Source of the DNA: a virus | Direction: 5' to 3' (one strand) | IMG/VR virus record: IMGVR_UViG_3300015263_000653 | Coordinates: 1 to 64,000 of that record | DNA: 64,000 bases | Shown here: positions 1 to 64,000 of the stretch, piece by piece | Position numbering within the stretch: position 1 is the first letter of the stretch | Layout of the letters: each line of letters starts with the position of its first letter | Made by a program: the position numbers and the translations under genes | The notes under the pieces: model-generated | What the model was told of the DNA's origin: nothing | The model's input: only the letters and a program-made list of their open reading frames with translations | The model's database searches: none

Positions 1-23
1 ACACTTCACAGGAGATCGAAATC

Positions 24-743
24 ATGTTTGGACACCAAATCGAAGGCGAGCGAGTTTGTTACTGGGGCGCACGAGCCATCTTCGAGCGTGGCAATATCGA
101 CTTGCTGCACGACCGGCAGTCTGGCGATGCCAACGATGGTCTCGTCAACTGGCTCAACGCCCGTGCTCTGCCGTGGCTCCGTGAGCGAGTCAAGGAAATC
201 GGGCTGGCGACCAACGATCCGCAGGAGATCGTGCTGAGCGAATTCAAGTACGAACTGCGTGCCAGCACCCATGCGTCCTACGGCTACCTTTACATTGGTG
301 CCGTCGAATGGCCCCAAGTGCCGTGCGAGCCGCACATCAACACGGCGACCAAAGTTGAGGAACCGGTTGTCTCGTGCAACGGTCAGATGTTCGTGGTGGA
401 CCCCGGCATGGCAGAAGTTGGCACTGAAGGGGTTGTCAAAGTGAACGGCATCGGCCCGGCGAAGGTGGTCGGATATTACAATGAGAACTATGCCGATCCC
501 TACAAGCTGGCCTGCCTCATGGTGGTGATGCTCTCGCCGCCCGACTGGTGGATCGCCCAGCGTCAGGAAGACGAGATTCGCAAGCTCGTGAAGTCTGGCA
601 AGATGCCCGCCAAGCGTGGGACGAAGCCGGAACATGGTGTCGGATCGCCAGCAGCGGTCAAGGAATACCGTAAGAACTGGAAGCCGTCGCCCTGTCCAAT
701 CTGGTCGAACGACTTCAAGACAGACAAGGCCGAAGCGGCGTAA
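24..743 (+). CDS. hypothetical protein (array cassette)
   Basis: GGAGA SD upstream; stop is the TAA of the repeat; ends KAEAA. Confidence 0.85.
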   Translation: MFGHQIEGERVCYWGARAIFERGNIDLLHDRQSGDANDGLVNWLNARALPWLRERVKEIGLATNDPQEIVLSEFKYELRASTHASYGYLYIGAVEWPQVPCEPHINTATKVEEPVVSCNGQMFVVDPGMAEVGTEGVVKVNGIGPAKVVGYYNENYADPYKLACLMVVMLSPPDWWIAQRQEDEIRKLVKSGKMPAKRGTKPEHGVGSPAAVKEYRKNWKPSPCPIWSNDFKTDKAEAA

Positions 744-789
744 CACCCGCTTCGATCTTGTAACACACAACACACACTGGAGACCAACC

Positions 790-1080
790 ATGACAGCTTT
801 CGTTGACAGCCCGGAGAAGGCCCGGCAAGACGCCGCTTTGACCAACCTCTGGTATCACGAAGACCAGTTCCGTGAATTCTTCACCAGTCCGTTCGATCAG
901 TACAAAGATCGCATCGGCCAACGCTTCACGGTGTTGGGTCACGACACCGAAGCGGAACAAGACGTGGTGGACGGTGGTGGCAACTTCGAGGAAATGTACA
1001 AGATTCGCTTCGAGGATGGCACCGAGATCACCGCTTGGGGACATGAAGTCTGCCTGCTCGACTACGACAAGTGCAAGTAA
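790..1080 (+). CDS. hypothetical protein (array cassette)
   Basis: AC-rich leader + GGAGA, ATG at 790, stop in repeat. Confidence 0.85.
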   Translation: MTAFVDSPEKARQDAALTNLWYHEDQFREFFTSPFDQYKDRIGQRFTVLGHDTEAEQDVVDGGGNFEEMYKIRFEDGTEITAWGHEVCLLDYDKCK

Positions 1081-1124
1081 CACCCACTTGTTGAGAGTCA
1101 ACCACAACACACTGGAGATCGACG

Positions 1125-1505
1125 ATGAAAGCACGAAACGCCCTGAAACTGATTCTGGAACTGCACCACAACCCGGATTGCAGTCCCACAGACAAGGTGG
1201 CTCTGGCCCCAATGACGTTGCGACAAGTGCGGGAAGCATTGGCTGAAATCGACGCCGATGATCCCCGTGTCAAGATGATCCGCAACGACCCGAAGGTGGG
1301 CAAGGGAACATGCACCAGCATCGACGAAGCCAACACCGACACCGAGTTGGTGGACAGGATGAACGAAGATGGTGTAACTCCGCTCAATGCTGTAAAATGG
1401 GCGAGAGAGTGTGAAGGTCTCTCGCTGGAACAGGGACTCAACCAACGGTGGGGCGAGGATGACGACCCCCAGTTGAAACGGTATCACGAATTTCACCAAG
1501 ACTGA
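1125..1505 (+). CDS. hypothetical protein (array cassette)
   Basis: leader + SD; first gene of a two-gene unit. Confidence 0.8.
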   Translation: MKARNALKLILELHHNPDCSPTDKVALAPMTLRQVREALAEIDADDPRVKMIRNDPKVGKGTCTSIDEANTDTELVDRMNEDGVTPLNAVKWARECEGLSLEQGLNQRWGEDDDPQLKRYHEFHQD

Positions 1506-1512
1506 GGAACCA

Positions 1513-1779
1513 ATGGCGCACGACCCGGAACTCGATCACCTGATTTACGATGGCATGGCTGTGAGCGACGGTCACACCACCATCGGATCGGTACGACCGA
1601 CAGGTAATGTCAGTGAATTGCCGCCGCTCACCCCGGAGCGGTTGCAAGACTGCCTCAGAGTGTTGAAGCATCTGGAGTCGATCAACCCCAAACTGCTGAC
1701 TGATCGTGAGCGGGAATGGGCAGATTTTGTTCGCTTCAAGATCGACGACTGGAACTCCGACTATGATCCACCCGAATAA
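1513..1779 (+). CDS. hypothetical protein (array cassette)
   Basis: GAGG SD; stop in repeat. Confidence 0.8.
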   Translation: MAHDPELDHLIYDGMAVSDGHTTIGSVRPTGNVSELPPLTPERLQDCLRVLKHLESINPKLLTDREREWADFVRFKIDDWNSDYDPPE

Positions 1780-1830
1780 CACCCGCTTGGTCGGTATCAC
1801 CAACACAACTTTTGCACTGGAGACCGACCA

Positions 1831-2265
1831 ATGAACCACTCAACCGAACCGCTTAGCGACGAAGTTCTCGCCGATCACTTTCGGCAACATGCTCCCGCCA
1901 TCGTGAAGTCATTGCAGGAAGCGGGACAACGCTTCCTTGGCGACAAGGCTCCGAGCATCGAATATCTGGAAACCGATCCCGTCATCCGCATCGACGGGAG
2001 TTTGGTGGACATTTCCCCGGACGATCAAGAACAGAAGTCGATTGGCCGAACGCTCCACGTTCCCGCCTTCGCCGTGGTGACTTACAAGCACTATGCGGCG
2101 ACTCGTGAGGAACCGGAAGACTGGGATGAAGTCCATCTGGAGACCGTTCGTGGTGTCCACAACGTGGCCCATGCCGCTCTGTCACACTGGTTTCGGTTGA
2201 CGACCGAAAGCTACTTCGACGCCGAAGGTGAAGCGGCTGCCTATGCTGAAATGGAAACCGACTAA
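1831..2265 (+). CDS. hypothetical protein (array cassette)
   Basis: leader + SD; stop in repeat. Confidence 0.85.
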   Translation: MNHSTEPLSDEVLADHFRQHAPAIVKSLQEAGQRFLGDKAPSIEYLETDPVIRIDGSLVDISPDDQEQKSIGRTLHVPAFAVVTYKHYAATREEPEDWDEVHLETVRGVHNVAHAALSHWFRLTTESYFDAEGEAAAYAEMETD

Positions 2266-2301
2266 CACCCGCTTGAACAGCACAACACCACAGGAGAACA
2301 A

Positions 2302-2532
2302 ATGAGTCAGAAACCCGAACTGTATCACGGCATCGAAGTCGCAACGGATGGATGCTACCATCTGTATGTTTCGACCGATGAAAACGAAGTGAACGAACAC
2401 TTCGCCGAACTCCGCAGGATGCTCGGCGATGAAATCGAGACCTACAGTCTCGGTACGATGGAAGCAACGTCGGTCGATGAAGCACTCGACAAGATTCGGG
2501 CAGGTGACTGGGATTATACCCAGTTGTGTTGA
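2302..2532 (+). CDS. hypothetical acidic protein (array cassette)
   Basis: leader + SD. Confidence 0.8.
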   Translation: MSQKPELYHGIEVATDGCYHLYVSTDENEVNEHFAELRRMLGDEIETYSLGTMEATSVDEALDKIRAGDWDYTQLC

Positions 2533-2641
2533 TACCAATTTAGGAGACAACCCAATGCTGGGATTATACCCAGCACTGACGCCAGTGCTAACACCCGCTT
2601 ACAAGACACACAACACACAACCCCGTTCAGGAGATCAAACC

Positions 2642-3235
2642 ATGTTGGAATTGTTTCAGAAAGACGTTGCTGGTGCTCTGGCACTCGTGCTCGATCTGGC
2701 ACAACAGAATGTCATCGAAGATGATGAAATGGCCGACGAAGCCGCCGAACAGGAGAAAGCCATCGAGACGGTTCAGGAATATCTGAATCTGCTCAACGAT
2801 GGCACCGACCTGACGCAAGCCGCCGTCGCCCTCGAAGAACTCGCCGGTGTGGACGTGGATACGTTCATGGATCGGGTCGAGAACGGCAACGATGATTACC
2901 TCGGCTGGTGGAAGCCGCTCTATGAGAAGATGGCAAGGCTGATCGAAGCGGCGAAGCAACCCCGCATCCTCGAAGTCCCGTTGCAAGGTCATGTCGTTCG
3001 CCTCTATCCCAGCGGCGACGGCGCACCGAACAACAAGCCGGTCCTCAAGGTGTTCAAGCTGGTGGAAGGGGAGCGTGTTCCGCTCGCCAGCATCGAACTC
3101 TCGGATTACGCCAGCATGGCCCAATACTTCCATGAGGAAGACATGATCGAAAATCTCGGTCTGGACCGTGACAGTCGCCAGTTCAAGAGCCGGGTCAAGG
3201 CGACTCGCAAGGCACTGGGCTACTCTCAACCCTAA
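2642..3235 (+). CDS. hypothetical protein (array cassette)
   Basis: start moved to the ATG after leader/SD; stop in repeat. Confidence 0.85.
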   Translation: MLELFQKDVAGALALVLDLAQQNVIEDDEMADEAAEQEKAIETVQEYLNLLNDGTDLTQAAVALEELAGVDVDTFMDRVENGNDDYLGWWKPLYEKMARLIEAAKQPRILEVPLQGHVVRLYPSGDGAPNNKPVLKVFKLVEGERVPLASIELSDYASMAQYFHEEDMIENLGLDRDSRQFKSRVKATRKALGYSQP

Positions 3236-3301
3236 CACCCGCTTGTGAGCCGGGGAGAACTACTCTCCCCGGCATCACACAACACACAACTGGAGATCGC
3301 T

Positions 3302-3808
3302 TTGGAAAACAACCTCCTCAAAACTCGCTTCGCCGTTCTCATTGAGACCACTCGTGGCGAGATCAAGATCGAACAGGCTGCTGACGAGAACACCGTGGGC
3401 TACCACTACAAGCCCATCGACAAACACGACCCGTATTTCAATGGGCCGATCACCGTCAACCCCACTGGCACGGTCAAACGCAAGCAAGTTGAAGAGGCAT
3501 TGACCCGCTCTTGGATCGAGCCGACGCCGGAAGCCTGCGAACAGGTGGAAGACGCCGCCTGCCTCGTTCATGCTCTGGTCGCTGCCCACAAGATGGAAGA
3601 CGTTGCCGTTCAGATGACTTCCGACGAATTCGGTGGTGAGCGATTTGGACCCTACACCACGGGCGCAAATGCCCTCAGTGCCATCGTTCGGCTGGCCGAA
3701 AAAGCCGATGAAGATCACGTCGAACGGACTATCGGACTGCTCGTCAACCCGGAAGAAACTGACGACGACGAAGATGATGATGATTTCGATGTTGGTGGGG
3801 AAGGATAA
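3302..3808 (+). CDS. hypothetical protein with acidic tail (array cassette)
   Basis: TTG start after GGAGATCGC. Confidence 0.8.
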   Translation: MENNLLKTRFAVLIETTRGEIKIEQAADENTVGYHYKPIDKHDPYFNGPITVNPTGTVKRKQVEEALTRSWIEPTPEACEQVEDAACLVHALVAAHKMEDVAVQMTSDEFGGERFGPYTTGANALSAIVRLAEKADEDHVERTIGLLVNPEETDDDEDDDDFDVGGEG

Positions 3809-3977
3809 CCCATGTGTCGTTGCCGAAAGAAAACCGCCAACGTACACTGGGTGAGATACCCCAGCGGCATCTGGAAAGCGATTTGTCTGGCTTGCTTCTG
3901 TCTTCGGTCTGACAGATACACCAGATAACACCCGCTTGAACATCGTCAACAACACAACCCTTTCAGGAGATCGCAGA

Positions 3978-4766
3978 ATGAGCTTTATGAAACCCCAACG
4001 CTTCAGCGACCTGTCTCCGACCGACATCTTCTATGACACGCATCGTCATGGATTTGACAACAAGGAGCAAGTCTGGATGAAGGTCACGGGCAATGCCGAT
4101 TTCAACGTCATCAGTGACGACGGCACTCGCACCGGCAAGATGCCCGAAGACAAGATGGTGACGGTCATCCGCAAGAAAATCCACATCCTCGATCTGCGTC
4201 AAGGCGACCAGTGCTGCATGGTGGCACACCTCGGCATCGGCTATATGACCTGCACCGTGCTGAAGATCGAAGACAAAGACGGTTATCGTCACATCACGTT
4301 CATCCGGCCCCTGATTCACGCCAGCGGTTTCGGTACGACCTGTCCCAGCGGATATGTCCACACCGAGAAGTTCACGGCAATGGTTCGCTGCGATGATCGG
4401 AAGCGGGACGATTACTACCATCTGGTCGGCGTCGATACCAGTGCCGTCTATGACGAATACAAGCTGGTTCTCAGCGGTGGTGGCTGTGCCAATCGGCATC
4501 GCATGGCAGTTTACATGCAACTGATGGGCGACAAGCGAAGCATCGCCGAAATCCTCTGCATGGATGGACTCAAGATCAACTCCGAGTGTATCGGCCTGCT
4601 GATGAACAACTTCATCAAGGTGCGGGAGATTCCCCCGGAATACCCGGATCGTGATGACGAAGCCGAAAGCCGGTTCATCAAGGAACTGCAAGCCAAGGCC
4701 GATCACACGAAGTGGGAACGCAAGTACCTCGGCATGGTCGAAGCAAGCCGGGCGAAACTCGTCTGA
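3978..4766 (+). CDS. hypothetical protein (array cassette)
   Basis: leader + SD; TGA stop in repeat variant. Confidence 0.85.
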   Translation: MSFMKPQRFSDLSPTDIFYDTHRHGFDNKEQVWMKVTGNADFNVISDDGTRTGKMPEDKMVTVIRKKIHILDLRQGDQCCMVAHLGIGYMTCTVLKIEDKDGYRHITFIRPLIHASGFGTTCPSGYVHTEKFTAMVRCDDRKRDDYYHLVGVDTSAVYDEYKLVLSGGGCANRHRMAVYMQLMGDKRSIAEILCMDGLKINSECIGLLMNNFIKVREIPPEYPDRDDEAESRFIKELQAKADHTKWERKYLGMVEASRAKLV

Positions 4767-4837
4767 CACCCGCTTGGATACCATCGGGGAACAACTCCCC
4801 GATGGTATTCCAAAATTTGTATTCAGGAGACAACGGA

Positions 4838-5104
4838 ATGACAACCAAAACCGTCGATGAACTCATGCAAGATTTGGAGAGAAGCGAAAGGGATTTGACT
4901 CTCTCCATGATGCGGCGTGCAATCGCCCATGTCAAGCTGATCGACCCAGAACTCTTCTGGGACGTGTATGAAACCGTGGTGCATTTCACGGGCGACTTCC
5001 CCGAAGACGAAGGCTGGGGAACTTCGGATACCAGTGCCGTCCTGCGTGCTGTCTCCGAGCGGATCGACGCCGTAAAAGCCTATCAGCAGCAAACACCCGC
5101 TTGA
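4838..5104 (+). CDS. hypothetical protein (array cassette)
   Basis: SD; reads into the repeat (…TPA) and stops at the TGA of GCTTGA. Confidence 0.8.
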   Translation: MTTKTVDELMQDLERSERDLTLSMMRRAIAHVKLIDPELFWDVYETVVHFTGDFPEDEGWGTSDTSAVLRAVSERIDAVKAYQQQTPA

Positions 5105-5142
5105 AGCGAAGACAACACAACACCAATCAGGAGATCGCCAAC

Positions 5143-5382
5143 ATGGCACACTTTGCACCGGAACATCAAGAACTGATCGAGAAGCACAACTTGGGAGAAG
5201 GCTCGATCATCGGTGGCCCACTCTACGATCCTCGACGGTTCACCCCCGTTTGCACTCCAGAACTCGAAGCCGATCTGGTCAGGCTCAACATCCCGTTCGA
5301 TAGAACACGAGCCGACAACAAGCAACATCCCGACTACGGCAAGCCGCTGTTCGAGTTTGTCATCTACAAGCAACGTGACTGA
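5143..5382 (+). CDS. hypothetical protein (array cassette)
   Basis: leader + SD; stop in repeat. Confidence 0.8.
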   Translation: MAHFAPEHQELIEKHNLGEGSIIGGPLYDPRRFTPVCTPELEADLVRLNIPFDRTRADNKQHPDYGKPLFEFVIYKQRD

Positions 5383-5425
5383 CACCCGCTTGGTGGGAGT
5401 CAACAACACACACCGGAGATCGCAA

Positions 5426-5791
5426 ATGATGACCGACGAAATCACACAGGAAACGCTCGACAAAGCCGCCGAATTGGGACGGGAAATGGCGAAGCGGGAC
5501 ACTTGGATTCAAGCTGTTCACGATGTGCGAGTGGACAACCCGAACGACTTCGGGGAATACCAGCAAGCCCATCGTGCCGCTTGGGAAGAGACCTGCCAAT
5601 GGGAGCAACTGTGGGGCAGTCGCCTCACAACTCTCACCGAAGAGGCAGCCGAAGCCCAAGACGTGGACAAGTCAACGAACTGGGAAGCGTGGTACTACGG
5701 TTTCTACGATCCCGCCAAAGATGCCATGTGGGATGCGTGGGAAGAGGAACGAGACCTCGCTGCCTACTGGAAACAGAACGTCGCCAAGTAA
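5426..5791 (+). CDS. hypothetical Trp-rich protein (array cassette)
   Basis: leader + SD; stop in repeat. Confidence 0.85.
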   Translation: MMTDEITQETLDKAAELGREMAKRDTWIQAVHDVRVDNPNDFGEYQQAHRAAWEETCQWEQLWGSRLTTLTEEAAEAQDVDKSTNWEAWYYGFYDPAKDAMWDAWEEERDLAAYWKQNVAK

Positions 5792-5836
5792 CACCCGCTT
5801 GGTCAGCGTCAACAACATAACCTCATTGGAGTCAAC

Positions 5837-6508
5837 ATGACCATTCAACTTTACGCTCCCGGCGATGGTGCTCTGTCTTTCACGAAGACAGCAAACCAGT
5901 ATGTCGGTAACTGCCGACAAGACGTTGCCACTGGTGAGCCGATCACTCGTGAAGAGGCAGAAGCAAGAGTCGCCGAAGAGGGAGACCGGTTCAAGGATTA
6001 CCTGCTGATCGAGATCGGCAAAGACCAGTCCTACACTCGCATGGTCGAAGCCCCTCGGAAGAAATGGGCAAGGCGAGCCGATCCCCCGGAAATGGTCGAA
6101 GAACTCGTTCTCGTTCCGCCTCAGTTCCGCCTCTGTGCCCCGGTCAAGCGAGTCGGCGATAACAAGCTGCAACTCAATGGCACGGTTTACACCTATGCCG
6201 TGGATGAAAGCAACATTTTCTGGAGTCGGGACGGCGAATACACCGACAACAACCTCTCCATCACGTTCCATCATTGCATCGTGGCGGAAGGCGAAACGCT
6301 GGTCGATGAACCAGACCGAGAACTCCGCAATGTCTCCACCCGTGGCGCACTGCGATGGTTCCTCAACCATGAGGCAATCATTCTCAAGCAGTATCCACAA
6401 CAGGACTCAACGCTGGACGCCACAACTCAGACGTTGAAAGAGACAGTGGCGAGTCTTCGCCGAGCCGGAATGTCCGACGAACAGATCATCGGCCTGACGA
6501 ACGAGTAA
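5837..6508 (+). CDS. hypothetical protein (array cassette)
   Basis: SD; stop in repeat. Confidence 0.85.
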   Translation: MTIQLYAPGDGALSFTKTANQYVGNCRQDVATGEPITREEAEARVAEEGDRFKDYLLIEIGKDQSYTRMVEAPRKKWARRADPPEMVEELVLVPPQFRLCAPVKRVGDNKLQLNGTVYTYAVDESNIFWSRDGEYTDNNLSITFHHCIVAEGETLVDEPDRELRNVSTRGALRWFLNHEAIILKQYPQQDSTLDATTQTLKETVASLRRAGMSDEQIIGLTNE

Positions 6509-6527
6509 CACCCGCTTGGAGGATGTA

Positions 6528-7076
6528 ATGACACCGGACGAACAAATCCAATACCTGCGGGGACTGCAACCCGGAGAGAAGGTGATTGAGACCGAACGAT
6601 CTTCTTGCATGTATGGAAAGACTGGTGTTGTTTACATCAGTGAAAACATCGGCCCCTCTTTTGGCAGCCTTTGTGTCAAGTGGGAAGATGGGATGGGAAC
6701 GTCGGTGACTCACGGGACTCGCAGAATTTCTGACACACAACACACAGGAGATCGCTCAATGTTCAACAAGCCGTTCAAACTGCCTTATATGGGAAGCGAA
6801 TTCGATTGCGTGCTGGTCGAACAGCACTATCGCAATGATCGCCTCGCCATCGAAGTCATCGACCGGGCCGAAGGTGAGCCGTTCACCACCCTCACCGTCA
6901 ACATCCCCGAAGTGCCGCTGGCCGACGACGAGATTCTCGTCAAGACGTGGAGTGAGAACGAGACCATCGCTCCCGCTGTCCTCGCCGCCTTCCCCAATCA
7001 CTTTGAAGATACTGGTCGCACCGTGCCTGCCGGTCATGCCCGTGCCGCCATCTGGAAGATCAAGGGAGCGGCGTAA
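6528..7076 (+). CDS. fused cassettes; the C-terminal part (internal start 6759) resembles DUF4313
   Basis: Y.NDRLAI…EPF.TLTVN.P…DEILVKTWSENE motif; internal leader + SD at 6732-6758 is in frame. Confidence 0.7.
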   Translation: MTPDEQIQYLRGLQPGEKVIETERSSCMYGKTGVVYISENIGPSFGSLCVKWEDGMGTSVTHGTRRISDTQHTGDRSMFNKPFKLPYMGSEFDCVLVEQHYRNDRLAIEVIDRAEGEPFTTLTVNIPEVPLADDEILVKTWSENETIAPAVLAAFPNHFEDTGRTVPAGHARAAIWKIKGAA

Positions 7077-7122
7077 CACCCGCTTGGCTAGAGTACACAC
7101 AACACACTTTCAGGAGATCGCA

Positions 7123-7458
7123 ATGAACAAATCCACGAGCGATATGCTCCACCATCTGTCCAACCTCGAAGTCGATGAATTGGATGCCGCCATCAACCAT
7201 CTGACTCGTGCTCGCAAGAGCCGTGCCGAAATGCGGTCGCTAGTTGCCTTCAAGATCGGCGACAAAGTGACGTTCCCGTGGCACACGAAAGATCAGATGC
7301 ACACCGGAGAATTCGTCGGAACATATCACGAAACCGGCAAGATTTGTGTCGCCAGCGTCATCGACCACGAAGGTAAACCGTATTCTGGAACTTGTGTGGT
7401 CGATGCCCTCAAGGTCGATCACTTGGAAGGCGACGAAGACGAAAAGGAAGCGGCGTAA
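7123..7458 (+). CDS. hypothetical protein (array cassette)
   Basis: leader + SD; ends EKEAA; stop in repeat. Confidence 0.85.
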   Translation: MNKSTSDMLHHLSNLEVDELDAAINHLTRARKSRAEMRSLVAFKIGDKVTFPWHTKDQMHTGEFVGTYHETGKICVASVIDHEGKPYSGTCVVDALKVDHLEGDEDEKEAA

Positions 7459-7474
7459 CACCCGCTGGGACAGC

Positions 7475-7840
7475 ATGAACATCGAAACCATCACCAACAT
7501 CGCCAGACGACTCAATCCCGAAACTTTCATCGGGATTGACTATCAACCCGAACAAACTCAAGGAATCAAGTTGGTTGCTTGGTTCAAGTCGGATGAAGGT
7601 CTCCGGGCCTACAAACGACAGTTGATTCGGGGAGAGAACAAAGTTGGCATCGACCTCACAAGTCGCCTGTCAGACAAGCCCGAAACCTTCAACGTCATCG
7701 AGTGGCACAATCCCAGCAACTCGCTTGGAGAAAACCTCACTGCTGAACAGGTGATGGAACTGGGATACAACAATGTCATGTTCGAGCGGGGGAAACAGCG
7801 GGCATGGGTCACAAATTGCTGTGCCTTCAAGTGCCACTAA
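7475..7840 (+). CDS. hypothetical protein (array cassette)
   Basis: lies between two repeats. Confidence 0.8.
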   Translation: MNIETITNIARRLNPETFIGIDYQPEQTQGIKLVAWFKSDEGLRAYKRQLIRGENKVGIDLTSRLSDKPETFNVIEWHNPSNSLGENLTAEQVMELGYNNVMFERGKQRAWVTNCCAFKCH

Positions 7841-7888
7841 CACCCGCTTGTCGGTCATCACAACAACACAACACACAGGAGATCGCAG

Positions 7889-8254
7889 ATGTTTGACCGA
7901 CTGGATATGTCGCCTCGCCGCTTCGCTCGAATGCAAAAGTTGGAATGCGGGGCAAAAGTCCCCAATCCCGACAAGCCGATGGTTCATCCCACTGAGTTTG
8001 GGCCAGACCGGGCGCAGGAGATCGCCGACGCTGCTCATGCCGCCACAACGTGTGGCCCGTGGGTTGACCAGATTGAAGACCAGATGACCGATGGCGAACT
8101 CGTGTTCGTGCTGGTGATTTGGGATCGCCTCAGCGGTAGCTCTTGCTGGATGGATGCGTTCAATCGTATCTGGCGGGGCGAAGTGCAGGCAATGCGAGAC
8201 TCGGAACGCGCCGCACCTGCCGCCTATGCCGCCGCAATGGCGAAACTCGACTAA
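7889..8254 (+). CDS. hypothetical protein (array cassette)
   Basis: leader + SD; stop in repeat. Confidence 0.85.
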   Translation: MFDRLDMSPRRFARMQKLECGAKVPNPDKPMVHPTEFGPDRAQEIADAAHAATTCGPWVDQIEDQMTDGELVFVLVIWDRLSGSSCWMDAFNRIWRGEVQAMRDSERAAPAAYAAAMAKLD

Positions 8255-8300
8255 CACCCGCTTGGCATCTGTCACAACACAACACACAGGAGATCGAGCC

Positions 8301-8603
8301 ATGTGGGACAAGAATTCAAAGCGTTATCACTTGGGAATCCAAGCATCGGGACACAACCTCTACGAACGTGCCCGATTGTCGGTTTACAACTCATCCAACG
8401 GCAAACTCGAAATTCACGGGTTCGCCATCGGTGGGCAGGACGTGGAAATGATCTACGACCTGTACCTGTCTCGGAGGGATGAACGCAAGCCGACCAAAGA
8501 ACAAATCTCTTTTGTGATTGCCTTCATCTTGGGCATCGCAGAAGGATCGGACCAGCGGACACGGTTGACCGGCAATGGACTGCCGGGACGATACTCCCAC
8601 TAA
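8301..8603 (+). CDS. hypothetical protein (array cassette)
   Basis: leader + SD; stop in repeat. Confidence 0.85.
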   Translation: MWDKNSKRYHLGIQASGHNLYERARLSVYNSSNGKLEIHGFAIGGQDVEMIYDLYLSRRDERKPTKEQISFVIAFILGIAEGSDQRTRLTGNGLPGRYSH

Positions 8604-8650
8604 CACCCGCTTGGCAAGAGTCAACACAACACACTCTTTCGGAGATCGCC

Positions 8651-9115
8651 ATGACTGGTGACGAATTGAAAAAGCAACTGGCCGAAAAGTATCCGCAGAT
8701 CGGTTTGACCTTCGGATACATCGGCAACCTCGAACGCTGGGGTGATGATCGCTCGTGGTATTTCTTCACGAAGGTCCGTCCGCCGCAAAGTGACAACTGC
8801 CTGTCGTTTGGTAGCTGTCGCACCGATAAGCTGGACGAGTTTATCGCCAAGGCTGAACGAGAACTGGAGAACTGGATTGTCGAGCGGGTACTCCCGCACG
8901 CCGAACACGTCTATCGCAGTTTTGACGTGGTTGTGCCGTTGCATGTCGCTCCCATCGTGGAAAAGACCCTCAAGGCGCATGGAGCAAGTTTCGGTATGCG
9001 TGGTGGTGGTCGCTTCAGTTTCTCGTTGCAACACAAAACCCTCGAAGATATTCGAGAGATCGTTACGGGTCTGGTGGGAACCGAAGGCGTGACGGTCGAG
9101 CCGTCTCGCTGGTAA
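8651..9115 (+). CDS. hypothetical protein (array cassette)
   Basis: leader + SD; stop abuts repeat. Confidence 0.85.
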   Translation: MTGDELKKQLAEKYPQIGLTFGYIGNLERWGDDRSWYFFTKVRPPQSDNCLSFGSCRTDKLDEFIAKAERELENWIVERVLPHAEHVYRSFDVVVPLHVAPIVEKTLKAHGASFGMRGGGRFSFSLQHKTLEDIREIVTGLVGTEGVTVEPSRW

Positions 9116-9132
9116 ACACCCGCTTGGAACAT

Positions 9133-9209
9133 GCCCGGCTGACCGGGCCGGTGATCGACGCCAGTACAAAAATTGTACCGGGCTGTGATCCAATGCCAGT
9201 CAGCCGGGC
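9133..9209 (+). other. non-coding hairpin cassette
   Basis: GCCCGGCTGAC…GTCAGCCGGGC closes the unit between two repeats and encloses GTACAAAAATTGTAC. Confidence 0.7.
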
Positions 9210-9259
9210 CTCTAACACCCGCTTGAAACGAGAACACAACACACTACTAGGAGATCGAG

Positions 9260-9673
9260 ATGACGAAGCCAGAATTCGCCGCCCTGTCAGGATGGGCAAT
9301 CGCTGAACACTTCGGTTGCCAATACTACGGCGATGGTTCGCCAGTCCCGCATGGTGGTGTCTTCTATGACATGCGAGATTGGCAACGATACGGATATGCC
9401 AACGTGGTCAACATCTACAAAGACCCCGAAGGCGAGCCGATTATGACCGTCGAACGTGGCACGCTCAACAAGCCAGAGGACATGCAATCGGCATTCGATT
9501 GTGCTGGTACGCCGAAAGATCAGTACGACAATCCAGCCGCTCAGATCGAAGCCGTCTTCGCCGCCTGTGGTGTCGAACCCGATTCGGTCAACCCGTGGTC
9601 CTACTTCCCCATCGACGACGAAGATCGGTTGTGGGAAGAGACCGAGCAAGACCTGAAATTGCTCGGTAGCTAA
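9260..9673 (+). CDS. hypothetical protein (array cassette)
   Basis: leader + SD; stop in repeat. Confidence 0.85.
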   Translation: MTKPEFAALSGWAIAEHFGCQYYGDGSPVPHGGVFYDMRDWQRYGYANVVNIYKDPEGEPIMTVERGTLNKPEDMQSAFDCAGTPKDQYDNPAAQIEAVFAACGVEPDSVNPWSYFPIDDEDRLWEETEQDLKLLGS

Positions 9674-9715
9674 CACCCGCTTGATGGGAAACAACACACC
9701 ACTGGAGACCAACAA

Positions 9716-10102
9716 ATGACAAAGCCGTTTGTCCTGTATCGCAACACTAAGAGTCGTGTGGAACACGAACGAGAAGAAGAAGTGATGGATCGCATGGAAG
9801 CCGATGCGGAGATCATCGACTTTGAAGAGTTTGCAGAGAACTGTGAATTCAATGAAGTCGCTGAACAACTCGGCTATGGTGATGACCTGCCGCTGGCCGA
9901 TGATTGGTCTGTCAGCTTCAGCAAGAGCCAGTTCGGCGGATTGCCCTGCTTCATCCTCGGACACACAGAGTGTGATTTCATCTTCCTCAAACCGGAAGAC
10001 GCAAACATGCTCGGCGAACATCATGGTCAAGCCGCCGAAGGGATGACCGACATGGAATGGAAACGTCACACCGGTTACGGCAAGACTGGCCTCGACCCCT
10101 AA
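9716..10102 (+). CDS. hypothetical acidic protein (array cassette)
   Basis: leader + SD; stop in repeat. Confidence 0.85.
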   Translation: MTKPFVLYRNTKSRVEHEREEEVMDRMEADAEIIDFEEFAENCEFNEVAEQLGYGDDLPLADDWSVSFSKSQFGGLPCFILGHTECDFIFLKPEDANMLGEHHGQAAEGMTDMEWKRHTGYGKTGLDP

Positions 10103-10120
10103 CACCCGCTTGGAGATCAG

Positions 10121-10429
10121 ATGAACGTCAACATCACGGTAACTTGCCCAAAGCACAACATGATCGTCAATCCCCGGTATGTCACCGAACAACTGGAGAA
10201 ACGAATGTTCCAGATGCCGGGCGGGTTTCGGTTCCGACTGCAACAATGCCTGCCCTATCCGGGCGAGCCGTTTGAGAACAAGACATTGCAGTTCACCAAT
10301 ACTGTGCCGGTTGGCAGGATTCGTGACAACGCCCAGCGAACACCCACTTTCAAAGAGCAGCGAACACGCTTCGCCTTCAACATCGGAGATAACCAAGTCT
10401 CCGTGAGCACTGACCCCGAATCACAATAG
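10121..10429 (+). CDS. hypothetical protein (array cassette)
   Basis: SD overlaps the repeat end (TTGGAGA). Confidence 0.75.
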   Translation: MNVNITVTCPKHNMIVNPRYVTEQLEKRMFQMPGGFRFRLQQCLPYPGEPFENKTLQFTNTVPVGRIRDNAQRTPTFKEQRTRFAFNIGDNQVSVSTDPESQ

Positions 10430-10437
10430 GAGAACGG

Positions 10438-10851
10438 ATGAAACCGAACCCCGGACAACACGTCACTTGCTTGCATGAAATGGCCGCTTACTACTCCAAC
10501 TATGGACCGAACAAAGGCCGACATATCATCTTCCGGCCCGGCATGGTGGGAGTCGTTCACAGCATCACCCCCAAGGTGACACTGCCCAAGCGTGGCACAC
10601 CACTGCCGCCCGGCATCGACCGGAAAGATGAATTCGCCGTGGTCGATTACTTCGACGAGAACAACGAACCGCAACGGGTTGGCTTGAACTTCTGCAACGT
10701 GGTTATCGCTGAACTGCCCCGCAACACTTGCCCCGATTGTGGTGCGCCCAATCGTCCAGACAATGGCGAGCAACTTCATTACGTCAATTGTCCGCATCAC
10801 ACCAAGTGGGTCTTGAAAAGAATTCGACGACGCAAAGCGGCGAAAGCGTAA
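10438..10851 (+). CDS. hypothetical protein with C-terminal CxxC…H…C motif
   Basis: AGGAG SD; stop in repeat. Confidence 0.8.
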   Translation: MKPNPGQHVTCLHEMAAYYSNYGPNKGRHIIFRPGMVGVVHSITPKVTLPKRGTPLPPGIDRKDEFAVVDYFDENNEPQRVGLNFCNVVIAELPRNTCPDCGAPNRPDNGEQLHYVNCPHHTKWVLKRIRRRKAAKA

Positions 10852-10870
10852 CACCCGCTTGTGAAGTGTG

Positions 10871-11042
10871 AGAGAGTGAGCAGGGGGTTGGCCGGTTGTA
10901 TCGGACAATCCTCAAGTCTGCTGAAAGCTCTGCCTGAAGTGCGCACTAGGCTACTTTGGTGAACGTGACCGAAGGAAAAGGTAGATCAGCGGAAGGGATT
11001 GGCATAAACGGGTCGATTCCCGTAACTCCCTGCCCACTCTCT
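10871..11042 (+). ncRNA. tRNA-like structured ncRNA candidate
   Basis: Closing stem AGAGAGTG-GCAGGGGGTT/AACTCCCTGC-CACTCTCT; T-arm-like ACGGG-TCGATT-CCCGT; nested internal helices; no + strand ORF. Confidence 0.6.
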
Positions 11043-11092
11043 AACACCCGCTTGTGAAGCGTACAACACAACAACTTTCACTGGAGATCGCA

Positions 11093-11437
11093 ATGAGCCG
11101 TCGAATCACAATCACTTTCGATGTCGTGGATGAAGAGTCAGCCGCCCAAGGCGACTTCGCCGAAACCGGCTGGATTGACGAAGAGGGAGTGGAGATCACC
11201 CCCGATGAGTATGACCTCGACGATGCCGATGGCGATGAGATCGCCGCCGTGGTCGAACTCGCCAAGAAAACCATTCTCCAGAACGGTTGTGTCGAACCAT
11301 CGTCCAGCCAGTTCCATACCGGAGTCTGGTACACGCAAGTTGACTGCCCGATGGGAGAGGAACGCTATTCGTTCCACCTGAACGACTTCCTCCCCGAAGA
11401 GGAAGAGGCAGTTTACAACGCAATCACCGCCAACTAA
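11093..11437 (+). CDS. hypothetical acidic protein (array cassette)
   Basis: leader + SD; stop in repeat. Confidence 0.85.
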   Translation: MSRRITITFDVVDEESAAQGDFAETGWIDEEGVEITPDEYDLDDADGDEIAAVVELAKKTILQNGCVEPSSSQFHTGVWYTQVDCPMGEERYSFHLNDFLPEEEEAVYNAITAN

Positions 11438-11455
11438 CACCCACTTGGAGGATAC

Positions 11456-12037
11456 ATGAGCCAACTCGAAACACTGGTGAACCGACTGAACCGCCAACTG
11501 GCAGAAATCAATGCCCTCGTGCGGTTCAAGTACGCCCCTCGCAACAACTATGCCGCCGTCGATGAATTCGACGTGGACGTGGACGGGAATCGGACAAGCA
11601 CCGGCGACCGAAACGTGGCCTGCGGCACTCGCACCGAAGTCACCGACAAAGTGCAGGAACGGTATGAGGAACTGTTTGACACCCGCTTGGGAGAAGTCGA
11701 AGCCCTGCGGGATCGCTTGACCAAGATCAAGGCCAAAGCACGATTGAAATATCTGCGTGGCGAGATCGAAGCCGAACGCATCAGCTACGGCGAGATCGCA
11801 GAACTGCAATCGCTGGTGGAACACATCGACGATGGCGATGTTCTGCTGCTGGAGTGGGCTGGTGTCCCTGAGTTTCCCCCGGATACCGCTCCCTGCCTCG
11901 GTTGCGGTATCACACAAGTCGCTGTCGAAATCCTCGATAACGGTGGCGTGCCGGTCAATCGGTATCGCATCAAGTTGCCCGAATCGTGCGAAGTCAACAT
12001 CGACGAAGAGAACGGCGAAATCATCATCGACAACTAA
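11456..12037 (+). CDS. hypothetical protein containing an internal repeat copy
   Basis: GGAGG SD; in-frame DTRL at 11677. Confidence 0.8.
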   Translation: MSQLETLVNRLNRQLAEINALVRFKYAPRNNYAAVDEFDVDVDGNRTSTGDRNVACGTRTEVTDKVQERYEELFDTRLGEVEALRDRLTKIKAKARLKYLRGEIEAERISYGEIAELQSLVEHIDDGDVLLLEWAGVPEFPPDTAPCLGCGITQVAVEILDNGGVPVNRYRIKLPESCEVNIDEENGEIIIDN

Positions 12038-12082
12038 CACCCGCTTGAACAGCGTCAACACAACCCATAACAGGAGACCCAC

Positions 12083-12328
12083 ATGACACAGAATGGCCCC
12101 ACAGTGATCGCTGGCGAACAGAATGTCCGCAACGCCCGTGTTCTGGCACTGCGGAGTATGCTCGGCCTCGAAATCAAGGGACTGGGCCGACGTGGGCGAA
12201 GTGCCTACTCCATCGTCAAAGAGGAATTCGGCTTCAAGGGCGGCAAGCAAAAGGTCTATGACCAACTGGACGCCCATATCAAGGCGAATATCCTGCCCGA
12301 TCCGCCCACTGAGGCAACGACCGAGTAA
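12083..12328 (+). CDS. hypothetical protein (array cassette)
   Basis: leader + SD; stop in repeat. Confidence 0.85.
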   Translation: MTQNGPTVIAGEQNVRNARVLALRSMLGLEIKGLGRRGRSAYSIVKEEFGFKGGKQKVYDQLDAHIKANILPDPPTEATTE

Positions 12329-12372
12329 CACCCGCTTGGCAACCGTCAACACCAATCAACAGGAGAACAACA

Positions 12373-12696
12373 ATGTCCTTTGGAACGACGGTTGCCGATG
12401 CACTGAGAACCGCTGGATTCAACGTCACCGACGTTTACCAGTACGAATTTCGCTCGGTCGATATTGAGATTGGCGAAGAGTCGCTGACGTTCGGACTGCA
12501 ACACGATGGAACGGTGACGTGGCATGATTTCACTCACACCACTGTCATCGCTCCCATCGACAAGCCGGATGAACTCGTCGCCGCCTTCACCGAACTTCTC
12601 CCGCTAAGGGACGAAGCCCTGCAAGAGTGGATCGCAAGCCGCAAGTGGGAAACGCAAGAGCAACACCCGCTTGGACAACACAACACACCTTACTGA
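12373..12696 (+). CDS. hypothetical protein (reads through a CAAC repeat variant)
   Basis: SD; C-terminus QHPLGQHNTPY is encoded by repeat and leader. Confidence 0.8.
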   Translation: MSFGTTVADALRTAGFNVTDVYQYEFRSVDIEIGEESLTFGLQHDGTVTWHDFTHTTVIAPIDKPDELVAAFTELLPLRDEALQEWIASRKWETQEQHPLGQHNTPY

Positions 12697-12712
12697 GAAC
12701 AGGAGATCGCTT

Positions 12713-13102
12713 ATGTCAAGTCCGATTCGTCACCGCCTCTGCCGAGACGTTTGTTTCTCTCAAATCGTCGGAGCAATGCGGGATCGCTGCAACGCCCACT
12801 GGCTGGTCGATGCCATCGCTTCTCACCTGCAAGCCGGGAAGGAATTCAAGGCCGCTTGTGAGAAAGATGAACGCTTCCGTGATATGTCCATCTGGATTCT
12901 GCGGAAGACCGGCGACAGCACCGCCGAACTGATCGCCGTCGCTGACACCGACGCCGCATCCATGCGAAGGCCCGCCGTTCGTCAAGAGATTGAGCACACC
13001 GATTTCCCCTTCGACATTGAGGGGCAATACAAGTGCTACGCCTGCTGGACGATGATCGACGACAAGCCCTGCTATTACATCATCGACCCCAAGGAATACT
13101 AG
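12713..13102 (+). CDS. DUF6876-like phage protein
   Basis: WLVDAIASH…W.L…QEIE.TDFP motif, recognised from memory. Confidence 0.6.
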   Translation: MSSPIRHRLCRDVCFSQIVGAMRDRCNAHWLVDAIASHLQAGKEFKAACEKDERFRDMSIWILRKTGDSTAELIAVADTDAASMRRPAVRQEIEHTDFPFDIEGQYKCYACWTMIDDKPCYYIIDPKEY

Positions 13103-13177
13103 GGCAACACCCGCTTGGAAGACACCGGGGAGAATCGTCTCCCCGGTCATTCCAAAAATTGTACTGGAGAACAACGC

Positions 13178-13429
13178 ATGAAGACGATTTACCTGCTCAT
13201 GTGGGAAGGTCAACTTGGCGGTGGTGGCGGTGGCGGTTTTGAATGGCATCCAGAAAAACAGGTCATGGTCGAAACCCTTGCGAACTTTCTCCGCACCGGC
13301 CCCAAAAAGACCTACTACTGGGAGTTTGAGATCAAAGTCCCGTCCACGGCAACCGAGGATGAAATCAACGAGATCATCGAAAATCGGGCTGAGGAACTCC
13401 AAAACAGCAAGGTCGCCAGCCGGGTTTAA
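13178..13429 (+). CDS. hypothetical protein (array cassette)
   Basis: SD; stop in repeat. Confidence 0.8.
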   Translation: MKTIYLLMWEGQLGGGGGGGFEWHPEKQVMVETLANFLRTGPKKTYYWEFEIKVPSTATEDEINEIIENRAEELQNSKVASRV

Positions 13430-13471
13430 CACCCGCTTGGAAAACAACACAACACCTTTCAGGAGATCGCC

Positions 13472-13693
13472 ATGAACGATTTGCTCGCTGTAATCTTCTC
13501 GCCTGTCGCTCTCAGTGATGAAAAGCTGAGAGAACTGTCGGAGCATGGTATCAAAACCGGCACGGTTGTCGTCGCCGGTTGCGAAGACCGACAATGTTTC
13601 TGGACTCCACCCGGCTCGCCGCCTACCGTCGTCTGGAAGTCGGAAGACGAAGCCCAACAATGGATGGACGAATCGTTGCTCGGAGCGGGGTAA
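13472..13693 (+). CDS. hypothetical protein (array cassette)
   Basis: leader + SD; stop in repeat. Confidence 0.8.
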   Translation: MNDLLAVIFSPVALSDEKLRELSEHGIKTGTVVVAGCEDRQCFWTPPGSPPTVVWKSEDEAQQWMDESLLGAG

Positions 13694-13741
13694 CACCCGC
13701 TTGAACAACGTACAACACACACAACACTGGAGAACAAAACC

Positions 13742-13969
13742 ATGCTCGTTCGTGACTGGGAAGGGAAAATGGTCGAAGCCCCCGCCGACCTCAAGATTGC
13801 CGTCGCAACCTACTCCGACAATTACATCGTCTGGAGTCGCACCGGCAAGCGTCATCAAGTGCGGTATGGGCTGGAAGTCACCCCCTGCGGCAACGCCAAC
13901 GATGCCGCTCACAAGTTTGGTGAGTGTGTTCAACACTTCGCCGCCTGCGAAGGGAAGCTGGACGACTAA
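13742..13969 (+). CDS. hypothetical protein (array cassette)
   Basis: leader + SD; stop in repeat. Confidence 0.85.
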   Translation: MLVRDWEGKMVEAPADLKIAVATYSDNYIVWSRTGKRHQVRYGLEVTPCGNANDAAHKFGECVQHFAACEGKLDD

Positions 13970-14014
13970 CACCCGCTTGTAGAGAAACAACACAACACCT
14001 TTCAGGAGATCGCC

Positions 14015-14368
14015 ATGTACCGCTATCGTGACACCAATTGTTCAACCAAGGGATCGCTTCGGGCCATGAAGCACCTGCTGAAGCTCGGCACAATCACCGC
14101 CATCCGGGGTTACATTTACTTCGGACGTTACAACACGCTCCACGTCGGCGTGATGGTTCACGGTGAGAACGGAACCTGCCGATTCGGCGGTTTCTCATGG
14201 GGTTACGGTGGCGAAGGCCCACGGGGACTCAATGAGTTGTTCGCTCGCCTCAATGTCCCGCAAGCGGAACAAGCCCGGATTCAATCCATCCCGTGGACTG
14301 GCTGGAACGCCGTTCGTGAAGTGTGGCGAATCGACATGACTGCCCTTGAACAACGACAAGCGGCCTAA
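14015..14368 (+). CDS. hypothetical protein with FSWGYGGEGP motif (DUF6166-like)
   Basis: WGYGG.GP motif; ends RQAA. Confidence 0.7.
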   Translation: MYRYRDTNCSTKGSLRAMKHLLKLGTITAIRGYIYFGRYNTLHVGVMVHGENGTCRFGGFSWGYGGEGPRGLNELFARLNVPQAEQARIQSIPWTGWNAVREVWRIDMTALEQRQAA

Positions 14369-14441
14369 CACCCGCTTGAAGGGCATCACCGGCGCACGCC
14401 GCTTCGCACCAAACAACTTCACAACTTACGAAGGGAAACCC

Positions 14442-14699
14442 ATGTACGAAGACCTCAAAGCCATCGCTGATCGGCTCGAAGAACTCAATGAGGACAGTTC
14501 TGAGAACTCGGAATACTGGTCGCTGCAAGAGCGTTTCAAGCCGATGCTCGAAGCCGCTCTGCTGGAACAAAACCTTGTCCAGTTCACCAAGCCGCAACTA
14601 TTCGACCTGATGTGCTGGATCGGCACTCACCGGCCCGTCCCCCTGCACACCGTTTTCTCGTCGTTCAGCCTTGCTCGAAAGTACGGACTGCCCGAATAA
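14442..14699 (+). CDS. hypothetical protein (array cassette)
   Basis: stop in repeat. Confidence 0.8.
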   Translation: MYEDLKAIADRLEELNEDSSENSEYWSLQERFKPMLEAALLEQNLVQFTKPQLFDLMCWIGTHRPVPLHTVFSSFSLARKYGLPE

Positions 14700-14750
14700 C
14701 ACCCGCTTGTAGGGCATCGAGAGTAAACACAACACCATCTTGGAGAACCC

Positions 14751-15029
14751 ATGACCGACCCCACCATTCGCCGTTACATGCTGGTCTCTGACTATTCCAA
14801 CAATCAGACCGATCTGGAATGGCAAAGACTTTTGGAACGGATCGCTGTGACCGAACCGACATTGCTGCTGCAAGCTGTCGTGACAAAACACGGCTTGCGT
14901 GGCACAATGAACGAATTGGCCGATGCCGTCGAAGGGATGGAAAGCGTCCCCTATCTGCCAGTCGGGGAGAAAATCCACCCGGCAGACGTGAAGACTGCCC
15001 TCAACAACATTCGGGCTGACTTGTTCTAA
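14751..15029 (+). CDS. hypothetical protein (array cassette)
   Basis: leader + SD; stop in repeat. Confidence 0.8.
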   Translation: MTDPTIRRYMLVSDYSNNQTDLEWQRLLERIAVTEPTLLLQAVVTKHGLRGTMNELADAVEGMESVPYLPVGEKIHPADVKTALNNIRADLF

Positions 15030-15082
15030 CACCCGCTTGGACTGCGGTAACACACAACACAACTTTTGGATTGGAGATCGAC

Positions 15083-15376
15083 ATGAAACCCGGAGAAGGC
15101 GCAGCACACCTGCGAAAACTGCGAAAGCACTCGCCACTGCGAACCGACGTGACATTCCCCGAAGAGGAACACGTTGCCCACGCCGTGGCAAAGGCTCTCG
15201 ATGATCTGTGGTCCTGTAACGGCATCCACCCCGCTCGAATCGCTGGGCTGGCTCTCGAAGAGGCAAACAGCCATCAAGCCGCCGCCGTTTGCTTCGCTCT
15301 GGCCGAAGGCGATTTGTCGGTGGAAAAGTTGCGGGAGATCCTCGCCATCCGCAATCACATCGAAGTCACCGGCTAA
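15083..15376 (+). CDS. hypothetical protein (array cassette)
   Basis: leader + SD; stop in repeat. Confidence 0.8.
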   Translation: MKPGEGAAHLRKLRKHSPLRTDVTFPEEEHVAHAVAKALDDLWSCNGIHPARIAGLALEEANSHQAAAVCFALAEGDLSVEKLREILAIRNHIEVTG

Positions 15377-15399
15377 CACCCGCTTGGAAAGGACAAGAC

Positions 15400-15510
15400 A
15401 TGATCGTTGACAGAAAACAGAAGCGTCTGATTCGACGCATCAACTGGAAACTGATGCCTTGGCAAAGGAAACGACGGTTCACAATCCTCGGCTGGCAAGT
15501 CTGGCTGTAA
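15400..15510 (+). CDS. small basic peptide (36 aa)
   Basis: AAGGA SD; fills the space between two repeats. Confidence 0.65.
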   Translation: MIVDRKQKRLIRRINWKLMPWQRKRRFTILGWQVWL

Positions 15511-15556
15511 CACCCGCTTGAACCCAGTCAACACAACACTCACAGGAGATCAGAAC

Positions 15557-15898
15557 ATGAACATGATTCAGCGTGCCGCTCTGTCGCCCGTCCCCGGAAA
15601 CCACAAGGTGATCGCTGGTGGACCCATCACCCTCCAGCCGCATTCTCGTGCCTATCGGGTTGTTATCGCCAACTGGGGTGACAAGCTCTCGGTTCATCAG
15701 GAAATTTTCGACGTGGACAAGGCCGACAACGCCGACGACCTCGCCGAAGCGTGCCGCAACGCCGAAAGCTGGCTCGATCAGGGCAGTTACTTCGGATACG
15801 ACGAACTTCACAAGGCCCAAAGCGAATTCGCCAACCGGCTGACGAAGCACGCCTATCACGTTGAAAGCATCTACCGGGATGTTCAGGCTGCCGCCTAA
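15557..15898 (+). CDS. hypothetical protein (array cassette)
   Basis: leader + SD; ends VQAAA. Confidence 0.85.
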   Translation: MNMIQRAALSPVPGNHKVIAGGPITLQPHSRAYRVVIANWGDKLSVHQEIFDVDKADNADDLAEACRNAESWLDQGSYFGYDELHKAQSEFANRLTKHAYHVESIYRDVQAAA

Positions 15899-15970
15899 CA
15901 CCCACTTGGACACCATGAGAGGGTGACAACGAGTCACCCCAAACAACCCTAGTTTTGAGGAGACTGCCCT

Positions 15971-16345
15971 ATGACCATGCGAAACCCCCGTGGCAAGACG
16001 TTGAACCGTGCAATGCGGGATGCGGAAGCGAACTTCCGCTATCTCCAGAAGTTGACGGTCAACACTTCGCCGACCCTGAATCGGCTCGGCTCTGTCGCCG
16101 TGGCAACCATCCCAAAGGCTCCGAAAGATGGCTCGAACAAGCTGACTCTCAGCGTTCGTGGCATCGCCGAAGAGTCCGCCCGGATCGCCAAGGTGCTCAA
16201 AAACGGTGTCACCGCCGACCAGATTGCCGCTGGTGCGACCGTTCCCGTCAAGTTCAGCCGCATCGACGTGATGGTGACGTTCAAGATCGACGCCGCCGCC
16301 GTCAATGCCGCTCAGGAACGTGTCAAGCGTCGGATCGCTGCCTGA
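15971..16345 (+). CDS. hypothetical basic protein (array cassette)
   Basis: GAGGAG SD; ends RRIAA. Confidence 0.85.
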   Translation: MTMRNPRGKTLNRAMRDAEANFRYLQKLTVNTSPTLNRLGSVAVATIPKAPKDGSNKLTLSVRGIAEESARIAKVLKNGVTADQIAAGATVPVKFSRIDVMVTFKIDAAAVNAAQERVKRRIAA

Positions 16346-16463
16346 GTGACACCCGCTTGGGAAGCGTGAGGCAAACGCCGCCCTGCCTCACGCTTCCCAA
16401 CTCTTTCATCTAACACCCGCTTGGGAAGCGTACAACACACAACACCTTTTACTGGAGATCGCA

Positions 16464-17069
16464 ATGATGACCACGACCATGACCCCAAAGGATGCTTGGC
16501 TGTACGCTGCAAGCTGGGGATCGCTGATCCGAAGCGGAGACCCCGGCGCATGTATGTACGGATTCAATGAGTCCTGCCGCCCTCAGTCTGAGGAACACCG
16601 GCAAGCGGTTCTCGAATACGTCAAGGGTTGCCGTGCCGCTGTGGAAGCAAGCCCGGAAGACTACGATGATGATGAACTGGAAAAGATGGATGCGTTCGTC
16701 GAATTCATCACCAATCGGGGCATCACCGGTCAAGAGCGTGAACCATTCATCATCGAAATCAGCCTTTGCGGCTCGGTGAGCGTTTGCAAGATGGATGGCA
16801 GTGAGATCGACGGCGATTTGCTCAACGATCTGGCCGACTGCAATGCCAGCGGAGATTGCGAACCCGCTTGTCGATACGTTCTCGACCAGTACAAGCCCGA
16901 ATTTCGCATCGTTCGCAAGGTCGGTGACAAGTATGAAAACGTGATCGCCTCGGCAAAGGAAAAGAAAGCCGTCTGCAAAACGATCTATTTCGACTCCGAA
17001 ACCGACTTCGACGATGAGGACAACTGCAACGTCTACCTGATGTGGGAAGCCGCTCACGACGAAGAGTAA
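16464..17069 (+). CDS. hypothetical protein (array cassette)
   Basis: leader + SD; stop in repeat. Confidence 0.85.
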   Translation: MMTTTMTPKDAWLYAASWGSLIRSGDPGACMYGFNESCRPQSEEHRQAVLEYVKGCRAAVEASPEDYDDDELEKMDAFVEFITNRGITGQEREPFIIEISLCGSVSVCKMDGSEIDGDLLNDLADCNASGDCEPACRYVLDQYKPEFRIVRKVGDKYENVIASAKEKKAVCKTIYFDSETDFDDEDNCNVYLMWEAAHDEE

Positions 17070-17234
17070 CACCCGCTTGGACACCATCTGAGAAACATGC
17101 AATACCTCGAAGGCTCCGAATGGAAAGGAGGTGGCCCATGAAGTTCTGAACCCCGATCTGAATTGAACATGAGGTACGCCGGGGGAGGCAACTCCCCCGG
17201 CTACGCCTAACACCCGCTTGAAGGAAAACAACAC

Positions 17235-17426
17235 ATGAACCCATCGACTCACAACGGATTCATTCTGGCCTATTCCGGCCCCGTGTTTCCGGCATCAACC
17301 GCCAACCAAATCACCTACGATTGCTTTTGCTTCATGGGCGGATTGGCGAACGGACGATTGCAAAAGATCGAAAAACGAAACGGCAGCCACGTTTACCACA
17401 CCTACCATCGGTGCGACACTGCCTAA
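17235..17426 (+). CDS. hypothetical protein (array cassette)
   Basis: flanked by identical 25-bp junctions. Confidence 0.75.
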   Translation: MNPSTHNGFILAYSGPVFPASTANQITYDCFCFMGGLANGRLQKIEKRNGSHVYHTYHRCDTA

Positions 17427-17448
17427 CACCCGCTTGAAGGAAAACGAC

Positions 17449-17685
17449 ATGATTCGTGACAGATTGAAACGAAAACACCTTGCGGATCGCAAACCGTTGC
17501 ATGAAATGCACGCTGGCCCCGGCTGGCTGTGGGATCGCAACGAAGTGGGAGAGGCACGCAAACGGGTCGCTGCAAAGCACTATATCCGTCGCCACTCAAC
17601 CATGAATGTGATCGACGTGAGAGACCTGCCCACGCCGGTATTGGTTGTGATCGCAAAATCTGTCAAACAACTGACTGGCCGCTAA
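17449..17685 (+). CDS. hypothetical protein (array cassette)
   Basis: AAGGA SD; stop in repeat. Confidence 0.75.
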   Translation: MIRDRLKRKHLADRKPLHEMHAGPGWLWDRNEVGEARKRVAAKHYIRRHSTMNVIDVRDLPTPVLVVIAKSVKQLTGR

Positions 17686-17731
17686 CACCCGCTTGTTCGT
17701 CGTCAACACAACCCTTTCACTGGAGAACACT

Positions 17732-18091
17732 ATGCAACACCGCATCATCGAAGGCGACGAAAACAAGGTCGGCAAGCTGGTTATCACCATCGACGCCGAT
17801 GAACAAGCCGAACTGAGAGAGTTGATCGAACCGCTTGTCTGTAACTCCGAATTGCAGTGGATCAACCCGGAAGATACCGGCGACCTCACCGACGCCCCCA
17901 TGCTGGGCATCCTCGGCGAAGAGTCCACCGAAAACACCGGCCCCTTCGGGGCAATCCAGTGCGGTTTCTGGGATGGCAAACCCCGCTTTCAACCGATTCT
18001 CAACCGCTGGGCATTCATGGAATCGGCCCTGCGAAGCCCCCTCGAAGACCTGCTCGAAAAGGGCGAAGTGGTTTTCGTGGATCGCAACTAA
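17732..18091 (+). CDS. hypothetical protein (array cassette)
   Basis: leader + SD; stop in repeat. Confidence 0.85.
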   Translation: MQHRIIEGDENKVGKLVITIDADEQAELRELIEPLVCNSELQWINPEDTGDLTDAPMLGILGEESTENTGPFGAIQCGFWDGKPRFQPILNRWAFMESALRSPLEDLLEKGEVVFVDRN

Positions 18092-18136
18092 CACCCGCTT
18101 GGCAAGAGTCAACACAACCCAACCAATGGAGAACCA

Positions 18137-18565
18137 ATGATTCGATTCTTCGGAACTGAGACGTGTTTGCCTCGCTGGCGTGAGATCGTGATTGAACTCA
18201 CCGGCAAGCCTTGCACCGAAATCATTCCAGCACCGGCCCGCTCCAATGTCAGCTTTCAATTCGATGCCGACATTGACAACGCTGATCGGGAAACCCTGAT
18301 GGTCCCTTGGCGTCAAGAGACCGGTATCCCCGGCGTAACCGATGCTCAAAGCCGTCCCCTGCTGTGGAACTGCTGTGTCGCTTACGAAGAACACCCGCTT
18401 GGAGTGAAGACAATGGAAAAGCCCCTCAGTGCGATGGAAGAGTGGATGGTCAAATCCAATCTGCAAACGATTGCCGATGGAAGAGACGCCGCCGATCTGG
18501 TCGCTGAATTGCGCCACAATGGCTACCTGAGAGTCGCCGCCGCTGTCGAAGCCCGTTCCAAGTAA
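18137..18565 (+). CDS. hypothetical protein with an internal repeat copy (possible internal start ~18413)
   Basis: EHPLG encoded by the repeat at 18389. Confidence 0.75.
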   Translation: MIRFFGTETCLPRWREIVIELTGKPCTEIIPAPARSNVSFQFDADIDNADRETLMVPWRQETGIPGVTDAQSRPLLWNCCVAYEEHPLGVKTMEKPLSAMEEWMVKSNLQTIADGRDAADLVAELRHNGYLRVAAAVEARSK

Positions 18566-18612
18566 CACCCGCTTGGATCATGTAACAACACAACACCTAA
18601 CTGGAGATCGCT

Positions 18613-18978
18613 ATGAGAACTCGACCTGCACTCGACTCGGATCGTCAAGCCGAAGCCTTTGCACATGAAAGCCCCCGGCTGGCAATCTGTGAAGGAAATC
18701 TGAGGAACGGCAACCTCAACCGCCCGCCGCAAGTGTTCCTCGAAATCGACGGGGAAGACATCCAAATCTGTGACACCGTTCTGAATATCGCCATCCGGCG
18801 ACCACACGACGGTCGGTATGCCCGTGTCAACCTCGTGCTGTCAGCGTCCCACGACGGCAATAAGGTCCGGGCTATCCTCCAATGCGTGGGAACGACGAAA
18901 GAGTTTCGCAAGGAACAACAGGCGCATTTCGTCTGGAACTATGACGATGAGCGGCAATCCTACGAACCCGCCGTCTAA
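18613..18978 (+). CDS. hypothetical protein (array cassette)
   Basis: leader + SD; stop in repeat. Confidence 0.85.
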   Translation: MRTRPALDSDRQAEAFAHESPRLAICEGNLRNGNLNRPPQVFLEIDGEDIQICDTVLNIAIRRPHDGRYARVNLVLSASHDGNKVRAILQCVGTTKEFRKEQQAHFVWNYDDERQSYEPAV

Positions 18979-18990
18979 CACCCGCTTGAA

Positions 18991-19085
18991 CAACGTCAGC
19001 AGTCATCCGAAAATGACACCTAACCAAAGGCCGTAAAACTTTGCCGGGGCCGGGCTGGACAGTAGGCTCTGAACTGCTGATGTTT
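18991..19085 (+). other. non-coding structured cassette
   Basis: AACGTCAGCAGT…ACTGCTGATGTT closing stem between repeats 18976 and 19092. Confidence 0.55.
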
Positions 19086-19113
19086 TTCACTCAACACCCG
19101 CTTGGAGAGAGAC

Positions 19114-19419
19114 ATGACAAACAAACGCTATCACGGTCGCTGCGAAATCAAGCCGAAAACCAGAGGCAATGGAAACGAAGCCGACTTCCGGTTGCGAGAT
19201 TATCTCTCACCGGGCGGACGATACCCCTACGCCGATCTGGCTGGAGACTTGGAAGCCGCCCTCGCCGATGGTTTCACCGTCTATCTGTTCTCGGTCCCCG
19301 GCTTTATGATGCTCGCCGGGCATCCCTCGGAACCGGGCTGTGAAGACCTCGAACCGTGGCACGTCACCGACGCCGGGGATGAATACCACAAAACCGCCGC
19401 TGAGGCACTCCGGGTCTAA
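19114..19419 (+). CDS. hypothetical protein (array cassette)
   Basis: SD; stop in repeat. Confidence 0.8.
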   Translation: MTNKRYHGRCEIKPKTRGNGNEADFRLRDYLSPGGRYPYADLAGDLEAALADGFTVYLFSVPGFMMLAGHPSEPGCEDLEPWHVTDAGDEYHKTAAEALRV

Positions 19420-19471
19420 CACCCGCTTGAACCCTGTCACAACACAACACCTTTCACTGGAGATCGAAAAC

Positions 19472-19798
19472 ATGCGAACGACCGAAACCGTCACCATCAA
19501 GGCCACTCCCGAAGCTGTCAAGCTGGCTCGCACCGCTTTGCAGATTCAAGACGCCTGCAACCCCCTCGCCGTCGCCAACCAACTTGAAGTGACACAACGG
19601 CACTTCCGGGATGGGACAAGTCAGGGACAGAAGTACGGCGGAAGCGATATGGGCCTCCAAAACCCTGTCAGCATCGCCATCCTCAACAAGCTCAATGACC
19701 TCGCCGGTCTCGAACAATCCCGCACCGATTGTTTCGACGCCTGCCAGAAACTCGCCGAAGGCGACGACGCCGACTGGGAAATCAACTTCCTCAACTAA
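19472..19798 (+). CDS. hypothetical protein (array cassette)
   Basis: leader + SD; stop in repeat. Confidence 0.85.
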   Translation: MRTTETVTIKATPEAVKLARTALQIQDACNPLAVANQLEVTQRHFRDGTSQGQKYGGSDMGLQNPVSIAILNKLNDLAGLEQSRTDCFDACQKLAEGDDADWEINFLN

Positions 19799-19869
19799 CA
19801 CCCGCTTGGATGATGCCGGGGAGAACAACCTCCCCGGCACTCAATCCAAAATTTGTACTGGGAGAAACC

Positions 19870-20388
19870 ATGCCTCACAAACTCACCATCCGAAAGATGC
19901 GACCAACCGCCGAACAAGTTGCCATTGTCAGGCAATTCGCATCCGCCGAATCACGACCCGATTCCGCCGAATATGAACGGTTTCAACGGCAAATGAACAA
20001 GGTCAATCCACCCAAAATGAAAGCGAAAGAGCGGAAAGCTATCCCCAACACCACGCAAGGATTCAACCCCGGCGACATCCGACTAACACCCGCTTTCAAC
20101 GCAACGGACCTGCCCAAAGGTTACGCCGTCACAAGCTGTTACGACTCTGGTGGAAACCATCAAGTCGAAGCCGCTGGTACTGCCCTGCTACGGTTCATCT
20201 GGAACGGATGGGCCGGAAGAGGCGCAGGACAAAAATGGGCAAACCAAGTGCTCGATGAGATCGAGCGTAACACCCGCTTGCAAGATACCGATTGGGACGA
20301 ATACGAACGACGTGTCACCGACCTCGAAAACCAAGGTCTCACCCGTTCTGACGCTCAAGGTGTCGTCGATCTGGAGATGCGTCATTGA
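19870..20388 (+). CDS. hypothetical protein spanning two internal repeat copies
   Basis: repeats at 20084 (LTPAF) and 20268 (NTRL) lie within the ORF. Confidence 0.7.
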   Translation: MPHKLTIRKMRPTAEQVAIVRQFASAESRPDSAEYERFQRQMNKVNPPKMKAKERKAIPNTTQGFNPGDIRLTPAFNATDLPKGYAVTSCYDSGGNHQVEAAGTALLRFIWNGWAGRGAGQKWANQVLDEIERNTRLQDTDWDEYERRVTDLENQGLTRSDAQGVVDLEMRH

Positions 20389-20572
20389 ACGAAGATATTG
20401 AACAACTCAAAGCCATCCACGAAAAACTCGCCGAAGTCGCCAAAACTCTCGGTTGTGAACTGGAATGGCACTTCCACGAACCATCACAAACCGTGTTTTT
20501 CGTCCCTAAGTTGCCAGCACCGTAACACCCGCTTGGGAACCATCACCACTCAACCCCCTTGGAGAACAAAAC

Positions 20573-20890
20573 ATGATCGTTCACAGCAAAAGTGATGTGT
20601 TCCTCGGCGCAATTGTCACCCTCAACACTGGCGACAAGGCCGAAGTCATTGACGATCACGAAAACCATGAAACCGTGATTGTCAACCTGAACAACGTCCC
20701 GACGCCGGTACTCGTGTCCGAAGCGTTCAACCCCGAAACCGATCCCCTGTGGATCGCCGAAATCAAGCCCGAAGATAACAAGCCGCAAGAGGATGAACCC
20801 CAGCCAACACCCGCTTGTGACCTGTTCGATGAAATCTTCGATGGAATCGACCCCGATACCTTCGATGGTGACATCCTCGACCTGATCTAA
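20573..20890 (+). CDS. hypothetical acidic protein (array cassette)
   Basis: SD; internal repeat at 20805; stop in repeat. Confidence 0.8.
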   Translation: MIVHSKSDVFLGAIVTLNTGDKAEVIDDHENHETVIVNLNNVPTPVLVSEAFNPETDPLWIAEIKPEDNKPQEDEPQPTPACDLFDEIFDGIDPDTFDGDILDLI

Positions 20891-20906
20891 CACCCGCTTG
20901 GAGAGC

Positions 20907-21218
20907 ATGATGACACAGCAACTCGAAATCGACCTCGTTCCCTATGACGTGGAACAACCTGACCCGAATACGATGGTCATGGTGAGCGAATACTACGCCG
21001 ATAAACTCCGCATCAAGTCTCGATTCACTGAGAAGTATGCCGGGTTCTATCACGGTGAGAACTTCGTCACCCTTGACATTGACAACGATGAAAATACGTT
21101 GACATTCACCTGCCGAAATGAACCAATGACGCTGGATATTGTCGCCGACTTTTTCGACCGGAATATCCATGCCATCGACGAAATCGGCTATGAGTGCCTT
21201 TACCCCGAACCAGTGTAA
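20907..21218 (+). CDS. hypothetical protein (array cassette)
   Basis: SD at the repeat end; stop in repeat. Confidence 0.8.
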   Translation: MMTQQLEIDLVPYDVEQPDPNTMVMVSEYYADKLRIKSRFTEKYAGFYHGENFVTLDIDNDENTLTFTCRNEPMTLDIVADFFDRNIHAIDEIGYECLYPEPV

Positions 21219-21321
21219 CACCCGCTTGAAGTGTGTAACAACCTTCAATCGTCGGTGAGAGAGAAACCCTCTCTCACCGACAATCCCCGAACTCTTTCAA
21301 CAATCAAGATCGGAGCAAACA

Positions 21322-21576
21322 ATGTCAAAAGCCGCTGTCATGGAACAATTCGCAAAGCGTATGGGAATCAGCGTTCACCAAGCCCGACGCCTGCAAACCC
21401 TTGTCAACAAGGCCGCTGATGCTCAAGTGGAAGAACATAACACCGGAACCGATTCCGCTGCCGCTTGCAAGGCCGTCGATGAGTACGCCCTGAAACTCAA
21501 TCTGGGAGTGGACTGGCGACCCGGTATCTACCCCCTGTTCATCAACGGAAGCAACCGGGAAAACGTCCCCGACTAA
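21322..21576 (+). CDS. hypothetical protein (array cassette)
   Basis: SD; stop in repeat. Confidence 0.85.
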   Translation: MSKAAVMEQFAKRMGISVHQARRLQTLVNKAADAQVEEHNTGTDSAAACKAVDEYALKLNLGVDWRPGIYPLFINGSNRENVPD

Positions 21577-21626
21577 CACCCGCTTGGAACCTGTTACAAC
21601 ACACAACACAACCGGAGATCGAAACC

Positions 21627-21917
21627 ATGCTGCTACTCTTGACAGTGGACTGGGATACCGATGGGGAATCCCTCGACGATTGCGGACTCCCTAGCAAAGT
21701 CCTCGTTCCAGACTTCCCCGAATCCTGCCACTTGGGCGCAAACCTAATCAAGTTTGAGGCCGAAGAGGCTCTAGGGGATCATCTGTCCGATCAATTCGGT
21801 TTCTGTCACAACGGATGGAGCATCGAAGTCCTCAACGTCCAGAATCACACTGGATACGTCGCCGAAGTTGACAAGCGGATCGGCATTATGTTCTGCCCTG
21901 AGATCGAAGAGGTCTAA
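21627..21917 (+). CDS. hypothetical protein (array cassette)
   Basis: DWDTDGE…LP…LSDQFGFCHNG; flanked by identical 31-bp junctions. Confidence 0.85.
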   Translation: MLLLLTVDWDTDGESLDDCGLPSKVLVPDFPESCHLGANLIKFEAEEALGDHLSDQFGFCHNGWSIEVLNVQNHTGYVAEVDKRIGIMFCPEIEEV

Positions 21918-21966
21918 CACCCGCTTGGAACCTGTTACAACACAACACCTTCACCGGAGATCGACA

Positions 21967-22218
21967 ATGGCTCAAAAGCCGAACCACTTCTGTATGCAAT
22001 GCACTGACAAGACAAGCGGCAAGGTGGGAGATTTCGCCTACCATACGGATAACCCGTTCGTCGCCCTGTCACCCGTGTTCCCCGATTTCGTCCAGTTTCT
22101 CGACTGGCTGAAAGAAAACAACCTGAAATGCGGGCCGCTGGCATCGTTTGAACTACTCCCCATCGAACCGGAAATGCCGATGGACCGTGAGTTCGACGGG
22201 GCGGAATACTTCACCTAA
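21967..22218 (+). CDS. hypothetical protein (array cassette)
   Basis: leader + SD; stop in repeat. Confidence 0.8.
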   Translation: MAQKPNHFCMQCTDKTSGKVGDFAYHTDNPFVALSPVFPDFVQFLDWLKENNLKCGPLASFELLPIEPEMPMDREFDGAEYFT

Positions 22219-22268
22219 CACCCGCTTGGAACCCGTAACAACCCAACACAACTTTTGGAGTCAAACCA

Positions 22269-22541
22269 ATGTCCAGACACATCACCCCGGCAAAGGCCGA
22301 TCAATGGTCCGTCATTGCCAACAAGCTGAGACAAGCCAGCGAATTGCTGGGAGAATGTCACGTTCTGCTGGCCTGTGACCTCGGTATCACTGAGGGCAAG
22401 CCAATGGAAGCCGTTGTCAAGGCCGAAGATGCTGTCAGTGGTCTGGCCTATATGTTCACCCCGCAAAGTGAGTGGACCGGTGGCGACTCCAGCGACCCGA
22501 ACAACTTCAAGTTTCGACCCCCGCATATCGCCTCCAGCTAA
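22269..22541 (+). CDS. hypothetical protein (array cassette)
   Basis: leader + SD; stop in repeat. Confidence 0.8.
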   Translation: MSRHITPAKADQWSVIANKLRQASELLGECHVLLACDLGITEGKPMEAVVKAEDAVSGLAYMFTPQSEWTGGDSSDPNNFKFRPPHIASS

Positions 22542-22586
22542 CACCCGCTTGGAACGTGTAACAAACACAATCAATCGGAGAGCAAG

Positions 22587-23102
22587 ATGAAACACTTTAT
22601 CAATGATGAACAACGGGCAATCGCCTACGCCGCTTTCAAGGAATTGGAACGGATGCTCAAGGCCGATGGCGACATCAAGCCAGATTCAACCTATGACGTA
22701 TCTGGCTCGGAAATCACCATCACCATTCAACCCGGTGTCACCATCAACCGGGAAGCTGGCCTGAAAGGGGATGGCACGATTGAGAAACGGGCGCAACAGA
22801 ATCTCAACGGGTATTCCATACTCGCCGAACTGTATCGCATCGCTTCCACGTTCAATCAACACAAGCGGTTTGAGAGACTGTTAAAGCGTGTCGTCGGTCG
22901 TGCTGTCAGACGTGGCAACACTACGAAAGATGCCTTCGCAGCACTCTGCCCCCGTCGTGCTGAGGAACTGGAAAACTACATCGCTGAAATCGCTAATAGC
23001 CTGCCGAAGCGTACCGAACAAACGCCCCGCAGCGTTATCAGAGACAAAGCGAAACTCTTTCCAACCATCGTCATCAAGTCCAGAAAACGAAAGGCTGCCT
23101 AA
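22587..23102 (+). CDS. hypothetical basic protein (array cassette)
   Basis: SD; ends KRKAA. Confidence 0.85.
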   Translation: MKHFINDEQRAIAYAAFKELERMLKADGDIKPDSTYDVSGSEITITIQPGVTINREAGLKGDGTIEKRAQQNLNGYSILAELYRIASTFNQHKRFERLLKRVVGRAVRRGNTTKDAFAALCPRRAEELENYIAEIANSLPKRTEQTPRSVIRDKAKLFPTIVIKSRKRKAA

Positions 23103-23162
23103 CACCCGCTTGGGGAGTGTGAGGAAAACACTCCTCAAGTTATCAACCAGATCGGAGAAAAC

Positions 23163-23393
23163 ATGAAAGATCCACAATGGAACGCATTGGTATTGCGTCT
23201 CGCTAATAGTGGGACACAAGCCGAACGGGAAAAGTGGGCCGCAAAACAACCCCCGTTGTTGGCCTCTCTCGACCCCGCTGACGCTGAGGATGCCGATGCC
23301 GTCCCCGTGTCCTATCCCATTGACAACTATCGCCACAATCGCACTGGCAAACCCTCAATGGCGACTGGGAACAACCTCAAACCTGTCATTTAA
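23163..23393 (+). CDS. hypothetical protein (array cassette)
   Basis: SD; stop in repeat. Confidence 0.75.
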   Translation: MKDPQWNALVLRLANSGTQAEREKWAAKQPPLLASLDPADAEDADAVPVSYPIDNYRHNRTGKPSMATGNNLKPVI

Positions 23394-23678
23394 CACCCGC
23401 TTATGGTTCATCAGGGTAAAGCCAATCCTGACAACAGTGAGCAAGTGAGGCGCAGGGGGAACGTAGGGAAAATGGGATGTTTTGGCCTAGTCCCAGTCCT
23501 TTGTGGTGTCCCCGTGGCGTCGGAGCGGCTGGGGAGCGGTGTCCAGTACAATTTTTGGACTGGTCGCCGGGATGTTTAAGATAGTTTAAGAAGCTGGCCG
23601 ATACTTATGTTATCTTAAACAACGGTGCAACACCCGCTTGTAATCTGTAAGAACGAACCTTAACTGGAGGAAAGAGCA

Positions 23679-23879
23679 ATGGCTAAGCGTAGGCGAAAGC
23701 CTCAACCCGTAGTGATGCCGAAAGCCGAGTCAAATCGGTTTACGATCACCATTGATCCGTTGAAAGTGGCGATGGGCCATCAGCCACATATCACGGGGAC
23801 CGGCGTGCATGACAACCGCCCAAAGCGGAGGCGCACAAGGTCCGCCCAAACACTCGCTTGGAAAGGCGAGTGGAACTAA
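23679..23879 (+). CDS. small basic protein (array cassette)
   Basis: GGAGG SD; GTGVHDNRPKRRRTR motif; stop in repeat. Confidence 0.8.
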   Translation: MAKRRRKPQPVVMPKAESNRFTITIDPLKVAMGHQPHITGTGVHDNRPKRRRTRSAQTLAWKGEWN

Positions 23880-23964
23880 CACCCGCTTGTAACCTACTCA
23901 GTAACTCGAAGAGTTACTGAGTAGGAAACTGGGAACCAACAAACACCCGCTTGGAGAACGACGA

Positions 23965-24216
23965 ATGACACTGAAAGAGTTTCTGAAACTGGAACGAGAA
24001 CACCGGACGGCTGGCAAGTGGTGGATGGGAACCTATGACGTTATCAACGATCATGGTGTCACCGTCAAAGTCGCCATCAAGAGCTACGGCTTTTACAACC
24101 AGATTCTCCGTCTCAACGATGATCCGGTCAATTATTGCTCTGGACACACTTGCGAGAAAGTGGGACTGATGCAAAAGCACCTGACCGAGACCATCAACCG
24201 CATCACCGCCGCCTAA
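23965..24216 (+). CDS. hypothetical protein (array cassette)
   Basis: SD; ends RITAA. Confidence 0.85.
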   Translation: MTLKEFLKLEREHRTAGKWWMGTYDVINDHGVTVKVAIKSYGFYNQILRLNDDPVNYCSGHTCEKVGLMQKHLTETINRITAA

Positions 24217-24326
24217 CACCCGCTTGTCAACCATCTGAGTAACTCTTCGAGTTACTCAGATGGGAAGCGGGACTGAGAGAACACCCGCTTGGAAGTCAAC
24301 ACAACACAACTTTTGGAGACAAGCCA

Positions 24327-24689
24327 ATGCCGCTGACACTGAAAGAGCGATTGTCAATGCTTTACACCAAAGGCTATCGCTTCTGCATCCAGTTCGCTGA
24401 GACCAGCAACATCGAACCGCTGGCCGTCAAGACTCTCTCGGAGATTGGTCCGCTGATGCGGAACCACTACGCCAATGAGAAGAACTGGCGAGGCTGGGAG
24501 TTCGATGCCGATGGAGTCGAAGTCCCGAAGAACACCCGCTGGAAGAAACATGGGACAGCCGGTGGACACGTCATCTGGACCGATGGCGAAGTTTACCAAG
24601 CCACAACCGGACCAGTGCCGGGGGATGGCGACGGTGGCTATCCCGTACTGGAATCCCTGCTCAACCTCAAGGGATTGAAACTCGACTGA
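24327..24689 (+). CDS. hypothetical protein with an internal repeat-like copy
   Basis: leader + SD; NTRW at 24531. Confidence 0.8.
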   Translation: MPLTLKERLSMLYTKGYRFCIQFAETSNIEPLAVKTLSEIGPLMRNHYANEKNWRGWEFDADGVEVPKNTRWKKHGTAGGHVIWTDGEVYQATTGPVPGDGDGGYPVLESLLNLKGLKLD

Positions 24690-24768
24690 CACCCGCTTGG
24701 ACACCACCTGAGTAACTCAGAGAGTTACTCAGGTGGGCAATCCACCTAACACCCACTTGGAGAGAACA

Positions 24769-25035
24769 ATGAGTCAACGGCGACAAGTGCGGCTCGAATG
24801 TCGCACAGTTGTTCTGGATGAGCATACGCTGGGCGTGGCCTATCCGAACGGACTACAGATTTTGCGTGCGTCGATCCTGCGTGGTTCGCCGCATCCGGGG
24901 ATGGGCCTGATCGCTTTCGATCCTCTGCTTAACACCCGCTGGAGAAGTGCAACAGAACAAGACTTCAACGAGTTCGGAGTCATGTTCAATGCGGATTACC
25001 TGACGCCGACCGAAGTGCCGACGTTTCTCAACTGA
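24769..25035 (+). CDS. hypothetical protein with an internal repeat-like copy
   Basis: SD; NTRW at 24931. Confidence 0.8.
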   Translation: MSQRRQVRLECRTVVLDEHTLGVAYPNGLQILRASILRGSPHPGMGLIAFDPLLNTRWRSATEQDFNEFGVMFNADYLTPTEVPTFLN

Positions 25036-25082
25036 CACCCGCTTGGAGAGACGGATTTCAGATTGTCCGCCATGTTCACCGG

Positions 25083-25343
25083 ATGTGGTTTGAAGTGATT
25101 GATCCTCACGGCTGCGAAGCGGTTGTGGTGAAGCAAAACGATCACGCTTACCACTGGTTCGATAAGAAGCACCGTGCCACTGCCAGCAACAGCAGTGCGG
25201 CTCGGTGTCACTTGGGCGGGCTGGGAGACGCCATCGGTACGGATGGGGAAATGTGGGGTTACAAAAACCTCGTGAAGAACGCCCCGGAAGAACTGTCCCG
25301 CAACTACGAAGGACTGTACGTCGCAATTCAGCAGGTGATGTAA
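25083..25343 (+). CDS. hypothetical protein (array cassette)
   Basis: stop in repeat; start uncertain. Confidence 0.65.
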   Translation: MWFEVIDPHGCEAVVVKQNDHAYHWFDKKHRATASNSSAARCHLGGLGDAIGTDGEMWGYKNLVKNAPEELSRNYEGLYVAIQQVM

Positions 25344-25394
25344 CACCCGCTTGGAAAGCGTAACAACCCAACACAACTTTTGGAGTGCTGAACC

Positions 25395-25658
25395 GTGGAG
25401 AATCTTCAAGACTACAACGGACACCCGCTTGCAGTGGGTGACACGATCCAAAGCATCGAGAATGGTTGGCGTGGTGTCATCCAAGCCATCGGCGAAGACG
25501 AAGGCCGAAACACCATGCTGGAATGTCTCGGTGTCAACTTCTGGGATGGATCGCTGGACGAAGACGACCGGCAATGGTACTCGGCCTATGACGTGGTTTT
25601 CCAGCCCCGTCAGGAGCACCAGCCCGGCGACCCGATCAACGCCATCAACATGATGTAA
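25395..25658 (+). CDS. hypothetical protein (array cassette)
   Basis: leader + SD, GTG start; stop in repeat. Confidence 0.8.
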   Translation: MENLQDYNGHPLAVGDTIQSIENGWRGVIQAIGEDEGRNTMLECLGVNFWDGSLDEDDRQWYSAYDVVFQPRQEHQPGDPINAINMM

Positions 25659-25667
25659 CACCCGCTT

Positions 25668-25748
25668 GGGGCAGTGTGAGAAGTGAGTCCTGTGTCCGAA
25701 AGGGCAACGTAACTGCGAATTAACGCACGCCGTTCTCACACTGCCCCT
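25668..25748 (+). other. non-coding hairpin cassette
   Basis: GGGGCAGTGTGAGAA…TTCTCACACTGCCCC 15-bp stem, then TTTT and the next repeat. Confidence 0.75.
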
Positions 25749-25881
25749 TTTTAACACCCGCTTGTGGTGTATGAGGGAAAGGCAAAAGGCACTCTGAGAA
25801 CCCTACGGGGGGAATGAGAGAATCCCACGCCAGAGCCGTTGTGTCTGGGACACAGCCCCTCTAACACCCACTTGGAGGACA

Positions 25882-26040
25882 ATGATGGAAGACGGGACAA
25901 GAGTGTATGTGCCAAGCGTTGGCAAGAGCGGAACGATGAAGTTCTCAGTGCCCGGCAATGGCACGTTCCGCTGGTATATCGTCGAGTTCGACGACGGCAC
26001 TGAGGATCGTTTTGTCCTTGAGGATTTGCAGCGGGAGTAA
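25882..26040 (+). CDS. small hypothetical protein (52 aa, below the ORF-track cutoff)
   Basis: GGAGG SD; MMEDGTRVYVPSVG…DLQRE; stop in repeat. Confidence 0.75.
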   Translation: MMEDGTRVYVPSVGKSGTMKFSVPGNGTFRWYIVEFDDGTEDRFVLEDLQRE

Positions 26041-26088
26041 CACCCGCTTGAGTCCTGTACAACACACAACACCTTTTGGAGATCGCTG

Positions 26089-26403
26089 ATGTTGACAGAC
26101 GAACAAAAGAAAGAGCGTCGGTTTCTCAGTCACAACATTGAACTGGGACAACGGGGCCGCAAGCGGATGCCGTTCAGCGAAGTCTGTATGCACATGCGGA
26201 TCGCTGGCAAGTACATGGATTTCGAGTTGCTCAACAAGGAGTATCCCGGAGTCCAGTTGTACGAAGACGGTCGCCCGTTCTCTGGCTCGATCACGACCGG
26301 CGAAGCTGGCATCTTCCATGACTCGGAGCGGGGATATTACTACTACCCCCACGAGTACAACGCCGAGAACATGGACGACGCCGCCGACAACCCGCCCAGT
26401 TGA
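26089..26403 (+). CDS. hypothetical protein (array cassette)
   Basis: leader + SD; stop in repeat. Confidence 0.85.
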   Translation: MLTDEQKKERRFLSHNIELGQRGRKRMPFSEVCMHMRIAGKYMDFELLNKEYPGVQLYEDGRPFSGSITTGEAGIFHDSERGYYYYPHEYNAENMDDAADNPPS

Positions 26404-26482
26404 CACCCGCTTGAACCTCACCTCAGTAACTCAAAGAGTTACTGAGGTGGACAACCCCGAACCCATTTGGAGGAACACCCAC

Positions 26483-26686
26483 TTGAAAGACAGAACAACC
26501 CTTGGCCTGATGGCAGCACTGCTGAGCATGGGCGGCATCATCCCGATGCCATCGTCGGAACCTCGTCGCCGTGTGTATCGGTCGCCAGAGGAACGGCGAG
26601 ACCTGAACGCCGTCAAGGCGGAAAAGAAGCGAAAGCGGAAGATTTCGCAGAAGTCCCGCAAGGCCAATCGACGCAAGGCGGCATAA
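26483..26686 (+). CDS. small basic protein with hydrophobic N-terminus
   Basis: GGAGG SD, then a TTG start supplied by the repeat variant; ends RRKAA. Confidence 0.65.
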   Translation: MKDRTTLGLMAALLSMGGIIPMPSSEPRRRVYRSPEERRDLNAVKAEKKRKRKISQKSRKANRRKAA

Positions 26687-26736
26687 CACCCGCTTGAACA
26701 ACGTACAACACACAACACTTTCTGAGGAGATCGCTG

Positions 26737-27129
26737 ATGAGTTTCAAGTTTCGCCACGTTACCGTCAAGCTCGGCAACATGCGGAAAGAGGCCGAGTTCG
26801 TGGTCTGTCCGGTGAGCAATACCGCTCCCCATGAGATCACGATTCAGAGTGACAAGCGGATTGCCCGTGTCAATCTGGAGACGAAAAAGGTCATCGTGAG
26901 CGATGGCAAGGGCGGGCATCCGGGCTTCCACAAGCTGCAAGCGTTCTGTGGAGCGAAGGAATACGACGCCCCGCAAGACCTGCTCGACCAGTTGTCCGCA
27001 CTGGAAGAGGATCACGGCCCGATGGAGTCTGGCCCGGTGGTTGTCATGGATGAGAACGGCCCGGCCCCCAGCGTCCACGCTCGGCGTGAGACTGTCCCCA
27101 GCGGCCCGGTTTCCATCTTCGACCTGTAA
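26737..27129 (+). CDS. hypothetical protein (array cassette)
   Basis: leader + SD; stop in repeat. Confidence 0.85.
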   Translation: MSFKFRHVTVKLGNMRKEAEFVVCPVSNTAPHEITIQSDKRIARVNLETKKVIVSDGKGGHPGFHKLQAFCGAKEYDAPQDLLDQLSALEEDHGPMESGPVVVMDENGPAPSVHARRETVPSGPVSIFDL

Positions 27130-27197
27130 CACCCGCTTGGAGACTGTGAGACAGGAGTGGCCTGTCTCACAGTCAATCCAACTTTTGGAGTGGACCA

Positions 27198-27521
27198 ATG
27201 GCGAAAGACAAGCCAAAGATTGAGATCAAGTATGCTGACCGTGTTGTCGGCAGCTACACCCTGTACCGCTCAATGCCAAAGGGCGCACGAGTCACCCAAT
27301 GGGGAACATTCTTCCCCGGTCAAGGCGAGGATGGTTATGGTCGCAAGATCACAACCGACATCATCTTGATTTTCAATGGCGAGAGCAAGCGGAAATACCG
27401 GGTCTATGCGACCTGCTTTTCCAACTGTGCAAGCCACTGGATCACCTATCAGGGGCAGACGTTGCACCTTGGCACTCACTTTCAGGATGAGATCAAGCCG
27501 GAAAGTGAGATCCCGAAGTAA
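27198..27521 (+). CDS. hypothetical protein (array cassette)
   Basis: SD; GYGRKITT…RVYATCFSN motif; stop in repeat. Confidence 0.85.
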   Translation: MAKDKPKIEIKYADRVVGSYTLYRSMPKGARVTQWGTFFPGQGEDGYGRKITTDIILIFNGESKRKYRVYATCFSNCASHWITYQGQTLHLGTHFQDEIKPESEIPK

Positions 27522-27573
27522 CACCCGCTTGGAAGGTGTCAGCAATGGGGCTGACACCTTTCTGGAGAACACA

Positions 27574-27906
27574 ATGCACCAACTCGTTATCGCCCATCAC
27601 CCGCAGGACGTTGACCCTTCCGCCCCGATGGCGGACTCGCCGTTCTGGGCGTGGCTGGAAGAACACCCGCTTTCAGTCTGTCACGTTGCACTGCTCAAGT
27701 ATCTCGGAGCGGAGAATTATCCACGAGAGATGCGGCGTGGAATGCTCAACGAAACTGAGCACATGTGCTACAAGCACATCCATGCTCACTTTTGGTGGAC
27801 TCGGTTGCGGCAGCCGAAACCGGTGGTTGAGAAGACCCCGGAGCCGATCACGCCCCCGGAGTTGATTTCAGTCATCAGCTTCGATGGCATCAAGCGGCTG
27901 GTCTGA
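27574..27906 (+). CDS. hypothetical protein (array cassette)
   Basis: SD; stop in repeat. Confidence 0.8.
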   Translation: MHQLVIAHHPQDVDPSAPMADSPFWAWLEEHPLSVCHVALLKYLGAENYPREMRRGMLNETEHMCYKHIHAHFWWTRLRQPKPVVEKTPEPITPPELISVISFDGIKRLV

Positions 27907-27957
27907 CACCCGCTTGGAGAGTGTACAACACACAACACACTTTTGGAGATCGCCATC

Positions 27958-28290
27958 ATGGCACGTTGCGAAGACTTCCCCTGCTGTGGGCATGAACCCG
28001 GATGCTGCCCGGACTACGATGAGTCGGGCCGTCAGTTGAACATGGTTTGCGTCTGTGGGGCAAAGCTGCCCATCGACAGCCGCTACTCGATCTGTGCGAG
28101 TTGTATGCGAGACCCGGACGACCCCGATTTCGACCGGGATTTCGATGACGACTTCGAGGATGACGAAGAGGATTTCGACGAAGAGGACGACTACGAGCGT
28201 CGTCAGGACGAGATTCTGGAGCGTCAGGAACTCGAAGACTTCGAGCAGGCCGACGAATACTTCGGTGGCTACGGCGGGGAGGACTGGTAG
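27958..28290 (+). CDS. Cys-rich N-terminal, highly acidic protein
   Basis: CEDFPCCGH…CC…C.C…C..C followed by a D/E tract. Confidence 0.8.
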   Translation: MARCEDFPCCGHEPGCCPDYDESGRQLNMVCVCGAKLPIDSRYSICASCMRDPDDPDFDRDFDDDFEDDEEDFDEEDDYERRQDEILERQELEDFEQADEYFGGYGGEDW

Positions 28291-28495
28291 GACACCCGCT
28301 TGGAATACACTGGGGGAGACCGGGTAAAACGCCTCGGTCCCCAACTATCAAACCTAAAGCGACCCGACAGGCCGCACCCGGTTCTCCCCCTTTGATTTAC
28401 CTTTTTCGTCACTGGGCGACGGCGAATGTCCAGAACACAACGCCAGTAACACCCGCTTGGACAGCGGTAACACAACACAACTTTTGGAGTCAGCC

Positions 28496-28675
28496 ATGAC
28501 ACCGGCTCAACGTCAGCAGCGGCAAAACATTCGCAATGCGTATCTTGTGGCATCCATCGAAGAGATGGAAGCTGGCAAGGCTCAACAGAACGATTTCGGC
28601 AAGAGCGTCCTGCAAGAGATGATCGACGAGTGCAAACAGCACGGCGTTGACAACTATGGGAAGACTCCCCTCTAA
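28496..28675 (+). CDS. hypothetical protein (array cassette)
   Basis: leader + SD; stop in repeat. Confidence 0.8.
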   Translation: MTPAQRQQRQNIRNAYLVASIEEMEAGKAQQNDFGKSVLQEMIDECKQHGVDNYGKTPL

Positions 28676-28724
28676 CACCCGCTTGGGGAGTGTACAACAC
28701 ACAACACCTTTTTCGGAGATCGTG

Positions 28725-29228
28725 ATGAAAACCGTCACACGTCAAAGCCAGTGGGGGACTGGCAACATGGTTGTCGAGATCAGCGATGGTGGGATTGACT
28801 ACTGCAACCCCGATGCACTGTCCGCAAAGTATCGGGGCGAGTTCGAGGAATTTGCCGATCCTCGTGAGGCAGTGGAAACCGCTATCACCATCGCTCAACA
28901 GTGGCAGGCGGATGCTCCCGATAAGACCATCCTGATTGACCACGGTGGCACCGGTGGAATGACCATGCCATTCGATGGGATGGAACTGGGAGAGGAAACC
29001 TACACCGCTCTGAGGGAGTGGGCAAACAGCCAGTATGAGGAACTGGAGAAATGTTGCCGCTGTGGCGACATCCTCGGCAAAGAGCGATGGACACACCCGG
29101 AACTCTGCGAAGAGGAAAAGTTCTGCTCTGAGAACTGCTGTGACAACGCCTACTGGGACATGATGAAAGAACTCGAAGAGGAGGAGGAGGAGGAGGACGA
29201 GGATGAAGAAGTAGAGGACGACGAGTAA
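28725..29228 (+). CDS. hypothetical protein with zinc-finger-like C..C…FCSENC and acidic tail
   Basis: leader + SD; stop in repeat. Confidence 0.85.
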   Translation: MKTVTRQSQWGTGNMVVEISDGGIDYCNPDALSAKYRGEFEEFADPREAVETAITIAQQWQADAPDKTILIDHGGTGGMTMPFDGMELGEETYTALREWANSQYEELEKCCRCGDILGKERWTHPELCEEEKFCSENCCDNAYWDMMKELEEEEEEEDEDEEVEDDE

Positions 29229-29296
29229 CACCCGCTTGGAAGGTGTCAGGCAGGAGAATGGGCCTGCCTGACACTTTTCACAACTCGGAGAACACC

Positions 29297-29503
29297 ATGC
29301 CAAAGGCGCAATCGCAGTACAAGCCTATCGGCCAGTATCGGTTTCCCGCAATGGGCGGGCCGACTGTGACCTATGGGCAGAAACCCTACTACGGCAGGCG
29401 GATGCAGTATTTGCCAGCCGTGAGAACGACAATGCTTCAAGTCCAAGTGATGGTTCTCGGCTCGTTGATGTGGATCAACGTGAGGCCCGAGGATCTGAAG
29501 TAA
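29297..29503 (+). CDS. hypothetical protein (array cassette)
   Basis: SD; stop in repeat. Confidence 0.75.
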   Translation: MPKAQSQYKPIGQYRFPAMGGPTVTYGQKPYYGRRMQYLPAVRTTMLQVQVMVLGSLMWINVRPEDLK

Positions 29504-29553
29504 CACCCGCTTGGGTGATGTAACATCAGCAACCCCCGTAAGGGAGAAGAACA

Positions 29554-29703
29554 GTGCATTTCGACAAACGCAAGGCCAAACGTGCCGACAAACGACGCCG
29601 AGACAAGGAGATCGAGCGTTGCAAGAGGGAGCACGGGAATCGGGGTGAAAAGAACACTCGGAAGCGTCCCCGATTCGACGAGTTTGACAGGGAAGCGGCG
29701 TAA
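29554..29703 (+). CDS. small basic peptide (49 aa, below the ORF-track cutoff)
   Basis: GGGAG SD, GTG start, MHFDKRKAKR…DREAA; stop in repeat. Confidence 0.65.
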   Translation: MHFDKRKAKRADKRRRDKEIERCKREHGNRGEKNTRKRPRFDEFDREAA

Positions 29704-29752
29704 CACCCGCTTGGGGACTGTCAATCAACAATCCAACTTTTGGAATGAAGCC

Positions 29753-29938
29753 ATGAAGGTCGCCACGCATCGTTACCCCCGGACTGCTCAGGAGTCTCGG
29801 GAAGTCATCACCGACGTTGATTTCAGCGTCAAGGCCCGCAAGCGGAAGTTGCCCAACTGCTGGGACGACAAGCCACGGGGAGACCACGATCACCGCTCGT
29901 GGAAGCGTCATCGCCGCAACCAGTGGAAGGCAGCCTAA
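29753..29938 (+). CDS. small basic protein
   Basis: RYPRT…LPNCWDD…RSWKRHRRNQWK; ends WKAA. Confidence 0.8.
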   Translation: MKVATHRYPRTAQESREVITDVDFSVKARKRKLPNCWDDKPRGDHDHRSWKRHRRNQWKAA

Positions 29939-29988
29939 CACCCGCTTGTAGGCTGTACAACACACAACACCTTTTCAGGAGTCGAGCG

Positions 29989-30360
29989 ATGAACTTCGCC
30001 GTCAACACCAAAGACAGCATCTTGGCAACCTTGCGGGATGCGATTGATTTGCAGGATTACATGGTCAAGGCCGACCACATTCTGGATGCCCTGATGACGA
30101 CGGCAGGCGTCTGGACTGAGTGTGGCTATGCCTACAAGGCGACTGAGATCGCCAATATCATCGGCCAGCGGTTCACCGATGAGATCGGCAATTGCCATCA
30201 CCACAAGACCCACGCCAAGATCGACACCATGCGGATCAAGGCGTACACCGTCGCCCGGTTCTTCTGTGAACAGCAGTACGAGTATCGGGAAGCCCAGCAA
30301 GCGGAGATCGACGCCATGTTGGGCATCGAACACAAGACCGATATGGAGCTTGCGAGCTAA
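29989..30360 (+). CDS. hypothetical protein (array cassette)
   Basis: leader + SD; stop in repeat. Confidence 0.85.
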   Translation: MNFAVNTKDSILATLRDAIDLQDYMVKADHILDALMTTAGVWTECGYAYKATEIANIIGQRFTDEIGNCHHHKTHAKIDTMRIKAYTVARFFCEQQYEYREAQQAEIDAMLGIEHKTDMELAS

Positions 30361-30472
30361 CACCCGCTTGGAAGGTGTTGAGAGGGTGCTGTCTGGAGGC
30401 GACAGCCAAGTGTCACCCAGTCTCAGGTGAAACAGCCCGATCAACACCCGCTTGTAAAGTGTCACCGGTGGC

Positions 30473-30680
30473 AAGGACGACCGGGGAGAACACTGAGACA
30501 ACCGATTAGCCCACCGCTACCTACTGTCTTTACCGAAACTGCTGTGACAGCCGCCAGTCTGATGACGGGTTTACCGTACCTTGGCCGAGGCGTTGTCCAC
30601 TGGAAACGGCGACAGCAAAAGTAGGCAGAGTGGACGGTGTGCGAATCGAGTCTCAGTGAAGTATCCCCGGTCCTCTCCTT
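30473..30680 (+). ncRNA. rod-shaped structured ncRNA candidate (~210 nt, 6S-like size and shape)
   Basis: Nested pairs AAGGA/TCCTT, GACCGGGGA/TCCCCGGTC, CACTGAGAC/GTCTCAGTG, CGATT/AATCG, CACCG/CGGTG, CCTACT/AGTAGG, TGCTGT/ACAGCA, CCAGT/ACTGG; ends at the next repeat (30681). Confidence 0.65.
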
Positions 30681-30729
30681 CAACACCCGCTTGTACAACG
30701 TAACAACAACACCTTCTGAGGGCCACAAG

Positions 30730-30870
30730 ATGAATCAGCGTCGGATCTACCAACTCATGACGGAGTTGGGCAAGGAACTGGAGTCGTACAATCCGCCCGG
30801 CAATGTCAAGTTCAAGGCGGCAATCGCTGGCCTGCGAGCGGCCATCAAGAGTTTGCGAGTGTTCTTCTAA
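30730..30870 (+). CDS. small hypothetical protein
   Basis: leader + GAGG SD; stop in repeat. Confidence 0.7.
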   Translation: MNQRRIYQLMTELGKELESYNPPGNVKFKAAIAGLRAAIKSLRVFF

Positions 30871-30921
30871 CACCCGCTTGGACAACGTAACAACACAACC
30901 CACTTCTCAGGAGTTCACACG

Positions 30922-31155
30922 ATGAACCACAATCCCGGCGTCAACCGCATGAAGAACATCGCCCGCAATGGCTTCCTGTCCTCGCTGGTCGCCAAGGCCC
31001 ACGCCGGGCAGCGGCCCGACATCACCCTCAAGCCGAAGGGCGTCACCTGTGAGGAACTGGAGAAGTACCTCAAGGCCAACAACTGCGGCTGGACCAAGCA
31101 CGCTGGCGGACGGTATGTCATCGGCTCCCTGCGACCGGCCCGCAAGGCAGCGTAA
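30922..31155 (+). CDS. hypothetical protein (array cassette)
   Basis: leader + SD; ends ARKAA. Confidence 0.8.
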   Translation: MNHNPGVNRMKNIARNGFLSSLVAKAHAGQRPDITLKPKGVTCEELEKYLKANNCGWTKHAGGRYVIGSLRPARKAA

Positions 31156-31284
31156 CACCCGCTTGGAGAGTGTCAGCCAACAACCCCTCAGTTACTCTTT
31201 GAGTAACTGAGGGGGAGCGGCTGGCCGGGACCAACACCCGCTTGGACCGTGTTAAGACCACAACACCTTTTTGGAGATCGAGTC

Positions 31285-31857
31285 ATGTTGAAGTTGTTTG
31301 TTCTGGAGTGCAGCACCGTCGAGGAACTGGAATCGGCAATGTCCCGCATGGGGCTGAGCAAGGTCAAGCCCGAACTGGCTGTGCTGGTCACGCCCGGTGG
31401 CAACGTCGAGGAGCCGACGCCAACGCCGCCTGCCCCCAAGGCTGACACCCGCTTGGAAAGTGTTGAGACGGAAACGACTCAACCGCCAGCCCCCAAGGCT
31501 GACGCCAAGCCGCCCCGCAAGTCGAAGCGGAAGGGTGGCGGGGGTGGCTTCCGCAAGGCAGCCCCCAAGACGTTCACCGATTTGTCGAAGCTGGAAGGCA
31601 TCGGCATCTATCACAAGGCCGATGGCACGCAGAAGGTTGTGGGCATCATCGGACGGAGCGAAGGCAAGGGCGGCAACGCTGGTCACGAGATTCTGTGGCT
31701 CGGCAACGTCGAGCGGAAGGACGGCGAGATTGTGTGCTGGTCCTTCGCCAACGGCGACCCGTGGACGCACAACGCCACCCGCTTCCCGGAAACGATCACC
31801 GATCTGGCCCCGTACAGCCCGGACTACGCCGAACTGCTGGTCGAGATGGTGGGCTAA
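31285..31857 (+). CDS. hypothetical protein with Pro/Lys linker containing a repeat copy
   Basis: PPAPKAD occurs twice around an in-frame DTRL; KPELAVL resembles KPELVAL of the next gene. Confidence 0.85.
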   Translation: MLKLFVLECSTVEELESAMSRMGLSKVKPELAVLVTPGGNVEEPTPTPPAPKADTRLESVETETTQPPAPKADAKPPRKSKRKGGGGGFRKAAPKTFTDLSKLEGIGIYHKADGTQKVVGIIGRSEGKGGNAGHEILWLGNVERKDGEIVCWSFANGDPWTHNATRFPETITDLAPYSPDYAELLVEMVG

Positions 31858-32008
31858 CACCCGCTTGGAAAGTGTCGAGAGGGGGACGACAACCCCTCTC
31901 GCTCTTTCCTCTCTCTCACTCTCAACTGCGAGTGAGTGAGAGGGGAGAGACAGACTAACACCCGCTTGTAAGTTGTGAGAGGACACAACACTAACCGAAA
32001 GGGATCGA

Positions 32009-32467
32009 ATGCTGCAAGAGTTGAAAGGGATCGTCGAGGGCATGGGCAAGAGCAAAGCCAAGCCCGAACTGGTCGCTCTGATCGAGCGAGCCGAGACGCA
32101 AGGCCAAGCCGCTGATCCGAAGCGATGGGCCTATGCGGGAGTCACCTTGATGGCCGTGATGAGTGCTGGACTCAACGGCTACGCCAACGCACAGCACGCA
32201 ACTGTGCCGATGGCAGGGTGGGCGATGGGGATTGCAATCCCCGCCATCGTCCTGATCCTCGCCCGTGTGGCAGGGATCAACTGGAAGGCAGGACGCAAGG
32301 CGATGGCGAAGGCCGGGGCTGGCGTCGGCATCGGATTGCTTGTCTTGTCAGTGTGGCACTGTGCTACTAGCATCAGCCTGCTGACTGGCAGCCATGTGCT
32401 ACTCGCACTGCCGATGGCACTGGCTATTGATGCGGGGCTGGTGTACTGCGAGTGCAACACATTGTAA
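32009..32467 (+). CDS. membrane protein (~4 TM), last cassette
   Basis: hydrophobic segments; stop in the final repeat. Confidence 0.85.
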   Translation: MLQELKGIVEGMGKSKAKPELVALIERAETQGQAADPKRWAYAGVTLMAVMSAGLNGYANAQHATVPMAGWAMGIAIPAIVLILARVAGINWKAGRKAMAKAGAGVGIGLLVLSVWHCATSISLLTGSHVLLALPMALAIDAGLVYCECNTL

Positions 32468-32913
32468 CACCCGCTTGTATTATGTAAGAGGGACACATGA
32501 CTCACTCGCTGAATCGCAGCGAGTGAGTGTGTTGCAAAAATTGTAATTGAGAAACTCTCAATTTTTTTTGTGCCATGTGGCCCATGGGGGAGGCACCCCC
32601 GCCGCTATGTCACCCCCCTCTCTTATATTAACAAGAAGAAATTTTTCAGACGCCTGCGCAGCAAAAACCGAAACTCCGAAACTTCTTTGGAGTGAGGCTA
32701 TATCTCAGAAAAGGAGAAGAAAGCGATGTTGCAAAAAATCCGCCGACAGAAAATCGTCGCACGCATATTGCGAGCGGTAGCCGAAGAAACTCAAGAGCCG
32801 TCTCTTCAGCAGATGAAAGAGGTGGCAGCCCTCGCCTGCAAGATTGCGGCGAAGGTCCATCCAGATCCGAAGCATCGGTGCGAGCACTGCGAACGACGGC
32901 AGCGTCAGTACGC

Positions 32914-33228
32914 CTAAGCCGTCTCGACGAGAATCTCGATGATCTCGTCCATCATGAATTCGAGTTTGTCGCCGCAAGTCCAAGCGGTGGCGACGACGGG
33001 ATCGTTATTCAGTTCGCCCAAGAGATCCTCTTGCTCACCGACGCCCTGAACCATGACCCACATGTATTCTCGGCGATCTCTGGCGGCAAGAAACGCCAGC
33101 TTCACAAAAGCCCCGATCAAGTCTTCGGGCTTTAGATTGTGCTCTGCGATCAACCTCTGCGTTGTGGCCTTCCGTTCCTCGTTACAGCCTTCGCAGACGT
33201 GGAAGATGTTGGCAATTGGCTCCGTCAT
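32914..33228 (-). CDS. hypothetical protein (DUF2314-like)
   Basis: VKLAF…EYMWV…GELNNDP motif. Confidence 0.6.
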   Translation of the reverse strand: MTEPIANIFHVCEGCNEERKATTQRLIAEHNLKPEDLIGAFVKLAFLAARDRREYMWVMVQGVGEQEDLLGELNNDPVVATAWTCGDKLEFMMDEIIEILVETA

Positions 33229-33467
33229 GACTCAAGGACTTCCTTTCTGCCCTTTTCGGTCAGGAATCCTTTCATGAAGGTTTCCTGCTCAAGTTCTACT
33301 TCTTCGACCCGCAACCATCCCTGATCGATGGCATAGTTCCATCCGTTGCGGAGGAACTCATTGCGAGCGGTGTGTCCGTCGAATCGGCAGTAAGTCAAAT
33401 CGAGGTTCTGTCCTGTGAACAGACGCTTGAAGGACTGCCGATATTCTTCTTCGAGGTTCTCGCTCAT
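33225..33467 (-). CDS. hypothetical protein
   Basis: translationally coupled operon. Confidence 0.7.
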   Translation of the reverse strand: MSENLEEEYRQSFKRLFTGQNLDLTYCRFDGHTARNEFLRNGWNYAIDQGWLRVEEVELEQETFMKGFLTEKGRKEVLES

Positions 33468-33703
33468 ACTACCCTCAACTCTGGTTTTTCTTCTTGGTAG
33501 CCCCAGTGTATCTTCAACAGGCTCTCGGGAACATCCTGCCCGACAGATTTCTTGGCTTCGAAAATCATCTTCGACATTTCGGGCATCATCATGGGCGCAT
33601 AGACGCTGGTAACTTTGCCGCAGTTGGGACACCAAGTGATCCCATCAGCCAGCGAAGTCATTGGAACTTTGCAGTGTCGGCACTCCCATTCACAGCCCAG
33701 CAT
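33464..33703 (-). CDS. zinc-ribbon protein
   Basis: CRHC…CPNC. Confidence 0.7.
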   Translation of the reverse strand: MLGCEWECRHCKVPMTSLADGITWCPNCGKVTSVYAPMMMPEMSKMIFEAKKSVGQDVPESLLKIHWGYQEEKPELRVV

Positions 33704-33704
33704 G

Positions 33705-33950
33705 TTATTCTCGCTTTCCAGTTCGGCCCAAGATCCTCTTCCCTTTGTGGATGACGCTCCCGCTGGGATCGACGTAGACCTTGCCACGTTCACACAACTC
33801 ACCATTGACGGTGATCGTGCGGGGGCCGTCCACATGAATTCCATGGGCGACAAGATAGGCGTCGATGGCAACAGCGACTTCATCGCCACTGAGTTTGATC
33901 TCGACGCCCGGCCCGTATTCGGTGGGGCCTTTCCCTGCTTTGACTTTCAT
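33705..33950 (-). CDS. hypothetical protein
   Basis: coupled operon. Confidence 0.75.
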   Translation of the reverse strand: MKVKAGKGPTEYGPGVEIKLSGDEVAVAIDAYLVAHGIHVDGPRTITVNGELCERGKVYVDPSGSVIHKGKRILGRTGKRE

Positions 33951-34537
33951 GATGCACCCATGAATTCTTTCCGAGGCTCATACAGCAGATGTCTGCCGGA
34001 TTCGAGTCCTTTGGGGAACTGTTGCAAAATTTGTGTCTGCCACTCGTTGGGCTGGAAGTCTTCGTGTTGAGCGAGGGTGAGGAGCATCTCCGCTTCGTAC
34101 ATGTGGCCTCGGGAGTTGGACCGATCTCGTTCCGTGAGGATTTTGCCGTTATAGAAATCACGGCACTGAGAGGCGGCGAGGCAGATGGCTCCGAGACCCA
34201 TCGTGCGGTTATTGCTGGCGAACGGGAGCCAGTCTGCCCGGATGGCGACGACGGGGATGGGATGTTCCAGAGAACCGATGATGGCAAAGCCGAAGTTGGT
34301 GGGAATCGGCAGTCCCATTGCGACATTGACAACTCGATTGCCGATCAATCGCCATGCCAAGGTGCAGAGTTGGTTGATCTCTTTGTTGGGGAAGTCTGTC
34401 CGCAGGAAGTCGATGAGGTAGTCGAACATCGTTGTGACGCTGTTGAGATGCGTCTTGAGGGGATCACCTTCTGTGAGGAACTGCTCATGGGTGAACATGA
34501 AGTCGAACAGCGGATGTTGGAACATTGGTCGTTTCAT
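33947..34537 (-). CDS. hypothetical protein
   Basis: coupled operon. Confidence 0.8.
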   Translation of the reverse strand: MKRPMFQHPLFDFMFTHEQFLTEGDPLKTHLNSVTTMFDYLIDFLRTDFPNKEINQLCTLAWRLIGNRVVNVAMGLPIPTNFGFAIIGSLEHPIPVVAIRADWLPFASNNRTMGLGAICLAASQCRDFYNGKILTERDRSNSRGHMYEAEMLLTLAQHEDFQPNEWQTQILQQFPKGLESGRHLLYEPRKEFMGAS

Positions 34538-34734
34538 GACTTCCTCGGATTCAGCAGGGGTTCATAGGATGATTCGAAGACCACGATAGCGGCGGCTTCG
34601 ATATCATCCTTGAGCACTTCGGTTCGTCCCTCGTCGGCGACGAGTCGTTTGGCGGTTTCTTCGATTTCAGTTCTGGTGGCCCTGATGATCTTGTCAAGGC
34701 GGATCACGGCATCGGCTGTGACTTTCACTTTCAT
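34534..34734 (-). CDS. small helical protein, histone-fold-like (or PCP_red-like)
   Basis: KVTADAVIRLDKII…EIEETAKRLVADEGRTEVLKDDIEAA. Confidence 0.55.
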   Translation of the reverse strand: MKVKVTADAVIRLDKIIRATRTEIEETAKRLVADEGRTEVLKDDIEAAAIVVFESSYEPLLNPRKS

Positions 34735-34745
34735 TGAAGACTCGT

Positions 34746-35216
34746 TTATCTCTTCACGAGCGTCCCGCTCTCGACAGCCCAAGCCAGTCCATGACAAGGG
34801 CAAACGTAGCACGATTGTCCTTTGACTTCTGTGGTCGCTTCGAGGCGGCAGCCTTGGTGTGGGCAATGCAGCTTCGAGAGATCGACTCTTCTGTTCTGGT
34901 TTCGTTCCTGAAGCACGGCGATTCCAGCCATTTGTTTTGTGCTGAGGGCTTCGAGTTCGACGGTGGCTGCTTCACGCACACAGCGGCGAATCTTCTTCTC
35001 GACCTTGTTCTCTGTCCCGCAGGCGAGGATGCTGTTGGGCGAAGACTCAAGGAGACGCAAAATCCGATCCGGGATGAATCTCATGTCCAGATGATGGTGC
35101 TCTTCGCCGCTGATGTCTCCGTAGTGGGTATGGAGAATAGCGAACCAGAAGTTCACACCATTAGTAACTGGCAGTTTGATGCACGGGCGGGTGTAATTGC
35201 GTCCGATCACAAACAT
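34746..35216 (-). CDS. protein with C-terminal Rieske [2Fe-2S]-type motif
   Basis: CPHQG…CPCHG; start uncertain. Confidence 0.65.
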   Translation of the reverse strand: MFVIGRNYTRPCIKLPVTNGVNFWFAILHTHYGDISGEEHHHLDMRFIPDRILRLLESSPNSILACGTENKVEKKIRRCVREAATVELEALSTKQMAGIAVLQERNQNRRVDLSKLHCPHQGCRLEATTEVKGQSCYVCPCHGLAWAVESGTLVKR

Positions 35217-35235
35217 TGTATGGCACTTTTGGGAG

Positions 35236-35631
35236 TCAGTTTCGTGGGTGGAAAATATCGTACAGATCGTTGTGCATCCGGTGCAGTGGTCCTCCCTCGT
35301 ACTTCCCGGCGTGCAGCATCCAGCACATCAAATCATATTCCGTGTGGCCGTCGTCCCCATGATCGGCCCAGATTTCGTAGAGATGGACTTGGGTTTCATG
35401 GCTGACGCCATTGAAGTTTCCCATCTTCCGCAGTTCGTCGTATGACACGAGAAATTTTTCCCGCACATACAGATCAAGTTGGTAGTAACGCCCTTGGACG
35501 GGCGTAAAGAACTCTGGCTTTTCGACCACGACTTCGGTAGGAATCCAGAAGTATCGGATGGTCGAACGGGTGAACCATCGAGGATCGGGATTGTCGATCC
35601 GCTTCATGAGTTCGGTGATCTCTAGGATCAT
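35236..35631 (-). CDS. hypothetical protein
   Basis: coupled operon. Confidence 0.7.
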   Translation of the reverse strand: MILEITELMKRIDNPDPRWFTRSTIRYFWIPTEVVVEKPEFFTPVQGRYYQLDLYVREKFLVSYDELRKMGNFNGVSHETQVHLYEIWADHGDDGHTEYDLMCWMLHAGKYEGGPLHRMHNDLYDIFHPRN

Positions 35632-35939
35632 TAGATGAAGGCCCCCATGTTTCTTCGAGCTTCGGCCTGCTCGATCTTTCGTTGAATGGCTCGTTCGGCG
35701 GCGTCGATCACACATTGTGGGCCGAACAATCGGTAAGGCATTTCCAGATGTAGGCGACGGACCCACTTCTGGATTTCGTGTTGACATCCGGGGCATTTGG
35801 GATCAGGAGGCCACGGATATCTGAGATACGATAGTTGGCAGGTGTGATGCTGCTCAGCCATCATTTCGGTGCGAGCGGACAACTGCCCCATTTGGAAGTT
35901 GATGTCGCACATCATTTTGTTGAGGACAGCGGTGGTCAT
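35631..35939 (-). CDS. hypothetical protein
   Basis: GGAGG SD; coupled. Confidence 0.7.
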   Translation of the reverse strand: MTTAVLNKMMCDINFQMGQLSARTEMMAEQHHTCQLSYLRYPWPPDPKCPGCQHEIQKWVRRLHLEMPYRLFGPQCVIDAAERAIQRKIEQAEARRNMGAFI

Positions 35940-36337
35940 TTTTCCTCCGGTTGTGAGAACATCCATTGATCGCCGTCCTTGATAATCTCCAGCCACTTTG
36001 TGTGGTCTTTGGAGATGATCTGCGGATCGAGCATAAGGCGGACTCGTCGGTGTTCGACGGTGATGCCATAGAGACTGGCGAAGAACTCTGCGGGATCATC
36101 CACCTGTTTGATGATGTAGTCCAGCTTGTGACGGAAGAGATTCTCTTCCATGTAGCTGATGTAGCTGCGAAGATCTTCGACCTTCGAGAACATGGGGATG
36201 AAGAAGTCCTCGCAGCCATTGAGAAGGACGAGCAACGGTCCAAAAGTTGGATCGAACGGAAATACGAGACCCTTGAGATCGACGGGTCGTTCGACGCCAT
36301 TCCATTTAGGCGGGCCTGTCCAGACGGATTCACTCAT
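35936..36337 (-). CDS. hypothetical protein
   Basis: coupled operon. Confidence 0.75.
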   Translation of the reverse strand: MSESVWTGPPKWNGVERPVDLKGLVFPFDPTFGPLLVLLNGCEDFFIPMFSKVEDLRSYISYMEENLFRHKLDYIIKQVDDPAEFFASLYGITVEHRRVRLMLDPQIISKDHTKWLEIIKDGDQWMFSQPEEK

Positions 36338-36519
36338 TCGACTTCCTCCACAGATTTCGTGATGAACTCTTCTCCCTGTTGAAATTGATCGTAGGCGATG
36401 TCGTGCCCTCGATCAATTGCCTCATTGCGATCCTCGGCATGAAAAGGGCCAACGGTCTCAATGACCATGCGATTTCTGAGGTTGCACCAAAATTCCACCT
36501 TCGCTGTCCATTTCTTCAC
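36334..36519 (-). CDS. hypothetical protein
   Basis: coupled operon. Confidence 0.65.
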   Translation of the reverse strand: MKKWTAKVEFWCNLRNRMVIETVGPFHAEDRNEAIDRGHDIAYDQFQQGEEFITKSVEEVE

Positions 36520-36802
36520 GTCGATTCCTTTCTTTTCGCTTCCTTGCTCGAATGAACAAGCCCAGAATAATTCCGAAGCTCACTGCCCCGGAGACGAAAT
36601 GATGGAGGGGAACTGGCTCGACGGGATGTTCGAGGTAGTTCCGCCATCCTTGAAACGCAATGATGCCGGGAATCTTGAAGACGCTGTAGACAAGCAGCAT
36701 TCCCATGAAGAGGCCGACAGCATCCATGAGTCCTTTGATCGGCATGAACCATCTGTGGAAGATGACGGCAAGGACACCGATGAAGATGAAGTCAAAATTC
36801 AT
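36458..36802 (-). CDS. membrane protein
   Basis: 3 hydrophobic segments. Confidence 0.7.
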   Translation of the reverse strand: MNFDFIFIGVLAVIFHRWFMPIKGLMDAVGLFMGMLLVYSVFKIPGIIAFQGWRNYLEHPVEPVPLHHFVSGAVSFGIILGLFIRARKRKERNRREEMDSEGGILVQPQKSHGH

Positions 36803-37239
36803 AACTCTTTCCTCTGCAAATCGACCACGCAAGCGTGGTGCCCACGCTGGGCTTCACCAAACGTGCGATAGCGATTGAAGGTGTATGTGGTTGGACCGAA
36901 GACCATTGTTTCAAACCAGTCCGGGCCGTCTCCCTCGTCGAAGTCGGCGGCGACCTTCGCCAGATGTTCTTGAGTGGCTCTTGGCAGGTGGGTCGTCTTA
37001 ATATGTCGGGGCGTCGTGTAGCCGTTTAGTGGGACGACGCTGAAGATGGTGGAGACTTCGTACTCACCGACTTGGGTTTTCTCAACTCGGAGGGCGTCTT
37101 CATGCTCCATCTGCCAGAAGATGGCTTCGATGAAGTGAACGGGAACGACTTGTTTGTTCTCGTCGAGGATCGCTGACATGAATGGTGGTTCGGGAACCAT
37201 CTTCTTCATGTGGTCGATGAGTTCTTGTCTTTCATCCAT
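36799..37239 (-). CDS. hypothetical phage protein
   Basis: VSTIF…FETMVFG…RY.T..EA..GH motif typical of phage proteins. Confidence 0.8.
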   Translation of the reverse strand: MDERQELIDHMKKMVPEPPFMSAILDENKQVVPVHFIEAIFWQMEHEDALRVEKTQVGEYEVSTIFSVVPLNGYTTPRHIKTTHLPRATQEHLAKVAADFDEGDGPDWFETMVFGPTTYTFNRYRTFGEAQRGHHACVVDLQRKEL

Positions 37240-37247
37240 CTCAATTC

Positions 37248-37535
37248 TCAGTCGTACAAACGGGCCACTGTGACACCAAACTTCTTATCGAGTGCGAGGA
37301 TTTCGGCTTCAAGCGAATCCAGAGCGGCTTTGGCGCAAGTGACGGTGATTGATTGTTCTGCCCATTCCTGTTCGATCAAAGGCGAGAGGGTGCGAGCCAG
37401 CCGGTAGCTGGAGTCTCTGACCTTTGCCCAGATTTCTCCGCTGTCGCTTCTGTTGAAAAAGGTTCCTCGATCTGTTCGTAGTCCGAGCAGATAGAGGGAT
37501 TGTTGTTGGACAGCGAGAATCAATGCTTGGTTCAT
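37248..37535 (-). CDS. hypothetical protein
   Basis: operon position. Confidence 0.65.
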   Translation of the reverse strand: MNQALILAVQQQSLYLLGLRTDRGTFFNRSDSGEIWAKVRDSSYRLARTLSPLIEQEWAEQSITVTCAKAALDSLEAEILALDKKFGVTVARLYD

Positions 37536-37900
37536 GGCGTAAAGTTGCCTTCGTCGATGAGAAAGCCATATCCATGTCCGTTGGCCGAGAGCATGTCTGC
37601 GACGACTTCTTCGACGGATCGTGATGGCTGAAACATGACGAAGCCTTGTGCTTCCTTGACGGCAACTCCGAGGACGAGATCACTGAGCTTCCAGCGATCT
37701 TCCTCTTCTCCTTGTTCGGTTCCCACGATGGCTTCATCACCTTCGGCTCTGATGAAGAATTTCGAGGTTGAGTTGCCGGTCTCGTTGATGTGTTTGTGGT
37801 TCCAGATTCCTTTGGCTTTTCCCGGAAAGCTGTCGAGGGCGATCCGTCGTTGGGTATAGCCGTGGGCGATCTCCAAGATTTTCTGACTGTTGGCATCCAT
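37532..37900 (-). CDS. hypothetical protein
   Basis: coupled operon. Confidence 0.7.
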   Translation of the reverse strand: MDANSQKILEIAHGYTQRRIALDSFPGKAKGIWNHKHINETGNSTSKFFIRAEGDEAIVGTEQGEEEDRWKLSDLVLGVAVKEAQGFVMFQPSRSVEEVVADMLSANGHGYGFLIDEGNFTP

Positions 37901-38172
37901 TAGATCGAGTTCACAATACGAAGGTGAGCGACAAGGTTGTTCCATCGTGGAACATCAATGTAGGCCACACCATCCTCGATGTAGCCATTGCTGAGGCCCA
38001 TACGTTCGCAGACCTTGTATTCTCCTGACGAGAGCAGATCGAGCAGGGCTTGTCCGTCTTCCTCGACGAGCATCTTCTGCTGAAAGGCGTCCCGAGTGAG
38101 ATGAAGGTCTGTGCTCTCGGGGGTTTCCGAGGTTTCTTCACACAGACCACGAAGTTTGTCCAAAAAGCTCAT
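37900..38172 (-). CDS. hypothetical protein
   Basis: coupled operon. Confidence 0.7.
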   Translation of the reverse strand: MSFLDKLRGLCEETSETPESTDLHLTRDAFQQKMLVEEDGQALLDLLSSGEYKVCERMGLSNGYIEDGVAYIDVPRWNNLVAHLRIVNSI

Positions 38173-38384
38173 TACTGCATCCTTATCGTGACGTTGTGCT
38201 TGCGACAATAGCGTTGGAGAGCTTCTGCCCGAAGTTGATGAAGTCGTCCTTTGCCCTCGTGAAACTGTTCGAAAATTGCCGCCAGTTGCACGGCATCGAC
38301 TTCATTCTGGGCTTCGAAGACGAGCTTGCCGACTTTCTCAGAAGTGCATCCCTTGCGGCCAAAGGCTTTTGCTTCGACTTTCAT
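38172..38384 (-). CDS. hypothetical protein
   Basis: coupled operon. Confidence 0.7.
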   Translation of the reverse strand: MKVEAKAFGRKGCTSEKVGKLVFEAQNEVDAVQLAAIFEQFHEGKGRLHQLRAEALQRYCRKHNVTIRMQ

Positions 38385-38902
38385 GTGATGTTCGCTCCCC
38401 GCCAGATGAGATGACTGTTGGCATATTCACCCTCGATCATGAATGTTCGGTTGTCTTTGGTGTTGAGACCAGCTTGTCTGTAGAAGTGGCTGAGAGCGAG
38501 ATAGTAATCACTCTGGCTCAACTCGAAGACGTGTTCCCAAGCGTTATCGAGGTAGATGACGGTGAGTGAGCAGTCGTGCCCATTCGCCATCAGAGTACAA
38601 TTGTTGGGATACAGGTCGAGTGCGGTGATGCTGTTGTCTTGAATGCGATAGCAGGTCTCGGGGCACCTCTTGATGGCTTCTGGATCGAGACCGATCCCAC
38701 CTTCATCTTCGAGGGCGAGCCGCAGACAAGGATAGCCGTCCAGCCATTTGTGGGGATTGTTTCCCCAGATGGCATCGACCAATTGCCACTTCTGCCGTCC
38801 CCGTTGAACTGTTTCGGCGGCGGGAGCTTGTGTGAGTTCCACGAAGGGCAGGAGCAGGGATGCCGCTGTGATTCCGAGTGCTTCTCTACGGGTGATTTCC
38901 AT
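38381..38902 (-). CDS. putative Tat-exported protein
   Basis: N-terminal ITRREALG + hydrophobic stretch + A-x-A. Confidence 0.65.
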   Translation of the reverse strand: MEITRREALGITAASLLLPFVELTQAPAAETVQRGRQKWQLVDAIWGNNPHKWLDGYPCLRLALEDEGGIGLDPEAIKRCPETCYRIQDNSITALDLYPNNCTLMANGHDCSLTVIYLDNAWEHVFELSQSDYYLALSHFYRQAGLNTKDNRTFMIEGEYANSHLIWRGANIT

Positions 38903-39122
38903 CGTCGTCTTTCTTGTCTGGTGGTCTTCTGACGGAGGACTGTGCGAGTCCTGCTTGGAGTTGACCGAGTGTGACTTGTTCCCCGGCCTTGAGTGACACG
39001 ATGTCGCCGTTACATTCTGGGCAGCCGCCTTTGGTGCTGAACCAGTAGTTGGGGATCGGCATCTGCCATTCGTGATTGTTCTGACACTTGGCGTGCAGAG
39101 TGGGGAACACAGGTTCGTTCAT
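38886..39122 (-). CDS. zinc-ribbon protein
   Basis: C..NHEW…GCPEC. Confidence 0.7.
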   Translation of the reverse strand: MNEPVFPTLHAKCQNNHEWQMPIPNYWFSTKGGCPECNGDIVSLKAGEQVTLGQLQAGLAQSSVRRPPDKKDDDGNHP

Positions 39123-39499
39123 TGTAGCTCCGCAATGACTTCTACGATTTCGTTCTCACAACTGATCTGACATTCTTCGAATGGCGGGAATCCCAACTGA
39201 TCGCAGATGAGGCGGATTGTTATTATGTTCGGCACTCGGCCCGGTCTCGAAAGTGACATACTCATGTGTCGAACCCATACAGCCCCTCTTCCACTCTTCG
39301 TCGGGTACTCCGAAATAGAATACACCAACTTCCAGCAGGGTTCCAGATCAATGCAGTATCCGGGGCGATCTCCGGGCGGTGGGGCAGTCCCTTCAATGAT
39401 CTTCAGGCAGTCCTCGAAAGGAATGCGGTTTTCCTCTGCTTCTGCGAAGGCTCTAAGGTTGCCTATCTTAACATCGTCTAACAAAATGGGCGTTCCCAT
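39119..39499 (-). CDS. hypothetical phage protein
   Basis: VRHMSMS…RVP…LGF motif. Confidence 0.75.
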   Translation of the reverse strand: MGTPILLDDVKIGNLRAFAEAEENRIPFEDCLKIIEGTAPPPGDRPGYCIDLEPCWKLVYSISEYPTKSGRGAVWVRHMSMSLSRPGRVPNIITIRLICDQLGFPPFEECQISCENEIVEVIAELQ

Positions 39500-39509
39500 T
39501 GTGAGCCTC

Positions 39510-39752
39510 TCAGTGGCCTTCTAAGGGCCTGATCAGGATATGTGGCTTCCCGTCTGTGTAGAGGCGGTAGCACTCCACACAGACGAATTCTGAGCTTACA
39601 GCGGCCTTCCGTGCCAACGAATCCGGTGCGGCCATGATTTCATGGTCACAATTGTAACAATTTCGCTTTTGGCTCCCGGCTTTTCCGTTCCAGTAGGGAT
39701 CACCTACCCGGCAGCATATGAGAGCGACGGCATCGGCAGGCCACGGCTTCAT
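39510..39752 (-). CDS. small Cys-motif protein
   Basis: CYNC…CVEC. Confidence 0.7.
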   Translation of the reverse strand: MKPWPADAVALICCRVGDPYWNGKAGSQKRNCYNCDHEIMAAPDSLARKAAVSSEFVCVECYRLYTDGKPHILIRPLEGH

Positions 39753-40336
39753 TCGTCGTATCTTTCGGTTCGATAGTCTTCGCCTTCCACGACTGGTCGT
39801 GGGGTCGGCCAGATTCTTCTCAGTGCAGTCATGAGATCACAGCCGCACCATGGAAGTTTGATTTCGGCAGGCTGGTTGTTCTTGTCTCTCAGCCAGACGA
39901 GGATTCGGTCGGACTGGTTGTCGCAGTAGTGGCATTTGGCTCGACGGGCCTTTGCTGCTTCTCGGACCTGATCCAGTTGTGCGAGGACGACGGACGATTG
40001 AGTGGCGATCTCTTTCTCCAGAGTCCCCAGAGCGATAGCGGCAGAGAGGAGGATATTGGAGTTGGTGGGTTCGTGTCGAATGGATTCGAAAAGGTTTCGA
40101 GCCCACTTCTTGACTATTGGGTTGTCCAAACCTTCGACGATCTGTTCGAGACTGTTGGAGTCTTCTACGATCTCCAATCCATCCCTGAGTGGAATGGATG
40201 CGTCATCATGTCCATCGATTTCGGTCCAGAGGCCGTTGTTCATCAGCCAAACATCCTTGCCGTTCCGCACGCCGTGGACGAATGGATGATCTTGATAGGG
40301 AAGCTTGCAAATTTGTATGTCAGTGACTTGGCTCAT
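39749..40336 (-). CDS. hypothetical protein
   Basis: coupled operon. Confidence 0.75.
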   Translation of the reverse strand: MSQVTDIQICKLPYQDHPFVHGVRNGKDVWLMNNGLWTEIDGHDDASIPLRDGLEIVEDSNSLEQIVEGLDNPIVKKWARNLFESIRHEPTNSNILLSAAIALGTLEKEIATQSSVVLAQLDQVREAAKARRAKCHYCDNQSDRILVWLRDKNNQPAEIKLPWCGCDLMTALRRIWPTPRPVVEGEDYRTERYDE

Positions 40337-41466
40337 CGGGTAACGCCTCTCAATTCATGCCAATGTAAAACGTGGAAGTCATAGCACGCCGCTTCCAGAG
40401 CGGACGAGTAGCGGCCATGACGGAACGAAACTGACTCCATGCCTCGTTGGACTGATTCGCAGATATCCACGTCTTGGCGTTGGATCAGATGGCTGCTTGC
40501 CATGTCTTGCCGCATTCTCTTCTGCGACTGCCAATCTTCCATGTTGTCGTAGGCGAAGAAGAAGTCGAAGATGACTCGGCACTTGTTGACGCCGAGCGGC
40601 TCCACGATGTTGATGTCCATCATGTTGCCGTACCTATTAACGAACAGGTTGGGATAGAGGTAGCAGTAGGCGACGGTATCGCCGAGCCGCTTATCTTTCC
40701 CGTGCGTCTTCGTCATCTGCACCGACGATCTGTCGAACAGCTTAACTTCGAACTCATTGAGGTCGAGTTCTGCTGCGAGTTGTTCATGGGCGTAGAGGCA
40801 GTGGTAGCATCCGTCGAGGCTGTTATCAACGAAGACCTTCCAGTTACAGTTCATCGTGTAGACTTCACGATGAAAGAACTTGAGGTTGTTCCAGCCGGTG
40901 GGTTCAAGGATGGCATCCAAGTCCTTCACATCTTCAGCGAGGGACCGAGGGTTGTTCTCCCCCTTGATTGTTTTGCCATCGAGATCGAGGAAGACGAGTG
41001 GTCCCCAAGTATCGACAGCGATGGGTTGTAGGCCGTAGCGTGCCGTGTTGAAGCTCACCTGTTTACCCAGCATGGGAGCTTTCTTCAGACGGCCATCGTG
41101 GTGATATTCCCAGCCATGAAAGGGGCATTGGAAGAAGGCACACGATTGCCTGCCTGCGTGTTCGGATTCGGCGACGACGGCTCCCTTGTGTCGGCAGACG
41201 TTGTGGTGGGCGTAGATTTCGTTGTCTTCTTCGTTCCTGACGACAACGTAGGGGTTGCCTACGATGTCGCCGGTGAAGTAGCGACCCGGCTTGTTGAGTT
41301 GATCGAGGCGACCGACTGGGAGCCAGAGTCGTTGGAAGATTCGGGCCATCTCCTGTTCGTAGAAACCCTGATCGGTGTACCAAGTGTACGGGGGCGTGCG
41401 GCTGTCTTCGAGTCCCCGTTTCGGATCGAACTGATCGAGGAGTTCATCGAACTGTTTGAAGGCCAT
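40333..41466 (-). CDS. Rieske non-heme iron oxygenase alpha subunit (choline monooxygenase-like)
   Basis: NVCRHKG…CPFHGW Rieske ligands; NWK.FVDN.LDGCYHC.YAH mononuclear Fe site; QD..ICESVQRG. Confidence 0.92.
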   Translation of the reverse strand: MAFKQFDELLDQFDPKRGLEDSRTPPYTWYTDQGFYEQEMARIFQRLWLPVGRLDQLNKPGRYFTGDIVGNPYVVVRNEEDNEIYAHHNVCRHKGAVVAESEHAGRQSCAFFQCPFHGWEYHHDGRLKKAPMLGKQVSFNTARYGLQPIAVDTWGPLVFLDLDGKTIKGENNPRSLAEDVKDLDAILEPTGWNNLKFFHREVYTMNCNWKVFVDNSLDGCYHCLYAHEQLAAELDLNEFEVKLFDRSSVQMTKTHGKDKRLGDTVAYCYLYPNLFVNRYGNMMDINIVEPLGVNKCRVIFDFFFAYDNMEDWQSQKRMRQDMASSHLIQRQDVDICESVQRGMESVSFRHGRYSSALEAACYDFHVLHWHELRGVTR

Positions 41467-41470
41467 GGCA

Positions 41471-41728
41471 TCATCCTTGATTTGGGTGAACGGTAATCAG
41501 TTCTTCGACAAATTGATAACGGCACAAGCGGATCGTCTTGCCATAGGCGTTGGCTTGAGCCTGCATCTGGGCACGGAGTGGTTCCATCTTGTGCAGATCT
41601 TTGGCGGCGAGTGGAATGCAACCGGCTGGAACGAGTCCAGCCTTGATGCCGACTTCCCCGGAGCCAAGTTCATCTTCGCCGATCCAAGCGAAGATTTCCA
41701 TGTCTTGGAAGTGTTCTGCATCAGCCAT
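41471..41728 (-). CDS. hypothetical protein
   Basis: operon position. Confidence 0.7.
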   Translation of the reverse strand: MADAEHFQDMEIFAWIGEDELGSGEVGIKAGLVPAGCIPLAAKDLHKMEPLRAQMQAQANAYGKTIRLCRYQFVEELITVHPNQG

Positions 41729-42029
41729 GAAACCAACTCCAGTAGAGAAGTGTTCCGAGGATGCCCGTCAGGATTACAATTTTTGCGATGAGTAGTTTGC
41801 GGCGACGGCGTTCAAACTCATCGACCTGACTGAAGGGGACGTGGTATTCGTGGCCGAGCGAATCTTTGTAGATGACGCACGGCTCACAGCGATGCGTCAT
41901 GATCGGGACGTTCTTTGCCCCGCAGTTGGTGCAATCGCCATTGAGCATGTTTTCTCCGTCAGATTTCATGTTTACAAAAAAGGCAAAAGGTTCTGTGGGT
42001 TGATCATCCGGTTCGACGGCTGCGATCAT
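41721..42029 (-). CDS. hypothetical protein with C-terminal TM
   Basis: CTNC…C; hydrophobic tail. Confidence 0.65.
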   Translation of the reverse strand: MIAAVEPDDQPTEPFAFFVNMKSDGENMLNGDCTNCGAKNVPIMTHRCEPCVIYKDSLGHEYHVPFSQVDEFERRRRKLLIAKIVILTGILGTLLYWSWFHG

Positions 42030-42408
42030 TGTGGTCTTCCGTGTCTTTACTGTCCAATCTTTCTAAAGCGGACTGCCAGAACGTCTGGAAGTCGAGAGGG
42101 GATTCGTCTTCGGGCAAAGGCCCAATGAGTTCGAGGGCTGTGGTGGCGTCCATCACCAGTTCTTCTGAGTCGCCACTGAGAGCTTCGTTGTATCCATGGA
42201 CGAGTTTCTGGGCGACCTGTTGCAGCACTGCTCGATCTCGGTTGATTCTGTCGTTCAGAACTTCGCCGACGATCTCGATCAGCGTCTTGTGTTCATAATC
42301 CTCAACACCTCGCCCGGCGAGTTGGTGGTTGCGAAACCTTTCGGCTTCGTTCTCGTGACGGCAAACGATTTCACGAGCGAGTGCGGCGATGGTGTTGGCA
42401 GCATCCAT
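42004..42408 (-). CDS. hypothetical protein
   Basis: GAGG SD. Confidence 0.7.
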   Translation of the reverse strand: MDAANTIAALAREIVCRHENEAERFRNHQLAGRGVEDYEHKTLIEIVGEVLNDRINRDRAVLQQVAQKLVHGYNEALSGDSEELVMDATTALELIGPLPEDESPLDFQTFWQSALERLDSKDTEDHNDRSRRTG

Positions 42409-42463
42409 TTAGTAACCTCTTTCCTTCATAATGTTGATTCGGTAGTTGGGCGGAAATCGGGTC

Positions 42464-42868
42464 TCAGCATTCGTGTTCGTTGACGAGGACTCCAGCGGCT
42501 CTACATTTCAAACAGTTGCCTGTGAGTCGTTGTTCTTCGTCAAGTCCCAGATTGTTAAAGCGTGTGGCCTTGTAGTCTTCTCCTTCCAGATCATCGAGTC
42601 GTTTATTGATAGCCGTGTGCAAGAGGTTGGAAGTCTCTCGCAGGTAGGCGACGATCTTTCGGAATTGTTCTTCGGTTTCAAATGGGACACGAACGAACTT
42701 GACCTTGGAATCAGACAGCCGCCATTCGCAGATCATGTCCATCTCGACGACTTTGAGATGGTTGCTATTATCGTCTTCCTCGAAGGCCGAGTAGACGGGG
42801 AAGTATCCATCCGGGTTTTGGATGAAGTGCTTCTCGAAGTCGTCGAATTCAATTGTGTCACGTCTCAT
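42464..42868 (-). CDS. hypothetical protein
   Basis: coupled operon. Confidence 0.7.
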   Translation of the reverse strand: MRRDTIEFDDFEKHFIQNPDGYFPVYSAFEEDDNSNHLKVVEMDMICEWRLSDSKVKFVRVPFETEEQFRKIVAYLRETSNLLHTAINKRLDDLEGEDYKATRFNNLGLDEEQRLTGNCLKCRAAGVLVNEHEC

Positions 42869-43107
42869 TTGAAAATCACCGTCAGAAATTGTCCCACTAC
42901 GCAACCTATGATGACCATGATGGAAAAGAATACAAGTGTGAGGACAAAGCCTGTGCGGCTCAATCCTTTCTTATGAAATTCCACAACTTGATCCATCTGC
43001 TCACGATCCAGATGTTGCGTGACGATGAAGAAGTTGTATTGTTGCTCGTTGATCTGTCCCGTCGCATATCTGAATGCGAGTTCGATATCAACTTTTGGAT
43101 TGCTCAT
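42865..43107 (-). CDS. small membrane protein
   Basis: C-terminal TM; GGAGG SD. Confidence 0.7.
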   Translation of the reverse strand: MSNPKVDIELAFRYATGQINEQQYNFFIVTQHLDREQMDQVVEFHKKGLSRTGFVLTLVFFSIMVIIGCVVGQFLTVIFK

Positions 43108-43282
43108 CCGTTTCGCCTCCTTGCGGTTCTTCTCTGGAGTTGCATTCTCCTTTGTCGAGGTTCACATTCTTCTCAAGACCTTTGCGGCATCCGGCGAACT
43201 TGTCACGGCCATCGAGGCGAAATTTGCCATCGATATAGGCGGCGTGGGCACAACCGTCGCAAATGGTTTCGAGTTCGGTCAT
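43088..43282 (-). CDS. small Cys protein
   Basis: GGAGG SD; CDGC…C…C. Confidence 0.6.
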   Translation of the reverse strand: MTELETICDGCAHAAYIDGKFRLDGRDKFAGCRKGLEKNVNLDKGECNSREEPQGGETDEQSKS

Positions 43283-44250
43283 TGGTCCTCCATTGCTTTC
43301 ATCGAATCACGCATACGGCGAATCTCCCGAACGGCCTGATCGTCTTGGGCTTCAGTGGCGGCTCGTTCGAGAGCGTCAAGTTGTTCCATCATTTCTTCGG
43401 GGCTGGCGATGATCATCGGACTGCGAGCGGCCATTGCTTTCTCATAAGTGTCGGCCATGTCGGTCATGAATTCCTCGAAGGAATTACCGATGGTCAGAAC
43501 TTCCATGACGATGAAGTCTTGGTTGAGAAGTTGCCGACGAGTAGCGATCTCCATTTGCTTTGCGAACTTGGCGGGATCGGTGATCCCAAAGATTTTGAAA
43601 GCGGCTTGGGCTTGAGGGTCTTCGAAGATGCTGGGTTGCGCCATGATGGCTTTGAGTGAGCAGGGGACGATACCAGAGATCACGGCTTCCGGCACGTTGT
43701 TGTTAGCCCGAGCTTCTTCGAGTTCCTCTTCTTCCATGATGGGGCAATCGAGCATTTCTTGATTGTGCTCTGGCATCCAGTTGAACTCGACGCCGCCGTC
43801 TTTGCCGTGATAGTCGTATGGGTAGCTGCCCATGAAGAAGCGGCCATCTTCTGAGAGGTAATGGACGCAGAGGCAGTCGGCGATTTCGCCGAGAGAGCAG
43901 GCCCCTTCTTCGTCACATGCTCTCTGCATGGAGCCGGGTTTGCCAGCGTACTTCTCATAGAGACGCTGGACTTCTTCGGGGCTCTTGCCGTTGGTGAGGA
44001 TGGTATGTCCGTCTGTGACAAGAATGACGGAGTTGATACCCAAGCCACGCCGAAGAATGTTGCAGGCGTTCAGCCCTTCGTACTTATCGAGTTGCGGGGC
44101 GACTACTAAGAGAGTCGGCTTCCCGTCTTTGATGCCAACGACAGTGGGGTTCATATCGCCCCGCTGTGTTGAATGCACCCAAGCCATCTTATGATGTTTG
44201 GCGAGCCTCACGAACTCCTGAAAGTTGAAGAGCGTGGCGTCGGTGGTCAT
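43279..44250 (-). CDS. hypothetical protein
   Basis: 323-aa ORF with SD. Confidence 0.85.
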   Translation of the reverse strand: MTTDATLFNFQEFVRLAKHHKMAWVHSTQRGDMNPTVVGIKDGKPTLLVVAPQLDKYEGLNACNILRRGLGINSVILVTDGHTILTNGKSPEEVQRLYEKYAGKPGSMQRACDEEGACSLGEIADCLCVHYLSEDGRFFMGSYPYDYHGKDGGVEFNWMPEHNQEMLDCPIMEEEELEEARANNNVPEAVISGIVPCSLKAIMAQPSIFEDPQAQAAFKIFGITDPAKFAKQMEIATRRQLLNQDFIVMEVLTIGNSFEEFMTDMADTYEKAMAARSPMIIASPEEMMEQLDALERAATEAQDDQAVREIRRMRDSMKAMEDQ

Positions 44251-44265
44251 CCTTCATCCTCCATG

Positions 44266-44523
44266 TCATCCGTCTTTGTTCACGTCAAAAGCGGTTGAAG
44301 TAATATGGGCGGGCCAATCAACTCGCTCCAAGACGCCACGAGTTTGCAGGGAGTCTTGAGTCAGTTCGTGCATAGCACGTTGATAGCCGTTGTAGATGGG
44401 GGTGAGCAACTGTGTGTTCGCCATGAGATGAGATTGCGGAGCTTTCCAGCCATGTATGGACACGAGGGCTTCGCAGACTCGATCAAAGAAATTGCCGAAC
44501 TCCATGTTGGTCTCCCATTCCAT
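44266..44523 (-). CDS. hypothetical protein
   Basis: GGAGATCGC SD. Confidence 0.75.
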   Translation of the reverse strand: MEWETNMEFGNFFDRVCEALVSIHGWKAPQSHLMANTQLLTPIYNGYQRAMHELTQDSLQTRGVLERVDWPAHITSTAFDVNKDG

Positions 44524-44600
44524 TGTTGTGCGATCTCCGAAATTCCACAGCCGCCCCCGCCCTCAGACCGAAGACGAGGGCGACTGGGATGGTGGGCAGC

Positions 44601-44927
44601 TTACACCATGTCCTTGAGACCCTTGAGGGGTCGGACCTTGACGACGTTGCGTGCCGGTTTGGCGGGTCGGTCTTGCAGTTCGCCGGTGAAGGGGTTCTTG
44701 ACGTTTTTCTGCGCCTTGACGGCGGGCTTGCGGACCCTGACGATTTTCACGAGGCCGGGAATGGTGAGTGCCCCGGCTCCTTTCCGTCCGCCGACTTCGG
44801 ACTGAACGACGTTGACGAGGGCGTCGAAGACTTCGCCGACCTGTCGTTTGTTGAGTCCGGTTTGGTCAGCAATCTGCGTGAGTAGCTGCGTCTTCGTCAA
44901 GGGGCGATTCTCGGTTGCAGTCGCCAT
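44601..44927 (-). CDS. hup: HU family DNA-binding protein
   Basis: LTKTQL…IA..TGL…IPGLVKI…KPA…NPFTGE…AKPA…VKVRPLK.LKDMV. Confidence 0.93.
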   Translation of the reverse strand: MATATENRPLTKTQLLTQIADQTGLNKRQVGEVFDALVNVVQSEVGGRKGAGALTIPGLVKIVRVRKPAVKAQKNVKNPFTGELQDRPAKPARNVVKVRPLKGLKDMV

Positions 44928-45050
44928 GGTCTGGGGTTCCTCCAAAGTGCCAAGTGTGAATACGATTGAGCAATACAATCGAGCCAAAAGCATTGTAAGG
45001 CACGGAATGAGGGCAGTAAAGCATAGATACTGAAAAACAGGAGGTTGTCA

Positions 45051-45503
45051 ATGTTTCGCAAACTGCTCACCATTTTGCTGTTTTCTACAATGCTTGTGTC
45101 CACCGGATGCGAGATGTTCAATCCGATTGGCCCCATCATCCAACTGGGGGTCATGTGGTACGAGGGCGAGGCTTCCAAGTATTACAACACCGATCAGGAA
45201 ACAATCCACATTGCGGTGAAGAAGGTTCTCAATGATCTTGAGTTCCCCATCACGAAAGAGACGAACGAGGGCGACTACATCTACATCATTGCTGATGCAG
45301 ATGATCGCTTCAAAATCAAGGTTCGAGAGGTTCGCCACAATGTGACGAAGTTGTCGATTCGCATCAACACATGGGGCGACCGGCCATATGCCGAAATGAT
45401 TTTCCGCCATGTGGATCGAGAACCAAAGGTTATTGACTTTGTGACAGTCGAAGAGTTGAACACCGCTCTCCAAGAAAGAAAGCGGGTTCGCCACAACAAG
45501 TGA
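45051..45503 (+). CDS. lipoprotein, DUF3568-like
   Basis: signal peptide with lipobox STGC; TKLSIRINTWGD. Confidence 0.65.
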   Translation: MFRKLLTILLFSTMLVSTGCEMFNPIGPIIQLGVMWYEGEASKYYNTDQETIHIAVKKVLNDLEFPITKETNEGDYIYIIADADDRFKIKVREVRHNVTKLSIRINTWGDRPYAEMIFRHVDREPKVIDFVTVEELNTALQERKRVRHNK

Positions 45504-45638
45504 TTCAGTCCAAAAGTTGGAACAGTGTCACGCACCCAGCGAGGAAGTTCAGGGCTCCAAGGCCGAGCAAAAGGCTTTGGAGCCATTTTTGTTGGATCTT
45601 CTTCTGATAGAAGTAGATCCAATAAGCCCAGCCGAAGT

Positions 45639-45860
45639 TCACGATGATGACAATGATGGGGAGCATCCTACTGCCCTTCTAATATGTTTCAAAATCTCCT
45701 CAGTTTCGGAGATGGTTAATGGTTTGCCGAAGAACACCATCAGTTCGCCCTTGACATGGGCGTAGTGACATTTGATTTCTCCGTTTGCGTCACAAACTTG
45801 GAAAGTCCGCTGATCGGAACCCAGACCACACAGGCTGGTGCTAGGGGTGATGCGTAGCAC
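45639..45860 (-). CDS. hypothetical protein
   Basis: GAAGGAG SD and GTG start overlapping the upstream stop region. Confidence 0.55.
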   Translation of the reverse strand: MLRITPSTSLCGLGSDQRTFQVCDANGEIKCHYAHVKGELMVFFGKPLTISETEEILKHIRRAVGCSPSLSSS

Positions 45861-45865
45861 GAGAG

Positions 45866-46456
45866 CTACTCCTTCATATCGGTGGCAATCCGCTGAGCAA
45901 GATCGACATCTTTCGTAGATGTCATAAGATCTTTCACATTGTCTGCACAGAAGCCATGTGCTCCCCTTTGTATGAACTCGTAGATCACTCCAGTCAACAT
46001 GCTTGGCTTGGTGAAGCACTGCACGAGGTCTGGGCATGTGAGAGGCTTCTCAGAAGTGAACTCGGCGTAGCCCAATTCTCTCCATTCTCTCATGGTGTCT
46101 TCTACGGATTCGACTTGGTAGGCGAGGTGGTGAATTCCGCCAACTCCCTGCCGTGCTGCGACCCACTTTCCAACGATGCTGTCGGAATCACCGTCTGAGA
46201 CAAAGATCTCAGGGGCCATATGAAACTCGGCGACAGGAAATGTGCCACCGGGATTGTCATGCCACAGGAAGTGTTTCCACGGTGCCATATCATGTGTGGG
46301 CTTCTCTGGTGGTTCCAGAGCGAAGCATTTGACGTGGCTTCCGTCATCGAAGTTGAGTTCGAATTCTGTTTGAACTCGATACCCAAAAGCGGCCTTAAAG
46401 AAATCGACTGTTTTGTGTCGGTCGGCGACTCGGTATGCGATATGATCTAATCTCAT
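45866..46456 (-). CDS. VOC/glyoxalase family protein (HPPD/methylmalonyl-CoA epimerase-like)
   Basis: LDHIAYRV…FF..AFG; GGIHHLAYQV; YEFIQR. Confidence 0.85.
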   Translation of the reverse strand: MRLDHIAYRVADRHKTVDFFKAAFGYRVQTEFELNFDDGSHVKCFALEPPEKPTHDMAPWKHFLWHDNPGGTFPVAEFHMAPEIFVSDGDSDSIVGKWVAARQGVGGIHHLAYQVESVEDTMREWRELGYAEFTSEKPLTCPDLVQCFTKPSMLTGVIYEFIQRGAHGFCADNVKDLMTSTKDVDLAQRIATDMKE

Positions 46457-47055
46457 TTTCCCTCCGCAGGTAATTGAGTTTGGCTCCGGTATTTCTCACC
46501 AAGAGCCACCAAAATTCCTGCGATGGCACCGCATAGATGGCCTTCCCAACTGATCGTCGGATCGCTGGGAATCATCCCGCTGACGAACGTGAAGGCGTTC
46601 AGGGAAAGCGTCATAAGAGCATAGAACAGAAGGGCTTCCTTATGATGGACGATGGCTCCCATGAGCATGTATGTCGTCAAGCCGTAGCAGAGAAGGCTGG
46701 CCCCGATATGGTCATGTGGGCGACCCATCAACCAGAGCAATGTTCCACCGAGAATGCAGATCTTGAAGATGACTTCCGGCATGTGGAACTCACCGTCGAA
46801 AGACAGGAACAGTGGGATGAGGACCAAGAAGATGCCGATGGAGTTGACGACGAGGTGGAGTAGATGGGCGTGCAAGAAGTGCATGGTGATGATTCCCAGC
46901 AAGCCGTCAAACTGTCTGGGGATTACGCCGTACTCTCTGAGATCGATTCCGAGCGGAATGAACATGACCGTTATGATGAAGACGGCCCACATGGCTTGGA
47001 CCAAACCCGCTGTTCTCAGCACTGCTACCAGAGCCCTCTTGGCTTTCTGTTTCAT
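46453..47055 (-). CDS. rhomboid family intramembrane serine protease
   Basis: FLHA..LHL..N; HIGAS; ISWEGHLCGAIAG. Confidence 0.9.
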   Translation of the reverse strand: MKQKAKRALVAVLRTAGLVQAMWAVFIITVMFIPLGIDLREYGVIPRQFDGLLGIITMHFLHAHLLHLVVNSIGIFLVLIPLFLSFDGEFHMPEVIFKICILGGTLLWLMGRPHDHIGASLLCYGLTTYMLMGAIVHHKEALLFYALMTLSLNAFTFVSGMIPSDPTISWEGHLCGAIAGILVALGEKYRSQTQLPAEGK

Positions 47056-47079
47056 CGTTCGCTTCCTTGCAAAAGTCAG

Positions 47080-47700
47080 TCAGTTGAAGTTCTCTCGAAG
47101 ATACTCAAGGCATTCTTGGGCGCACCGGCGAGTTGACGCAACGAGTTTTTCATCGTTGACATCGTGAATGGTGCCGTTGAGGTATTCACGATGTCGAATG
47201 GTTCCCAGCAGGTGTTGTGACGCATCATCCTCCCGTTGCTCCAAAGCATCTGTGAGATGGTGCAGACAGCCCATGACATGGTTTGCCCCGCAAGTCAAAT
47301 CATCCCGGCTGAGTTTGTCGGTGACTTCTTTGACGCCGAGAACGGTGATGTAAGCCAACAGGTGCTCGACCATGATTTGCCTTCCTCGTAGTTCTCGGTA
47401 TTCGAGAGGATTATCTTTGGCCCATTGTAGCATCAATTCACGCAACAGGGCCATCCGACTTTTGCCTTCGTCGGTTTCATTCCAACTTTTGCAACCTCCC
47501 ACACACCAGTCGGTATCGACTTGCGGGAGATCATCGTCGAACATTGCGTTTTGCAAGGCGTTCCGAGCTTCGGCCCCACCGAGGAGAGCGGCATTCAGCA
47601 TACAACACGGTCGGAGACAGTGAGTACACCGAATGACGCCCTTCTCGAAAGGAATCTTAAATGATCTCAGGGCCACGCCAGAACTCCAGCTTTTGGGCAT
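47080..47700 (-). CDS. hypothetical protein
   Basis: long ORF in operon; start uncertain. Confidence 0.7.
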   Translation of the reverse strand: MPKSWSSGVALRSFKIPFEKGVIRCTHCLRPCCMLNAALLGGAEARNALQNAMFDDDLPQVDTDWCVGGCKSWNETDEGKSRMALLRELMLQWAKDNPLEYRELRGRQIMVEHLLAYITVLGVKEVTDKLSRDDLTCGANHVMGCLHHLTDALEQREDDASQHLLGTIRHREYLNGTIHDVNDEKLVASTRRCAQECLEYLRENFN

Positions 47701-48163
47701 GATACTCGTATTCGGGTCGGTAGAAGTGGCCTTCCAGAACTGTTTCCCTCAGTTCCTTTGGGAACCATTCTTCTCCGTCCAACCAACTTTCCAAAGCGGC
47801 CTTGTGTCGTTCATGCCAAGCATCAACCACTTCTCCGTGGGCTTGATAGAGGGCATGGTTGTGATCTTCGATGGCCTTTCTTTCGGCCCGCATTTCATCT
47901 GTGATCTCTTCTTTGCGAAGACCAGACTTCCACACCACTCGTTCCTTGAGTCCCGAGCGATCCATCTCTGGCATGGGGTTTTGTTCTCGCCATGCTTCGT
48001 CGAAGGTGCGGGCGAGGCTAAGCCAAGTCCTGATGTTCTGGTCTTGTTCTTTGAGCGTGTTGATGACGCCCTGTGGATCGATGCCATCAGGCACGGCCCA
48101 GATAACCCAAGGATCAACCCAGTGTTCATCCGGGTCAGATCGTTTGATGATGTTGACAGACAT
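47657..48163 (-). CDS. hypothetical protein
   Basis: coupled operon. Confidence 0.75.
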   Translation of the reverse strand: MSVNIIKRSDPDEHWVDPWVIWAVPDGIDPQGVINTLKEQDQNIRTWLSLARTFDEAWREQNPMPEMDRSGLKERVVWKSGLRKEEITDEMRAERKAIEDHNHALYQAHGEVVDAWHERHKAALESWLDGEEWFPKELRETVLEGHFYRPEYEYHAQKLEFWRGPEII

Positions 48164-48303
48164 TAGTAGGCCCACAGCAGATAAGCGGAAACGATGAGAA
48201 CAACCGCCGCCCAGAACCACGGACTTTTCAGTGGTTCAAAGTAAGCCTTCACGGCCTCGACGACGGATTGTTTGAGGTAGTACCAGAAGTCACGGGGATT
48301 CAT
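48163..48303 (-). CDS. small membrane peptide
   Basis: coupled; C-terminal TM. Confidence 0.6.
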   Translation of the reverse strand: MNPRDFWYYLKQSVVEAVKAYFEPLKSPWFWAAVVLIVSAYLLWAY

Positions 48304-48743
48304 ACTTGCTCCGGGACATGGGGCTTGAAGGCTCCTTTTCGACGAGCCTTCCGTTCTCGTTCGATTCGCCAAGCCCCTTTCACCGGGCGTGAATCTTCGA
48401 CCTTGTGGGTATCGTAAACCACGCCGTCCTTGACACACATAACGTGTCCTTTCATCTGAAGGATGAACGTGCCATCGGGATGTTGTTCGCAGAACTCTTC
48501 AGCGGTCATCTGCCAATCAAACTCGTACCAGACGAATATGTGGCCGAAGACAACCTCTCTGGTGATGATCGAGAAGGGGAAGCGTCGATGGGAGTCCCGG
48601 CCACGTTCTCTGAGTTCATCGTAGGCGATGTCATAGTCAGTGCCGGTGGCAATGGCGAGTGCCCGGACTGTGCAGTCTTCTTTTTGTCTCGGGCGTCGGC
48701 TGAATCGTCTGCCGCCGTCGTTTTGTTCCCATTCGAAGCTCAT
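48300..48743 (-). CDS. hypothetical phage protein (peptidase C39-like Cys/His/Asp arrangement)
   Basis: DGGR…DCTVRALAIA…GH..CV.DG..YDT. Confidence 0.75.
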   Translation of the reverse strand: MSFEWEQNDGGRRFSRRPRQKEDCTVRALAIATGTDYDIAYDELRERGRDSHRRFPFSIITREVVFGHIFVWYEFDWQMTAEEFCEQHPDGTFILQMKGHVMCVKDGVVYDTHKVEDSRPVKGAWRIERERKARRKGAFKPHVPEQV

Positions 48744-49045
48744 TGTGCCTCCAGATCGAAAAGTGCGATTACCTCATTGAGTTGTGATTGGGTCATGATG
48801 TTGACCTTCTTGTTGGACCCCATGACCATCACGCCACGGGCCATACCATCCATCGCCATCTTCATCGGATCAAGGCTTTCTGAGATTGAAGCCAATCCGA
48901 CGTAGTGGGGACACTGAAAACTGATCAGGTCGATGCCGGGAAATTTTTCCTGAACATCCTTGACGATATTCGGCCATTCTTCTGTGAGAAATGGGTCGGC
49001 GGCATACACGCCATCGAGCGTCACAGTTTTACCGTTGAGTTTCAT
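48740..49045 (-). CDS. hypothetical protein
   Basis: coupled operon. Confidence 0.7.
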   Translation of the reverse strand: MKLNGKTVTLDGVYAADPFLTEEWPNIVKDVQEKFPGIDLISFQCPHYVGLASISESLDPMKMAMDGMARGVMVMGSNKKVNIMTQSQLNEVIALFDLEAQ

Positions 49046-49788
49046 CAAGTCACCCATTCGAGTTGTTGGTCTGTGAGTTGTCCGTTGCCATCGTCTTTGT
49101 ACGAATAGCAGCAGCAACTTCCATACTCTCCCGCCATTTTGTGCTTGCTGGGCAATTGATCACAGGTGTCGAACACCGCTGCGTCTTCTGTATCGCCGCC
49201 GCCTGCCCGAGAGTCATAGATGATGTAGACTCTCTTCTCCTTCTTGGCCTTCGGTCGCTTCGTCATGTACTTGACGGGCCGCTTGTTCTGGTAGCAGAAG
49301 ATCTCATATCGATCTCGCCCAAGTGCGTCGGCGTCTTCGTTCTCTTCACGAGGCACCCATCGAACGATGAGGTTTTTGCCTCGCTCCAACTCCATCTCTT
49401 CAAACAAGTCCCAGACTCGTTGTCGGAGTTTCTGGAGATGCTCAGCGTTACAGTTCCATTCCCGCTTGACTTGGCAGACGACAAGTTTCGAGTCGCCTGT
49501 GACGAGGAGTTGTCCTCGCCACCCCTGTTCTTTGAGCCAGCGGAGCGGGAAGCCGAGGGCACAGTATTCGGCGAAGTTGTTTGTGGCGAGTTTGCCACCG
49601 TCCGCCACGACTTGTGCGCCTTGGGCCAACCGCTTACCAGTGAGCTTGTCGTTGATGAGCCAACCGATACTGGCAACACCACCGGGGTTTTTTGGTTCGC
49701 AACTTCCATCGAAGGCAAGGTGCAGATCTTTGTGTTCGGTGATCTTGCCTTCCGTAAAGTCTTGGACGTTGATTTTGGCTTCAGCCAT
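49045..49788 (-). CDS. rnhA: ribonuclease HI (archaeal/Ty-like type)
   Basis: FDGSCEPKNPGG; TNNFAEY.AL; GDSKLV; WVPREENEDADAL. Confidence 0.92.
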   Translation of the reverse strand: MAEAKINVQDFTEGKITEHKDLHLAFDGSCEPKNPGGVASIGWLINDKLTGKRLAQGAQVVADGGKLATNNFAEYCALGFPLRWLKEQGWRGQLLVTGDSKLVVCQVKREWNCNAEHLQKLRQRVWDLFEEMELERGKNLIVRWVPREENEDADALGRDRYEIFCYQNKRPVKYMTKRPKAKKEKRVYIIYDSRAGGGDTEDAAVFDTCDQLPSKHKMAGEYGSCCCYSYKDDGNGQLTDQQLEWVT

Positions 49789-50001
49789 GAGTGAATTTCC
49801 TCCGCAGGTCATTGTATGGCTGTTTTTCTAGGCTGTAAAGCCAAATCAGCCCGATACAAATTTTGCGTTAGAAATTCCGGCTGATCCAGTAGAAGGCGAG
49901 TTGGAAGCAGCGGAAGATGAGTGCTCCGAGGAGCATCATCAGGAAGAAAGTGGCGAGTGTGATGTTGTGACCCATTTTGTTCATCGGTGTTTCTCCAAAA
50001 G

Positions 50002-50034
50002 AAAAAGCCCCAGAGCGACTTCGCTCCGGGGCTC
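50002..50034 (-). terminator. intrinsic terminator
   Basis: AGCCCCAGAGCGA-CT-TCGCTCCGGGGCT preceded by an A-tract. Confidence 0.65.
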
Positions 50035-50266
50035 ACTTACAGTTGACCCCCGTGAATCCAAACCCGAGTCATCTGGAGGGGTTCGAGTTCGACCCCAAAG
50101 ATTCGTTGGGCTGACCACGGGCACATGTGGCGATAGCCGATGCCGTCGCCGGGAACAACATATAGGTCTTCCTCTTCAGTCTGCCCTACACGTTTCAACT
50201 CTGGCTTGTATTGAGTAAGCATGTACAAGCCGCTGCGTTGGCGAGAGAGCCAACCGGGCGTGGGTC

Positions 50267-50551
50267 TTAGGTTGACGCCGCCCTGAGTGCCTTGAGTGCG
50301 TCCATGCGTTGGTCGAGACCGAGCATGGACATGCGGTTTCCCAGTCCACCCTCCATCGCCGTCACAACTCCCCACTCATTCATCTGACTGAGAAGATCGA
50401 TCATCCCAGATTCGATGGCGACGATTCCATCATAGCCGATGCCATGGTAGGTCAGGTCGTTGTCGAAGAACGGTTCCAGACCTTCTGGCTTTTGTTCTGC
50501 GACTTCCAACCGAATCCTCAACTCGAACTTCTTTCCTGTCATGTCCTTCAT
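50267..50551 (-). CDS. hypothetical protein
   Basis: GGAG SD. Confidence 0.7.
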   Translation of the reverse strand: MKDMTGKKFELRIRLEVAEQKPEGLEPFFDNDLTYHGIGYDGIVAIESGMIDLLSQMNEWGVVTAMEGGLGNRMSMLGLDQRMDALKALRAAST

Positions 50552-50767
50552 GTCTCAATTCTCCATTTGCTGAGACTTAGAAACGAAACACCACTGGCGA
50601 GAGTGTATGACTTCTGAGAAATCGTGAAAGGACTAGAAAAGAACTACAAAGGAACTAGAAGGAACTAGGCAAACCCCGCATCAGTGGTAGTTCTTCGTTG
50701 TTGAAACACGAGGAATACGCTAGTTCCCCACCCGTTGGTGGTAGTTCCTTTTTGTTTTGAAAAATTC

Positions 50768-51829
50768 TCAAACAACCCAGTGTGGATTTTGTAAGGTCCA
50801 GTTCACGATGAGTTCTAAGCTTTCTCGGAACGTCATGGGTTGTTTCCAACCGGCCTCTGCCATCTTGGTTCCATCAAGGGCATAGCGTCGGTCATAGCCG
50901 GGTCTGGCTGATTCGCTGGGGATCAAACGATACTTCAAATCCTTGCCCATGATCTCAGCGACCATCTTGGCGAGTTGCAAGTTGTTGAGTTCTGTGTCGC
51001 CGCAGATGTTGTATCGATCTGGTCGTGAGTCACCGGTTTCTCCTCTCTGGACGAGATCGAGGTAACGGGTCGGATTTCTTTTTGCCAGAAAGACGAGAGC
51101 GTCGGCCATGTTCTTAGCATGGAGATAGATGCGGCTGCCGATGGAATCTTCTGAGTCTCCATAGATCGGCATCTCTTCTCCCTTGGCGACCTTCTGGATG
51201 ATCTTTGGCAAGAACTTCTCTGGGTCTTGTCGTTCTCCGATGATGTTCATCGTATTGGTCAGCACGATAGGCAGGTTGTATGTACGCCAGTAGCTAATAG
51301 CCATAGCTTCTTGTGCTGCCTTCGATGCTGCATATGGGTTCGATGGCAGAATGACATCCCATTCTTTGTGGGCCGAGTCTGCCTTGGCTTCTCCATAAAC
51401 TTCGTCGGTGCTGATTTGCACGAAGAGTTCGAGCCCTTTGCACTTGCGGGCGAACTCCAACATGTTGATAGCGAGGTGCCAGTTGTTATGAAGGCAGGAG
51501 ACGGGATCGATGGTGGATCTCTCGACTGCACTTTCTGAGGCCATGTTGATGATGTAGTGAATCGGTTTTTCTCTGACGACTCCCCGATCATCGATCCATC
51601 GTTCGAAGATGAGGTTCTCCGTCTGTGGATCAATTGGCACAGAGAGATCGTGGATAATAGTCGTGACTCTTGGGTTGTCTTGAGTGACTTCTGCGACTCG
51701 TCGGATGGTTCCTTTGTGTCGGAACGAGTCAAGGCAGATCAGTTCCCAGTCAGTGTGTTCCAAGAAGTATTGGAGGCAGTGGTGGCCCACGAAGCCGCCA
51801 TGTCCGGTGAAAAGAACTCGTTTAGGCAT
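50768..51829 (-). CDS. rfbB: dTDP-glucose 4,6-dehydratase family (NAD-dependent epimerase/dehydratase)
   Basis: TGHGGFVG; ASES.V.RS; STDEVYG; PYAASK; RPGYDRRYALD. Confidence 0.92.
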   Translation of the reverse strand: MPKRVLFTGHGGFVGHHCLQYFLEHTDWELICLDSFRHKGTIRRVAEVTQDNPRVTTIIHDLSVPIDPQTENLIFERWIDDRGVVREKPIHYIINMASESAVERSTIDPVSCLHNNWHLAINMLEFARKCKGLELFVQISTDEVYGEAKADSAHKEWDVILPSNPYAASKAAQEAMAISYWRTYNLPIVLTNTMNIIGERQDPEKFLPKIIQKVAKGEEMPIYGDSEDSIGSRIYLHAKNMADALVFLAKRNPTRYLDLVQRGETGDSRPDRYNICGDTELNNLQLAKMVAEIMGKDLKYRLIPSESARPGYDRRYALDGTKMAEAGWKQPMTFRESLELIVNWTLQNPHWVV

Positions 51830-51864
51830 AGTTCCTCCAGAGATGAGTTTGATGTTTTAAGAGA

Positions 51865-52605
51865 GTGCGCCCGCTAGATAATCTCATGGGTCTGATCTGT
51901 TTTCATAGGTGTATCGAGAACTGGCGAGAGAAGTCTGATGTCTCTGTGATGAATGGCATTCTCACCCCAAGTGAACTGAAGATATACAAGGAATCAGCAG
52001 GTAATTGGAATCGTCGGTGTTCCATGAGCTTGTTTGAATTTCGCCATCGCATTCAAGAGATACATCTAAAAAGCATTCGAGTTTCTGGAATGAAAGAGGT
52101 CAGTGATTTCGAAGAACTCATGTCAACTGCTGCTGACGATGACATCATAATTCCGAGCGATGACGACGATTTCTACCACCCAGACATAGCTTCACATCTT
52201 AATGTTCCAGACAAGGGAGTTCTGGCGTGGAAGTTTCTGGGGGTGACATTCGGTTTCAGGACCATTCGCCCCACAACTCCAACCACAGATGGCTGCCTGA
52301 TATCCTGTGGTTACGCCATCAAGATGAAATGGCTCAGAGAGATCCGACCACAGAAGGCCCGTGAAATTTTGATGTGGCATTGGACGCCGCACAGGATGCG
52401 AGCGATCATGGACATTTACACTGGGGACTGTCTCAGCTTCTATAACTATCATCCAGCCACAACAAGCAGCTTAAGGTACGAGCGTTATCAGTTTAACCCA
52501 ACTGCCGTGTGGCCCAGATCTCGTCAGTTTTGGGTCTATCCATACATGCGAGATCTCTACCATGTTTATGAGGAAGCGGGTTTGTTTCGGATCAAGTTTA
52601 CTTGA
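51865..52605 (+). CDS. putative glycosyltransferase-like protein
   Basis: IIIPSDDDDFYHP DxD-type motif; divergent from rfbB. Confidence 0.55.
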   Translation: MRPLDNLMGLICFHRCIENWREKSDVSVMNGILTPSELKIYKESAGNWNRRCSMSLFEFRHRIQEIHLKSIRVSGMKEVSDFEELMSTAADDDIIIPSDDDDFYHPDIASHLNVPDKGVLAWKFLGVTFGFRTIRPTTPTTDGCLISCGYAIKMKWLREIRPQKAREILMWHWTPHRMRAIMDIYTGDCLSFYNYHPATTSSLRYERYQFNPTAVWPRSRQFWVYPYMRDLYHVYEEAGLFRIKFT

Positions 52606-52793
52606 GCGGAGCCACCTGTCTTAGATCCGCCAGACATCTGATTGTTCTTGATGACTCGATCTTCCATCGAGACCAGTGTGCGTCGGTAGTTGAAGGTGCC
52701 GCCCTTGATCTCTGGGTTTGCTATGAAGGTCACTTCTGCACAGGGGATTAGTTTTCTCATTCAGTAATTGAGTGTGGGACCATAAATAATCCC

Positions 52794-53018
52794 ATGGCTA
52801 GGCCCGTTCGAAGTTTCGCCAAAGCAATTGTGTGGCGAATAATTGCATCGCTAACAACCGTTTCATGTGTCTGGTTCTTTACGGGAAGTCTGGAGATGGG
52901 TGGTTTGGTAGGCGGTGCAGACTTCTTCATCAAGCTGTTTTTGTACTATGTCCACGAAAGGGTGTGGGCCAACATTGAATGGGGCAGAAGCTTCACCCAC
53001 CCCGAGAGAGAGAAATGA
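52794..53018 (+). CDS. DUF2061 small membrane protein
   Basis: RSFAKAIVWRII…K.FLYYVHERVW..I.WG. Confidence 0.88.
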   Translation: MARPVRSFAKAIVWRIIASLTTVSCVWFFTGSLEMGGLVGGADFFIKLFLYYVHERVWANIEWGRSFTHPEREK

Positions 53019-54034
53019 ATCAGCGAATCCTCCTTGCATTAGCAAATCTTATCGTATTCAACTTGGGCCTCTTTGTCTTAATGAGCAAAGAGAGAGATAC
53101 ACACAGTTTGCCTCCAGTTCACGAGGCACCAATCGTGGATGTGATACCGATCACTCCCGAGCCGCCGCCACCCAAGATCAACTACGACATTGCTGATCCA
53201 ATGCCTGCTTACTTAAATTATGAGCAGACAGTGGCTCAGCTAAAGAAGTGGCACGAGGAAGCTCCTGAGCTTACGGAGATTGGCACTTACGGCAAAAGCT
53301 CAGATGGCACAGACTTGTACTTCATCAAGGTCCGCAATGATCGTGCTGTTAAGTATTGGGGAGGCAAGCCGAAGGTTTTGATAACGGCCTGTATTCATGG
53401 AAACGAGCCACTGTCGGCCTCGACGGTAATGGGGTATATCGGAACGATTCTGGACAAGTACGGCGATGACGACAAGATCACAGAGCTTGTGGACACAAGG
53501 GACTTGTATTTCGTTCCAGTAGTTTCCCCTGACAGTTATCCGAACTCACGATACGTTGACGGAGTTGATCCCAATCGGGACTTCCCAACGGAGCGAAACC
53601 CGAACAAGGTATCTGTGCCGCCGATCAAAGCACTGCAAGACTTCTTCTTAAAGATCGAACCGAACGCCGTGATCTCGGGCCACACATGGGGACGAGTCTA
53701 TCTGACGCCGTGGGGCGACCAGACACGTCTTTGCCCGAACGACGACGACTATAAGCGAATCATCGGCAAGATGACAGAACTCAGCCAGTACCGAATGCAG
53801 CGGGCCTGCCAGATGTACAGCCGCCCGATTTATGGGACTGAGGTGGACTGGTACTATCGTCACGGGGCGTTCAGCATTGTGATGGAGTTTGGCACACATC
53901 AACGCATTCCATCAACATCAGATATCAAGACTGAATTTGACAGAACATTTGAGGCGGTTCTTCATTTCATTGAAGAGGCTCCGAAGGTCGAGGTCAAGTT
54001 CTTTGTAGAAGATGATTGGAGACAAGCAGCATGA
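53015..54034 (+). CDS. M14 family zinc carboxypeptidase, N-terminal membrane anchor
   Basis: IHGNE; GVDPNRDF; GHTWG; final E in VMEFG. Confidence 0.9.
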   Translation: MNQRILLALANLIVFNLGLFVLMSKERDTHSLPPVHEAPIVDVIPITPEPPPPKINYDIADPMPAYLNYEQTVAQLKKWHEEAPELTEIGTYGKSSDGTDLYFIKVRNDRAVKYWGGKPKVLITACIHGNEPLSASTVMGYIGTILDKYGDDDKITELVDTRDLYFVPVVSPDSYPNSRYVDGVDPNRDFPTERNPNKVSVPPIKALQDFFLKIEPNAVISGHTWGRVYLTPWGDQTRLCPNDDDYKRIIGKMTELSQYRMQRACQMYSRPIYGTEVDWYYRHGAFSIVMEFGTHQRIPSTSDIKTEFDRTFEAVLHFIEEAPKVEVKFFVEDDWRQAA

Positions 54035-54279
54035 ATTTCAAACAGTGGTTAGAACAAGACGAGATCACAAAAGCAAAGAAAAGCAGCAAGCTGAACCTTT
54101 CGAAGTATGACCCAGATCAATTGAAGATGGGTTATGAAGCCGAGAAGGAGCATGACGACGGCAGTGATGTGGATGTGGTGGACAAGAAGTCGGATCTGGT
54201 GAAGATCGCCGTGGCGCATCTGCGAGAAGATCCGAAGTATTACACGAAGCTCAAGAAAGTAGAAAAGCCCGGATCGTGA
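54031..54279 (+). CDS. DUF5661-like phage protein
   Basis: QLKMG..EKEH…KIA.AHL.EDPKYYTKLKK.E; MNFKQWLE N-terminus typical of large phages. Confidence 0.8.
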   Translation: MNFKQWLEQDEITKAKKSSKLNLSKYDPDQLKMGYEAEKEHDDGSDVDVVDKKSDLVKIAVAHLREDPKYYTKLKKVEKPGS

Positions 54280-54294
54280 GATCCGGGCTCTGGC

Positions 54295-54726
54295 TCATGG
54301 TGAGCTACCTTTGCCCTTGAATTTGGGGCGAAGAGCGTGTTTGCCAGCCAAATGAGTTTTGGATGGCACACAGGTTACGACAACTTTCTTGCCTTTGTCG
54401 ATGACTACGATGAATAGGATTTCGTCGTGGATGAGGAATTGAAACCTCTTATCGAAACCATATTTCTCATAGTACCAAGACATGAAACCGCTGTTGTTGA
54501 TATAACTGCGGTTCTCTTCAGACAAGCCTAATCGTCGTGCGATTTCGGTGTCAACTTGTTTTCCCTCCGTGCTTAGTGTGAACCTGATCTGCTCTCGAAG
54601 GTCATCGCATTCATCACAATTCTCTTTTCGGCAGGTTTGCAGGTGATGGAACTTTTTGTTGGTCCTCTGTAAGAACCGTTCTCTCAAGTGGTGCGTGAAG
54701 TAGTATTCACGCCGATTCTTCACCAT
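54295..54726 (-). CDS. hypothetical protein
   Basis: ORF convergent on a hairpin at 54266-54289. Confidence 0.75.
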   Translation of the reverse strand: MVKNRREYYFTHHLRERFLQRTNKKFHHLQTCRKENCDECDDLREQIRFTLSTEGKQVDTEIARRLGLSEENRSYINNSGFMSWYYEKYGFDKRFQFLIHDEILFIVVIDKGKKVVVTCVPSKTHLAGKHALRPKFKGKGSSP

Positions 54727-54744
54727 CCTTGGCGTCCTCTCAAG

Positions 54745-55974
54745 TTACGACGACTCTCCTCCTTCCTGCGGACTGTCCGCCTCTACTTTGAGTGTAGGAG
54801 CTTTCTTTTTCCTTCGTTTCTTCTTGGAGTCGTTGCCGAAGCCCATGTTTTGCATGGTCTTTTTCTCGGCACGTCGTTCCTCAAATTCTCCGAAGGCTCC
54901 TTCCAAATCCCATGTTCCATCGCCCAGAACGAAGTTCGTGACGAGGAAAGTGCGGATCGCCTCAAGTTCTGCGAAGGAGAAGTCGCCTGACCATTCAACG
55001 CAGTCATCCACACTGATGTTCTCTCGAATCTCAGTGGGCCAGATTTCGGAGATGAGTTTTCTCCGCAAGTCAGCATCAGGCTTGTCAAGCGTGATGCACT
55101 TGTCGATCCGTCCGGGTCGGGTAAAGGCTTTGTCGAGCCCATCCACCTTTTCGTTGGTCGTGAAGATGCGGACGAGGTGGCCTCCGTCCACAAGACCATC
55201 CATGGCCGTCAGCAGTGAGCAAGCCATCTTGCCATTGCCCTTGCTGCGATCCATGTACGAGATGTCGATGTCGTCAAAGAACGACACCGTGTATCGTTGG
55301 AAGAGATCATTCAGTTCTTTGTCGGCGTAAGCCTGATCGATGTCGGCACTGGTGATGATTCCCCAGCGGAATCCATTTTGAGAGCAGAGCTTTTGGATGT
55401 GGCGACACACCATTGTTTTGCCGTTGCCGGGGAGGCCATCCAGAATGATGCCTCGCTTGATTTTGACACCATATTTCTCGATGTCTTTCGATCTCAGCAA
55501 AAAGCCGATGGTGTTCTGGACGATCTCATCGAGGAGACCTTCTCTGAGGATTGGGATTTCTGTGATTTGCCCAGCCAATCGGTTTAGCCGGGTCGCCATG
55601 CGTCTGAGGCGGTAGAGTTTGCCTTTGGGGATGATGAGATAAGTTTCATCCCACATGTTGCCTCGGGCGGTGAAGGTGCAGTATTGGAGTTCTGCATCGA
55701 GGCGGCATTGATGGACGTAAATGCCATAGCCGACAGCACCGGGGACTTGCAGACGCCGCTTCTGGATGTGCGGCATCCCTTCCAGCGGACCTTCGCAGGC
55801 GACGACTGGATCACGGTGTTTGGTCGTCATGTATTCCCGAGGGAACCAGTCGTAATCCAAAATTTGGAGTTCGTTGGCTTCAACTCCAAGAAGCTGAGCC
55901 ATGCGGGGCAGACGACGCTTAAGTTCTGCGAAGACGGGTTGTGTGGTTTCTGAAGAAACGATTTGGACATCCAT
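54745..55974 (-). CDS. AAA+ ATPase
   Basis: Walker A GLPGNGKT; Walker B FFDDID; TTN…LDKAFTRPGRID second region of homology. Confidence 0.92.
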   Translation of the reverse strand: MDVQIVSSETTQPVFAELKRRLPRMAQLLGVEANELQILDYDWFPREYMTTKHRDPVVACEGPLEGMPHIQKRRLQVPGAVGYGIYVHQCRLDAELQYCTFTARGNMWDETYLIIPKGKLYRLRRMATRLNRLAGQITEIPILREGLLDEIVQNTIGFLLRSKDIEKYGVKIKRGIILDGLPGNGKTMVCRHIQKLCSQNGFRWGIITSADIDQAYADKELNDLFQRYTVSFFDDIDISYMDRSKGNGKMACSLLTAMDGLVDGGHLVRIFTTNEKVDGLDKAFTRPGRIDKCITLDKPDADLRRKLISEIWPTEIRENISVDDCVEWSGDFSFAELEAIRTFLVTNFVLGDGTWDLEGAFGEFEERRAEKKTMQNMGFGNDSKKKRRKKKAPTLKVEADSPQEGGESS

Positions 55975-56050
55975 GTCTGACTTCCTTGTACTGGGACACT
56001 TCCTTGTGTTCGAAAATCATACCTTCAGAAACCACATGATGCAACCCTTC

Positions 56051-56257
56051 TTAGGTTTTCTTTTCCACGCTGGCCTTGGCATCTTCAAGAATCTTCAGGG
56101 TTCCATCTGTGTTGATGGACGTGAACATTCGAAAGTCGTCATGGCATTGACCGGGAACACGATGTTCGTCGGGCGACCAGATGATCATACCGACAAAGGT
56201 TGTGCGTTTGCTGAGTTCTTCAATCAACTCTTGCGTGGATGCAAGCTCAAGCTCCAT
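56051..56257 (-). CDS. hypothetical protein
   Basis: GGAGG SD; LELASTQELIEEL.KR motif. Confidence 0.7.
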   Translation of the reverse strand: MELELASTQELIEELSKRTTFVGMIIWSPDEHRVPGQCHDDFRMFTSINTDGTLKILEDAKASVEKKT

Positions 56258-56291
56258 GTTTGCCTCCGTTTTGCAAGAGGCTGGCTGCCCC

Positions 56292-56903
56292 TTACCCAAA
56301 GGTGATATCGAGGCCAATTTTGACCTCAAACTTCGGGACATGCAGGTGGTTGGCAATCTTGTGCTTCTTTGCTTCTTTCGCCGTGAGGAACCAGTCCACA
56401 TGGTGATTCTCTTTGATCAGGTTGCCGATGTAGTCCGCTGGATGTCCCAAGTGTTTTGATACTCTCTTATACATCCTTTGGTTAAGATTGTCCATCTGTT
56501 TTGCGTCGGCTTTGATTTCTTCGACCTTTCCGCCTGTCATGCTGCCGACATCGTGAATCATCAGCCAAGCCTCGGGGTGCATGAACCTGTAACCTTCGGT
56601 CCCAAAACAAAAAAGAATCGCCCCTGCCGACATTGCTTTGGCCGTGAGGATCGTGGCAACAGGAATCTTGGAGTTCTCGATGGCAGCAACCATTCCGAGA
56701 ATTCCATAAGCACTGCCACCGAAAGAATCGATCACGATAGGGATGACTGGTTGGCCGGTGCTGTGGGCATCGTCCATTTCTTCTTCAAAGTCCTCCAGAG
56801 CATCTTCATCAAACTTGTTGACCCGGATCACCACCGGTTTGTCAAGGAGATCATCGAGTTTGTGTCGATGCAAGCGAGGGTCTACATTGATTATCGTTCT
56901 CAT
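56292..56903 (-). CDS. clpP: ClpP-family protease proteolytic subunit
   Basis: IDSFGG; AMSAGA (Ser); LMIHD (His); DWFLTAKEA (Asp). Confidence 0.9.
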   Translation of the reverse strand: MRTIINVDPRLHRHKLDDLLDKPVVIRVNKFDEDALEDFEEEMDDAHSTGQPVIPIVIDSFGGSAYGILGMVAAIENSKIPVATILTAKAMSAGAILFCFGTEGYRFMHPEAWLMIHDVGSMTGGKVEEIKADAKQMDNLNQRMYKRVSKHLGHPADYIGNLIKENHHVDWFLTAKEAKKHKIANHLHVPKFEVKIGLDITFG

Positions 56904-57616
56904 GTTTCCAACTTCCTGACCTCCTGTTGATGAATGTATGTGACACTGGCGGGAGGCACGCCCTGATTTAAGATGAAGCGAGCTTTTGCTTCACAAAGAG
57001 CCAACTTCGTGATGTTGCAGATCACCCCAAAATGGGTGATCAAGGTACAACTATGTGGCAATCCTTGCAATACAAATAGAGTACGTTGCAGGAAAGTCTG
57101 AGGCGATTCACTTCTAAGAATGAAGTCATCTTCTGTTTGCCAATCGAAGTTTGGAAACTTCTCACATCGATTGGAAAGGCAGAACTCTTCGTCATCTTCT
57201 AAGAAAGATGGAGTTTCTGCGATCAGGGGTTCGACAAGAACTTTGGTTCTTAAATTTCTTTGCAGGACATCGGCAGTGCGGAGACAGCGAAGGAATGGGC
57301 TGACGATGAACGTATGGTCTTCCGCATTTGAAGTGCGCAACAAAGAGGCGAGCGACTCGGCTTGTCGCTCGCCTTCACTGGAAATATCTGTATCGGGATC
57401 GTTGGTGTCGTCTACAAGGGCGTGCCGAATAAGCAGAATGTCCTTGTCGAAGAAATGATCGGTTTCGACTTCTCCGAGGAATTCCTGCGTCTCGGAGTTG
57501 AAGAATCCGCTGAGAATTTCTTCGTTTTGTTCTTGTTCTGTAAGTTTGCCAAAGGCATCTCCGTGGTTTACGCCAACCACGATCCGTCCCTTAACGTACA
57601 AAGCGGCCCTTCTCAT
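56900..57616 (-). CDS. histidine phosphatase superfamily protein
   Basis: LLIRHA; SPFLRCLRTA; LITHFGVI. Confidence 0.85.
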   Translation of the reverse strand: MRRAALYVKGRIVVGVNHGDAFGKLTEQEQNEEILSGFFNSETQEFLGEVETDHFFDKDILLIRHALVDDTNDPDTDISSEGERQAESLASLLRTSNAEDHTFIVSPFLRCLRTADVLQRNLRTKVLVEPLIAETPSFLEDDEEFCLSNRCEKFPNFDWQTEDDFILRSESPQTFLQRTLFVLQGLPHSCTLITHFGVICNITKLALCEAKARFILNQGVPPASVTYIHQQEVRKLET

Positions 57617-57717
57617 TGAACCCTCCCATCCTTTGATAAGGTTCCCGAAACCGACCGAAAATGCGTCGTGAGTAATATATAGTAATAGTCACTTAACATC
57701 CAGAGGAGAAATCTGCT

Positions 57718-57975
57718 ATGAGAGACTTTGTAAACTGGGCATACCAGAATGAGTTAGTTGATGTCTTCGAAGATGGAACGGTAGCTTGGAAAGAAGCCGC
57801 CATGCGTGGTCAACAGAAGGGCTCTCATAAAGAGAAGTTCGACGGTGGCCGTGATGGTCGCAAAGATCTGAGTGACGACTACAAGGACTATTGCCACATG
57901 ATGGGAACAGTCTGGCCTTACAAGGTAGTCGCTAAGGGCAAGGGCGGAAAAGCCGTAGCTCCGGTTGGCAAGTAA
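57718..57975 (+). CDS. hypothetical protein
   Basis: GAGGAG SD; AT-rich upstream region; followed by a terminator. Confidence 0.7.
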   Translation: MRDFVNWAYQNELVDVFEDGTVAWKEAAMRGQQKGSHKEKFDGGRDGRKDLSDDYKDYCHMMGTVWPYKVVAKGKGGKAVAPVGK

Positions 57976-58007
57976 CTGAATACCGACATCATCGATGAGT
58001 CAAAAGG

Positions 58008-58037
58008 AAAAGCCGACGAGCAATCGTCGGCTTTTTT
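58008..58037. terminator. bidirectional intrinsic terminator
   Basis: AAAAGCCGACGA-GCAA-TCGTCGGCTTTTTT. Confidence 0.85.
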
Positions 58038-58197
58038 AACTTATGCAAATCATTCCAATTTTCATCCCACACGGCCCAGACAAATGCCCTCATTGTGGGA
58101 AAGACCTCAAGGGTCCGCCACCAACCAGAAGAGATTGGTTGTGGTTGGGAATAATTTTGATGACCACCATCAATGTGCTTTTTTGGTTCTTTGTGCT

Positions 58198-58503
58198 TTA
58201 AGCAGTTTCTTCGAGAAATTCTTTCAAGAAGATTCTGTAGACTGTGGCGTAGGCAATTCCCCACTCTCGACTGTGGGCGTCCTTATTGTCATACCACGCC
58301 ATTGTATGCGCCCACTCATGCAACAAAACGTCAATCGCTTCATGCTCGGGCAGATGCCGGTCAATGCGAATCAGATACCGCTCACTCGAACGACGACAAT
58401 CCCCATCCAGATCTTTCGGCAAAGCAACACGACGGACGCTGACCGGCAAATCAGTGGAGAATCGTCTTTTGAGGAATAGGATGACACGTCTGTAAGTTCT
58501 CAC
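58198..58503 (-). CDS. small HEXXH metallopeptidase-like protein
   Basis: LLHEWAH…H..EWG. Confidence 0.75.
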   Translation of the reverse strand: MRTYRRVILFLKRRFSTDLPVSVRRVALPKDLDGDCRRSSERYLIRIDRHLPEHEAIDVLLHEWAHTMAWYDNKDAHSREWGIAYATVYRIFLKEFLEETA

Positions 58504-58527
58504 AACCGTATTTAACGGTTATGAAAA

Positions 58528-59178
58528 TCAATTCTGCACAAACTGGACCACAACCTCGGGTTCCACCAGTTCATTCAACTCTCGAAATTCCTTCGCATGT
58601 TCTTCACGATCCTCCCAGATTACAACTTTTGTGATGGAAGGATGTGATGTGAGGTACTGGTCGATGATCCAGAACTTCCATGGAAGAGTTTCGCTGGGAA
58701 TGGTTCCCTGTGGTGCTGGCCCTTTATCGCCGAGAAACCAGCATGTAATCTGAGAATCAACGATATCACAGAAGAGATCCTTCTGAGACTTCTTGCGTCG
58801 AATCTCTACCAAGCCGCCATCGCCAGCGATTCGGAGCACCTGATTACGCAGTCCGCCGTGTCGCCCCGTCATCAGGAGCGTGATTGTCTCTGGATTGGCC
58901 TTGCTCTCCTTCAGAGCTTGGCACGGCTCGGGGATGAACAGGTCTTTTGGAGTCGGATCAGGGACCAATGGCGGTTCCAGAGTTTCCCGACGCCCGAACC
59001 AGCCCCGCCGCATTCCGATGAATTTCCCGTGCTTTTTCGAGAGTTCACGGGACTTATTCTTGTCGATGAGCCATGGAATCCCCGTGGCCTTCTCGAATTT
59101 CCGCCTGTTTTCCGGCGTATCCAGAGGTGTTTTGACGAGAGTTCCGTCGAAATCGAAGATGTCTAATTGGGTTGCCAT
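58528..59178 (-). CDS. HAD-superfamily phosphatase (Swiss Army Knife RNA-repair-like HAD)
   Basis: IFDFDGTL; LMTGR; K; IWEDR..H. Confidence 0.85.
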   Translation of the reverse strand: MATQLDIFDFDGTLVKTPLDTPENRRKFEKATGIPWLIDKNKSRELSKKHGKFIGMRRGWFGRRETLEPPLVPDPTPKDLFIPEPCQALKESKANPETITLLMTGRHGGLRNQVLRIAGDGGLVEIRRKKSQKDLFCDIVDSQITCWFLGDKGPAPQGTIPSETLPWKFWIIDQYLTSHPSITKVVIWEDREEHAKEFRELNELVEPEVVVQFVQN

Positions 59179-59307
59179 CCTTGGCTCTCCTTTCACTTTT
59201 GGCCCGAAATGGATTGTCCCACAATTCAATCAAAGGCGCAATACCTTTGTTTCTCTGACACTTGCGGTGAATTCGGGTTCGCTTCCAAATTTTTTTTCGT
59301 GGGACCG

Positions 59308-59335
59308 TTGACAGCCAGATTCCATTCGATATCTT
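59308..59335 (+). promoter_or_regulatory. possible sigma70 promoter
   Basis: TTGACA-16-TATCTT. Confidence 0.5.
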
Positions 59336-59405
59336 ATGACCATCGCACTTGCGAGCGGCCAAAACGAGACGCAAACGAGTGCAGAAAAAAAATGAAAACA
59401 GTGAG

Positions 59406-59434
59406 TTGACAACCGCAACACGAAAGGATAAAAC
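59406..59434 (+). promoter_or_regulatory. sigma70 promoter upstream of the large ncRNA candidate
   Basis: TTGACA-17-TAAAAC with an A-tract upstream. Confidence 0.7.
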
Positions 59435-59437
59435 AAC

Positions 59438-60477
59438 GAACATGACAGTCATCGCCGGGAAACGCAACACCGTTTGTGACACAAGGTTATGACTGTTCAC
59501 TGAGTCCATCGGGAAACCTTAGAAGGGGTAGGAAACTGCAACTTCTAAGAGTACGAAACCCAAAACCATCAAAGCGAAGTAAGGTTGTCTTATAGAAGAG
59601 ATTCTTTAAGACGGCGACTGCTTCGAGGGTGGGCACGATCCGAAAGTTCAGACACTACTTCTGAGATGCGTCAAGGAAGCAAGACTGTTCTATAAGGTGA
59701 GTGGCGATTCAGGCTAACCATAGGTGGAGACACCGAGTCCGTCAGTACAACGGACGAGTTGGGTAAACCTGAGATCGCAAACCGATGGCGGGCACCAATG
59801 TCTGGGTGCAGTTGGTCGTATGAAGCCCAAACCCAGAAATGGGGTAAGGAGAAAAGGGCCAACATCACGGAGGAGTTCAGACCCATGCTGGGAAACGAAG
59901 GCATCGGCAGATGTCTCCAGTAATGATCTGAGCTAACTACCCAGACTGAGAGAGCGGCTAAATCAAAGGGCGTCGTGCCGTGACAAACGGAGACGAAGTA
60001 AGTGGGTGAATAGCCTACCAAAAGCAGCACCCTTTGGGAACGCCGTCCGCAAGGAGAACCAGAGTCGTTCTGGAATACTCTCGATGAGCCTACGAGGTAA
60101 CACGGCCTCGTTAGAAATGGCGCAGGACCGAACCTGCGACGACAAAAAGGAACTTGGGAGAATGACACCGAGGCGAAGGCATTCGAAAGAGATGGTCACT
60201 TGTTGAAGGGCTAACCGCTGGTAACAGGCGTACTCCTGACGATGAGCGAACATTGTTTGAAGTCTGCAAGAGCTAAAAGTCGTCAACCCAAGATCGGTGC
60301 TTGAAAGGTCAAACTGATGGTCGGGGGAGAGAACCTCCTCTGAAGGTGAGTGCTACCTTTCAAGAAGGCTGCGTAAAGACCGAGTAAACGTGGCGGCGAT
60401 ACGGAAAGTGTCGTTGCACAAAGCACTTGCTGAGGGAAGCCCGGTCCAACCGAAAGGTTGGGCCGGGTTTTTCTTTT
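59438..60477 (+). ncRNA. large (~1 kb) structured non-coding RNA candidate
   Basis: no credible ORF; many helices and GNRA loops; bounded by promoter and terminator. Confidence 0.7.
60438..60477 (+). terminator. intrinsic terminator
   Basis: AGCCCGGTCCAACC-GAAA-GGTTGGGCCGGGTT + T-tract. Confidence 0.88.
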
Positions 60478-60586
60478 CCTTCCCTTCCTTGACCATCGGT
60501 CAACTCCGTCCTAAAATGAAACATTCAACCAGCCGTATCGTGCGGCGGTTAGCGACAATCTGTTTCTGATTGGAGGTTTAGCCACC

Positions 60587-60847
60587 ATGGCGCAACCTAA
60601 CGAGTTCGTTCTTGCAAAGGACGACAACGGAAGACATTTCGAAGAATTCTGTGGAGAAGACGAGCCAGACAAGCTCATGGAGATCACCCAGCGAGCTTTG
60701 GCTGGAACTCTGGGAGGCCATGTACCGGTTCCCGGAGAGCGGTATGCGGGGCGTCTGTATGGATACCCCGGTCGCATTCTCGTCAAGCTGACACGTCGTC
60801 GCCCGAAGCACATCCGGCGACAAGGCCGTCTGATCAAAGTGGCGTAG
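60587..60847 (+). CDS. hypothetical protein
   Basis: GGAGG SD; followed by a terminator. Confidence 0.7.
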   Translation: MAQPNEFVLAKDDNGRHFEEFCGEDEPDKLMEITQRALAGTLGGHVPVPGERYAGRLYGYPGRILVKLTRRRPKHIRRQGRLIKVA

Positions 60848-60886
60848 GTTTCTCCAGATGGTTCCCTGCCTCTGGTTTCTGCGGTG

Positions 60887-60926
60887 AGAGCCGCTTCCCT
60901 TCACGGGGAGGCGGCTCTTTTTCTTT
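60887..60926 (+). terminator. intrinsic terminator
   Basis: AGAGCCGCTTCCC…GGGAGGCGGCTCT + T-tract. Confidence 0.8.
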
Positions 60927-62257
60927 CAGTAGATCTCTTCCCAGTTGAGCGATCCGTAACTCAGCGTCGAGCTTCCGGTGACGCTGGTGATCACAATGCT
61001 CAACACGTCGCTGTTTGTCAGCGATTGTTTGGAAAGCAAACCTTCTCCCAGTCCAGAATTTGTGTTGTTGCCCTGAGCGTTGGCCGGAACGTATCCCGAG
61101 GCCACGATCTGTCCGCCAGTGATCGCTGTGGCAGCAACATCTCTTTCTGCCAAGCTGTTGCTGCCGACCGATGCCCATGATGGCCCGGTGAGGGTTCCGC
61201 CGAGAACCACCTCGAAGAAAATGTTCTCCGAAGCGGACAAGACAGAGAAGGCAGTGGGGACTATGTGCCCATGGTTCGTCAGGGTGTTGAAGAGTGCCGA
61301 CTTTCTGACCGAAAGAATCGGCCTTCTCGTTGTGACTGCGATTCCAGTTGCGCCATTGGCTGCTGAGAATGGATAGCCTTCTCTCTCAAGGCCACCCTCG
61401 CTGATCACAGCCGAACAAATCTGGATGAGATCGGTGTTGCTGGCTGATGTTGATGTGTTCTCGATCTCATATCGCAGCGGCAAATTCGCCGTCTGGGTGT
61501 AAACCATCGTGACGAAGTTTGCGTGCAAAAATTCGTGGCAGTAAACCAGAACACCATCGATGTCAAAACCAAAGCGAACTCGGCCCACACCCAACCATTG
61601 AAAGTCGATCACAAAGATGTGTGCTTTCGAGATGTCGAGAGTTTTGCCTGAGTTGCCAGAGCCATCGAGCGGATCGAGATTCCAAGATGATTGAGAAACA
61701 GGCGTGTTGACGACAGAGCCACTGGCCGAGGATCGGATAACCACCTTGAGGTTGTCGGCGTCCTGCTCGAAGAACATTCCATCTGAATCTTCGAAGTATC
61801 CGATTCGCTGAACAACACCGGTTTTCTTGGCTCCCATCACGCCGGTCATGAAGATCTGTTGGCTCTTGCCCGGCAGATAACGGAAGTATCTCTTGGTTGT
61901 CCGAGTTACCTTGTCGCCGCTGGCGGTTCCAACTCTCAATCGAACAGATGATTGGTCGGCCAGATGGGCAATCGTGCCGCCGCCTGATGTCGAATCGCTC
62001 CAGACAAGAGGTTGAGTGTTGTACTGGTGCTGGACTTCGAAGATCGTGAGGGGGTTGGAGACTCGGAACCGACCGAACGCATCTTGTGTTGCAGTTGGGA
62101 GCCGTACAGGAATTGGATTGATCAGTGATGCGTCGGTTGCTGTCCCGTCTGCGCCGTATTGGAGTTTTACTCGTTGGTGCTGTACGCCGCCGATCTCGTC
62201 TGTGGCAACGCTGGCCCCTTTGGTTTTCGGTTGATTGATTATTACGTTGTCTGTCAC
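60926..62257 (-). CDS. probable virion structural/beta-sandwich protein
   Basis: DAFGRFRVSNP.T.F; YLPGKSQ; IDFQWLGVGRVRFG; ANLPLRYEI motifs recur in large-phage proteins. Confidence 0.75.
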   Translation of the reverse strand: MTDNVIINQPKTKGASVATDEIGGVQHQRVKLQYGADGTATDASLINPIPVRLPTATQDAFGRFRVSNPLTIFEVQHQYNTQPLVWSDSTSGGGTIAHLADQSSVRLRVGTASGDKVTRTTKRYFRYLPGKSQQIFMTGVMGAKKTGVVQRIGYFEDSDGMFFEQDADNLKVVIRSSASGSVVNTPVSQSSWNLDPLDGSGNSGKTLDISKAHIFVIDFQWLGVGRVRFGFDIDGVLVYCHEFLHANFVTMVYTQTANLPLRYEIENTSTSASNTDLIQICSAVISEGGLEREGYPFSAANGATGIAVTTRRPILSVRKSALFNTLTNHGHIVPTAFSVLSASENIFFEVVLGGTLTGPSWASVGSNSLAERDVAATAITGGQIVASGYVPANAQGNNTNSGLGEGLLSKQSLTNSDVLSIVITSVTGSSTLSYGSLNWEEIY

Positions 62258-62667
62258 TCTTGCCCCTTGATGAATCTATCCATCCGTTTGTCTTCGAAGA
62301 TCGCTCGCAAGTTTTGGTTGCAAACGGTGATAGGGGGCACAATGGCCCGGCTGTTCCGGCCCTCGAAGTCTCGACGACGAATCATTGCCATTGCTTCGAC
62401 GAATTTGGTGTCAACGGAGTGTGGGCCGCAGATGTAATCGCCGTCGTCATACTCAAAATTGTTGTTGAACAGCAGCAGCATGAATTCCCCCGTTTGTATA
62501 TATGCGCCCCGAATCTCGCTTGCATCCGGGTGGACATGTGCTACTATCCGATTGGCTCGGTTGAGTTCACCTGCGTTCCGGTTGAGGCCCGCACTGGAAT
62601 CCAGATGAACCTCCGAGCCATTTTTGTGCGCATGAAAAAAAAAAGCCGCCCCCGAAGAGACGGCCAC
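62254..62667 (-). CDS. hypothetical protein
   Basis: coupled to the downstream gene; start uncertain. Confidence 0.65.
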   Translation of the reverse strand: MAVSSGAAFFFHAHKNGSEVHLDSSAGLNRNAGELNRANRIVAHVHPDASEIRGAYIQTGEFMLLLFNNNFEYDDGDYICGPHSVDTKFVEAMAMIRRRDFEGRNSRAIVPPITVCNQNLRAIFEDKRMDRFIKGQE

Positions 62668-62691
62668 ATGTACCTGTAGCGAAATTCCAAA

Positions 62692-64000
62692 TCAAACAGG
62701 TCGCATGTATTCCATGTGTTTGCGGAAGTTGTCGAGTTCGAGGTTTCTCTTTCTCTCCTCGATTCCATCCTTGTCCTGCTGGCCCGTGAACGGGTCGATC
62801 AGATCGAGGAACGCATCGTCGATGGTTTCTTGCCCATCTTCGCTCGACTTGTAGACCTTCACTCTGGGGCTCTTGCTGAAGCCGAGGAAGGCGTCAACCA
62901 CGCTACCGTCGAGGCCACCGAGTTTGGTTCCCCACTCTCGAAGTTTTCGGCCCGAAATACCGCTGCTCATCATGCCGTTGGTGAGATCCATGAGCGTGTT
63001 ACCGTCCATGTTCTCATTCATTCCAAGGCTCTTGATGAGGAAGGCGATCTTCTTCATGTCCTTCTGATCCAAACCAAGATCTTCCAACATCTCAGGTGGG
63101 TTGCCACGCAAGGCCCAAGCGAGCGGCATGTGCTTGTCGCCCATCTCGGAAAGTTCTTTGGGCAGATCGCCGTCGATCATCTTGCCGGGGAACAAGGAAT
63201 CCAGCAGGCCGAAGTCCTTGAACAGCTTCAGGAACTTTCTGGTATCTGTGTCGTCCTTGTCCATGCACTTCTTGAATTCGCCCATCTTGGTCTTGGAGTC
63301 CAGCTTAGACAGAAGTTCTGGGCCAAGTTTGGCAATGGTTTCTCTGTCTTCAACTGGAACCTTCTTCGAATCACCATAGCCGTTCATGAACCGCATATAA
63401 CGCATGAGGCGTTTTGGGTCTTCCTTGAACTTCTTCTTCATGTCGCCGATAGGAACAACCTTGCCCGCTGCCATGTGATGGATTCCACCGTGAAAGTCAG
63501 TCAGTTCTTTGTTGGGGCCGTTGTCATTACTCAGAAGGATATACATCCCGTTCATCGTAAAGTCACGGCTGTTGGAATCATCACCTTGGGTTCCGGGTTC
63601 TCTGTCCCCATCAACGCCACGAGGTGACTTGGTGAAGCATTCGAGTTCGAATTCGTCTTCATTGACCTTGAGTCCGAAGACAAAGGGTCGGCCATTCTTA
63701 TTGGCCTGTTGCACCCAGAACAACTGGTTAGCACCTTCCTTCTTATTCGGATTTGCATGGGCACTCTTAGAAGATGAGCCATCGTTCTTGATGAACGAGA
63801 ATCCGTTCTGCTTCAGAAGGTGATACACTTCGTCTGGGGAAGCATTGGTCGCCAGTTCGATATTTCTGGCTTTGCGGCCTGCGAGATAGTCTCGGACAGC
63901 ACCACCGGCGAGGTACAATTTCTTGCCAGAGATCTTCACTGGCTTGTCTTCACCGCTGGCGTCATCTTTGGACCAACCCCAGTTGCCGCCTGATTTGAAA
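62692..64000 (-). CDS. CCA-adding enzyme/poly(A) polymerase family nucleotidyltransferase (5' end probably outside the window; catalytic motif degenerate)
   Basis: LYLAGGAVRDYL; RDFTMN; DFHGG; FKEDPKRLMRYMRF. Confidence 0.88.
   Translation of the reverse strand, partial: FKSGGNWGWSKDDASGEDKPVKISGKKLYLAGGAVRDYLAGRKARNIELATNASPDEVYHLLKQNGFSFIKNDGSSSKSAHANPNKKEGANQLFWVQQANKNGRPFVFGLKVNEDEFELECFTKSPRGVDGDREPGTQGDDSNSRDFTMNGMYILLSNDNGPNKELTDFHGGIHHMAAGKVVPIGDMKKKFKEDPKRLMRYMRFMNGYGDSKKVPVEDRETIAKLGPELLSKLDSKTKMGEFKKCMDKDDTDTRKFLKLFKDFGLLDSLFPGKMIDGDLPKELSEMGDKHMPLAWALRGNPPEMLEDLGLDQKDMKKIAFLIKSLGMNENMDGNTLMDLTNGMMSSGISGRKLREWGTKLGGLDGSVVDAFLGFSKSPRVKVYKSSEDGQETIDDAFLDLIDPFTGQQDKDGIEERKRNLELDNFRKHMEYMRPV

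Follow-up and report, generated by a model that had tools for sequence, protein, structure and literature searches.

A predicted, conserved RNA gene with a cloverleaf-like junction occupies one slot of a motif-delimited phage gene array

A motif-delimited array of small orphan genes in a tailed phage

The window analyzed here is the first 64 kb of the virus record IMGVR_UViG_3300015263_000653, which is 89,856 bp long and estimated by CheckV to be 18% complete, implying a genome of ~500 kb. Genes for a tape-measure-like protein, a baseplate spike OB domain and a P2 gpI-like baseplate protein lie in the right part of the record and identify it as part of a tailed phage. Among public runs, the DNA of this record is best represented in a marine sediment metagenome.

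Around 32 kb of the record is taken up by an array of small orphan genes, with approximately one TAACACCCGCTTG motif per gene. The core of the motif, CACCCGCTTG, was found in 89 exact copies on the + strand between positions 1780 and 32468 and in none on the minus strand. Most copies in the array read TAACACCCGCTTG, with the TAA doubling as the stop codon of the preceding gene, and most slots between motifs contain one small orphan gene. Each copy is followed by a variable spacer of 6 nt and then, in 51 of the 89 cases, by GT; beyond this point lies either a hairpin or an AC-rich leader with GGAGATCGC-ATG. The genes of the array are presumably early genes. Their proteins and those encoded near the element described below have no relatives in IMG/VR contigs and belong to no Pfam or PHROG family. 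The TAACACCCGCTTG motif was absent from 24 related megaphage records (baseplate protein 37-61% identical), a motif scan of IMG/VR contigs returned single chance matches only, and our literature search retrieved nothing specific to the motif sequence or to phage tRNA-like RNAs.

The strict single orientation of the motif, its fixed 6-nt spacing to GT and the GT(G/C/A)AGAG-type starts of the structured slots led us to prefer reading it as a phage-specific promoter, with transcription probably starting at the GT. It might alternatively be a processing signal and, were it not a promoter, the RNA described below could belong to a longer transcript. Contigs assembled from a sediment metagenome of a different study (hereafter X5) fuse window junctions that are 0.6-2.6 kb apart (10116>12325, 11091>13691 and 12053>12662), joining the same motif to other genes, and the array is thus evidently reshuffled slot by slot between related phages. 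Within the window, adjacent junctions have an identical 6-nt spacer more often than random pairs (11% vs 3.7% of all pairs).

Several slots of the array are gene-free. The large one at 30455-30681 (+, 227 nt) is predicted to form a mostly rod-like fold of -96.3 kcal/mol, with a closing helix that spans motif to motif. Strong folds closed end to end were also observed in the gene-free slots at 9127-9213, 25669-25752, 31868-31956 and 32478-32640 (all +); several of these slot folds start with GT(G/C/A)AGAG just after the spacer, as does the RNA studied here, and the one at 25669-25752 ends in a T run resembling an intrinsic terminator. Near-identical palindromic hairpins of the form ..AGTAACTC-N3-GAGTTACT.. 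fill or start four slots (23899, 24237, 24710 and 26424, +), and a related hairpin is found at ~31180. A second type of leader occurs at 3251, 4785, 13126 and 19817 (+), where TCCAAAA(A)TTGTA lies between a hairpin CCGGGGAGA...TCTCCCCGG and the ribosome-binding site; the word AAAATTGTA is also present at 9168 and 32536. Beside the array, a block of cellular-type genes (40333-57616, mostly on the minus strand) encodes the alpha subunit of a Rieske/ring-hydroxylating oxygenase, an NAD-dependent epimerase/dehydratase, an M14 carboxypeptidase, an AAA ATPase, an RNase H-like protein, a histidine phosphatase and a rhomboid protease.

The slot that is the subject of this work (Table 1) has no open reading frame, the longest ORF starting with ATG being 0 aa. 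It is flanked by a 17-nt direct repeat (10850 and 11043). This repeat is nothing other than two adjacent copies of the array motif with the near-identical spacers TGAAGT and TGAAGC, so the RNA occupies a single gene slot, bounded by two motif copies as the gene slots are.

Table 1. Parts of the RNA cassette and its two flanking junctions, in window positions.
Feature	Position	Strand	Basis
Upstream junction: (T)AACACCCGCTTG over the TAA stop of gene 10438-10851, spacer TGAAGT	10850..10867	+	motif count
Whole cassette as modeled in R1: from the post-spacer GT into the start of the next motif	10868..11045	+	fold
Closing helix, 5' strand: 8 bp, A10879 mismatch, 10 bp, the last 7 being the "acceptor" 10883-10889	10871..10889	+	fold
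D-like hairpin CCGGT-TGT-ATCGG: 5-bp stem with one G.U, 3-nt loop UGU	10892..10904	+	fold, X5
Long central arm, 96 nt, in the anticodon-arm position: three stacked helices with internal loops between them	10906..11001	+	fold, X5
Helices of the central arm: CAATCCT/GGGATTG, TCTGCTGA/TCAGCGGA, TCTGCCT/AGGTAGA	within 10906..11001	+	fold
Top of the central arm: small three-way branch, 2-bp hairpin 10941-10951, apical 7-bp hairpin with GAACGUG loop		+	fold
Linker GCAUAA, 6 nt, in the variable-loop position	11002..11007	+	fold
T-like hairpin: 5-bp ACGGG/CCCGU closed by G-C, 6-nt loop UCGAUU	11008..11023	+	sequence, fold
Closing helix, 3' strand: AACUCCC, UGC, C mismatch, CACUCUCU; no CCA encoded	11024..11042	+	sequence, fold
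Downstream junction: next AACACCCGCTTG and spacer TGAAGC; standard leader GTACAACAC...GGAGATCGC, ATG of gene 11093-11437	11043..11060	+	sequence

Predicted fold of the cassette

The cassette had been picked out in a sequence-only reading of the window as a tRNA mimic at 10871-11042, with an acceptor stem and T-arm but a long insert in place of the anticodon. The sequence there is as described, and every helix named in that reading is present in the minimum free energy (MFE) structure of the + strand. For positions 10845-11065, this structure has a predicted energy of -91.9 kcal/mol (z -4.87), and none of 200 dinucleotide shuffles folded as well. The minus strand folds worse (z -2.89), and six G.U pairs of the + strand fold would become A.C mismatches on that strand; the strand specificity conferred by these six pairs points to RNA rather than DNA as the folding molecule.

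The fold is entirely nested. GGGGGTT (10883-89) pairs with AACTCCC (11024-30) as had been proposed, one of the pairs being a G.U (10886/11027), and the T-arm-like hairpin ACGGG-TCGATT-CCCGT (11008-23) abuts this helix with no linker. The nested helices that had been placed in the anticodon position are borne out as the long central arm. An extra stem enclosing the whole had also been claimed. Its pairs do exist, the seven named pairs being followed by three more, an A/C mismatch (10879/11034) and eight pairs (10871-78/11035-42), but they do not form a separate stem: the same helix, 21 positions long in all, simply runs on outward, so the "7-bp acceptor" has no natural boundary.

Going round the junction, 2 nt separate the closing helix from the D-like hairpin, 1 nt leads on to the long arm, 6 nt connect this arm to the 5-bp T-like hairpin, and 0 nt lie between that hairpin and the closing helix. 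The tRNA-like topology of the earlier reading stood as far as cloverleaf connectivity and linkers (2, 1, 6, 0) are concerned, but the acceptor-like helix does not end after seven pairs and the tRNA signature nucleotides are absent. In a test on 1000 mononucleotide shuffles, a single closing helix combined with a four-way junction having tRNA-like linkers arose in 5 cases; a four-way junction of any kind formed in 91 shuffles, these 5 among them.

A second copy of the cassette among other genes

Alignment of Logan contigs to positions 8000-14000 of the window uncovered a second copy of the element. Three other runs yielded no contig over this locus, an outcome that carries no information on whether they lack it. 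A 2007-nt contig of X5 aligns to 10846-11054 at ~88% identity, differing by 13 substitutions and 11 gap letters. The contig sequence before the point corresponding to 10846 is unrelated to the window, and the next match to the window's leader is found ~690 nt further along the contig, joined to another junction (13691). With unrelated sequence upstream and different content downstream, the X5 cassette and both of its flanking motifs sit among other genes. The element behaves as a self-contained cassette, in support of the earlier reading: the same element lies between the same motifs and next to different genes.

The X5 variant was rebuilt by scripted edits to the window sequence. As two of the 13 substitutions were unlisted, probably near the ends of the aligned piece, the rebuilt variant is approximate near its ends. 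It has the same architecture as the window copy (-83.9 vs -79.4 kcal/mol), and the consensus fold of the two sequences reached -75.05 kcal/mol (z -7.9 against column shuffles). Ten of the 11 listed substitutions fall at paired positions and eight of these ten keep the pair. One change is fully compensatory (10909 U>C with 10998 A>G, converting U-A to C-G), G.U pairs become G-C at 10919, 10957 and 10982, and Watson-Crick pairs become G.U at 10972, 10987 and 10993. Pairs at helix ends are broken at 10980 and 10995, and a new C-G pair is created by 10916 G>C together with an inserted G. The indels are all of 1 or 2 nt, sizes that exclude a coding reading, and seven of the eight events are in loops or at loop edges. 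Randomizing the positions of the substitutions alone gave P ~0.2, which is not significant. With two copies known, support from covariation is thin and, given this P value, the case for a conserved fold rests on the combined points rather than on covariation statistics. The structure-preserving nature of the substitutions also makes decay unlikely.

The changes are unevenly distributed. All 11 listed substitutions and six of the eight indel events are in the central arm (10906..11001). The D-like loop has 5 nt in X5 vs 3 nt in the window and the linker in the variable position 5 nt vs 6 nt. Outside 10896 to 11005, the one listed change is a CT gained by X5 in the CT run of the closing helix (3' strand). 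No listed change falls in 10868-10896 (29 nt) or 11006-11036 (31 nt), while the middle differs at ~16% of positions. These unchanged blocks comprise the closing helix, the junction, the 5' strand of the D-like stem and the T-like hairpin with its loop. The sequence-only reading had named loss of the T-loop and acceptor geometry in homologs as evidence against itself; in the one homolog found, this geometry is precisely the unchanged part.

These data bear on the possibility that the element acts as DNA, as a recombination site, an origin or a packaging signal folding as a cruciform or in single-stranded form. Its location at cassette junctions of an array that is reshuffled between related phages would suit such a role, as would the 17 nt that its own two junctions have in common and the elevated sharing of spacers by neighboring junctions noted above. 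However, the six G.U pairs form on the + strand only and three of them are "repaired" to G-C in X5, the minus strand folds much worse, and no such structure is found at any of the other array junctions. We regard a DNA-level function as highly improbable. An integron attC site in particular was rejected, the other array junctions having no inverted repeat. A bridge or guide RNA for recombination of the cassettes was also considered and set aside, as by eye the loops are not convincingly complementary to the motif and no recombinase is encoded nearby.

A role in cis was also considered, in which RNase III-type cleavage at the long, imperfect closing helix, or a block to transcription imposed by it, would separate modules of a polycistronic early transcript. 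RNase III sites separate the early genes of T7, and a closing helix of 21 positions with one internal mismatch could be a substrate of this kind. Other gene-free slots of the array hold simple motif-to-motif hairpins (16360-16401, 23893-23925, 24231-24263, 25669-25746 and 31166-31226), which a covariance model of the cassette (R1, see below) matches through the outer helix only. Those simple hairpins suffice elsewhere in the array, yet in this slot the junction sequence does not vary and the 96-nt arm and two additional hairpins persist across ~12% divergence, and there is no U-run after the element. The form of the cassette is, moreover, constant while both neighbors change, and an element that stays unchanged beside new neighbors is not serving a particular gene pair. 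A cis-acting element is therefore quite unlikely in our view.

Searches for further homologs

Further copies were sought with R1, a single-sequence covariance model of 10868..11045, and with sequence patterns. Run with filters off over positions 1-34000, R1 recovered hairpins only, via the outer helix, and no paralog; the rod-like slot at 30455-30681 gave no R1 match. A blastn search of 10400-11500 against a phage collection returned no match, and exact-pattern scans of IMG/VR contigs with pieces of the RNA gave either 0 or only chance matches, R1 being negative on three candidate loci. In GTDB genomes, one pattern had 0 matches and another had 15, all negative with R1 and Rfam and attributable to chance. 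A 19-mer scan of JGI metagenome contigs led to five loci, none of them homologous; only two, on high-GC contigs, gave weak partial R1 matches, which cover a T-like hairpin. An exact 19-mer of the T-like hairpin, with the 6-nt loop, was noted at L192:2395-2493 and L193:7885-7966 (minus strand; high-GC contigs, JAABUQ...) in a small hairpin-rich context with R1 scores of 15-19 bits, and these loci are probably an unrelated repeat.

No R1 match was obtained in the 24 related phage records whose baseplate protein is 37-61% identical. As relatives at this distance have neither the motif nor the RNA, the element is restricted to a clade and could be dispensable.

Relationship to tRNA, tmRNA and Y RNA

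The sequence-only reading had compared the element to the tRNA-like domain of tmRNA and to bacterial Y RNAs and proposed ARAGORN and Rfam as checks. Neither likeness held as class membership, and the roles suggested there, a decoy for tRNA-targeting defenses or a mini-tmRNA, are speculative. At default settings ARAGORN called 0 genes, tRNA or tmRNA, across the window or the full 89.9-kb record, and its tmRNA mode was negative even at -ps80. Rfam 15 gave 0 families at the gathering threshold in the 64-kb window, and at E<=10 on a 501-nt slice the only match was a sub-threshold chance similarity of the outer helix to MIR156, with no match to the tRNA, tmRNA or YrlA families. A TROVE (Ro60) gene was also sought and gave no match in the 89.9-kb record, which covers ~18% of the genome; the neighboring genes are orphans, and RtcB was not found in the record. 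A phi29-type pRNA, a ribozyme and a riboswitch were likewise set aside for lack of an Rfam match. By every test available, the element fails to qualify as a tRNA, a tmRNA or a Y RNA.

The intron mode of ARAGORN reports the element only at -ps80, as "tRNA-Leu(CAA)" with a 79-nt intron. The same setting yields 343 "tRNAs" in 89.8 kb, in addition to a spurious one on the opposite strand of the element, and the match is therefore noise. This output nevertheless raises the possibility that the element is a decoding tRNA gene whose anticodon loop is interrupted by a long insert, or the decayed remnant of such a gene, and introns that lack an explanation do occur in tRNA genes of megaphages (PMC6784885). 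A split gene of this sort is not what the details suggest. The would-be anticodon loop (10911-10916) is not conserved between the two copies, X5 having CA added after 10912 and G>C at 10916, and the tRNA invariants U8, A14, G18G19 and the 7-nt T-loop are absent, positions 8-9 being GG. The body is not recognized as a tRNA even with an insert allowed, whereas the tRNAs of Lak phages could be typed with the eukaryote mode of tRNAscan (PMC6784885). A remnant is in turn unlikely given the structure-preserving changes in X5. Altogether, we give a split or decayed tRNA gene very little credence.

A more serious competitor is a true tRNA mimic that is matured as a tRNA. The transcript would be cut by RNase P 5' of G10883 and by RNase Z or an exonuclease after U11031, and would receive CCA, possibly from a phage enzyme. 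The product would be a decoy or substrate for host factors that recognize tRNAs, such as anticodon nucleases, tRNA-targeting defenses or synthetases. The linkers and the coaxial stack of 7 and 5 bp fit a cloverleaf, in an arrangement reached by 5 of the 1000 shuffles, and the module formed by the acceptor, T-like and D-like parts is what remains unchanged in X5. There are precedents: in M. smegmatis, RNase P cleaves YrlA, which also acquires CCA (PMC4201824), and pairing between leader and trailer lengthens the acceptor stem of mascRNA (PMC8457004). The record also encodes a divergent class-II nucleotidyltransferase (62692-64194, minus strand), 500 aa long, that has a PolyA_pol head domain and whose best PHROG family is named tRNA nucleotidyltransferase.

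Set against this are the negative tRNA, tmRNA and Rfam results, which extend to the local search at E<=10, and the fact that ARAGORN responds only at the threshold where matches abound. The T-like loop, UCGAUU, has 6 nt in both copies vs the canonical 7-nt UUCRANN, so that the U54-A58 T-loop motif cannot form in register, even if the closing G-C pair is present. The D-like loop (UGU in the window, AUGUA in X5; 3 or 5 nt) lacks the GG that would make the elbow contact, and position 8 is a G. While the linkers and the 5-bp T-like stem are those of a cloverleaf, the acceptor-like helix has no free end: it continues for 11 more positions beyond the 7 bp, leaving no unpaired leader and no discriminator or CCA, and CCA is not encoded in the element. 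Its G.U is at 4:69, not at 3:70 as in the G3:U70 of tmRNA. The nucleotidyltransferase, finally, scores far under every NCBIfam equivalog cut-off, both CCA-adding and PcnB, and may serve ordinary tRNAs from the remaining four-fifths of the genome. The cloverleaf linkers, the pattern of invariance and the nucleotidyltransferase gene keep maturation as a tRNA alive as a minority reading, but a doubtful one.

Proposed nature and role of the RNA

The element folds at the RNA level from the + strand, is conserved in a second phage and is independent of the genes that neighbor it. It is predicted to be a real, conserved and unclassified phage RNA gene with a cloverleaf-like junction, of which two copies are known. 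Our favored explanation, to which we assign a probability of roughly 60%, is that the element is a gene in its own right, encoding a stable, structured non-coding RNA of ~172-178 nt and forming one modular unit of the array.

Under this explanation, transcription would proceed rightward, like that of the surrounding genes, with the RNA probably starting at the GT six bases past the upstream TAACACCCGCTTG motif and probably ending at the next motif. Both ends would be clamped in the 21-position helix, which may protect the RNA. A surface recognized by a protein could be presented by the invariant module, in which the D-like hairpin and the T-like hairpin (6-nt loop) meet the closing helix at the four-way junction, and the fast-changing central arm, which keeps its structure, may be a spacer or a second platform. 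The most likely mode of action would be the binding, titrating or scaffolding of a host or phage RNA-binding protein during takeover. Since the elbow-forming loops and the T-loop motif are missing and the acceptor end is buried, we consider binding of a protein by a tRNA-shaped RNA more probable than genuine participation in tRNA pathways.

A bolder proposal would make the element the first example of an undescribed class of non-decoding cloverleaf phage RNAs, carried as mobile cassettes in a promoter-punctuated array, matured by RNase P/Z with CCA added by the phage nucleotidyltransferase and used as decoys or scaffolds against tRNA- or RNA-directed defenses. This combination of features is unlikely.

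On the favored explanation of a stand-alone RNA gene, the element would extend the huge-phage theme of odd tRNA-shaped genes to a case where all that is retained is the cloverleaf connectivity plus a junction module of invariant sequence, the tRNA signature nucleotides having been lost or never been present. It would also mean that RNA genes are treated as interchangeable units beside protein genes in a repeat-delimited array. A partner protein, if found, could reveal a new route of takeover or counter-defense. For now, what stands is a well-supported candidate RNA family of two copies rather than a mechanism.

Comparison with known systems

One parallel is offered by Lak and other huge phages, which carry tRNA genes with "enigmatic introns"; those of Lak have an assignable anticodon (Devoto et al. 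2019, PMC6784885). Like the insert-bearing Lak genes, the element comes from a phage of ~500 kb and combines a cloverleaf with a long structured insert at the anticodon loop, and in both cases the insert is conserved between related phages. Unlike them, it has no recognizable tRNA body, its ends are sealed by an extended helix and its "anticodon loop" is variable.

Y RNAs, which tether proteins and have been found in phages (Chen et al. 2014, PMC4201824), are similarly modular, with a long end-to-end closing helix and a module bearing D-like and T-like hairpins. Yrn1 of D. radiodurans has a stem-loop between the D and T arms, in the anticodon-arm position (PMC4201824), as the element does. However, YrlA keeps the tRNA invariant nucleotides and a modified T-loop, and its gene lies beside Ro60/TROVE (PMC4201824), whereas the element has non-canonical loops, no Rfam match and no TROVE gene in its 89.9-kb record. 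The mascRNA of MALAT1 is likewise cloverleaf-like, with an acceptor helix extended by leader-trailer pairing within a longer transcription unit (PMC8457004); it differs in being eukaryotic and in that its processing by RNase P/Z has been shown.

The tRNA-like domain of tmRNA resembles the element in that a G-rich helix (GGGGG...) joins the two ends and stacks on a T-type hairpin, and a large insertion separates the halves. The element is shorter, ~175 nt vs ~350, and has no tag reading frame, pseudoknots, G3:U70 or CCA. T4 encodes two stable RNAs of ~120-140 nt with paired ends and no known function, species 1 and 2 (rnaC/rnaD), whose genes belong to the tRNA cluster and which are processed together with its tRNAs. 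They share with the element the putative character of a phage-encoded stable RNA with paired ends, but no tRNA gene is present in the element's 89.9-kb record.

The element thus fails the tests that define Lak tRNAs, tmRNA, Y RNAs and mascRNA while sharing a topology with each of them, and it can be placed, loosely, among the tRNA-shaped or small stable RNAs of phages.

Follow-up and report, generated by a model that had tools for sequence, protein, structure and literature searches.

Lambdoid phages carry boundary, or linker, sequences, which are short conserved crossover points for mosaic exchange and are sporadic and weakly conserved. Mycobacteriophages of clusters A and K have stoperators and start-associated sequences, which are 13-bp asymmetric multi-copy sites that keep one orientation relative to transcription and lie at gene boundaries, often on a stop or start codon. 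Stoperator-type sites number ~20–35 per genome, occur genome-wide, and are bound by the phage repressor. In T4-type phages, promoter-early stem-loops (PeSLs) mediate shuffling (PMC2839356, PMC4122927). Here, we analyzed a 64,000-nucleotide stretch (the window) of the virus record IMGVR_UViG_3300015263_000653. The window is the hyperplastic, early-type arm of a large tailed Planctomycetota phage.

The cassette array and its core motif

This phage of planctomycete bacteria has ~75–100 compact cassettes of small genes, with an 11–13-letter signal between successive ones. Counting ACACCCGCTTG with at most one mismatch as a core, we found 104 copies (89 exact), all of them on the + strand between positions 743 and 32467, and none in the rest of the 89.9-kb contig. 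With 104 copies in 32 kb, a core recurs about every 310 bp. Of 73 called genes, 60 end in a stop codon that overlaps the core's first A, and 66 have a core at most 100 nt upstream of the start.

The layout of a cassette begins with a stop codon overlapping the 11–13-nt core, (T)(A/G)-ACACCCGCTTG, which is followed by six weakly constrained bases and a pyrimidine-purine step at index 16/17 (the core's first A being 0), mostly within GT. An A/C-rich unstructured leader, a GGAG ribosome-binding site, an ATG, and a small orphan gene come next, and ORF-opening ATG codons peak 43–54 nt from the core start. Information content is at least 1.65 bits at each of the 11 core positions in the window (104 junctions) and at least 1.79 bits in relatives, whose consensus comes from 404 further non-redundant junctions on ~45 metagenome contigs. 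Index 16 is a pyrimidine in 79% of window junctions and 87% of those in relatives, and index 17 is a purine in 96% of both. The conserved part of the junction is an asymmetric 11–13-mer. Hairpins occur at a minority of junctions only and differ in sequence; the perfect ones start 1–5 nt after the core and take in the variable part. Where a gene starts 6–14 nt after the core, TTGGAG is its ribosome-binding site. A Pfam search with ten of the largest proteins of the array yielded nothing above the curated cut-off. The features discussed below are as follows.

743–32477, + strand: cassette array with 104 copies of the core ACACCCGCTTG, running on past the contig start
10851–11062, + strand: junctions 10851 and 11044 (TGAAGTGT and TGAAGCGT) around a ~180-nt non-coding cassette
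14368–14717, + strand: junctions 14368 and 14699 (alike at 7/8 variable bases) around ORF 14442–14699
16349–16431, + strand: core-hairpin-core module with a 19-nt repeat at 16349 and 16413
17205–17445, + strand: identical 25-mers at 17205 and 17421 around ORF 17235–17426 (63 aa)
18391–18401, + strand: core within ORF 18137–18565, two cassettes fused
21573–21944, + strand: identical 31-mers at 21573 and 21914 (core, variable part, and leader start) around ORF 21627–21917 (96 aa)
22215–22563, + strand: junctions 22218 (GAACCCGT) and 22541 (GAACGTGT) around gene 22269–22541
30360–30462, + strand: core-hairpin-core module with cores at 30360 and 30444
30683–30896, + strand: junctions 30683 and 30870 (7/8 variable bases plus leader alike) around the 46-aa ORF 30730–30870
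31445–31875, + strand: junctions 31445 and 31857, with GAAAGTGT and further bases in common

The core is found in integrated elements of Planctomycetota genomes as well as in metagenome contigs. Four Planctomycetota genomes each hold one cluster of 11–17 copies, and the count outside the cluster is at the level of the reversed-pattern control. Therefore, the core is specific to mobile elements.

Cassette turnover and neighbouring junctions

Comparison with relatives places cassette gain and loss precisely at the core ACACCCGCTTG. In a related sediment phage (X4), one junction stands in for cassette 30683–30870 of the window. Its 552-bp contig is collinear on 30253–30372, 30463–30650, and 30866–31061, with 31 other letters replacing 30651–30865; the hairpin module at 30373–30462 is swapped for 12 letters, with one junction there. 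Junction 22541 is single in the window and in L063, and L053 has three extra cassettes at that position. The original prediction had called for such empty-site alleles in relatives, and its treatment of the units between cores as cassettes agrees with these gains and losses. The close relatives L105 and L086 are set apart by a block of three cassettes (887 bp), and the crossover lies within TTGACACCCGCTTGT; what is shared at this site is just a 15-nt identical stretch, made up of the core plus three flanking bases, and the variable parts differ. Among contigs at 80–99.5% identity, 78 of 144 alignment starts fall 1–10 nt before a core, and 60 of 128 alignment ends fall 0–29 nt after a core start. 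Variable part and leader are unlike between orthologous junctions. The fused ORF 18137–18565 has GAA in place of the usual TAA stop at the core, and its second half (aa 93–142) is a stand-alone cassette in L053.

It had also been predicted that adjacent junctions share extended identity. The strings quoted for this each occur exactly twice and where they had been placed (the 25-mer at 17205/17421, the 31-mer at 21573/21914, the 19-mer at 16349/16413, and ACAACGTAACAACA at 30695/30882), and local correlation of the variable part was confirmed by permutation. Mean identity over the 8 nt after the core is 3.64 at lag 1 versus 3.15 over all pairs (z = 4.0); at lags 2, 3, and 5 it is at background, so that the effect is confined to immediate neighbours. 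Eight of 103 adjacent pairs match at 7/8 or more variable bases versus 1.6 expected, giving p = 5e-5 by global permutation and p = 0.003 when junctions are shuffled within blocks of 10. The expectation rises from 1.6 to 3.3 pairs under the block shuffle, and the signal in the window is therefore partly regional. The pairs carrying it are 10851/11044, 14368/14699, 16349/16413, 17210/17426, 21576/21917, 21917/22218, 30683/30870, and 31445/31857. About 92% of neighbour pairs have no extended identity, and the same test on related arrays from other metagenomes was marginal (z = 1.6, p = 0.05).

Shared stretches in the window are 18, 19, 25, 31, and up to ~58 nt long; the one in L046 measures 52 nt. 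They span core, variable part, and leader and can stop exactly at the ribosome-binding site: in L046, the identity of two adjacent cassettes lasts exactly 52 nt, ends at the Shine-Dalgarno, and gives way to unrelated sequence. For the 31-mer pair 21573/21914, similarity reaches the ribosome-binding site if one indel is allowed. Genes flanked by look-alike junctions are not paralogs; ORF 21627–21917, for example, has no paralog among its neighbours and a weak homolog in a different context in L042. The junctions at 17205 and 17421 are of a short type, with the ATG 12–14 nt past the core. In the module at 16349, the stem base of hairpin 16360–16397 is built from the variable part, and tandem core-plus-hairpin modules occur in L047 (60 bp, at least three copies) and L048. 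Genes 22269 and 22587 are adjacent in both the window and L063, so this adjacency is old; the junctions upstream of the two are alike at 6/8 variable bases in the window only. That likeness points to copying between neighbours, not insertion.

Function of the core

Our preferred reading, which we hold at a probability of about 60%, is that the core is under direct selection as an expression signal and also provides homology for cassette shuffling, in the manner of T4-type PeSLs, and that neighbour identity comes from recent copying of a promoter-leader module. We infer that the core works as a compact signal for expression, most likely a single-element promoter. With transcription starting at index 17, it would occupy about -17 to -7, and it would probably be read by a factor specific to these mobile elements and not by the host housekeeping sigma factor. 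Because the same core lies in every cassette, recombination within it shifts whole cassettes, deleting, inserting, and reordering them, as the comparison of relatives shows, and the variable part and leader move together with the downstream gene. The leader end and ribosome-binding site would form a second, weaker conserved block that allows ORF-only exchanges. This block could also permit unequal crossover, tandem duplication, and short-patch conversion, by which a promoter-leader module would be copied onto its neighbour; recent local events of this kind would have produced the eight neighbour pairs with extended identity. A homology of 13–15 nt is short for general recombination, and a dedicated enzyme may take part.

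The core is conserved across arrays of 39–58% G+C from many projects, and this conservation, while variable part and leader differ at orthologous junctions, argues that the core itself is directly selected. A tRNA-Lys cassette in L076 and non-coding cassettes of the window are likewise bordered by the core, which is therefore not a translation signal. The array has fewer sigma-70-like sites than expected (4 versus 8.5 ± 2.6, over 19.5 kb), and neither a -35 nor a -10 box is matched at a fixed distance from the core. A phage-specific single-element promoter, of the T7 type or of the T4 late type read by a sigma-like factor, would have a conserved block directly upstream of a purine start and a matching polymerase or specificity factor encoded by the element; the block and the pyrimidine-purine step are present. 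A search of the 90-kb fragment for RNA polymerase or sigma genes (PF00940, PF00562, PF00623, and sigma domains) found none; sigma-70-family genes occur in G001 and close to the L047 array. We rejected a sigma-54 promoter (-24/-12), which has GG and GC elements exactly 10 bases apart (TGGCACG-N4-TTGC): on direct reading, TGACACCCGCTTGW is one base short and lacks both elements. A sigma-54 activator adjoins the Novipirellula array, with a primase-helicase in its place in the syntenic G003 element. Some observations count against a promoter, among them that no polymerase or sigma gene was found in the 90-kb fragment. Genes that start 6–14 nt after a core must be read from an upstream transcript, and the core is present nonetheless; the first core of each core-hairpin-core module has no gene to serve; and perfect hairpins start upstream of the proposed transcription start. 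Likewise, the marginal neighbour effect in related arrays counts against our preferred reading.

As with the stoperators of cluster A mycobacteriophages, the core could instead be bound by a repressor or another regulator and silence or punctuate one long transcript, leaving shuffling and local copying unchanged. Its 13 bp, asymmetry, single orientation relative to transcription, and overlap with stop codons would suit such a role, as would its presence at short junctions and ahead of hairpins, where a promoter seems pointless, and the weak inverted repeat that its first bases ACAC form with GTGT at index 15–18 in many relatives. We consider this unlikely, given about one site per gene over a block of more than 32 kb without a feeding sigma-70-type promoter, a pyrimidine-purine step and a fixed distance to the ribosome-binding site that suit a start site, and a restriction to one gene block rather than a genome-wide distribution. 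It is distinctly unlikely that the core works at the RNA level, where it would be a processing site that cuts a long polycistronic transcript into single-gene messages whose new 5' ends are shielded by hairpins. Hairpins beginning just past the core and including the variable part, tRNA and non-coding cassettes flanked in the same way, and short junctions that require transcripts begun upstream all fit this idea. However, no endoribonuclease candidate was identified, there is neither a conserved RNA structure around the core nor any Rfam match in the window, the perfect 15-bp palindromes resemble recent mutational products and not selected stems, and the missing upstream promoter is left unexplained.

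For the neighbour identity, the original prediction was target-site duplication around individual cassettes. Cassettes do come and go at the core, and empty sites exist, but there is no fixed-length duplication of the kind made by transposition or a CRISPR-adaptation-like process, as lengths run from 18 to ~58 nt, at times reaching the ribosome-binding site, in only 8 of 103 pairs. A dedicated mechanism (recombinase-driven, copy-choice, or adaptation-like) that inserts every cassette at a junction, duplicating the site each time, would account for unique, unrelated genes between identical 19–31-mers, for the empty-site allele of one flagged cassette, and for a XerC/D-like recombinase inside the array of related integrated elements. 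We regard it as very unlikely: ~92% of neighbour pairs and most cassette gains and losses lack extended identity, the clean three-cassette difference between L105 and L086 shares no more than the core with its three flanking bases, and the asymmetric core has none of the inverted arms usual in recombinase sites. Tyrosine recombinase (PF00589) was not found in 329 kb of G000 and G001 (both fragments), nor was recombinase or adaptation-like machinery in the 90-kb fragment (~18% of the genome). Empty-site alleles are equally expected from recombination between repeats. We give similarly little credence to the core as docking site of a dedicated cassette-capture mechanism (recombinase or polymerase copy-choice) common to Planctomycetota phages and integrative elements, which would insert genes at the junction and re-copy core, variable part, and leader, with neighbour identity as its footprint; if true, such a mechanism would amount to integron-like gene capture through a linear 13-nt site that has its expression signal built in. 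We agree with the prediction that the local identity is not expected of independently evolved promoters. Selection rather than common descent, with the variable part setting promoter strength or timing and neighbours needing the same setting, is highly improbable. Lineage-specific preferred forms of the variable part in relatives, such as TAAGGTGT, and the partly regional signal would be in keeping with it, but identity over 25–58 nt including non-conserved leader is not given by convergence, lags 2 and 3 are at background, and neighbour copies appear to be mutual closest relatives across neutral leader positions. We infer that the extra identity reflects recent local copying of the regulatory module, not insertion scars.

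If our preferred reading of an expression signal doubling as shuffling homology holds, Planctomycetota phages and integrated elements use one short, near-invariant plug-in signal to express and shuffle small accessory genes, ~100 per phage arm. The signal would then be the shared standard of a gene pool that passes between mobile elements with no other relationship. It would carry the PeSL idea beyond T4-type coliphages, in an extreme, sequence-defined form, to a little-studied phylum. Two cores 320–350 bp apart serve as a search key for such arrays in metagenomes. Since Novipirellula rosea JCM 17759 is a cultured strain with an 11-core array, the promoter and recombination claims are open to bench testing.

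Comparison with known systems

Like lambdoid linkers, the junctions described here are short conserved gene-boundary sequences that act as crossover points; unlike them, one invariant motif is found at nearly all junctions. With stoperators they have in common 13-bp asymmetric multi-copy sites at gene boundaries, in one orientation relative to transcription, whereas the ~100 copies here are confined to one block. Integron arrays are likewise long, one-directional series of small unrelated cassettes with a recurring site, and their content differs between relatives. However, integron attC is a 57–141-bp imperfect inverted repeat with conserved R and L boxes, and the core has neither. We rejected integron identity, as there are no attC-like sites, only the asymmetric core with hairpins at a minority of junctions. 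IntI was not found, PF00589 being absent from G000 and G001, and the XerC/D-like recombinase borne on the Novipirellula array scores 43.8 bits on the integron-integrase model TIGR02249 (cut-off 265). Furthermore, unlike in integrons, each cassette appears to bear its own expression signal.

PeSLs, like the junctions here, are repeated composite regulatory motifs in hyperplastic regions (PMC2839356, PMC4122927), placed after one orphan gene's stop codon and ahead of the next one's ribosome-binding site and start, with stem-loops of variable position. In both systems, gains, losses, and replacements between relatives break within the motif, and where one phage has an ORF between two motifs, its relative has just one motif. 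Of the PeSL hallmarks, we found placement between orphan genes and breakpoints in the motif, but not a sigma-70 early promoter. PeSLs have sigma-70-consensus promoters and ~100 bp of loose similarity, at ~50 per genome, and are further marked by promoter and terminator activity and by mini-circles that arise when adjacent motifs recombine. In contrast, the element described here is a near-invariant 11–13-mer that is not sigma-70-like, recurs about once per 310 bp with the stop codon fused to the motif, and is common to phages and integrated elements of 39–58% G+C.

The junction array and its phage

The window covers bases 1-64,000 of one virus contig of 89,856 bp; CheckV puts this contig at ~18% of its genome, whose size it estimates at about 500 kb. 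A tape measure protein, baseplate wedge proteins and other tail parts are encoded in 64-90 kb, and a minus-strand block at 33-64 kb carries genes for a virion protein, RNase H and ClpP as well as several metabolic genes. Given these tail and virion genes, the contig therefore belongs to a large tailed phage. The core that separates its small-gene cassettes, ACACCCGCTTG, is present in 104 copies at up to one mismatch (89 exact), all on the plus strand, from 743 to 32467; there are none elsewhere in the 89,856-bp contig, whose start falls within the array.

Host-like accessory genes in the window
40333-41466, minus strand: Rieske ring-hydroxylating oxygenase
45866-46456, minus strand: glyoxalase
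46453-47055, minus strand: rhomboid
50768-51829, minus strand: nucleotide-sugar epimerase
52979-54034, plus strand: M14 carboxypeptidase
56292-56903, minus strand: ClpP
56900-57616, minus strand: histidine phosphatase
62692-63999, minus strand: CCA-adding-enzyme-like protein

Each junction consists of the core, a variable part and a leader, and we number its positions from the first A of the core (index 0). A stop codon (TAA or TGA) ends at index 0 in 60 of the 73 called genes. Directly 3' of the core are ~6 weakly constrained bases; in the window, 79% of junctions have a pyrimidine at index 16 and 96% have a purine at index 17, and T predominates at index 18. An A/C-rich leader follows the variable bases, then GGAGATCG and the ATG, and the core lies no more than 100 nt upstream of the start in 66/73 genes. 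Some junctions, a minority, are short, their ATG coming 6-14 nt past the core and their ribosome-binding site being TTGGAG. In a further minority a hairpin starts 1-5 nt after the core, often with a second core next.

One hairpin family joins the palindrome CTGAGTAACTC to GAGTTACTCAG by a loop of 3-4 nt; it stands after a core and, usually, before another. Its stem is kept among distant relatives and its loop is variable, and its possible roles are those of operator, terminator or processing site. At four junctions, the near-palindrome TCCAAAAWTTGTAC replaces the usual leader directly 5' of the ribosome-binding site, after G+C-rich hairpins, and may be a second regulatory site.

Hairpin and near-palindrome sites (L048, L076 and L065 are related array stretches)
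23879-23935, window: CTGAGTAACTC/GAGTTACTCAG hairpin
24216-24275, window: CTGAGTAACTC/GAGTTACTCAG hairpin
24689-24745, window: CTGAGTAACTC/GAGTTACTCAG hairpin
26403-26470, window: CTGAGTAACTC/GAGTTACTCAG hairpin
31155-31230, window: CTGAGTAACTC/GAGTTACTCAG hairpin
near 6065, L048: CTGAGTAACTC/GAGTTACTCAG hairpin
near 2190, L076: CTGAGTAACTC/GAGTTACTCAG hairpin
near 2289, L065: CTGAGTAACTC/GAGTTACTCAG hairpin
4790-4815, window: TCCAAAAWTTGTAC junction
9160-9185, window: TCCAAAAWTTGTAC junction
13140-13165, window: TCCAAAAWTTGTAC junction
19835-19860, window: TCCAAAAWTTGTAC junction

Two open reading frames run across cores. ORF 18137-18565 reads through one core, with GAA for TAA at 18388-18390, and is two cassettes fused; ORF 19870-20388 spans two cores (20086 and 20270), each in a different frame. 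In contigs from sequencing runs X1 (the source sediment; depth 18) and X4, 48 letters are added within gene 17732-18091 at 17825/17826, so the population varies in the length of this gene with its frame kept.

Relatives of the array and their hosts

The curated INPHARED phages gave no DNA match to 16001-24000, and an IMG/VR search with the protein of 22587-23102 found no relative. Scanning IMG/VR for a single motif returned mostly chance matches. Metagenomes were searched with two cores 320-350 bp apart as the key. This key matched 82 stretches, of which ~45 are true same-strand arrays (39-58% G+C, many projects). The remaining ~half are a 164-bp tandem repeat with one chance 11-mer per unit, in G+C-rich (61-68%) contigs (L037, L044, L056, L071, L074, L104 and others), which appears unrelated to the cassette arrays. 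From 404 non-redundant junctions of relatives we derived the consensus (T/A)G-ACACCCGCTTG-W-NNNN-T-G-T-N-A, with a pyrimidine at index 16 in 87% and a purine at index 17 in 96%. The metagenome arrays encode homologs (31-66% identity) of many cassette proteins of the window.

The same key located arrays in species genomes of Planctomycetota, which is therefore the host phylum. Four of the five genomes searched have a single cluster of 11-17 cores; the fifth (G006) has only 3, on one small contig. Outside the arrays of four 6-10-Mb genomes the 11-mer occurs at the level of a reversed-pattern control. The core is thus specific to mobile elements and is not a Chi-like or other host-wide signal.

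Arrays in planctomycete genomes
Novipirellula rosea JCM 17759 (cultured): 11 cores on a 496-kb contig
Roseiconus nitratireducens: array present
Several metagenome-assembled genomes: array present, in one of them on a 3.7-Mb contig
G002:C6:99736-105878 (L144): integrated Pirellulales element, that of Novipirellula rosea JCM 17759
G003:C11:3072148-3080132 (L146, L147): integrated Pirellulales element

In the chromosomal arrays, genes for ArdC, a RuvB-like ATPase and an XerC/D-like recombinase each stand behind a core, with a primase-helicase upstream. The two Pirellulales elements, in which other genes too stand behind a core, are syntenic and differ by extra cassettes, and their upstream gene is a PrimPol-D5 primase-helicase. 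An IMG/VR contig labelled viral (G001; 238,888 bp) has cores at 3113-28332, near one end (L028, L115-L126). We rejected it as a related huge phage, as the protein matches between it and the window's contig number just three, all weak (22-24% identity). Its array is of the ArdC/integrase type integrated in planctomycete chromosomes, and the contig may come from a host or from another kind of mobile element.

Cassette turnover and likeness between neighbouring junctions

Four lines of evidence from sequence comparison show that whole cassettes are gained and lost at the core. Runs were compared through Logan contigs, which are broken at repeats, and loose ends at junctions were excluded as alternative arrangements. 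A 552-bp contig from X4, another sediment sample, which has a relative of this phage, is collinear at ~90% identity with 30253-30372, 30463-30650 and 30866-31061. At two places this relative has a single junction: one corresponds to the core-hairpin-core of the window (30360/30444), the other to 30683-30870, where the window carries the flagged 46-aa cassette. The second is an empty-site allele of the kind that the original prediction had asked for. Genes 22269 and 22587 adjoin in the window and in the related stretch L063, and have three core-bounded cassettes between them in L053, one being a homolog of the second half of ORF 18137-18565. Two further stretches, L105 and L086, consist of blocks 96-100% identical and are set apart by three cassettes, 887 bp in all. 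On its left, the single L105 junction is flanked like core 1 of L086, and on its right like core 4; the crossover falls inside TTGACACCCGCTTGT, and the two L086 variable parts are unrelated. Among contigs at 80-99.5% identity, alignments start 1-10 nt before a core in 78/144 cases and end 0-29 nt after a core start in 60/128, although part of these core-bounded starts and ends is expected because the core is common to every junction. The comparisons show cassette-wise homology, in which the variable part and leader travel with the downstream gene.

The original prediction had also noted extended identity between adjacent junctions, and this observation is confirmed. Each string that it quoted occurs exactly twice, where it had been placed. 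Over the 8 bases after the core, neighbours share 3.64 identities vs 3.15 in random pairs (z = 4.0), and likeness at lags 2, 3 and 5 is at background. Four neighbour pairs agree at 8/8 (0.2 expected) and four at 7/8 (1.3 expected); a permutation test of these 8 alike pairs gave p = 5e-5 globally and p = 0.003 when shuffled within blocks of ten. The signal rests on ~8/103 neighbour pairs.

The identity had been read as target-site duplication around inserted cassettes. This reading finds support in part, in that there are cassettes and empty sites; the duplicated stretch itself, however, is no such insertion scar. Shared stretches in the window measure 18, 19, 25, 31 and up to ~58 nt, with no fixed length, and in the related stretch L046 two adjacent cassettes are identical over exactly 52 nt, to the ribosome-binding site, and unrelated past it. 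Most neighbour pairs have no identity beyond the core, nor does the L086/L105 gain or loss. Plain tandem gene duplication is excluded, since there are no paralogs among the 77 array proteins and flanked genes align with each other no better than shuffled sequences do.

The adjacency of genes 22269 and 22587 is older than the split from L063, and the junctions upstream of them have 6/8 variable bases in common in the window and are unlike in L063 and L053. This window-only likeness argues for copying between neighbours. Tandem core-plus-hairpin modules in L047 (1341-1521, oriented; 60-bp period, at least 3 copies) and L048 (8652-8782, oriented; 67-bp period, 2 copies, including a GT-dinucleotide run) show that neighbouring cores do undergo unequal exchange. 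By a simple route, homologous exchange alone would suffice for the neighbour identity. Two co-infecting variants would carry different genes behind the same junction, and a single unequal crossover between the core after one gene and the core of that junction would leave both genes in tandem, each with the same module. Short-patch conversion reaching from the core to the ribosome-binding-site block would have an identical outcome.

Function of the core and comparison with known systems

We infer that the core is probably a single-element promoter, occupying positions -17 to -7 or so relative to a transcript that would begin at index 17. It is near-invariant where the surrounding bases diverge, has a pyrimidine-purine step six bases downstream, lies at a fixed distance from the start codon (mode 43-54 nt), and is accompanied by no other promoter in a block of >32 kb. 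A putative element-specific factor would read it. G001 carries sigma-70-family genes, one of them within the array, and genes of this family also occur close to the L047 array; none was found in the window's contig fragment. A stoperator-like operator and an RNA processing site both stay alive as rivals, because of three features that the promoter accommodates less well: the presence of the core even at short junctions, the first core of core-hairpin-core modules, which serves no gene, and hairpins that start upstream of index 17.

Other candidates were rejected. The core does not match a host sigma-70 promoter, and such sites are depleted in the array. A sigma-54 promoter would need a spacing one base longer, and the activator that adjoins one array is not kept in others; an ECF-type bipartite promoter would need ~2 nt more, and here conservation falls on what would be its spacer. 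A leaderless start at index 17 lacks a distinct ATG spike there. The core is not a translation or stop-restart signal, because it flanks tRNA-Lys and non-coding cassettes, and its overlap with the stop codon is explained by compaction. The tRNA-Lys(UUU) cassette (L076 4155-4289, oriented) comprises core, 32 nt, tRNA, 7 nt and the next core. Pairing with 16S rRNA, which we take to be only 7 bp, was dropped as a reading, and no Rfam families were found in the window.

We give a probability of about 0.6 to the overall reading of the array, namely core-based shuffling, an inferred promoter and copied neighbour modules. Our confidence in shuffling at the core is higher than this, and in the promoter lower.

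In the papers searched, the motif occurs only as an unrelated primer. The array does not pass as an integron: it is without attC structure, and no IntI was found. The closest known system is that of the promoter-early stem-loops (PeSLs) in T4-type phages, where a promoter-plus-stem-loop module recurs between orphan genes and is the site of gains, losses and replacements; an ORF with a PeSL on either side in one phage is matched by just one module in a relative (PMC2839356, PMC4122927). Unlike PeSLs, the window motif is a near-invariant, non-sigma-70 11-13-mer, is far denser at about one copy per 310 bp, is fused to the stop codon, and is common to phages and integrated elements of one phylum.

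What the first reader, a model, noticed from the sequence alone, without database searches (positions are those of the whole stretch)
59438..60477. ~1 kb highly structured non-coding RNA with its own sigma70 promoter and terminator
This is the only large gene-free stretch in the window. It has a near-consensus promoter (TTGACA-17-TAAAAC) and a strong terminator. Local helices include ACAGTCAT/ATGACTGT, CTTAGAAG/CTTCTAAG, GTCCGT/ACGGAC, ACGAGG/CCTCGT, CGCAGG/CCTGCG and GCGGCGATAC/GTGTCGTTGC. There is a possible long-range pairing GCACGATC (~59633) with GATCGGTGC (~60292), plus A-rich linkers and GNRA loops. Size and phage context recall the giant ncRNAs GOLLD and ROOL, but I cannot assign a family. 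An RNA-repair-type HAD gene lies beside it and a CCA-type transferase gene nearby.
Basis: partly seen in the sequence, partly recalled or inferred. Interest (0 to 1): 0.75.

Follow-up and report, generated by a model that had tools for sequence, protein, structure and literature searches.

The report
New abundant 1-kb phage structured RNA
A tailed phage from marine sediment carries a free-standing gene for a roughly 1,000-base, heavily folded non-coding RNA that matches no known RNA family, turns up in soil, mangrove and sediment RNA libraries from several independent studies, and keeps its helices through compensating mutations.

Summary
Window 59441-60477 (+) has no usable reading frame under any stop-codon recoding. 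It folds far better than chance on the + strand (z -9.0). The - strand gives z -2.3 and a neighbouring coding stretch gives z 0.0. It carries 8 GNRA-capped hairpins where 2.6 are expected, and none on the - strand.

The proposed long-range pairing is not supported.

No Rfam 15 family matches, including GOLLD, ROOL, OLE, introns and RNase P.

Near-identical sequence occurs in RNA libraries of at least four studies. One is a 990-base contig spanning 59444-60433. No contig covers the flanking phage genes.

Natural variants and diverged relatives in those libraries show about ten compensatory base-pair changes in seven helices. They also show many G-U-compatible one-sided changes that fit only the + strand, and frameshifting indels that rule out the - strand ORF.

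No DNA relative was found in any collection.

This is a new family of large phage non-coding RNA. GOLLD and ROOL are the closest analogues. Its function is unknown. A fold-dependent, trans-acting role is inferred, not shown.

The parts
59406..59434 (+). Sigma-70-like promoter: TTGACA (59406-59411), 17-nt spacer, TAAAAC (59429-59434)
   Evidence: Read directly from the sequence. The scan did not list it because the -10 box lacks the final T. The longest RNA-library contig starts at 59444, 10 nt after the -10 box.
59441..60477 (+). Transcription unit of the non-coding RNA (about 1.0 kb). The start is inferred at about 59441-59444 and the end at the terminator.
   Evidence: No open frame. Fold z-score -8.98. 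RNA-library contigs lie within 59444-60433 in 4 studies.
59444..59497 (+). 5' hairpin (GACAGUCAU / AUGACUGUU closing stem)
Evidence: Pair probability 0.91.
59506..59788 (+). 5' domain closed by CCAUCGG / CCGAUGG (59506-12 / 59782-88)
   Evidence: Pair probability 0.87. The closing helix is predicted only.
59518..59549 (+). Hairpin CUUAGAAG / CUUCUAAG with an inner GAAA-capped stem
   Evidence: Pair probability 1.00. Compensatory changes occur at 59520/59547 (U-A to C-G), 59530/59537 (A-U to G-C) and 59524/59543 (A-U to U-G) in variants and relatives.
59550..59586 (+). Conserved A-rich core 1, mostly unpaired in the predicted fold
   Evidence: Diverged relatives in two studies match only this stretch (59550-59585 and 59552-59586) and differ on both sides.
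59737..59755 (+). Hairpin GUCCGU / ACGGAC with a 7-nt loop CAGUACA
   Evidence: Pair probability 0.98. Compensatory change at 59742/59750 (U-A to C-G), and 59754 A to G gives G-U.
59791..60301 (+). Large central domain closed by GGCACC / GGUGCU (59791-96 / 60296-301)
Evidence: Pair probability 0.69. Predicted only.
59874..59934 (+). Helix AGUUCAGA / UCUGAGCU enclosing two nested stems
   Evidence: Pair probability 0.99. Compensatory change at 59874/59934 (A-U to G-C) in a relative from run X7.
60059..60157 (+). Conserved core 2: three short hairpins (60059-73, 60092-60111, 60121-38) joined by UAGAAAUGG and an A-rich tract
   Evidence: Relatives in three studies match 60075-60122 and 60106/60112-60157. 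Compensatory changes: 60059/60073 C-G to U-A; 60092/60111 and 60093/60110 (ACGAGG/CCUCGU to CUGAGG/CCUCAG); 60123-25/60134-36 (CAGG/CCUG to UGAG/CUCA).
60302..60362 (+). Long hairpin (UGAAAGGU / ACCUUUCA, with inner stem UCGGGGGAG / CUCCUCUGA)
   Evidence: Pair probabilities 0.94 and 0.99. The indels of variant X14 at 60313 and 60315 fall in its internal loop.
60393..60417 (+). Hairpin GCGGCGAUAC / GUGUCGUUGC
Evidence: Pair probability 0.97.
60439..60477 (+). Intrinsic terminator: 12-13 bp stem, GAAA loop, U5CU4 tail
   Evidence: Read directly from the sequence. The fold shows a perfect terminal hairpin.
58528..59229 (-). Upstream neighbour, divergently oriented: HAD-family gene of the RNA-repair type
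   Evidence: PF10307 HAD_SAK_1, E 9.2e-9.
60587..60847 (+). Downstream 86-aa gene with its own promoter-like site (60489-60517) and GGAGG ribosome-binding site; basic C-terminus; no known family
   Evidence: RNA-library contigs do not reach it.
60926..62257 (-). Virion structural protein gene
   Evidence: phrog_1645, E 1.9e-110. Relatives occur in T4-like cyanophages and in phage HMO-2011.
62692..63939 (-). tRNA nucleotidyltransferase (CCA-adding type) gene
   Evidence: PF01743, E 2.7e-15. phrog_2244, E 9e-24.

Best explanation
Window 59441-60477 is a free-standing gene for a non-coding RNA of about 1.0 kb, read from the + strand of a tailed (possibly very large) phage. It represents a new RNA family.

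Shown here: it does not code for protein. It folds into a multi-domain structure of some 40 helices, many capped by GNRA loops. That structure is kept by selection in natural variants. The RNA sequence is found in soil, mangrove and sediment RNA libraries of independent studies as contigs that match the predicted transcription unit.

Inferred: the RNA is stable and acts in trans in the infected cell through its three-dimensional fold, not through antisense pairing. The most likely mode is that of the giant phage RNAs GOLLD and ROOL, which are abundant, protein-independent architectural RNAs that may self-assemble. It may serve the phage's tRNA/RNA-maintenance module, since an RNA-repair-type HAD gene and a CCA-adding enzyme gene lie next to it.

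My odds: real structured ncRNA of a new family, about 0.9. GOLLD/ROOL-like architectural or self-assembling mode among all possible functions, about 0.35. The confidence figure given for this explanation refers to the identity claim (a real, expressed, structured ncRNA of a new family acting through its fold), not to the specific GOLLD/ROOL-like mode.
For: Not coding: no open + frame under any stop recoding. The 165-aa - strand ORF has no protein relatives. Natural variants carry +1 (after 59923) and -1 (60068) indels inside that ORF.

Structure: fold z-score -8.98 on + against -2.34 on - and 0.01 for a coding control. GNRA hairpins number 8 against 2.6 expected, with 0 on the - strand.

Selection on pairing: near-identical variants carry three doubly substituted pairs, all compensatory. 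The chance that three pairs are hit on both sides is about 1.5e-4. Nine one-sided changes keep pairing through G-U or restore Watson-Crick pairs. These are tolerated only if the + strand is the RNA. Relatives add compensatory changes at 59524/43, 59874/934, 60059/73, 60092-93/60110-11 and 60123-25/60134-36. Two loop changes keep the GNRA form: GCAA to GAAA and GAGA to GAAA.

Expression: 13 RNA-library rows from 5 studies hold the sequence, against 3 DNA rows. A 990-nt contig spans 59444-60433 exactly, and the laid contigs show no loose ends at the outer borders.

New family: no Rfam 15 match at gathering threshold or at E up to 10, for the whole stretch or in thirds.

Not antisense: no complementarity beyond chance to the rest of the 89.9-kb record.

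Context and analogy: phage structural and tail genes and RNA-maintenance genes surround it. GOLLD and ROOL are phage-borne, abundant and of unknown function (bioRxiv 10.1101/2024.12.08.627333).
Against: No full-length homologue could be fetched. Covariation therefore rests on variant tables and 30-letter loose ends, not on a proper alignment with an R-scape-type test.

Some predicted pairs are broken in variants (59528/59539, 59764/59717, 59881/59927, 60385/59810). Parts of the long-range model are therefore wrong.

All laid runs are contigs. They cannot show strand, true ends or expression level, and the tool rates missing flank cover as a weak hint at most.

The -10 box lacks the conserved final T.

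No tRNA gene lies in the 89.9-kb record, unlike the usual setting of GOLLD and ROOL.

Nothing here tests self-assembly, catalysis or protein binding.
Confidence: 0.8

Rival explanations
1. It is a large ribozyme of a new class, for example one that processes, ligates or modifies RNA during infection. It would not be an architectural RNA.
For: Size, multi-domain fold, GNRA loops and conserved unpaired cores (59550-59586, 60112-60157) are what large ribozymes show. RNA-repair-type genes lie beside it.
Against: There is no similarity to group I or II introns, RNase P or any self-cleaving ribozyme model. Contigs run through the whole RNA with no joints (table 5). No substrate is evident.
Confidence: 0.15
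2. It is the RNA scaffold or decoy of a ribonucleoprotein. It would bind or sequester a phage or host protein, such as a nuclease, an RNA chaperone, ribosomal components, or the basic 86-aa protein encoded just downstream.
For: The 86-aa gene follows on the same strand and has an Arg/Lys-rich C-terminus. OLE and 6S RNA are precedents (general knowledge; for OLE). The RNA appears abundant.
Against: The 86-aa protein has no family, no relatives and a poor predicted model. No partner was tested.
Confidence: 0.25
3. It is a long cis-acting leader or attenuator of the downstream 86-aa gene.
For: Same strand and 110 nt apart.
Against: A strong intrinsic terminator and then a separate promoter-like site (60489-60517) lie between them. 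No RNA-library contig continues past 60433. A 1-kb leader for an 86-aa gene has no precedent that I know of.
Confidence: 0.03
4. It is not a phage gene product. It could be an assembly chimera, a reagent or spike-in contaminant, or an RNA replicon (viroid- or Obelisk-like) that merely resembles this DNA.
For: Near-identical RNA appears in very different habitats and studies, while DNA holders are almost only from the source study. No DNA relative was found in any collection.
Against: The sequence sits between a promoter and a terminator in an 89.9-kb phage contig. A spurious ORF inside it is also on record on a contig of 80,764 bases. Libraries differ by 0-2.5% and hold diverged relatives with compensatory changes, which points to natural populations and not to one contaminant. 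No circular joint or back-joint was seen (table 5). No known self-cleaving ribozyme matches.
Confidence: 0.04
5. It is a decayed or spurious region (pseudogene or spacer) with no function of its own.
For: It has no homologue in DNA databases.
Against: It shows strong strand-specific folding, compensatory changes, conservation at 97.5-100% across studies, and presence in RNA libraries.
Confidence: 0.01

Closest known systems
GOLLD RNA (Rfam RF01998, accession from memory and from earlier scan note e1-5322809)
   Same: A phage-borne, free-standing gene. Very large (800 nt or more). Ornate multi-domain fold. Function unknown. Expressed during phage growth.
   Different: No match to the covariance model, even at E up to 10. 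No adjacent tRNA genes. The quaternary structure of this RNA is unknown.
ROOL RNA (Rfam RF03087, accession from memory)
   Same: Phage or prophage origin. Large and highly structured. Very abundant in one host, as abundant as 16S rRNA. No known protein partner.
   Different: No model match. About 400 nt longer than typical ROOL. Not near tRNA islands. Found in soil and sediment, not in rumen or Lactobacillales.
OLE RNA, raiA motif RNA and HEARO/IscB omega RNA (other large bacterial ncRNAs)
   Same: Size class and degree of structure.
   Different: No model match. Those RNAs are cellular or transposon-borne with defined partner genes (OapA/B/C, IscB), and none of those genes is present here.
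Large abundant ncRNAs noted earlier in this scan in other uncultivated phages (e1-5322809, about 1.1 kb in a freshwater jumbo phage; e1-5919408, about 880 nt in a T5-like phage)
   Same: ORF-free phage RNA genes of about 1 kb. They are abundant in metatranscriptomes and match no Rfam family.
   Different: No sequence likeness to this window. Those sit beside tRNA genes or carry a hammerhead, and this one does neither. I did not re-test those notes.

Membership tests
GOLLD (Rfam) | Match to the family covariance model (conserved 3' domain) | tested here: not met
   cmscan of the whole window at gathering threshold gave 0 hits. cmscan of the region at E up to 10, whole and in thirds, gave no GOLLD hit.
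GOLLD (Rfam) | Location next to or around tRNA genes in a phage or prophage | tested here: not met
   ARAGORN finds no tRNA in the window or in the remaining 25.9 kb of the record. The phage origin itself is met.
ROOL (Rfam) | Match to the family covariance model | tested here: not met
   Searches gave no ROOL hit.
GOLLD/ROOL-like RNA nanocages (functional kind) | RNA-only homo-oligomeric assembly | not testable with these tools
   This needs native gels, mass photometry or cryo-EM of the transcript. A palindromic GUAC in the 59743-59749 loop is no more than chance would give.
Large phage-encoded structured ncRNAs (descriptive kind) | More than 500 nt, non-coding, extensive secondary structure kept by covariation, own transcription signals, phage-borne | tested here: met
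   for structure and covariation. for promoter and terminator. for phage origin.
Group I / group II introns, RNase P RNA, tmRNA, rRNA | Match to the Rfam models, and flanking exons for the introns | tested here: not met
   No hits. No tmRNA. The flanking genes lie on opposite strands and are not split.
Self-cleaving ribozyme-bearing circular RNAs (viroid-like, Obelisk-like) | Circular junction in RNA assemblies, a known self-cleaving motif, and no DNA copy | tested here: not met
   No joints in contigs (table 5). Only a chance-level Twister-sister hit (15.4 bits against a gathering score of 34). A DNA copy exists in the phage contig.

The most novel reading that the evidence does not exclude
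This is the first genomic anchor for a widely distributed family of phage RNAs of about 1 kb in soils and sediments. These RNAs accumulate far above phage mRNAs. They would work as a new kind of RNA-only machine, either a self-assembling quaternary structure like the GOLLD and ROOL nanocages or a new class of large ribozyme, possibly tied to the phage's tRNA/RNA-repair conflict with its host.
Probability: 0.3. Interest if true: 0.9.

Novelty: new variant of a known kind. Interest (0 to 1): 0.75.

Why it matters
Only a handful of bacterial or phage non-coding RNAs longer than 500 nt with conserved, ornate folds are known. Each has turned out to be either a ribozyme or something unexpected: guide RNAs, membrane ribonucleoproteins, or RNA nanocages.

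This candidate is among the largest. It has a clean transcription unit and natural variation that already supports many helices. It is present in RNA libraries from several habitats, so sequence diversity for a full covariation model and material for cryo-EM should be obtainable.

Its place beside RNA-repair-type and CCA-adding genes, with no tRNA genes in the record, also offers a new angle on what giant phage RNAs are for.

Tried and rejected
1. DNA relatives. None turned up in any of these searches:
- blastn against 50,697 GenBank phages;
- three exact or degenerate word scans of IMG/VR;
- two scans of JGI metagenome contigs (one search found none; one search gave one hit, L006, shown to be a chance match by nhmmer);
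- two scans of GTDB genomes;
- nhmmer and BLAST on four IMG/VR records whose virion protein is 32-40% identical;
- relatives of the HAD gene and of the 86-aa gene.
Exact-word scans are narrow, so this is not proof of absence.

2. Spurious-ORF trick to fish out RNA relatives through called proteins. The 165-aa ORF found none. The 107-aa ORF found only the window's own product, on an 80,764-base contig.

3. Stop-codon recoding as an explanation of the gap: rejected.

4. The idea that the RNA carries an anti-motif to the 13-mer TAACACCCGCTTG, which occurs 104 times at 741-32477. The best duplex is -15.5 kcal/mol at 59998-60009. It is not better than shuffles (p about 0.13) and other parts of the phage beat it. 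Rejected.

5. Antisense targets elsewhere in the 89.9-kb record. There are only 12-13-mers, at chance frequency.

6. Consensus folding (alifold) of partially reconstructed variants. It was not informative because unknown parts had to be entered as gaps.

7. Absence of RNA-library cover on the flanks (58500-59400 and 60500-61499) in four runs. Word depths were likewise not used to rank expression.

8. The RNA contigs stop short of the terminator hairpin (60406-60433). I do not read this as 3' processing, because a near-perfect inverted repeat breaks k-mer assemblies.

9. Literature searches for a published match found none. They cannot compare sequences.

10. Protein atlas look-up for the 86-aa neighbour: no usable hit.

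Full report
**Where it lies.** The window is the first 64 kb of an 89,856-base IMG/VR virus record. CheckV rates that record 18% complete, so the genome may be several times larger. The record is a tailed phage. The gene at 60926-62257 (-) is a virion structural protein (phrog_1645, E 1.9e-110), with relatives in T4-like cyanophages and in phage HMO-2011. The next 26 kb hold a tape-measure protein and baseplate wedge proteins. Upstream lie ClpP, a histidine phosphatase and an RNA-repair-type HAD gene (PF10307). Beyond the structural gene lies a tRNA nucleotidyltransferase. The record contains no tRNA or tmRNA gene.

**The observation.** The stretch between the HAD gene (58528-59229, -) and an 86-aa gene (60587-60847, +) has no usable frame. 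Every + frame has 17 or more stops of all three kinds, so no stop-codon recoding opens it. The - strand ORFs (165 aa and 107 aa) are what a T-poor + strand produces. The 165-aa ORF has no protein relatives. The 107-aa ORF matches only itself.

The promoter-like site TTGACA-17-TAAAAC (59406-59434) and the terminator (stem 60439-60468, GAAA loop, U-run to 60477) are both present. The -10 box lacks the final T, and the consensus scan does not list the site.

**Is it folded more than chance?** Yes, and only on one strand.
- The 997-nt + strand RNA folds at -360.3 kcal/mol against -305.1 +/- 6.2 for dinucleotide shuffles, z = -8.98.
- The - strand gives z = -2.34.
- A 997-nt piece of the neighbouring structural gene gives z = 0.01.
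- Hairpins with GNRA tetraloops on stems of 3 bp or more number 8 on the + strand, 2.6 +/- 1.6 in shuffles (p = 0.003), and 0 on the - strand.
The model instead pairs 60296-301 with 59791-96 (p 0.69) and 60287-92 with 60153-58 (p 0.98).

**Known families.** cmscan against Rfam 15 found nothing in the whole window at gathering thresholds. With permissive filters on the region, whole or in three parts, it found only chance-level hits, the best being 20 bits against a cut-off of 36, mostly on the terminator hairpin. The RNA is therefore not GOLLD, ROOL, OLE, raiA, HEARO, a group I or II intron, RNase P, rRNA, or a known self-cleaving ribozyme.

**Evidence from public sequencing runs.** Twenty listed runs from seven studies hold the stretch or part of it. 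Thirteen are on record as RNA, from soil, marine sediment, mangrove, other sediment and an 'outdoor' sample. The only DNA holders with 0.19 or more of the words are two runs of the probable source study and one small-share run.

I laid four RNA runs from four studies on 58500-61499. All laid pieces fall within 59444-60433. Run X14 has a single 990-nt contig that aligns end to end to 59444-60433, at 98% identity. Its 5' end is 10 nt after the -10 box. No laid contig reaches the flanking genes.

What counts is the positive result. The same discrete unit was assembled in RNA libraries of independent studies at 97.5-100% identity. Shorter contigs of diverged relatives sit alongside it. They share only 59550-59586, 59891-59964 and 60075-60157.

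**Selection on base pairing.** I placed the substitutions of the near-identical variants on the predicted structure.
- Three pairs are substituted on both sides, and all three stay paired: 59520/59547 U-A to C-G, 59530/59537 A-U to G-C, and 59742/59750 U-A to C-G.
- Random placement of the same number of changes hits both sides of three or more predicted pairs with probability about 1.5e-4.
- Nine one-sided changes keep a standard pair (A-U to G-U, C-G to U-G, U-G to C-G).
- Changes through G-U would be C-A mismatches on the other strand, so the + strand is the RNA.
- Five to six changes break a predicted pair (59528, 59764 and 59927; 60385 in the minimum-energy fold only; and 60163 and 60182, whose partners lie outside the contig). 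Apart from 59528, these are in long-range helices, which I therefore regard as unproven.

The 30-letter loose ends of the diverged relatives, aligned to the window, add more compensatory changes:
- 59524/59543: A-U to U-G;
- 59874/59934: A-U to G-C;
- 60059/60073: C-G to U-A;
- 60092-93/60110-11: ACGAGG/CCUCGU to CUGAGG/CCUCAG;
- 60123-25/60134-36: CAGG/CCUG to UGAG/CUCA.

Loop changes GCAA to GAAA (60050) and GAGA to GAAA (about 59598) keep the GNRA form.

Indels in variants fall in an internal loop (60313, 60315). Two others would frameshift the - strand ORF (+T after 59923, -1 at 60068). Substitutions in the candidate ORFs show no third-position bias.

**What it is not doing.** It is not an antisense regulator of anything in the 89.9 kb available. 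Complementary words do not exceed 13 nt and occur at chance frequency.

A tempting 10-bp complement to it exists at 59998-60009, but it is no better than shuffles (p about 0.13).

It is unlikely to be a leader of the 86-aa gene, because a terminator and a second promoter-like site (60489-60517) separate them.

**What it most likely is.** It is a stable, trans-acting, architecturally complex RNA made by the phage. The closest known things are GOLLD and ROOL. Those are phage and prophage RNAs of 600-800+ nt and unknown function. They can be as abundant as 16S rRNA, rise during lysis, and assemble without protein into 8- or 14-mer nanocages (bioRxiv 10.1101/2024.12.08.627333, read).

This RNA shares the setting, the size class, the ornate fold and the apparent abundance. 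It does not share their sequence or structure models, and it lacks their usual tRNA neighbours. It does sit beside a CCA-adding enzyme gene and an RNA-repair-type HAD gene.

Self-assembly, catalysis and protein binding are all untested. I put a GOLLD/ROOL-like architectural role at about 0.35, an RNP scaffold or decoy at 0.25, and a new ribozyme at 0.15.

**Limits.**
- No full-length relative could be retrieved from DNA collections.
- A proper alignment with a significance test for covariation therefore remains to be done.

**Earlier notes of this scan** describe similar large, abundant, family-less RNAs in other uncultivated phages. They share no sequence with this one, and I did not re-test them.

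Noticed in passing
window 741-32477 (+): The 13-mer TAACACCCGCTTG (up to 2 mismatches) occurs 104 times, all on the + strand, where about 1 is expected by chance. It punctuates an array of small genes. It looks like a phage-specific promoter or RNA-processing signal, and none occurs after 32477.
   Followed up: partly
window 62692-63939 (-), and the whole record: The phage encodes a tRNA nucleotidyltransferase and an RNA-repair-type HAD protein. Yet ARAGORN finds no tRNA or tmRNA gene in any of the 89.9 kb available.
   Followed up: partly
window 60112-60157, in run X5 (soil): A diverged relative of the RNA, sharing only this core, has contig depth about 100. The near-identical variant in the same run has depth about 8-10. 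The same relative (same flanking 30-mers) is present in run X14 of another study. The family is diverse, and different members may dominate in different habitats.
   Followed up: no
window 59490, in run X8 (mangrove): The contig that starts at 59490 is preceded by TCCGATCT, the end of an Illumina adapter. This suggests that many library fragments end exactly there, either at a possible processing site inside the 3' arm of the 5' hairpin or at a fragmentation hot spot.
   Followed up: no
window 60886-60919: A 15-bp G+C-rich hairpin with T-runs on both sides lies between the convergent 86-aa gene and the virion structural gene. It is a likely bidirectional terminator.
   Followed up: no
window 59963-60286 (-): A 96-aa product of this spurious ORF is on record in the protein collection on a contig of 80,764 bases. 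That length differs from the 89,856-base record, so a second assembly of the same or a nearly identical phage exists.
   Followed up: no
L007 4692-9983 and 15141-16700 (record 68692-73983 and 79141-80700): A tail module with a 1,763-aa tape-measure protein and baseplate wedge proteins follows the window. The RNA gene therefore sits at the border between the auxiliary RNA-metabolism genes and the virion module.
   Followed up: partly
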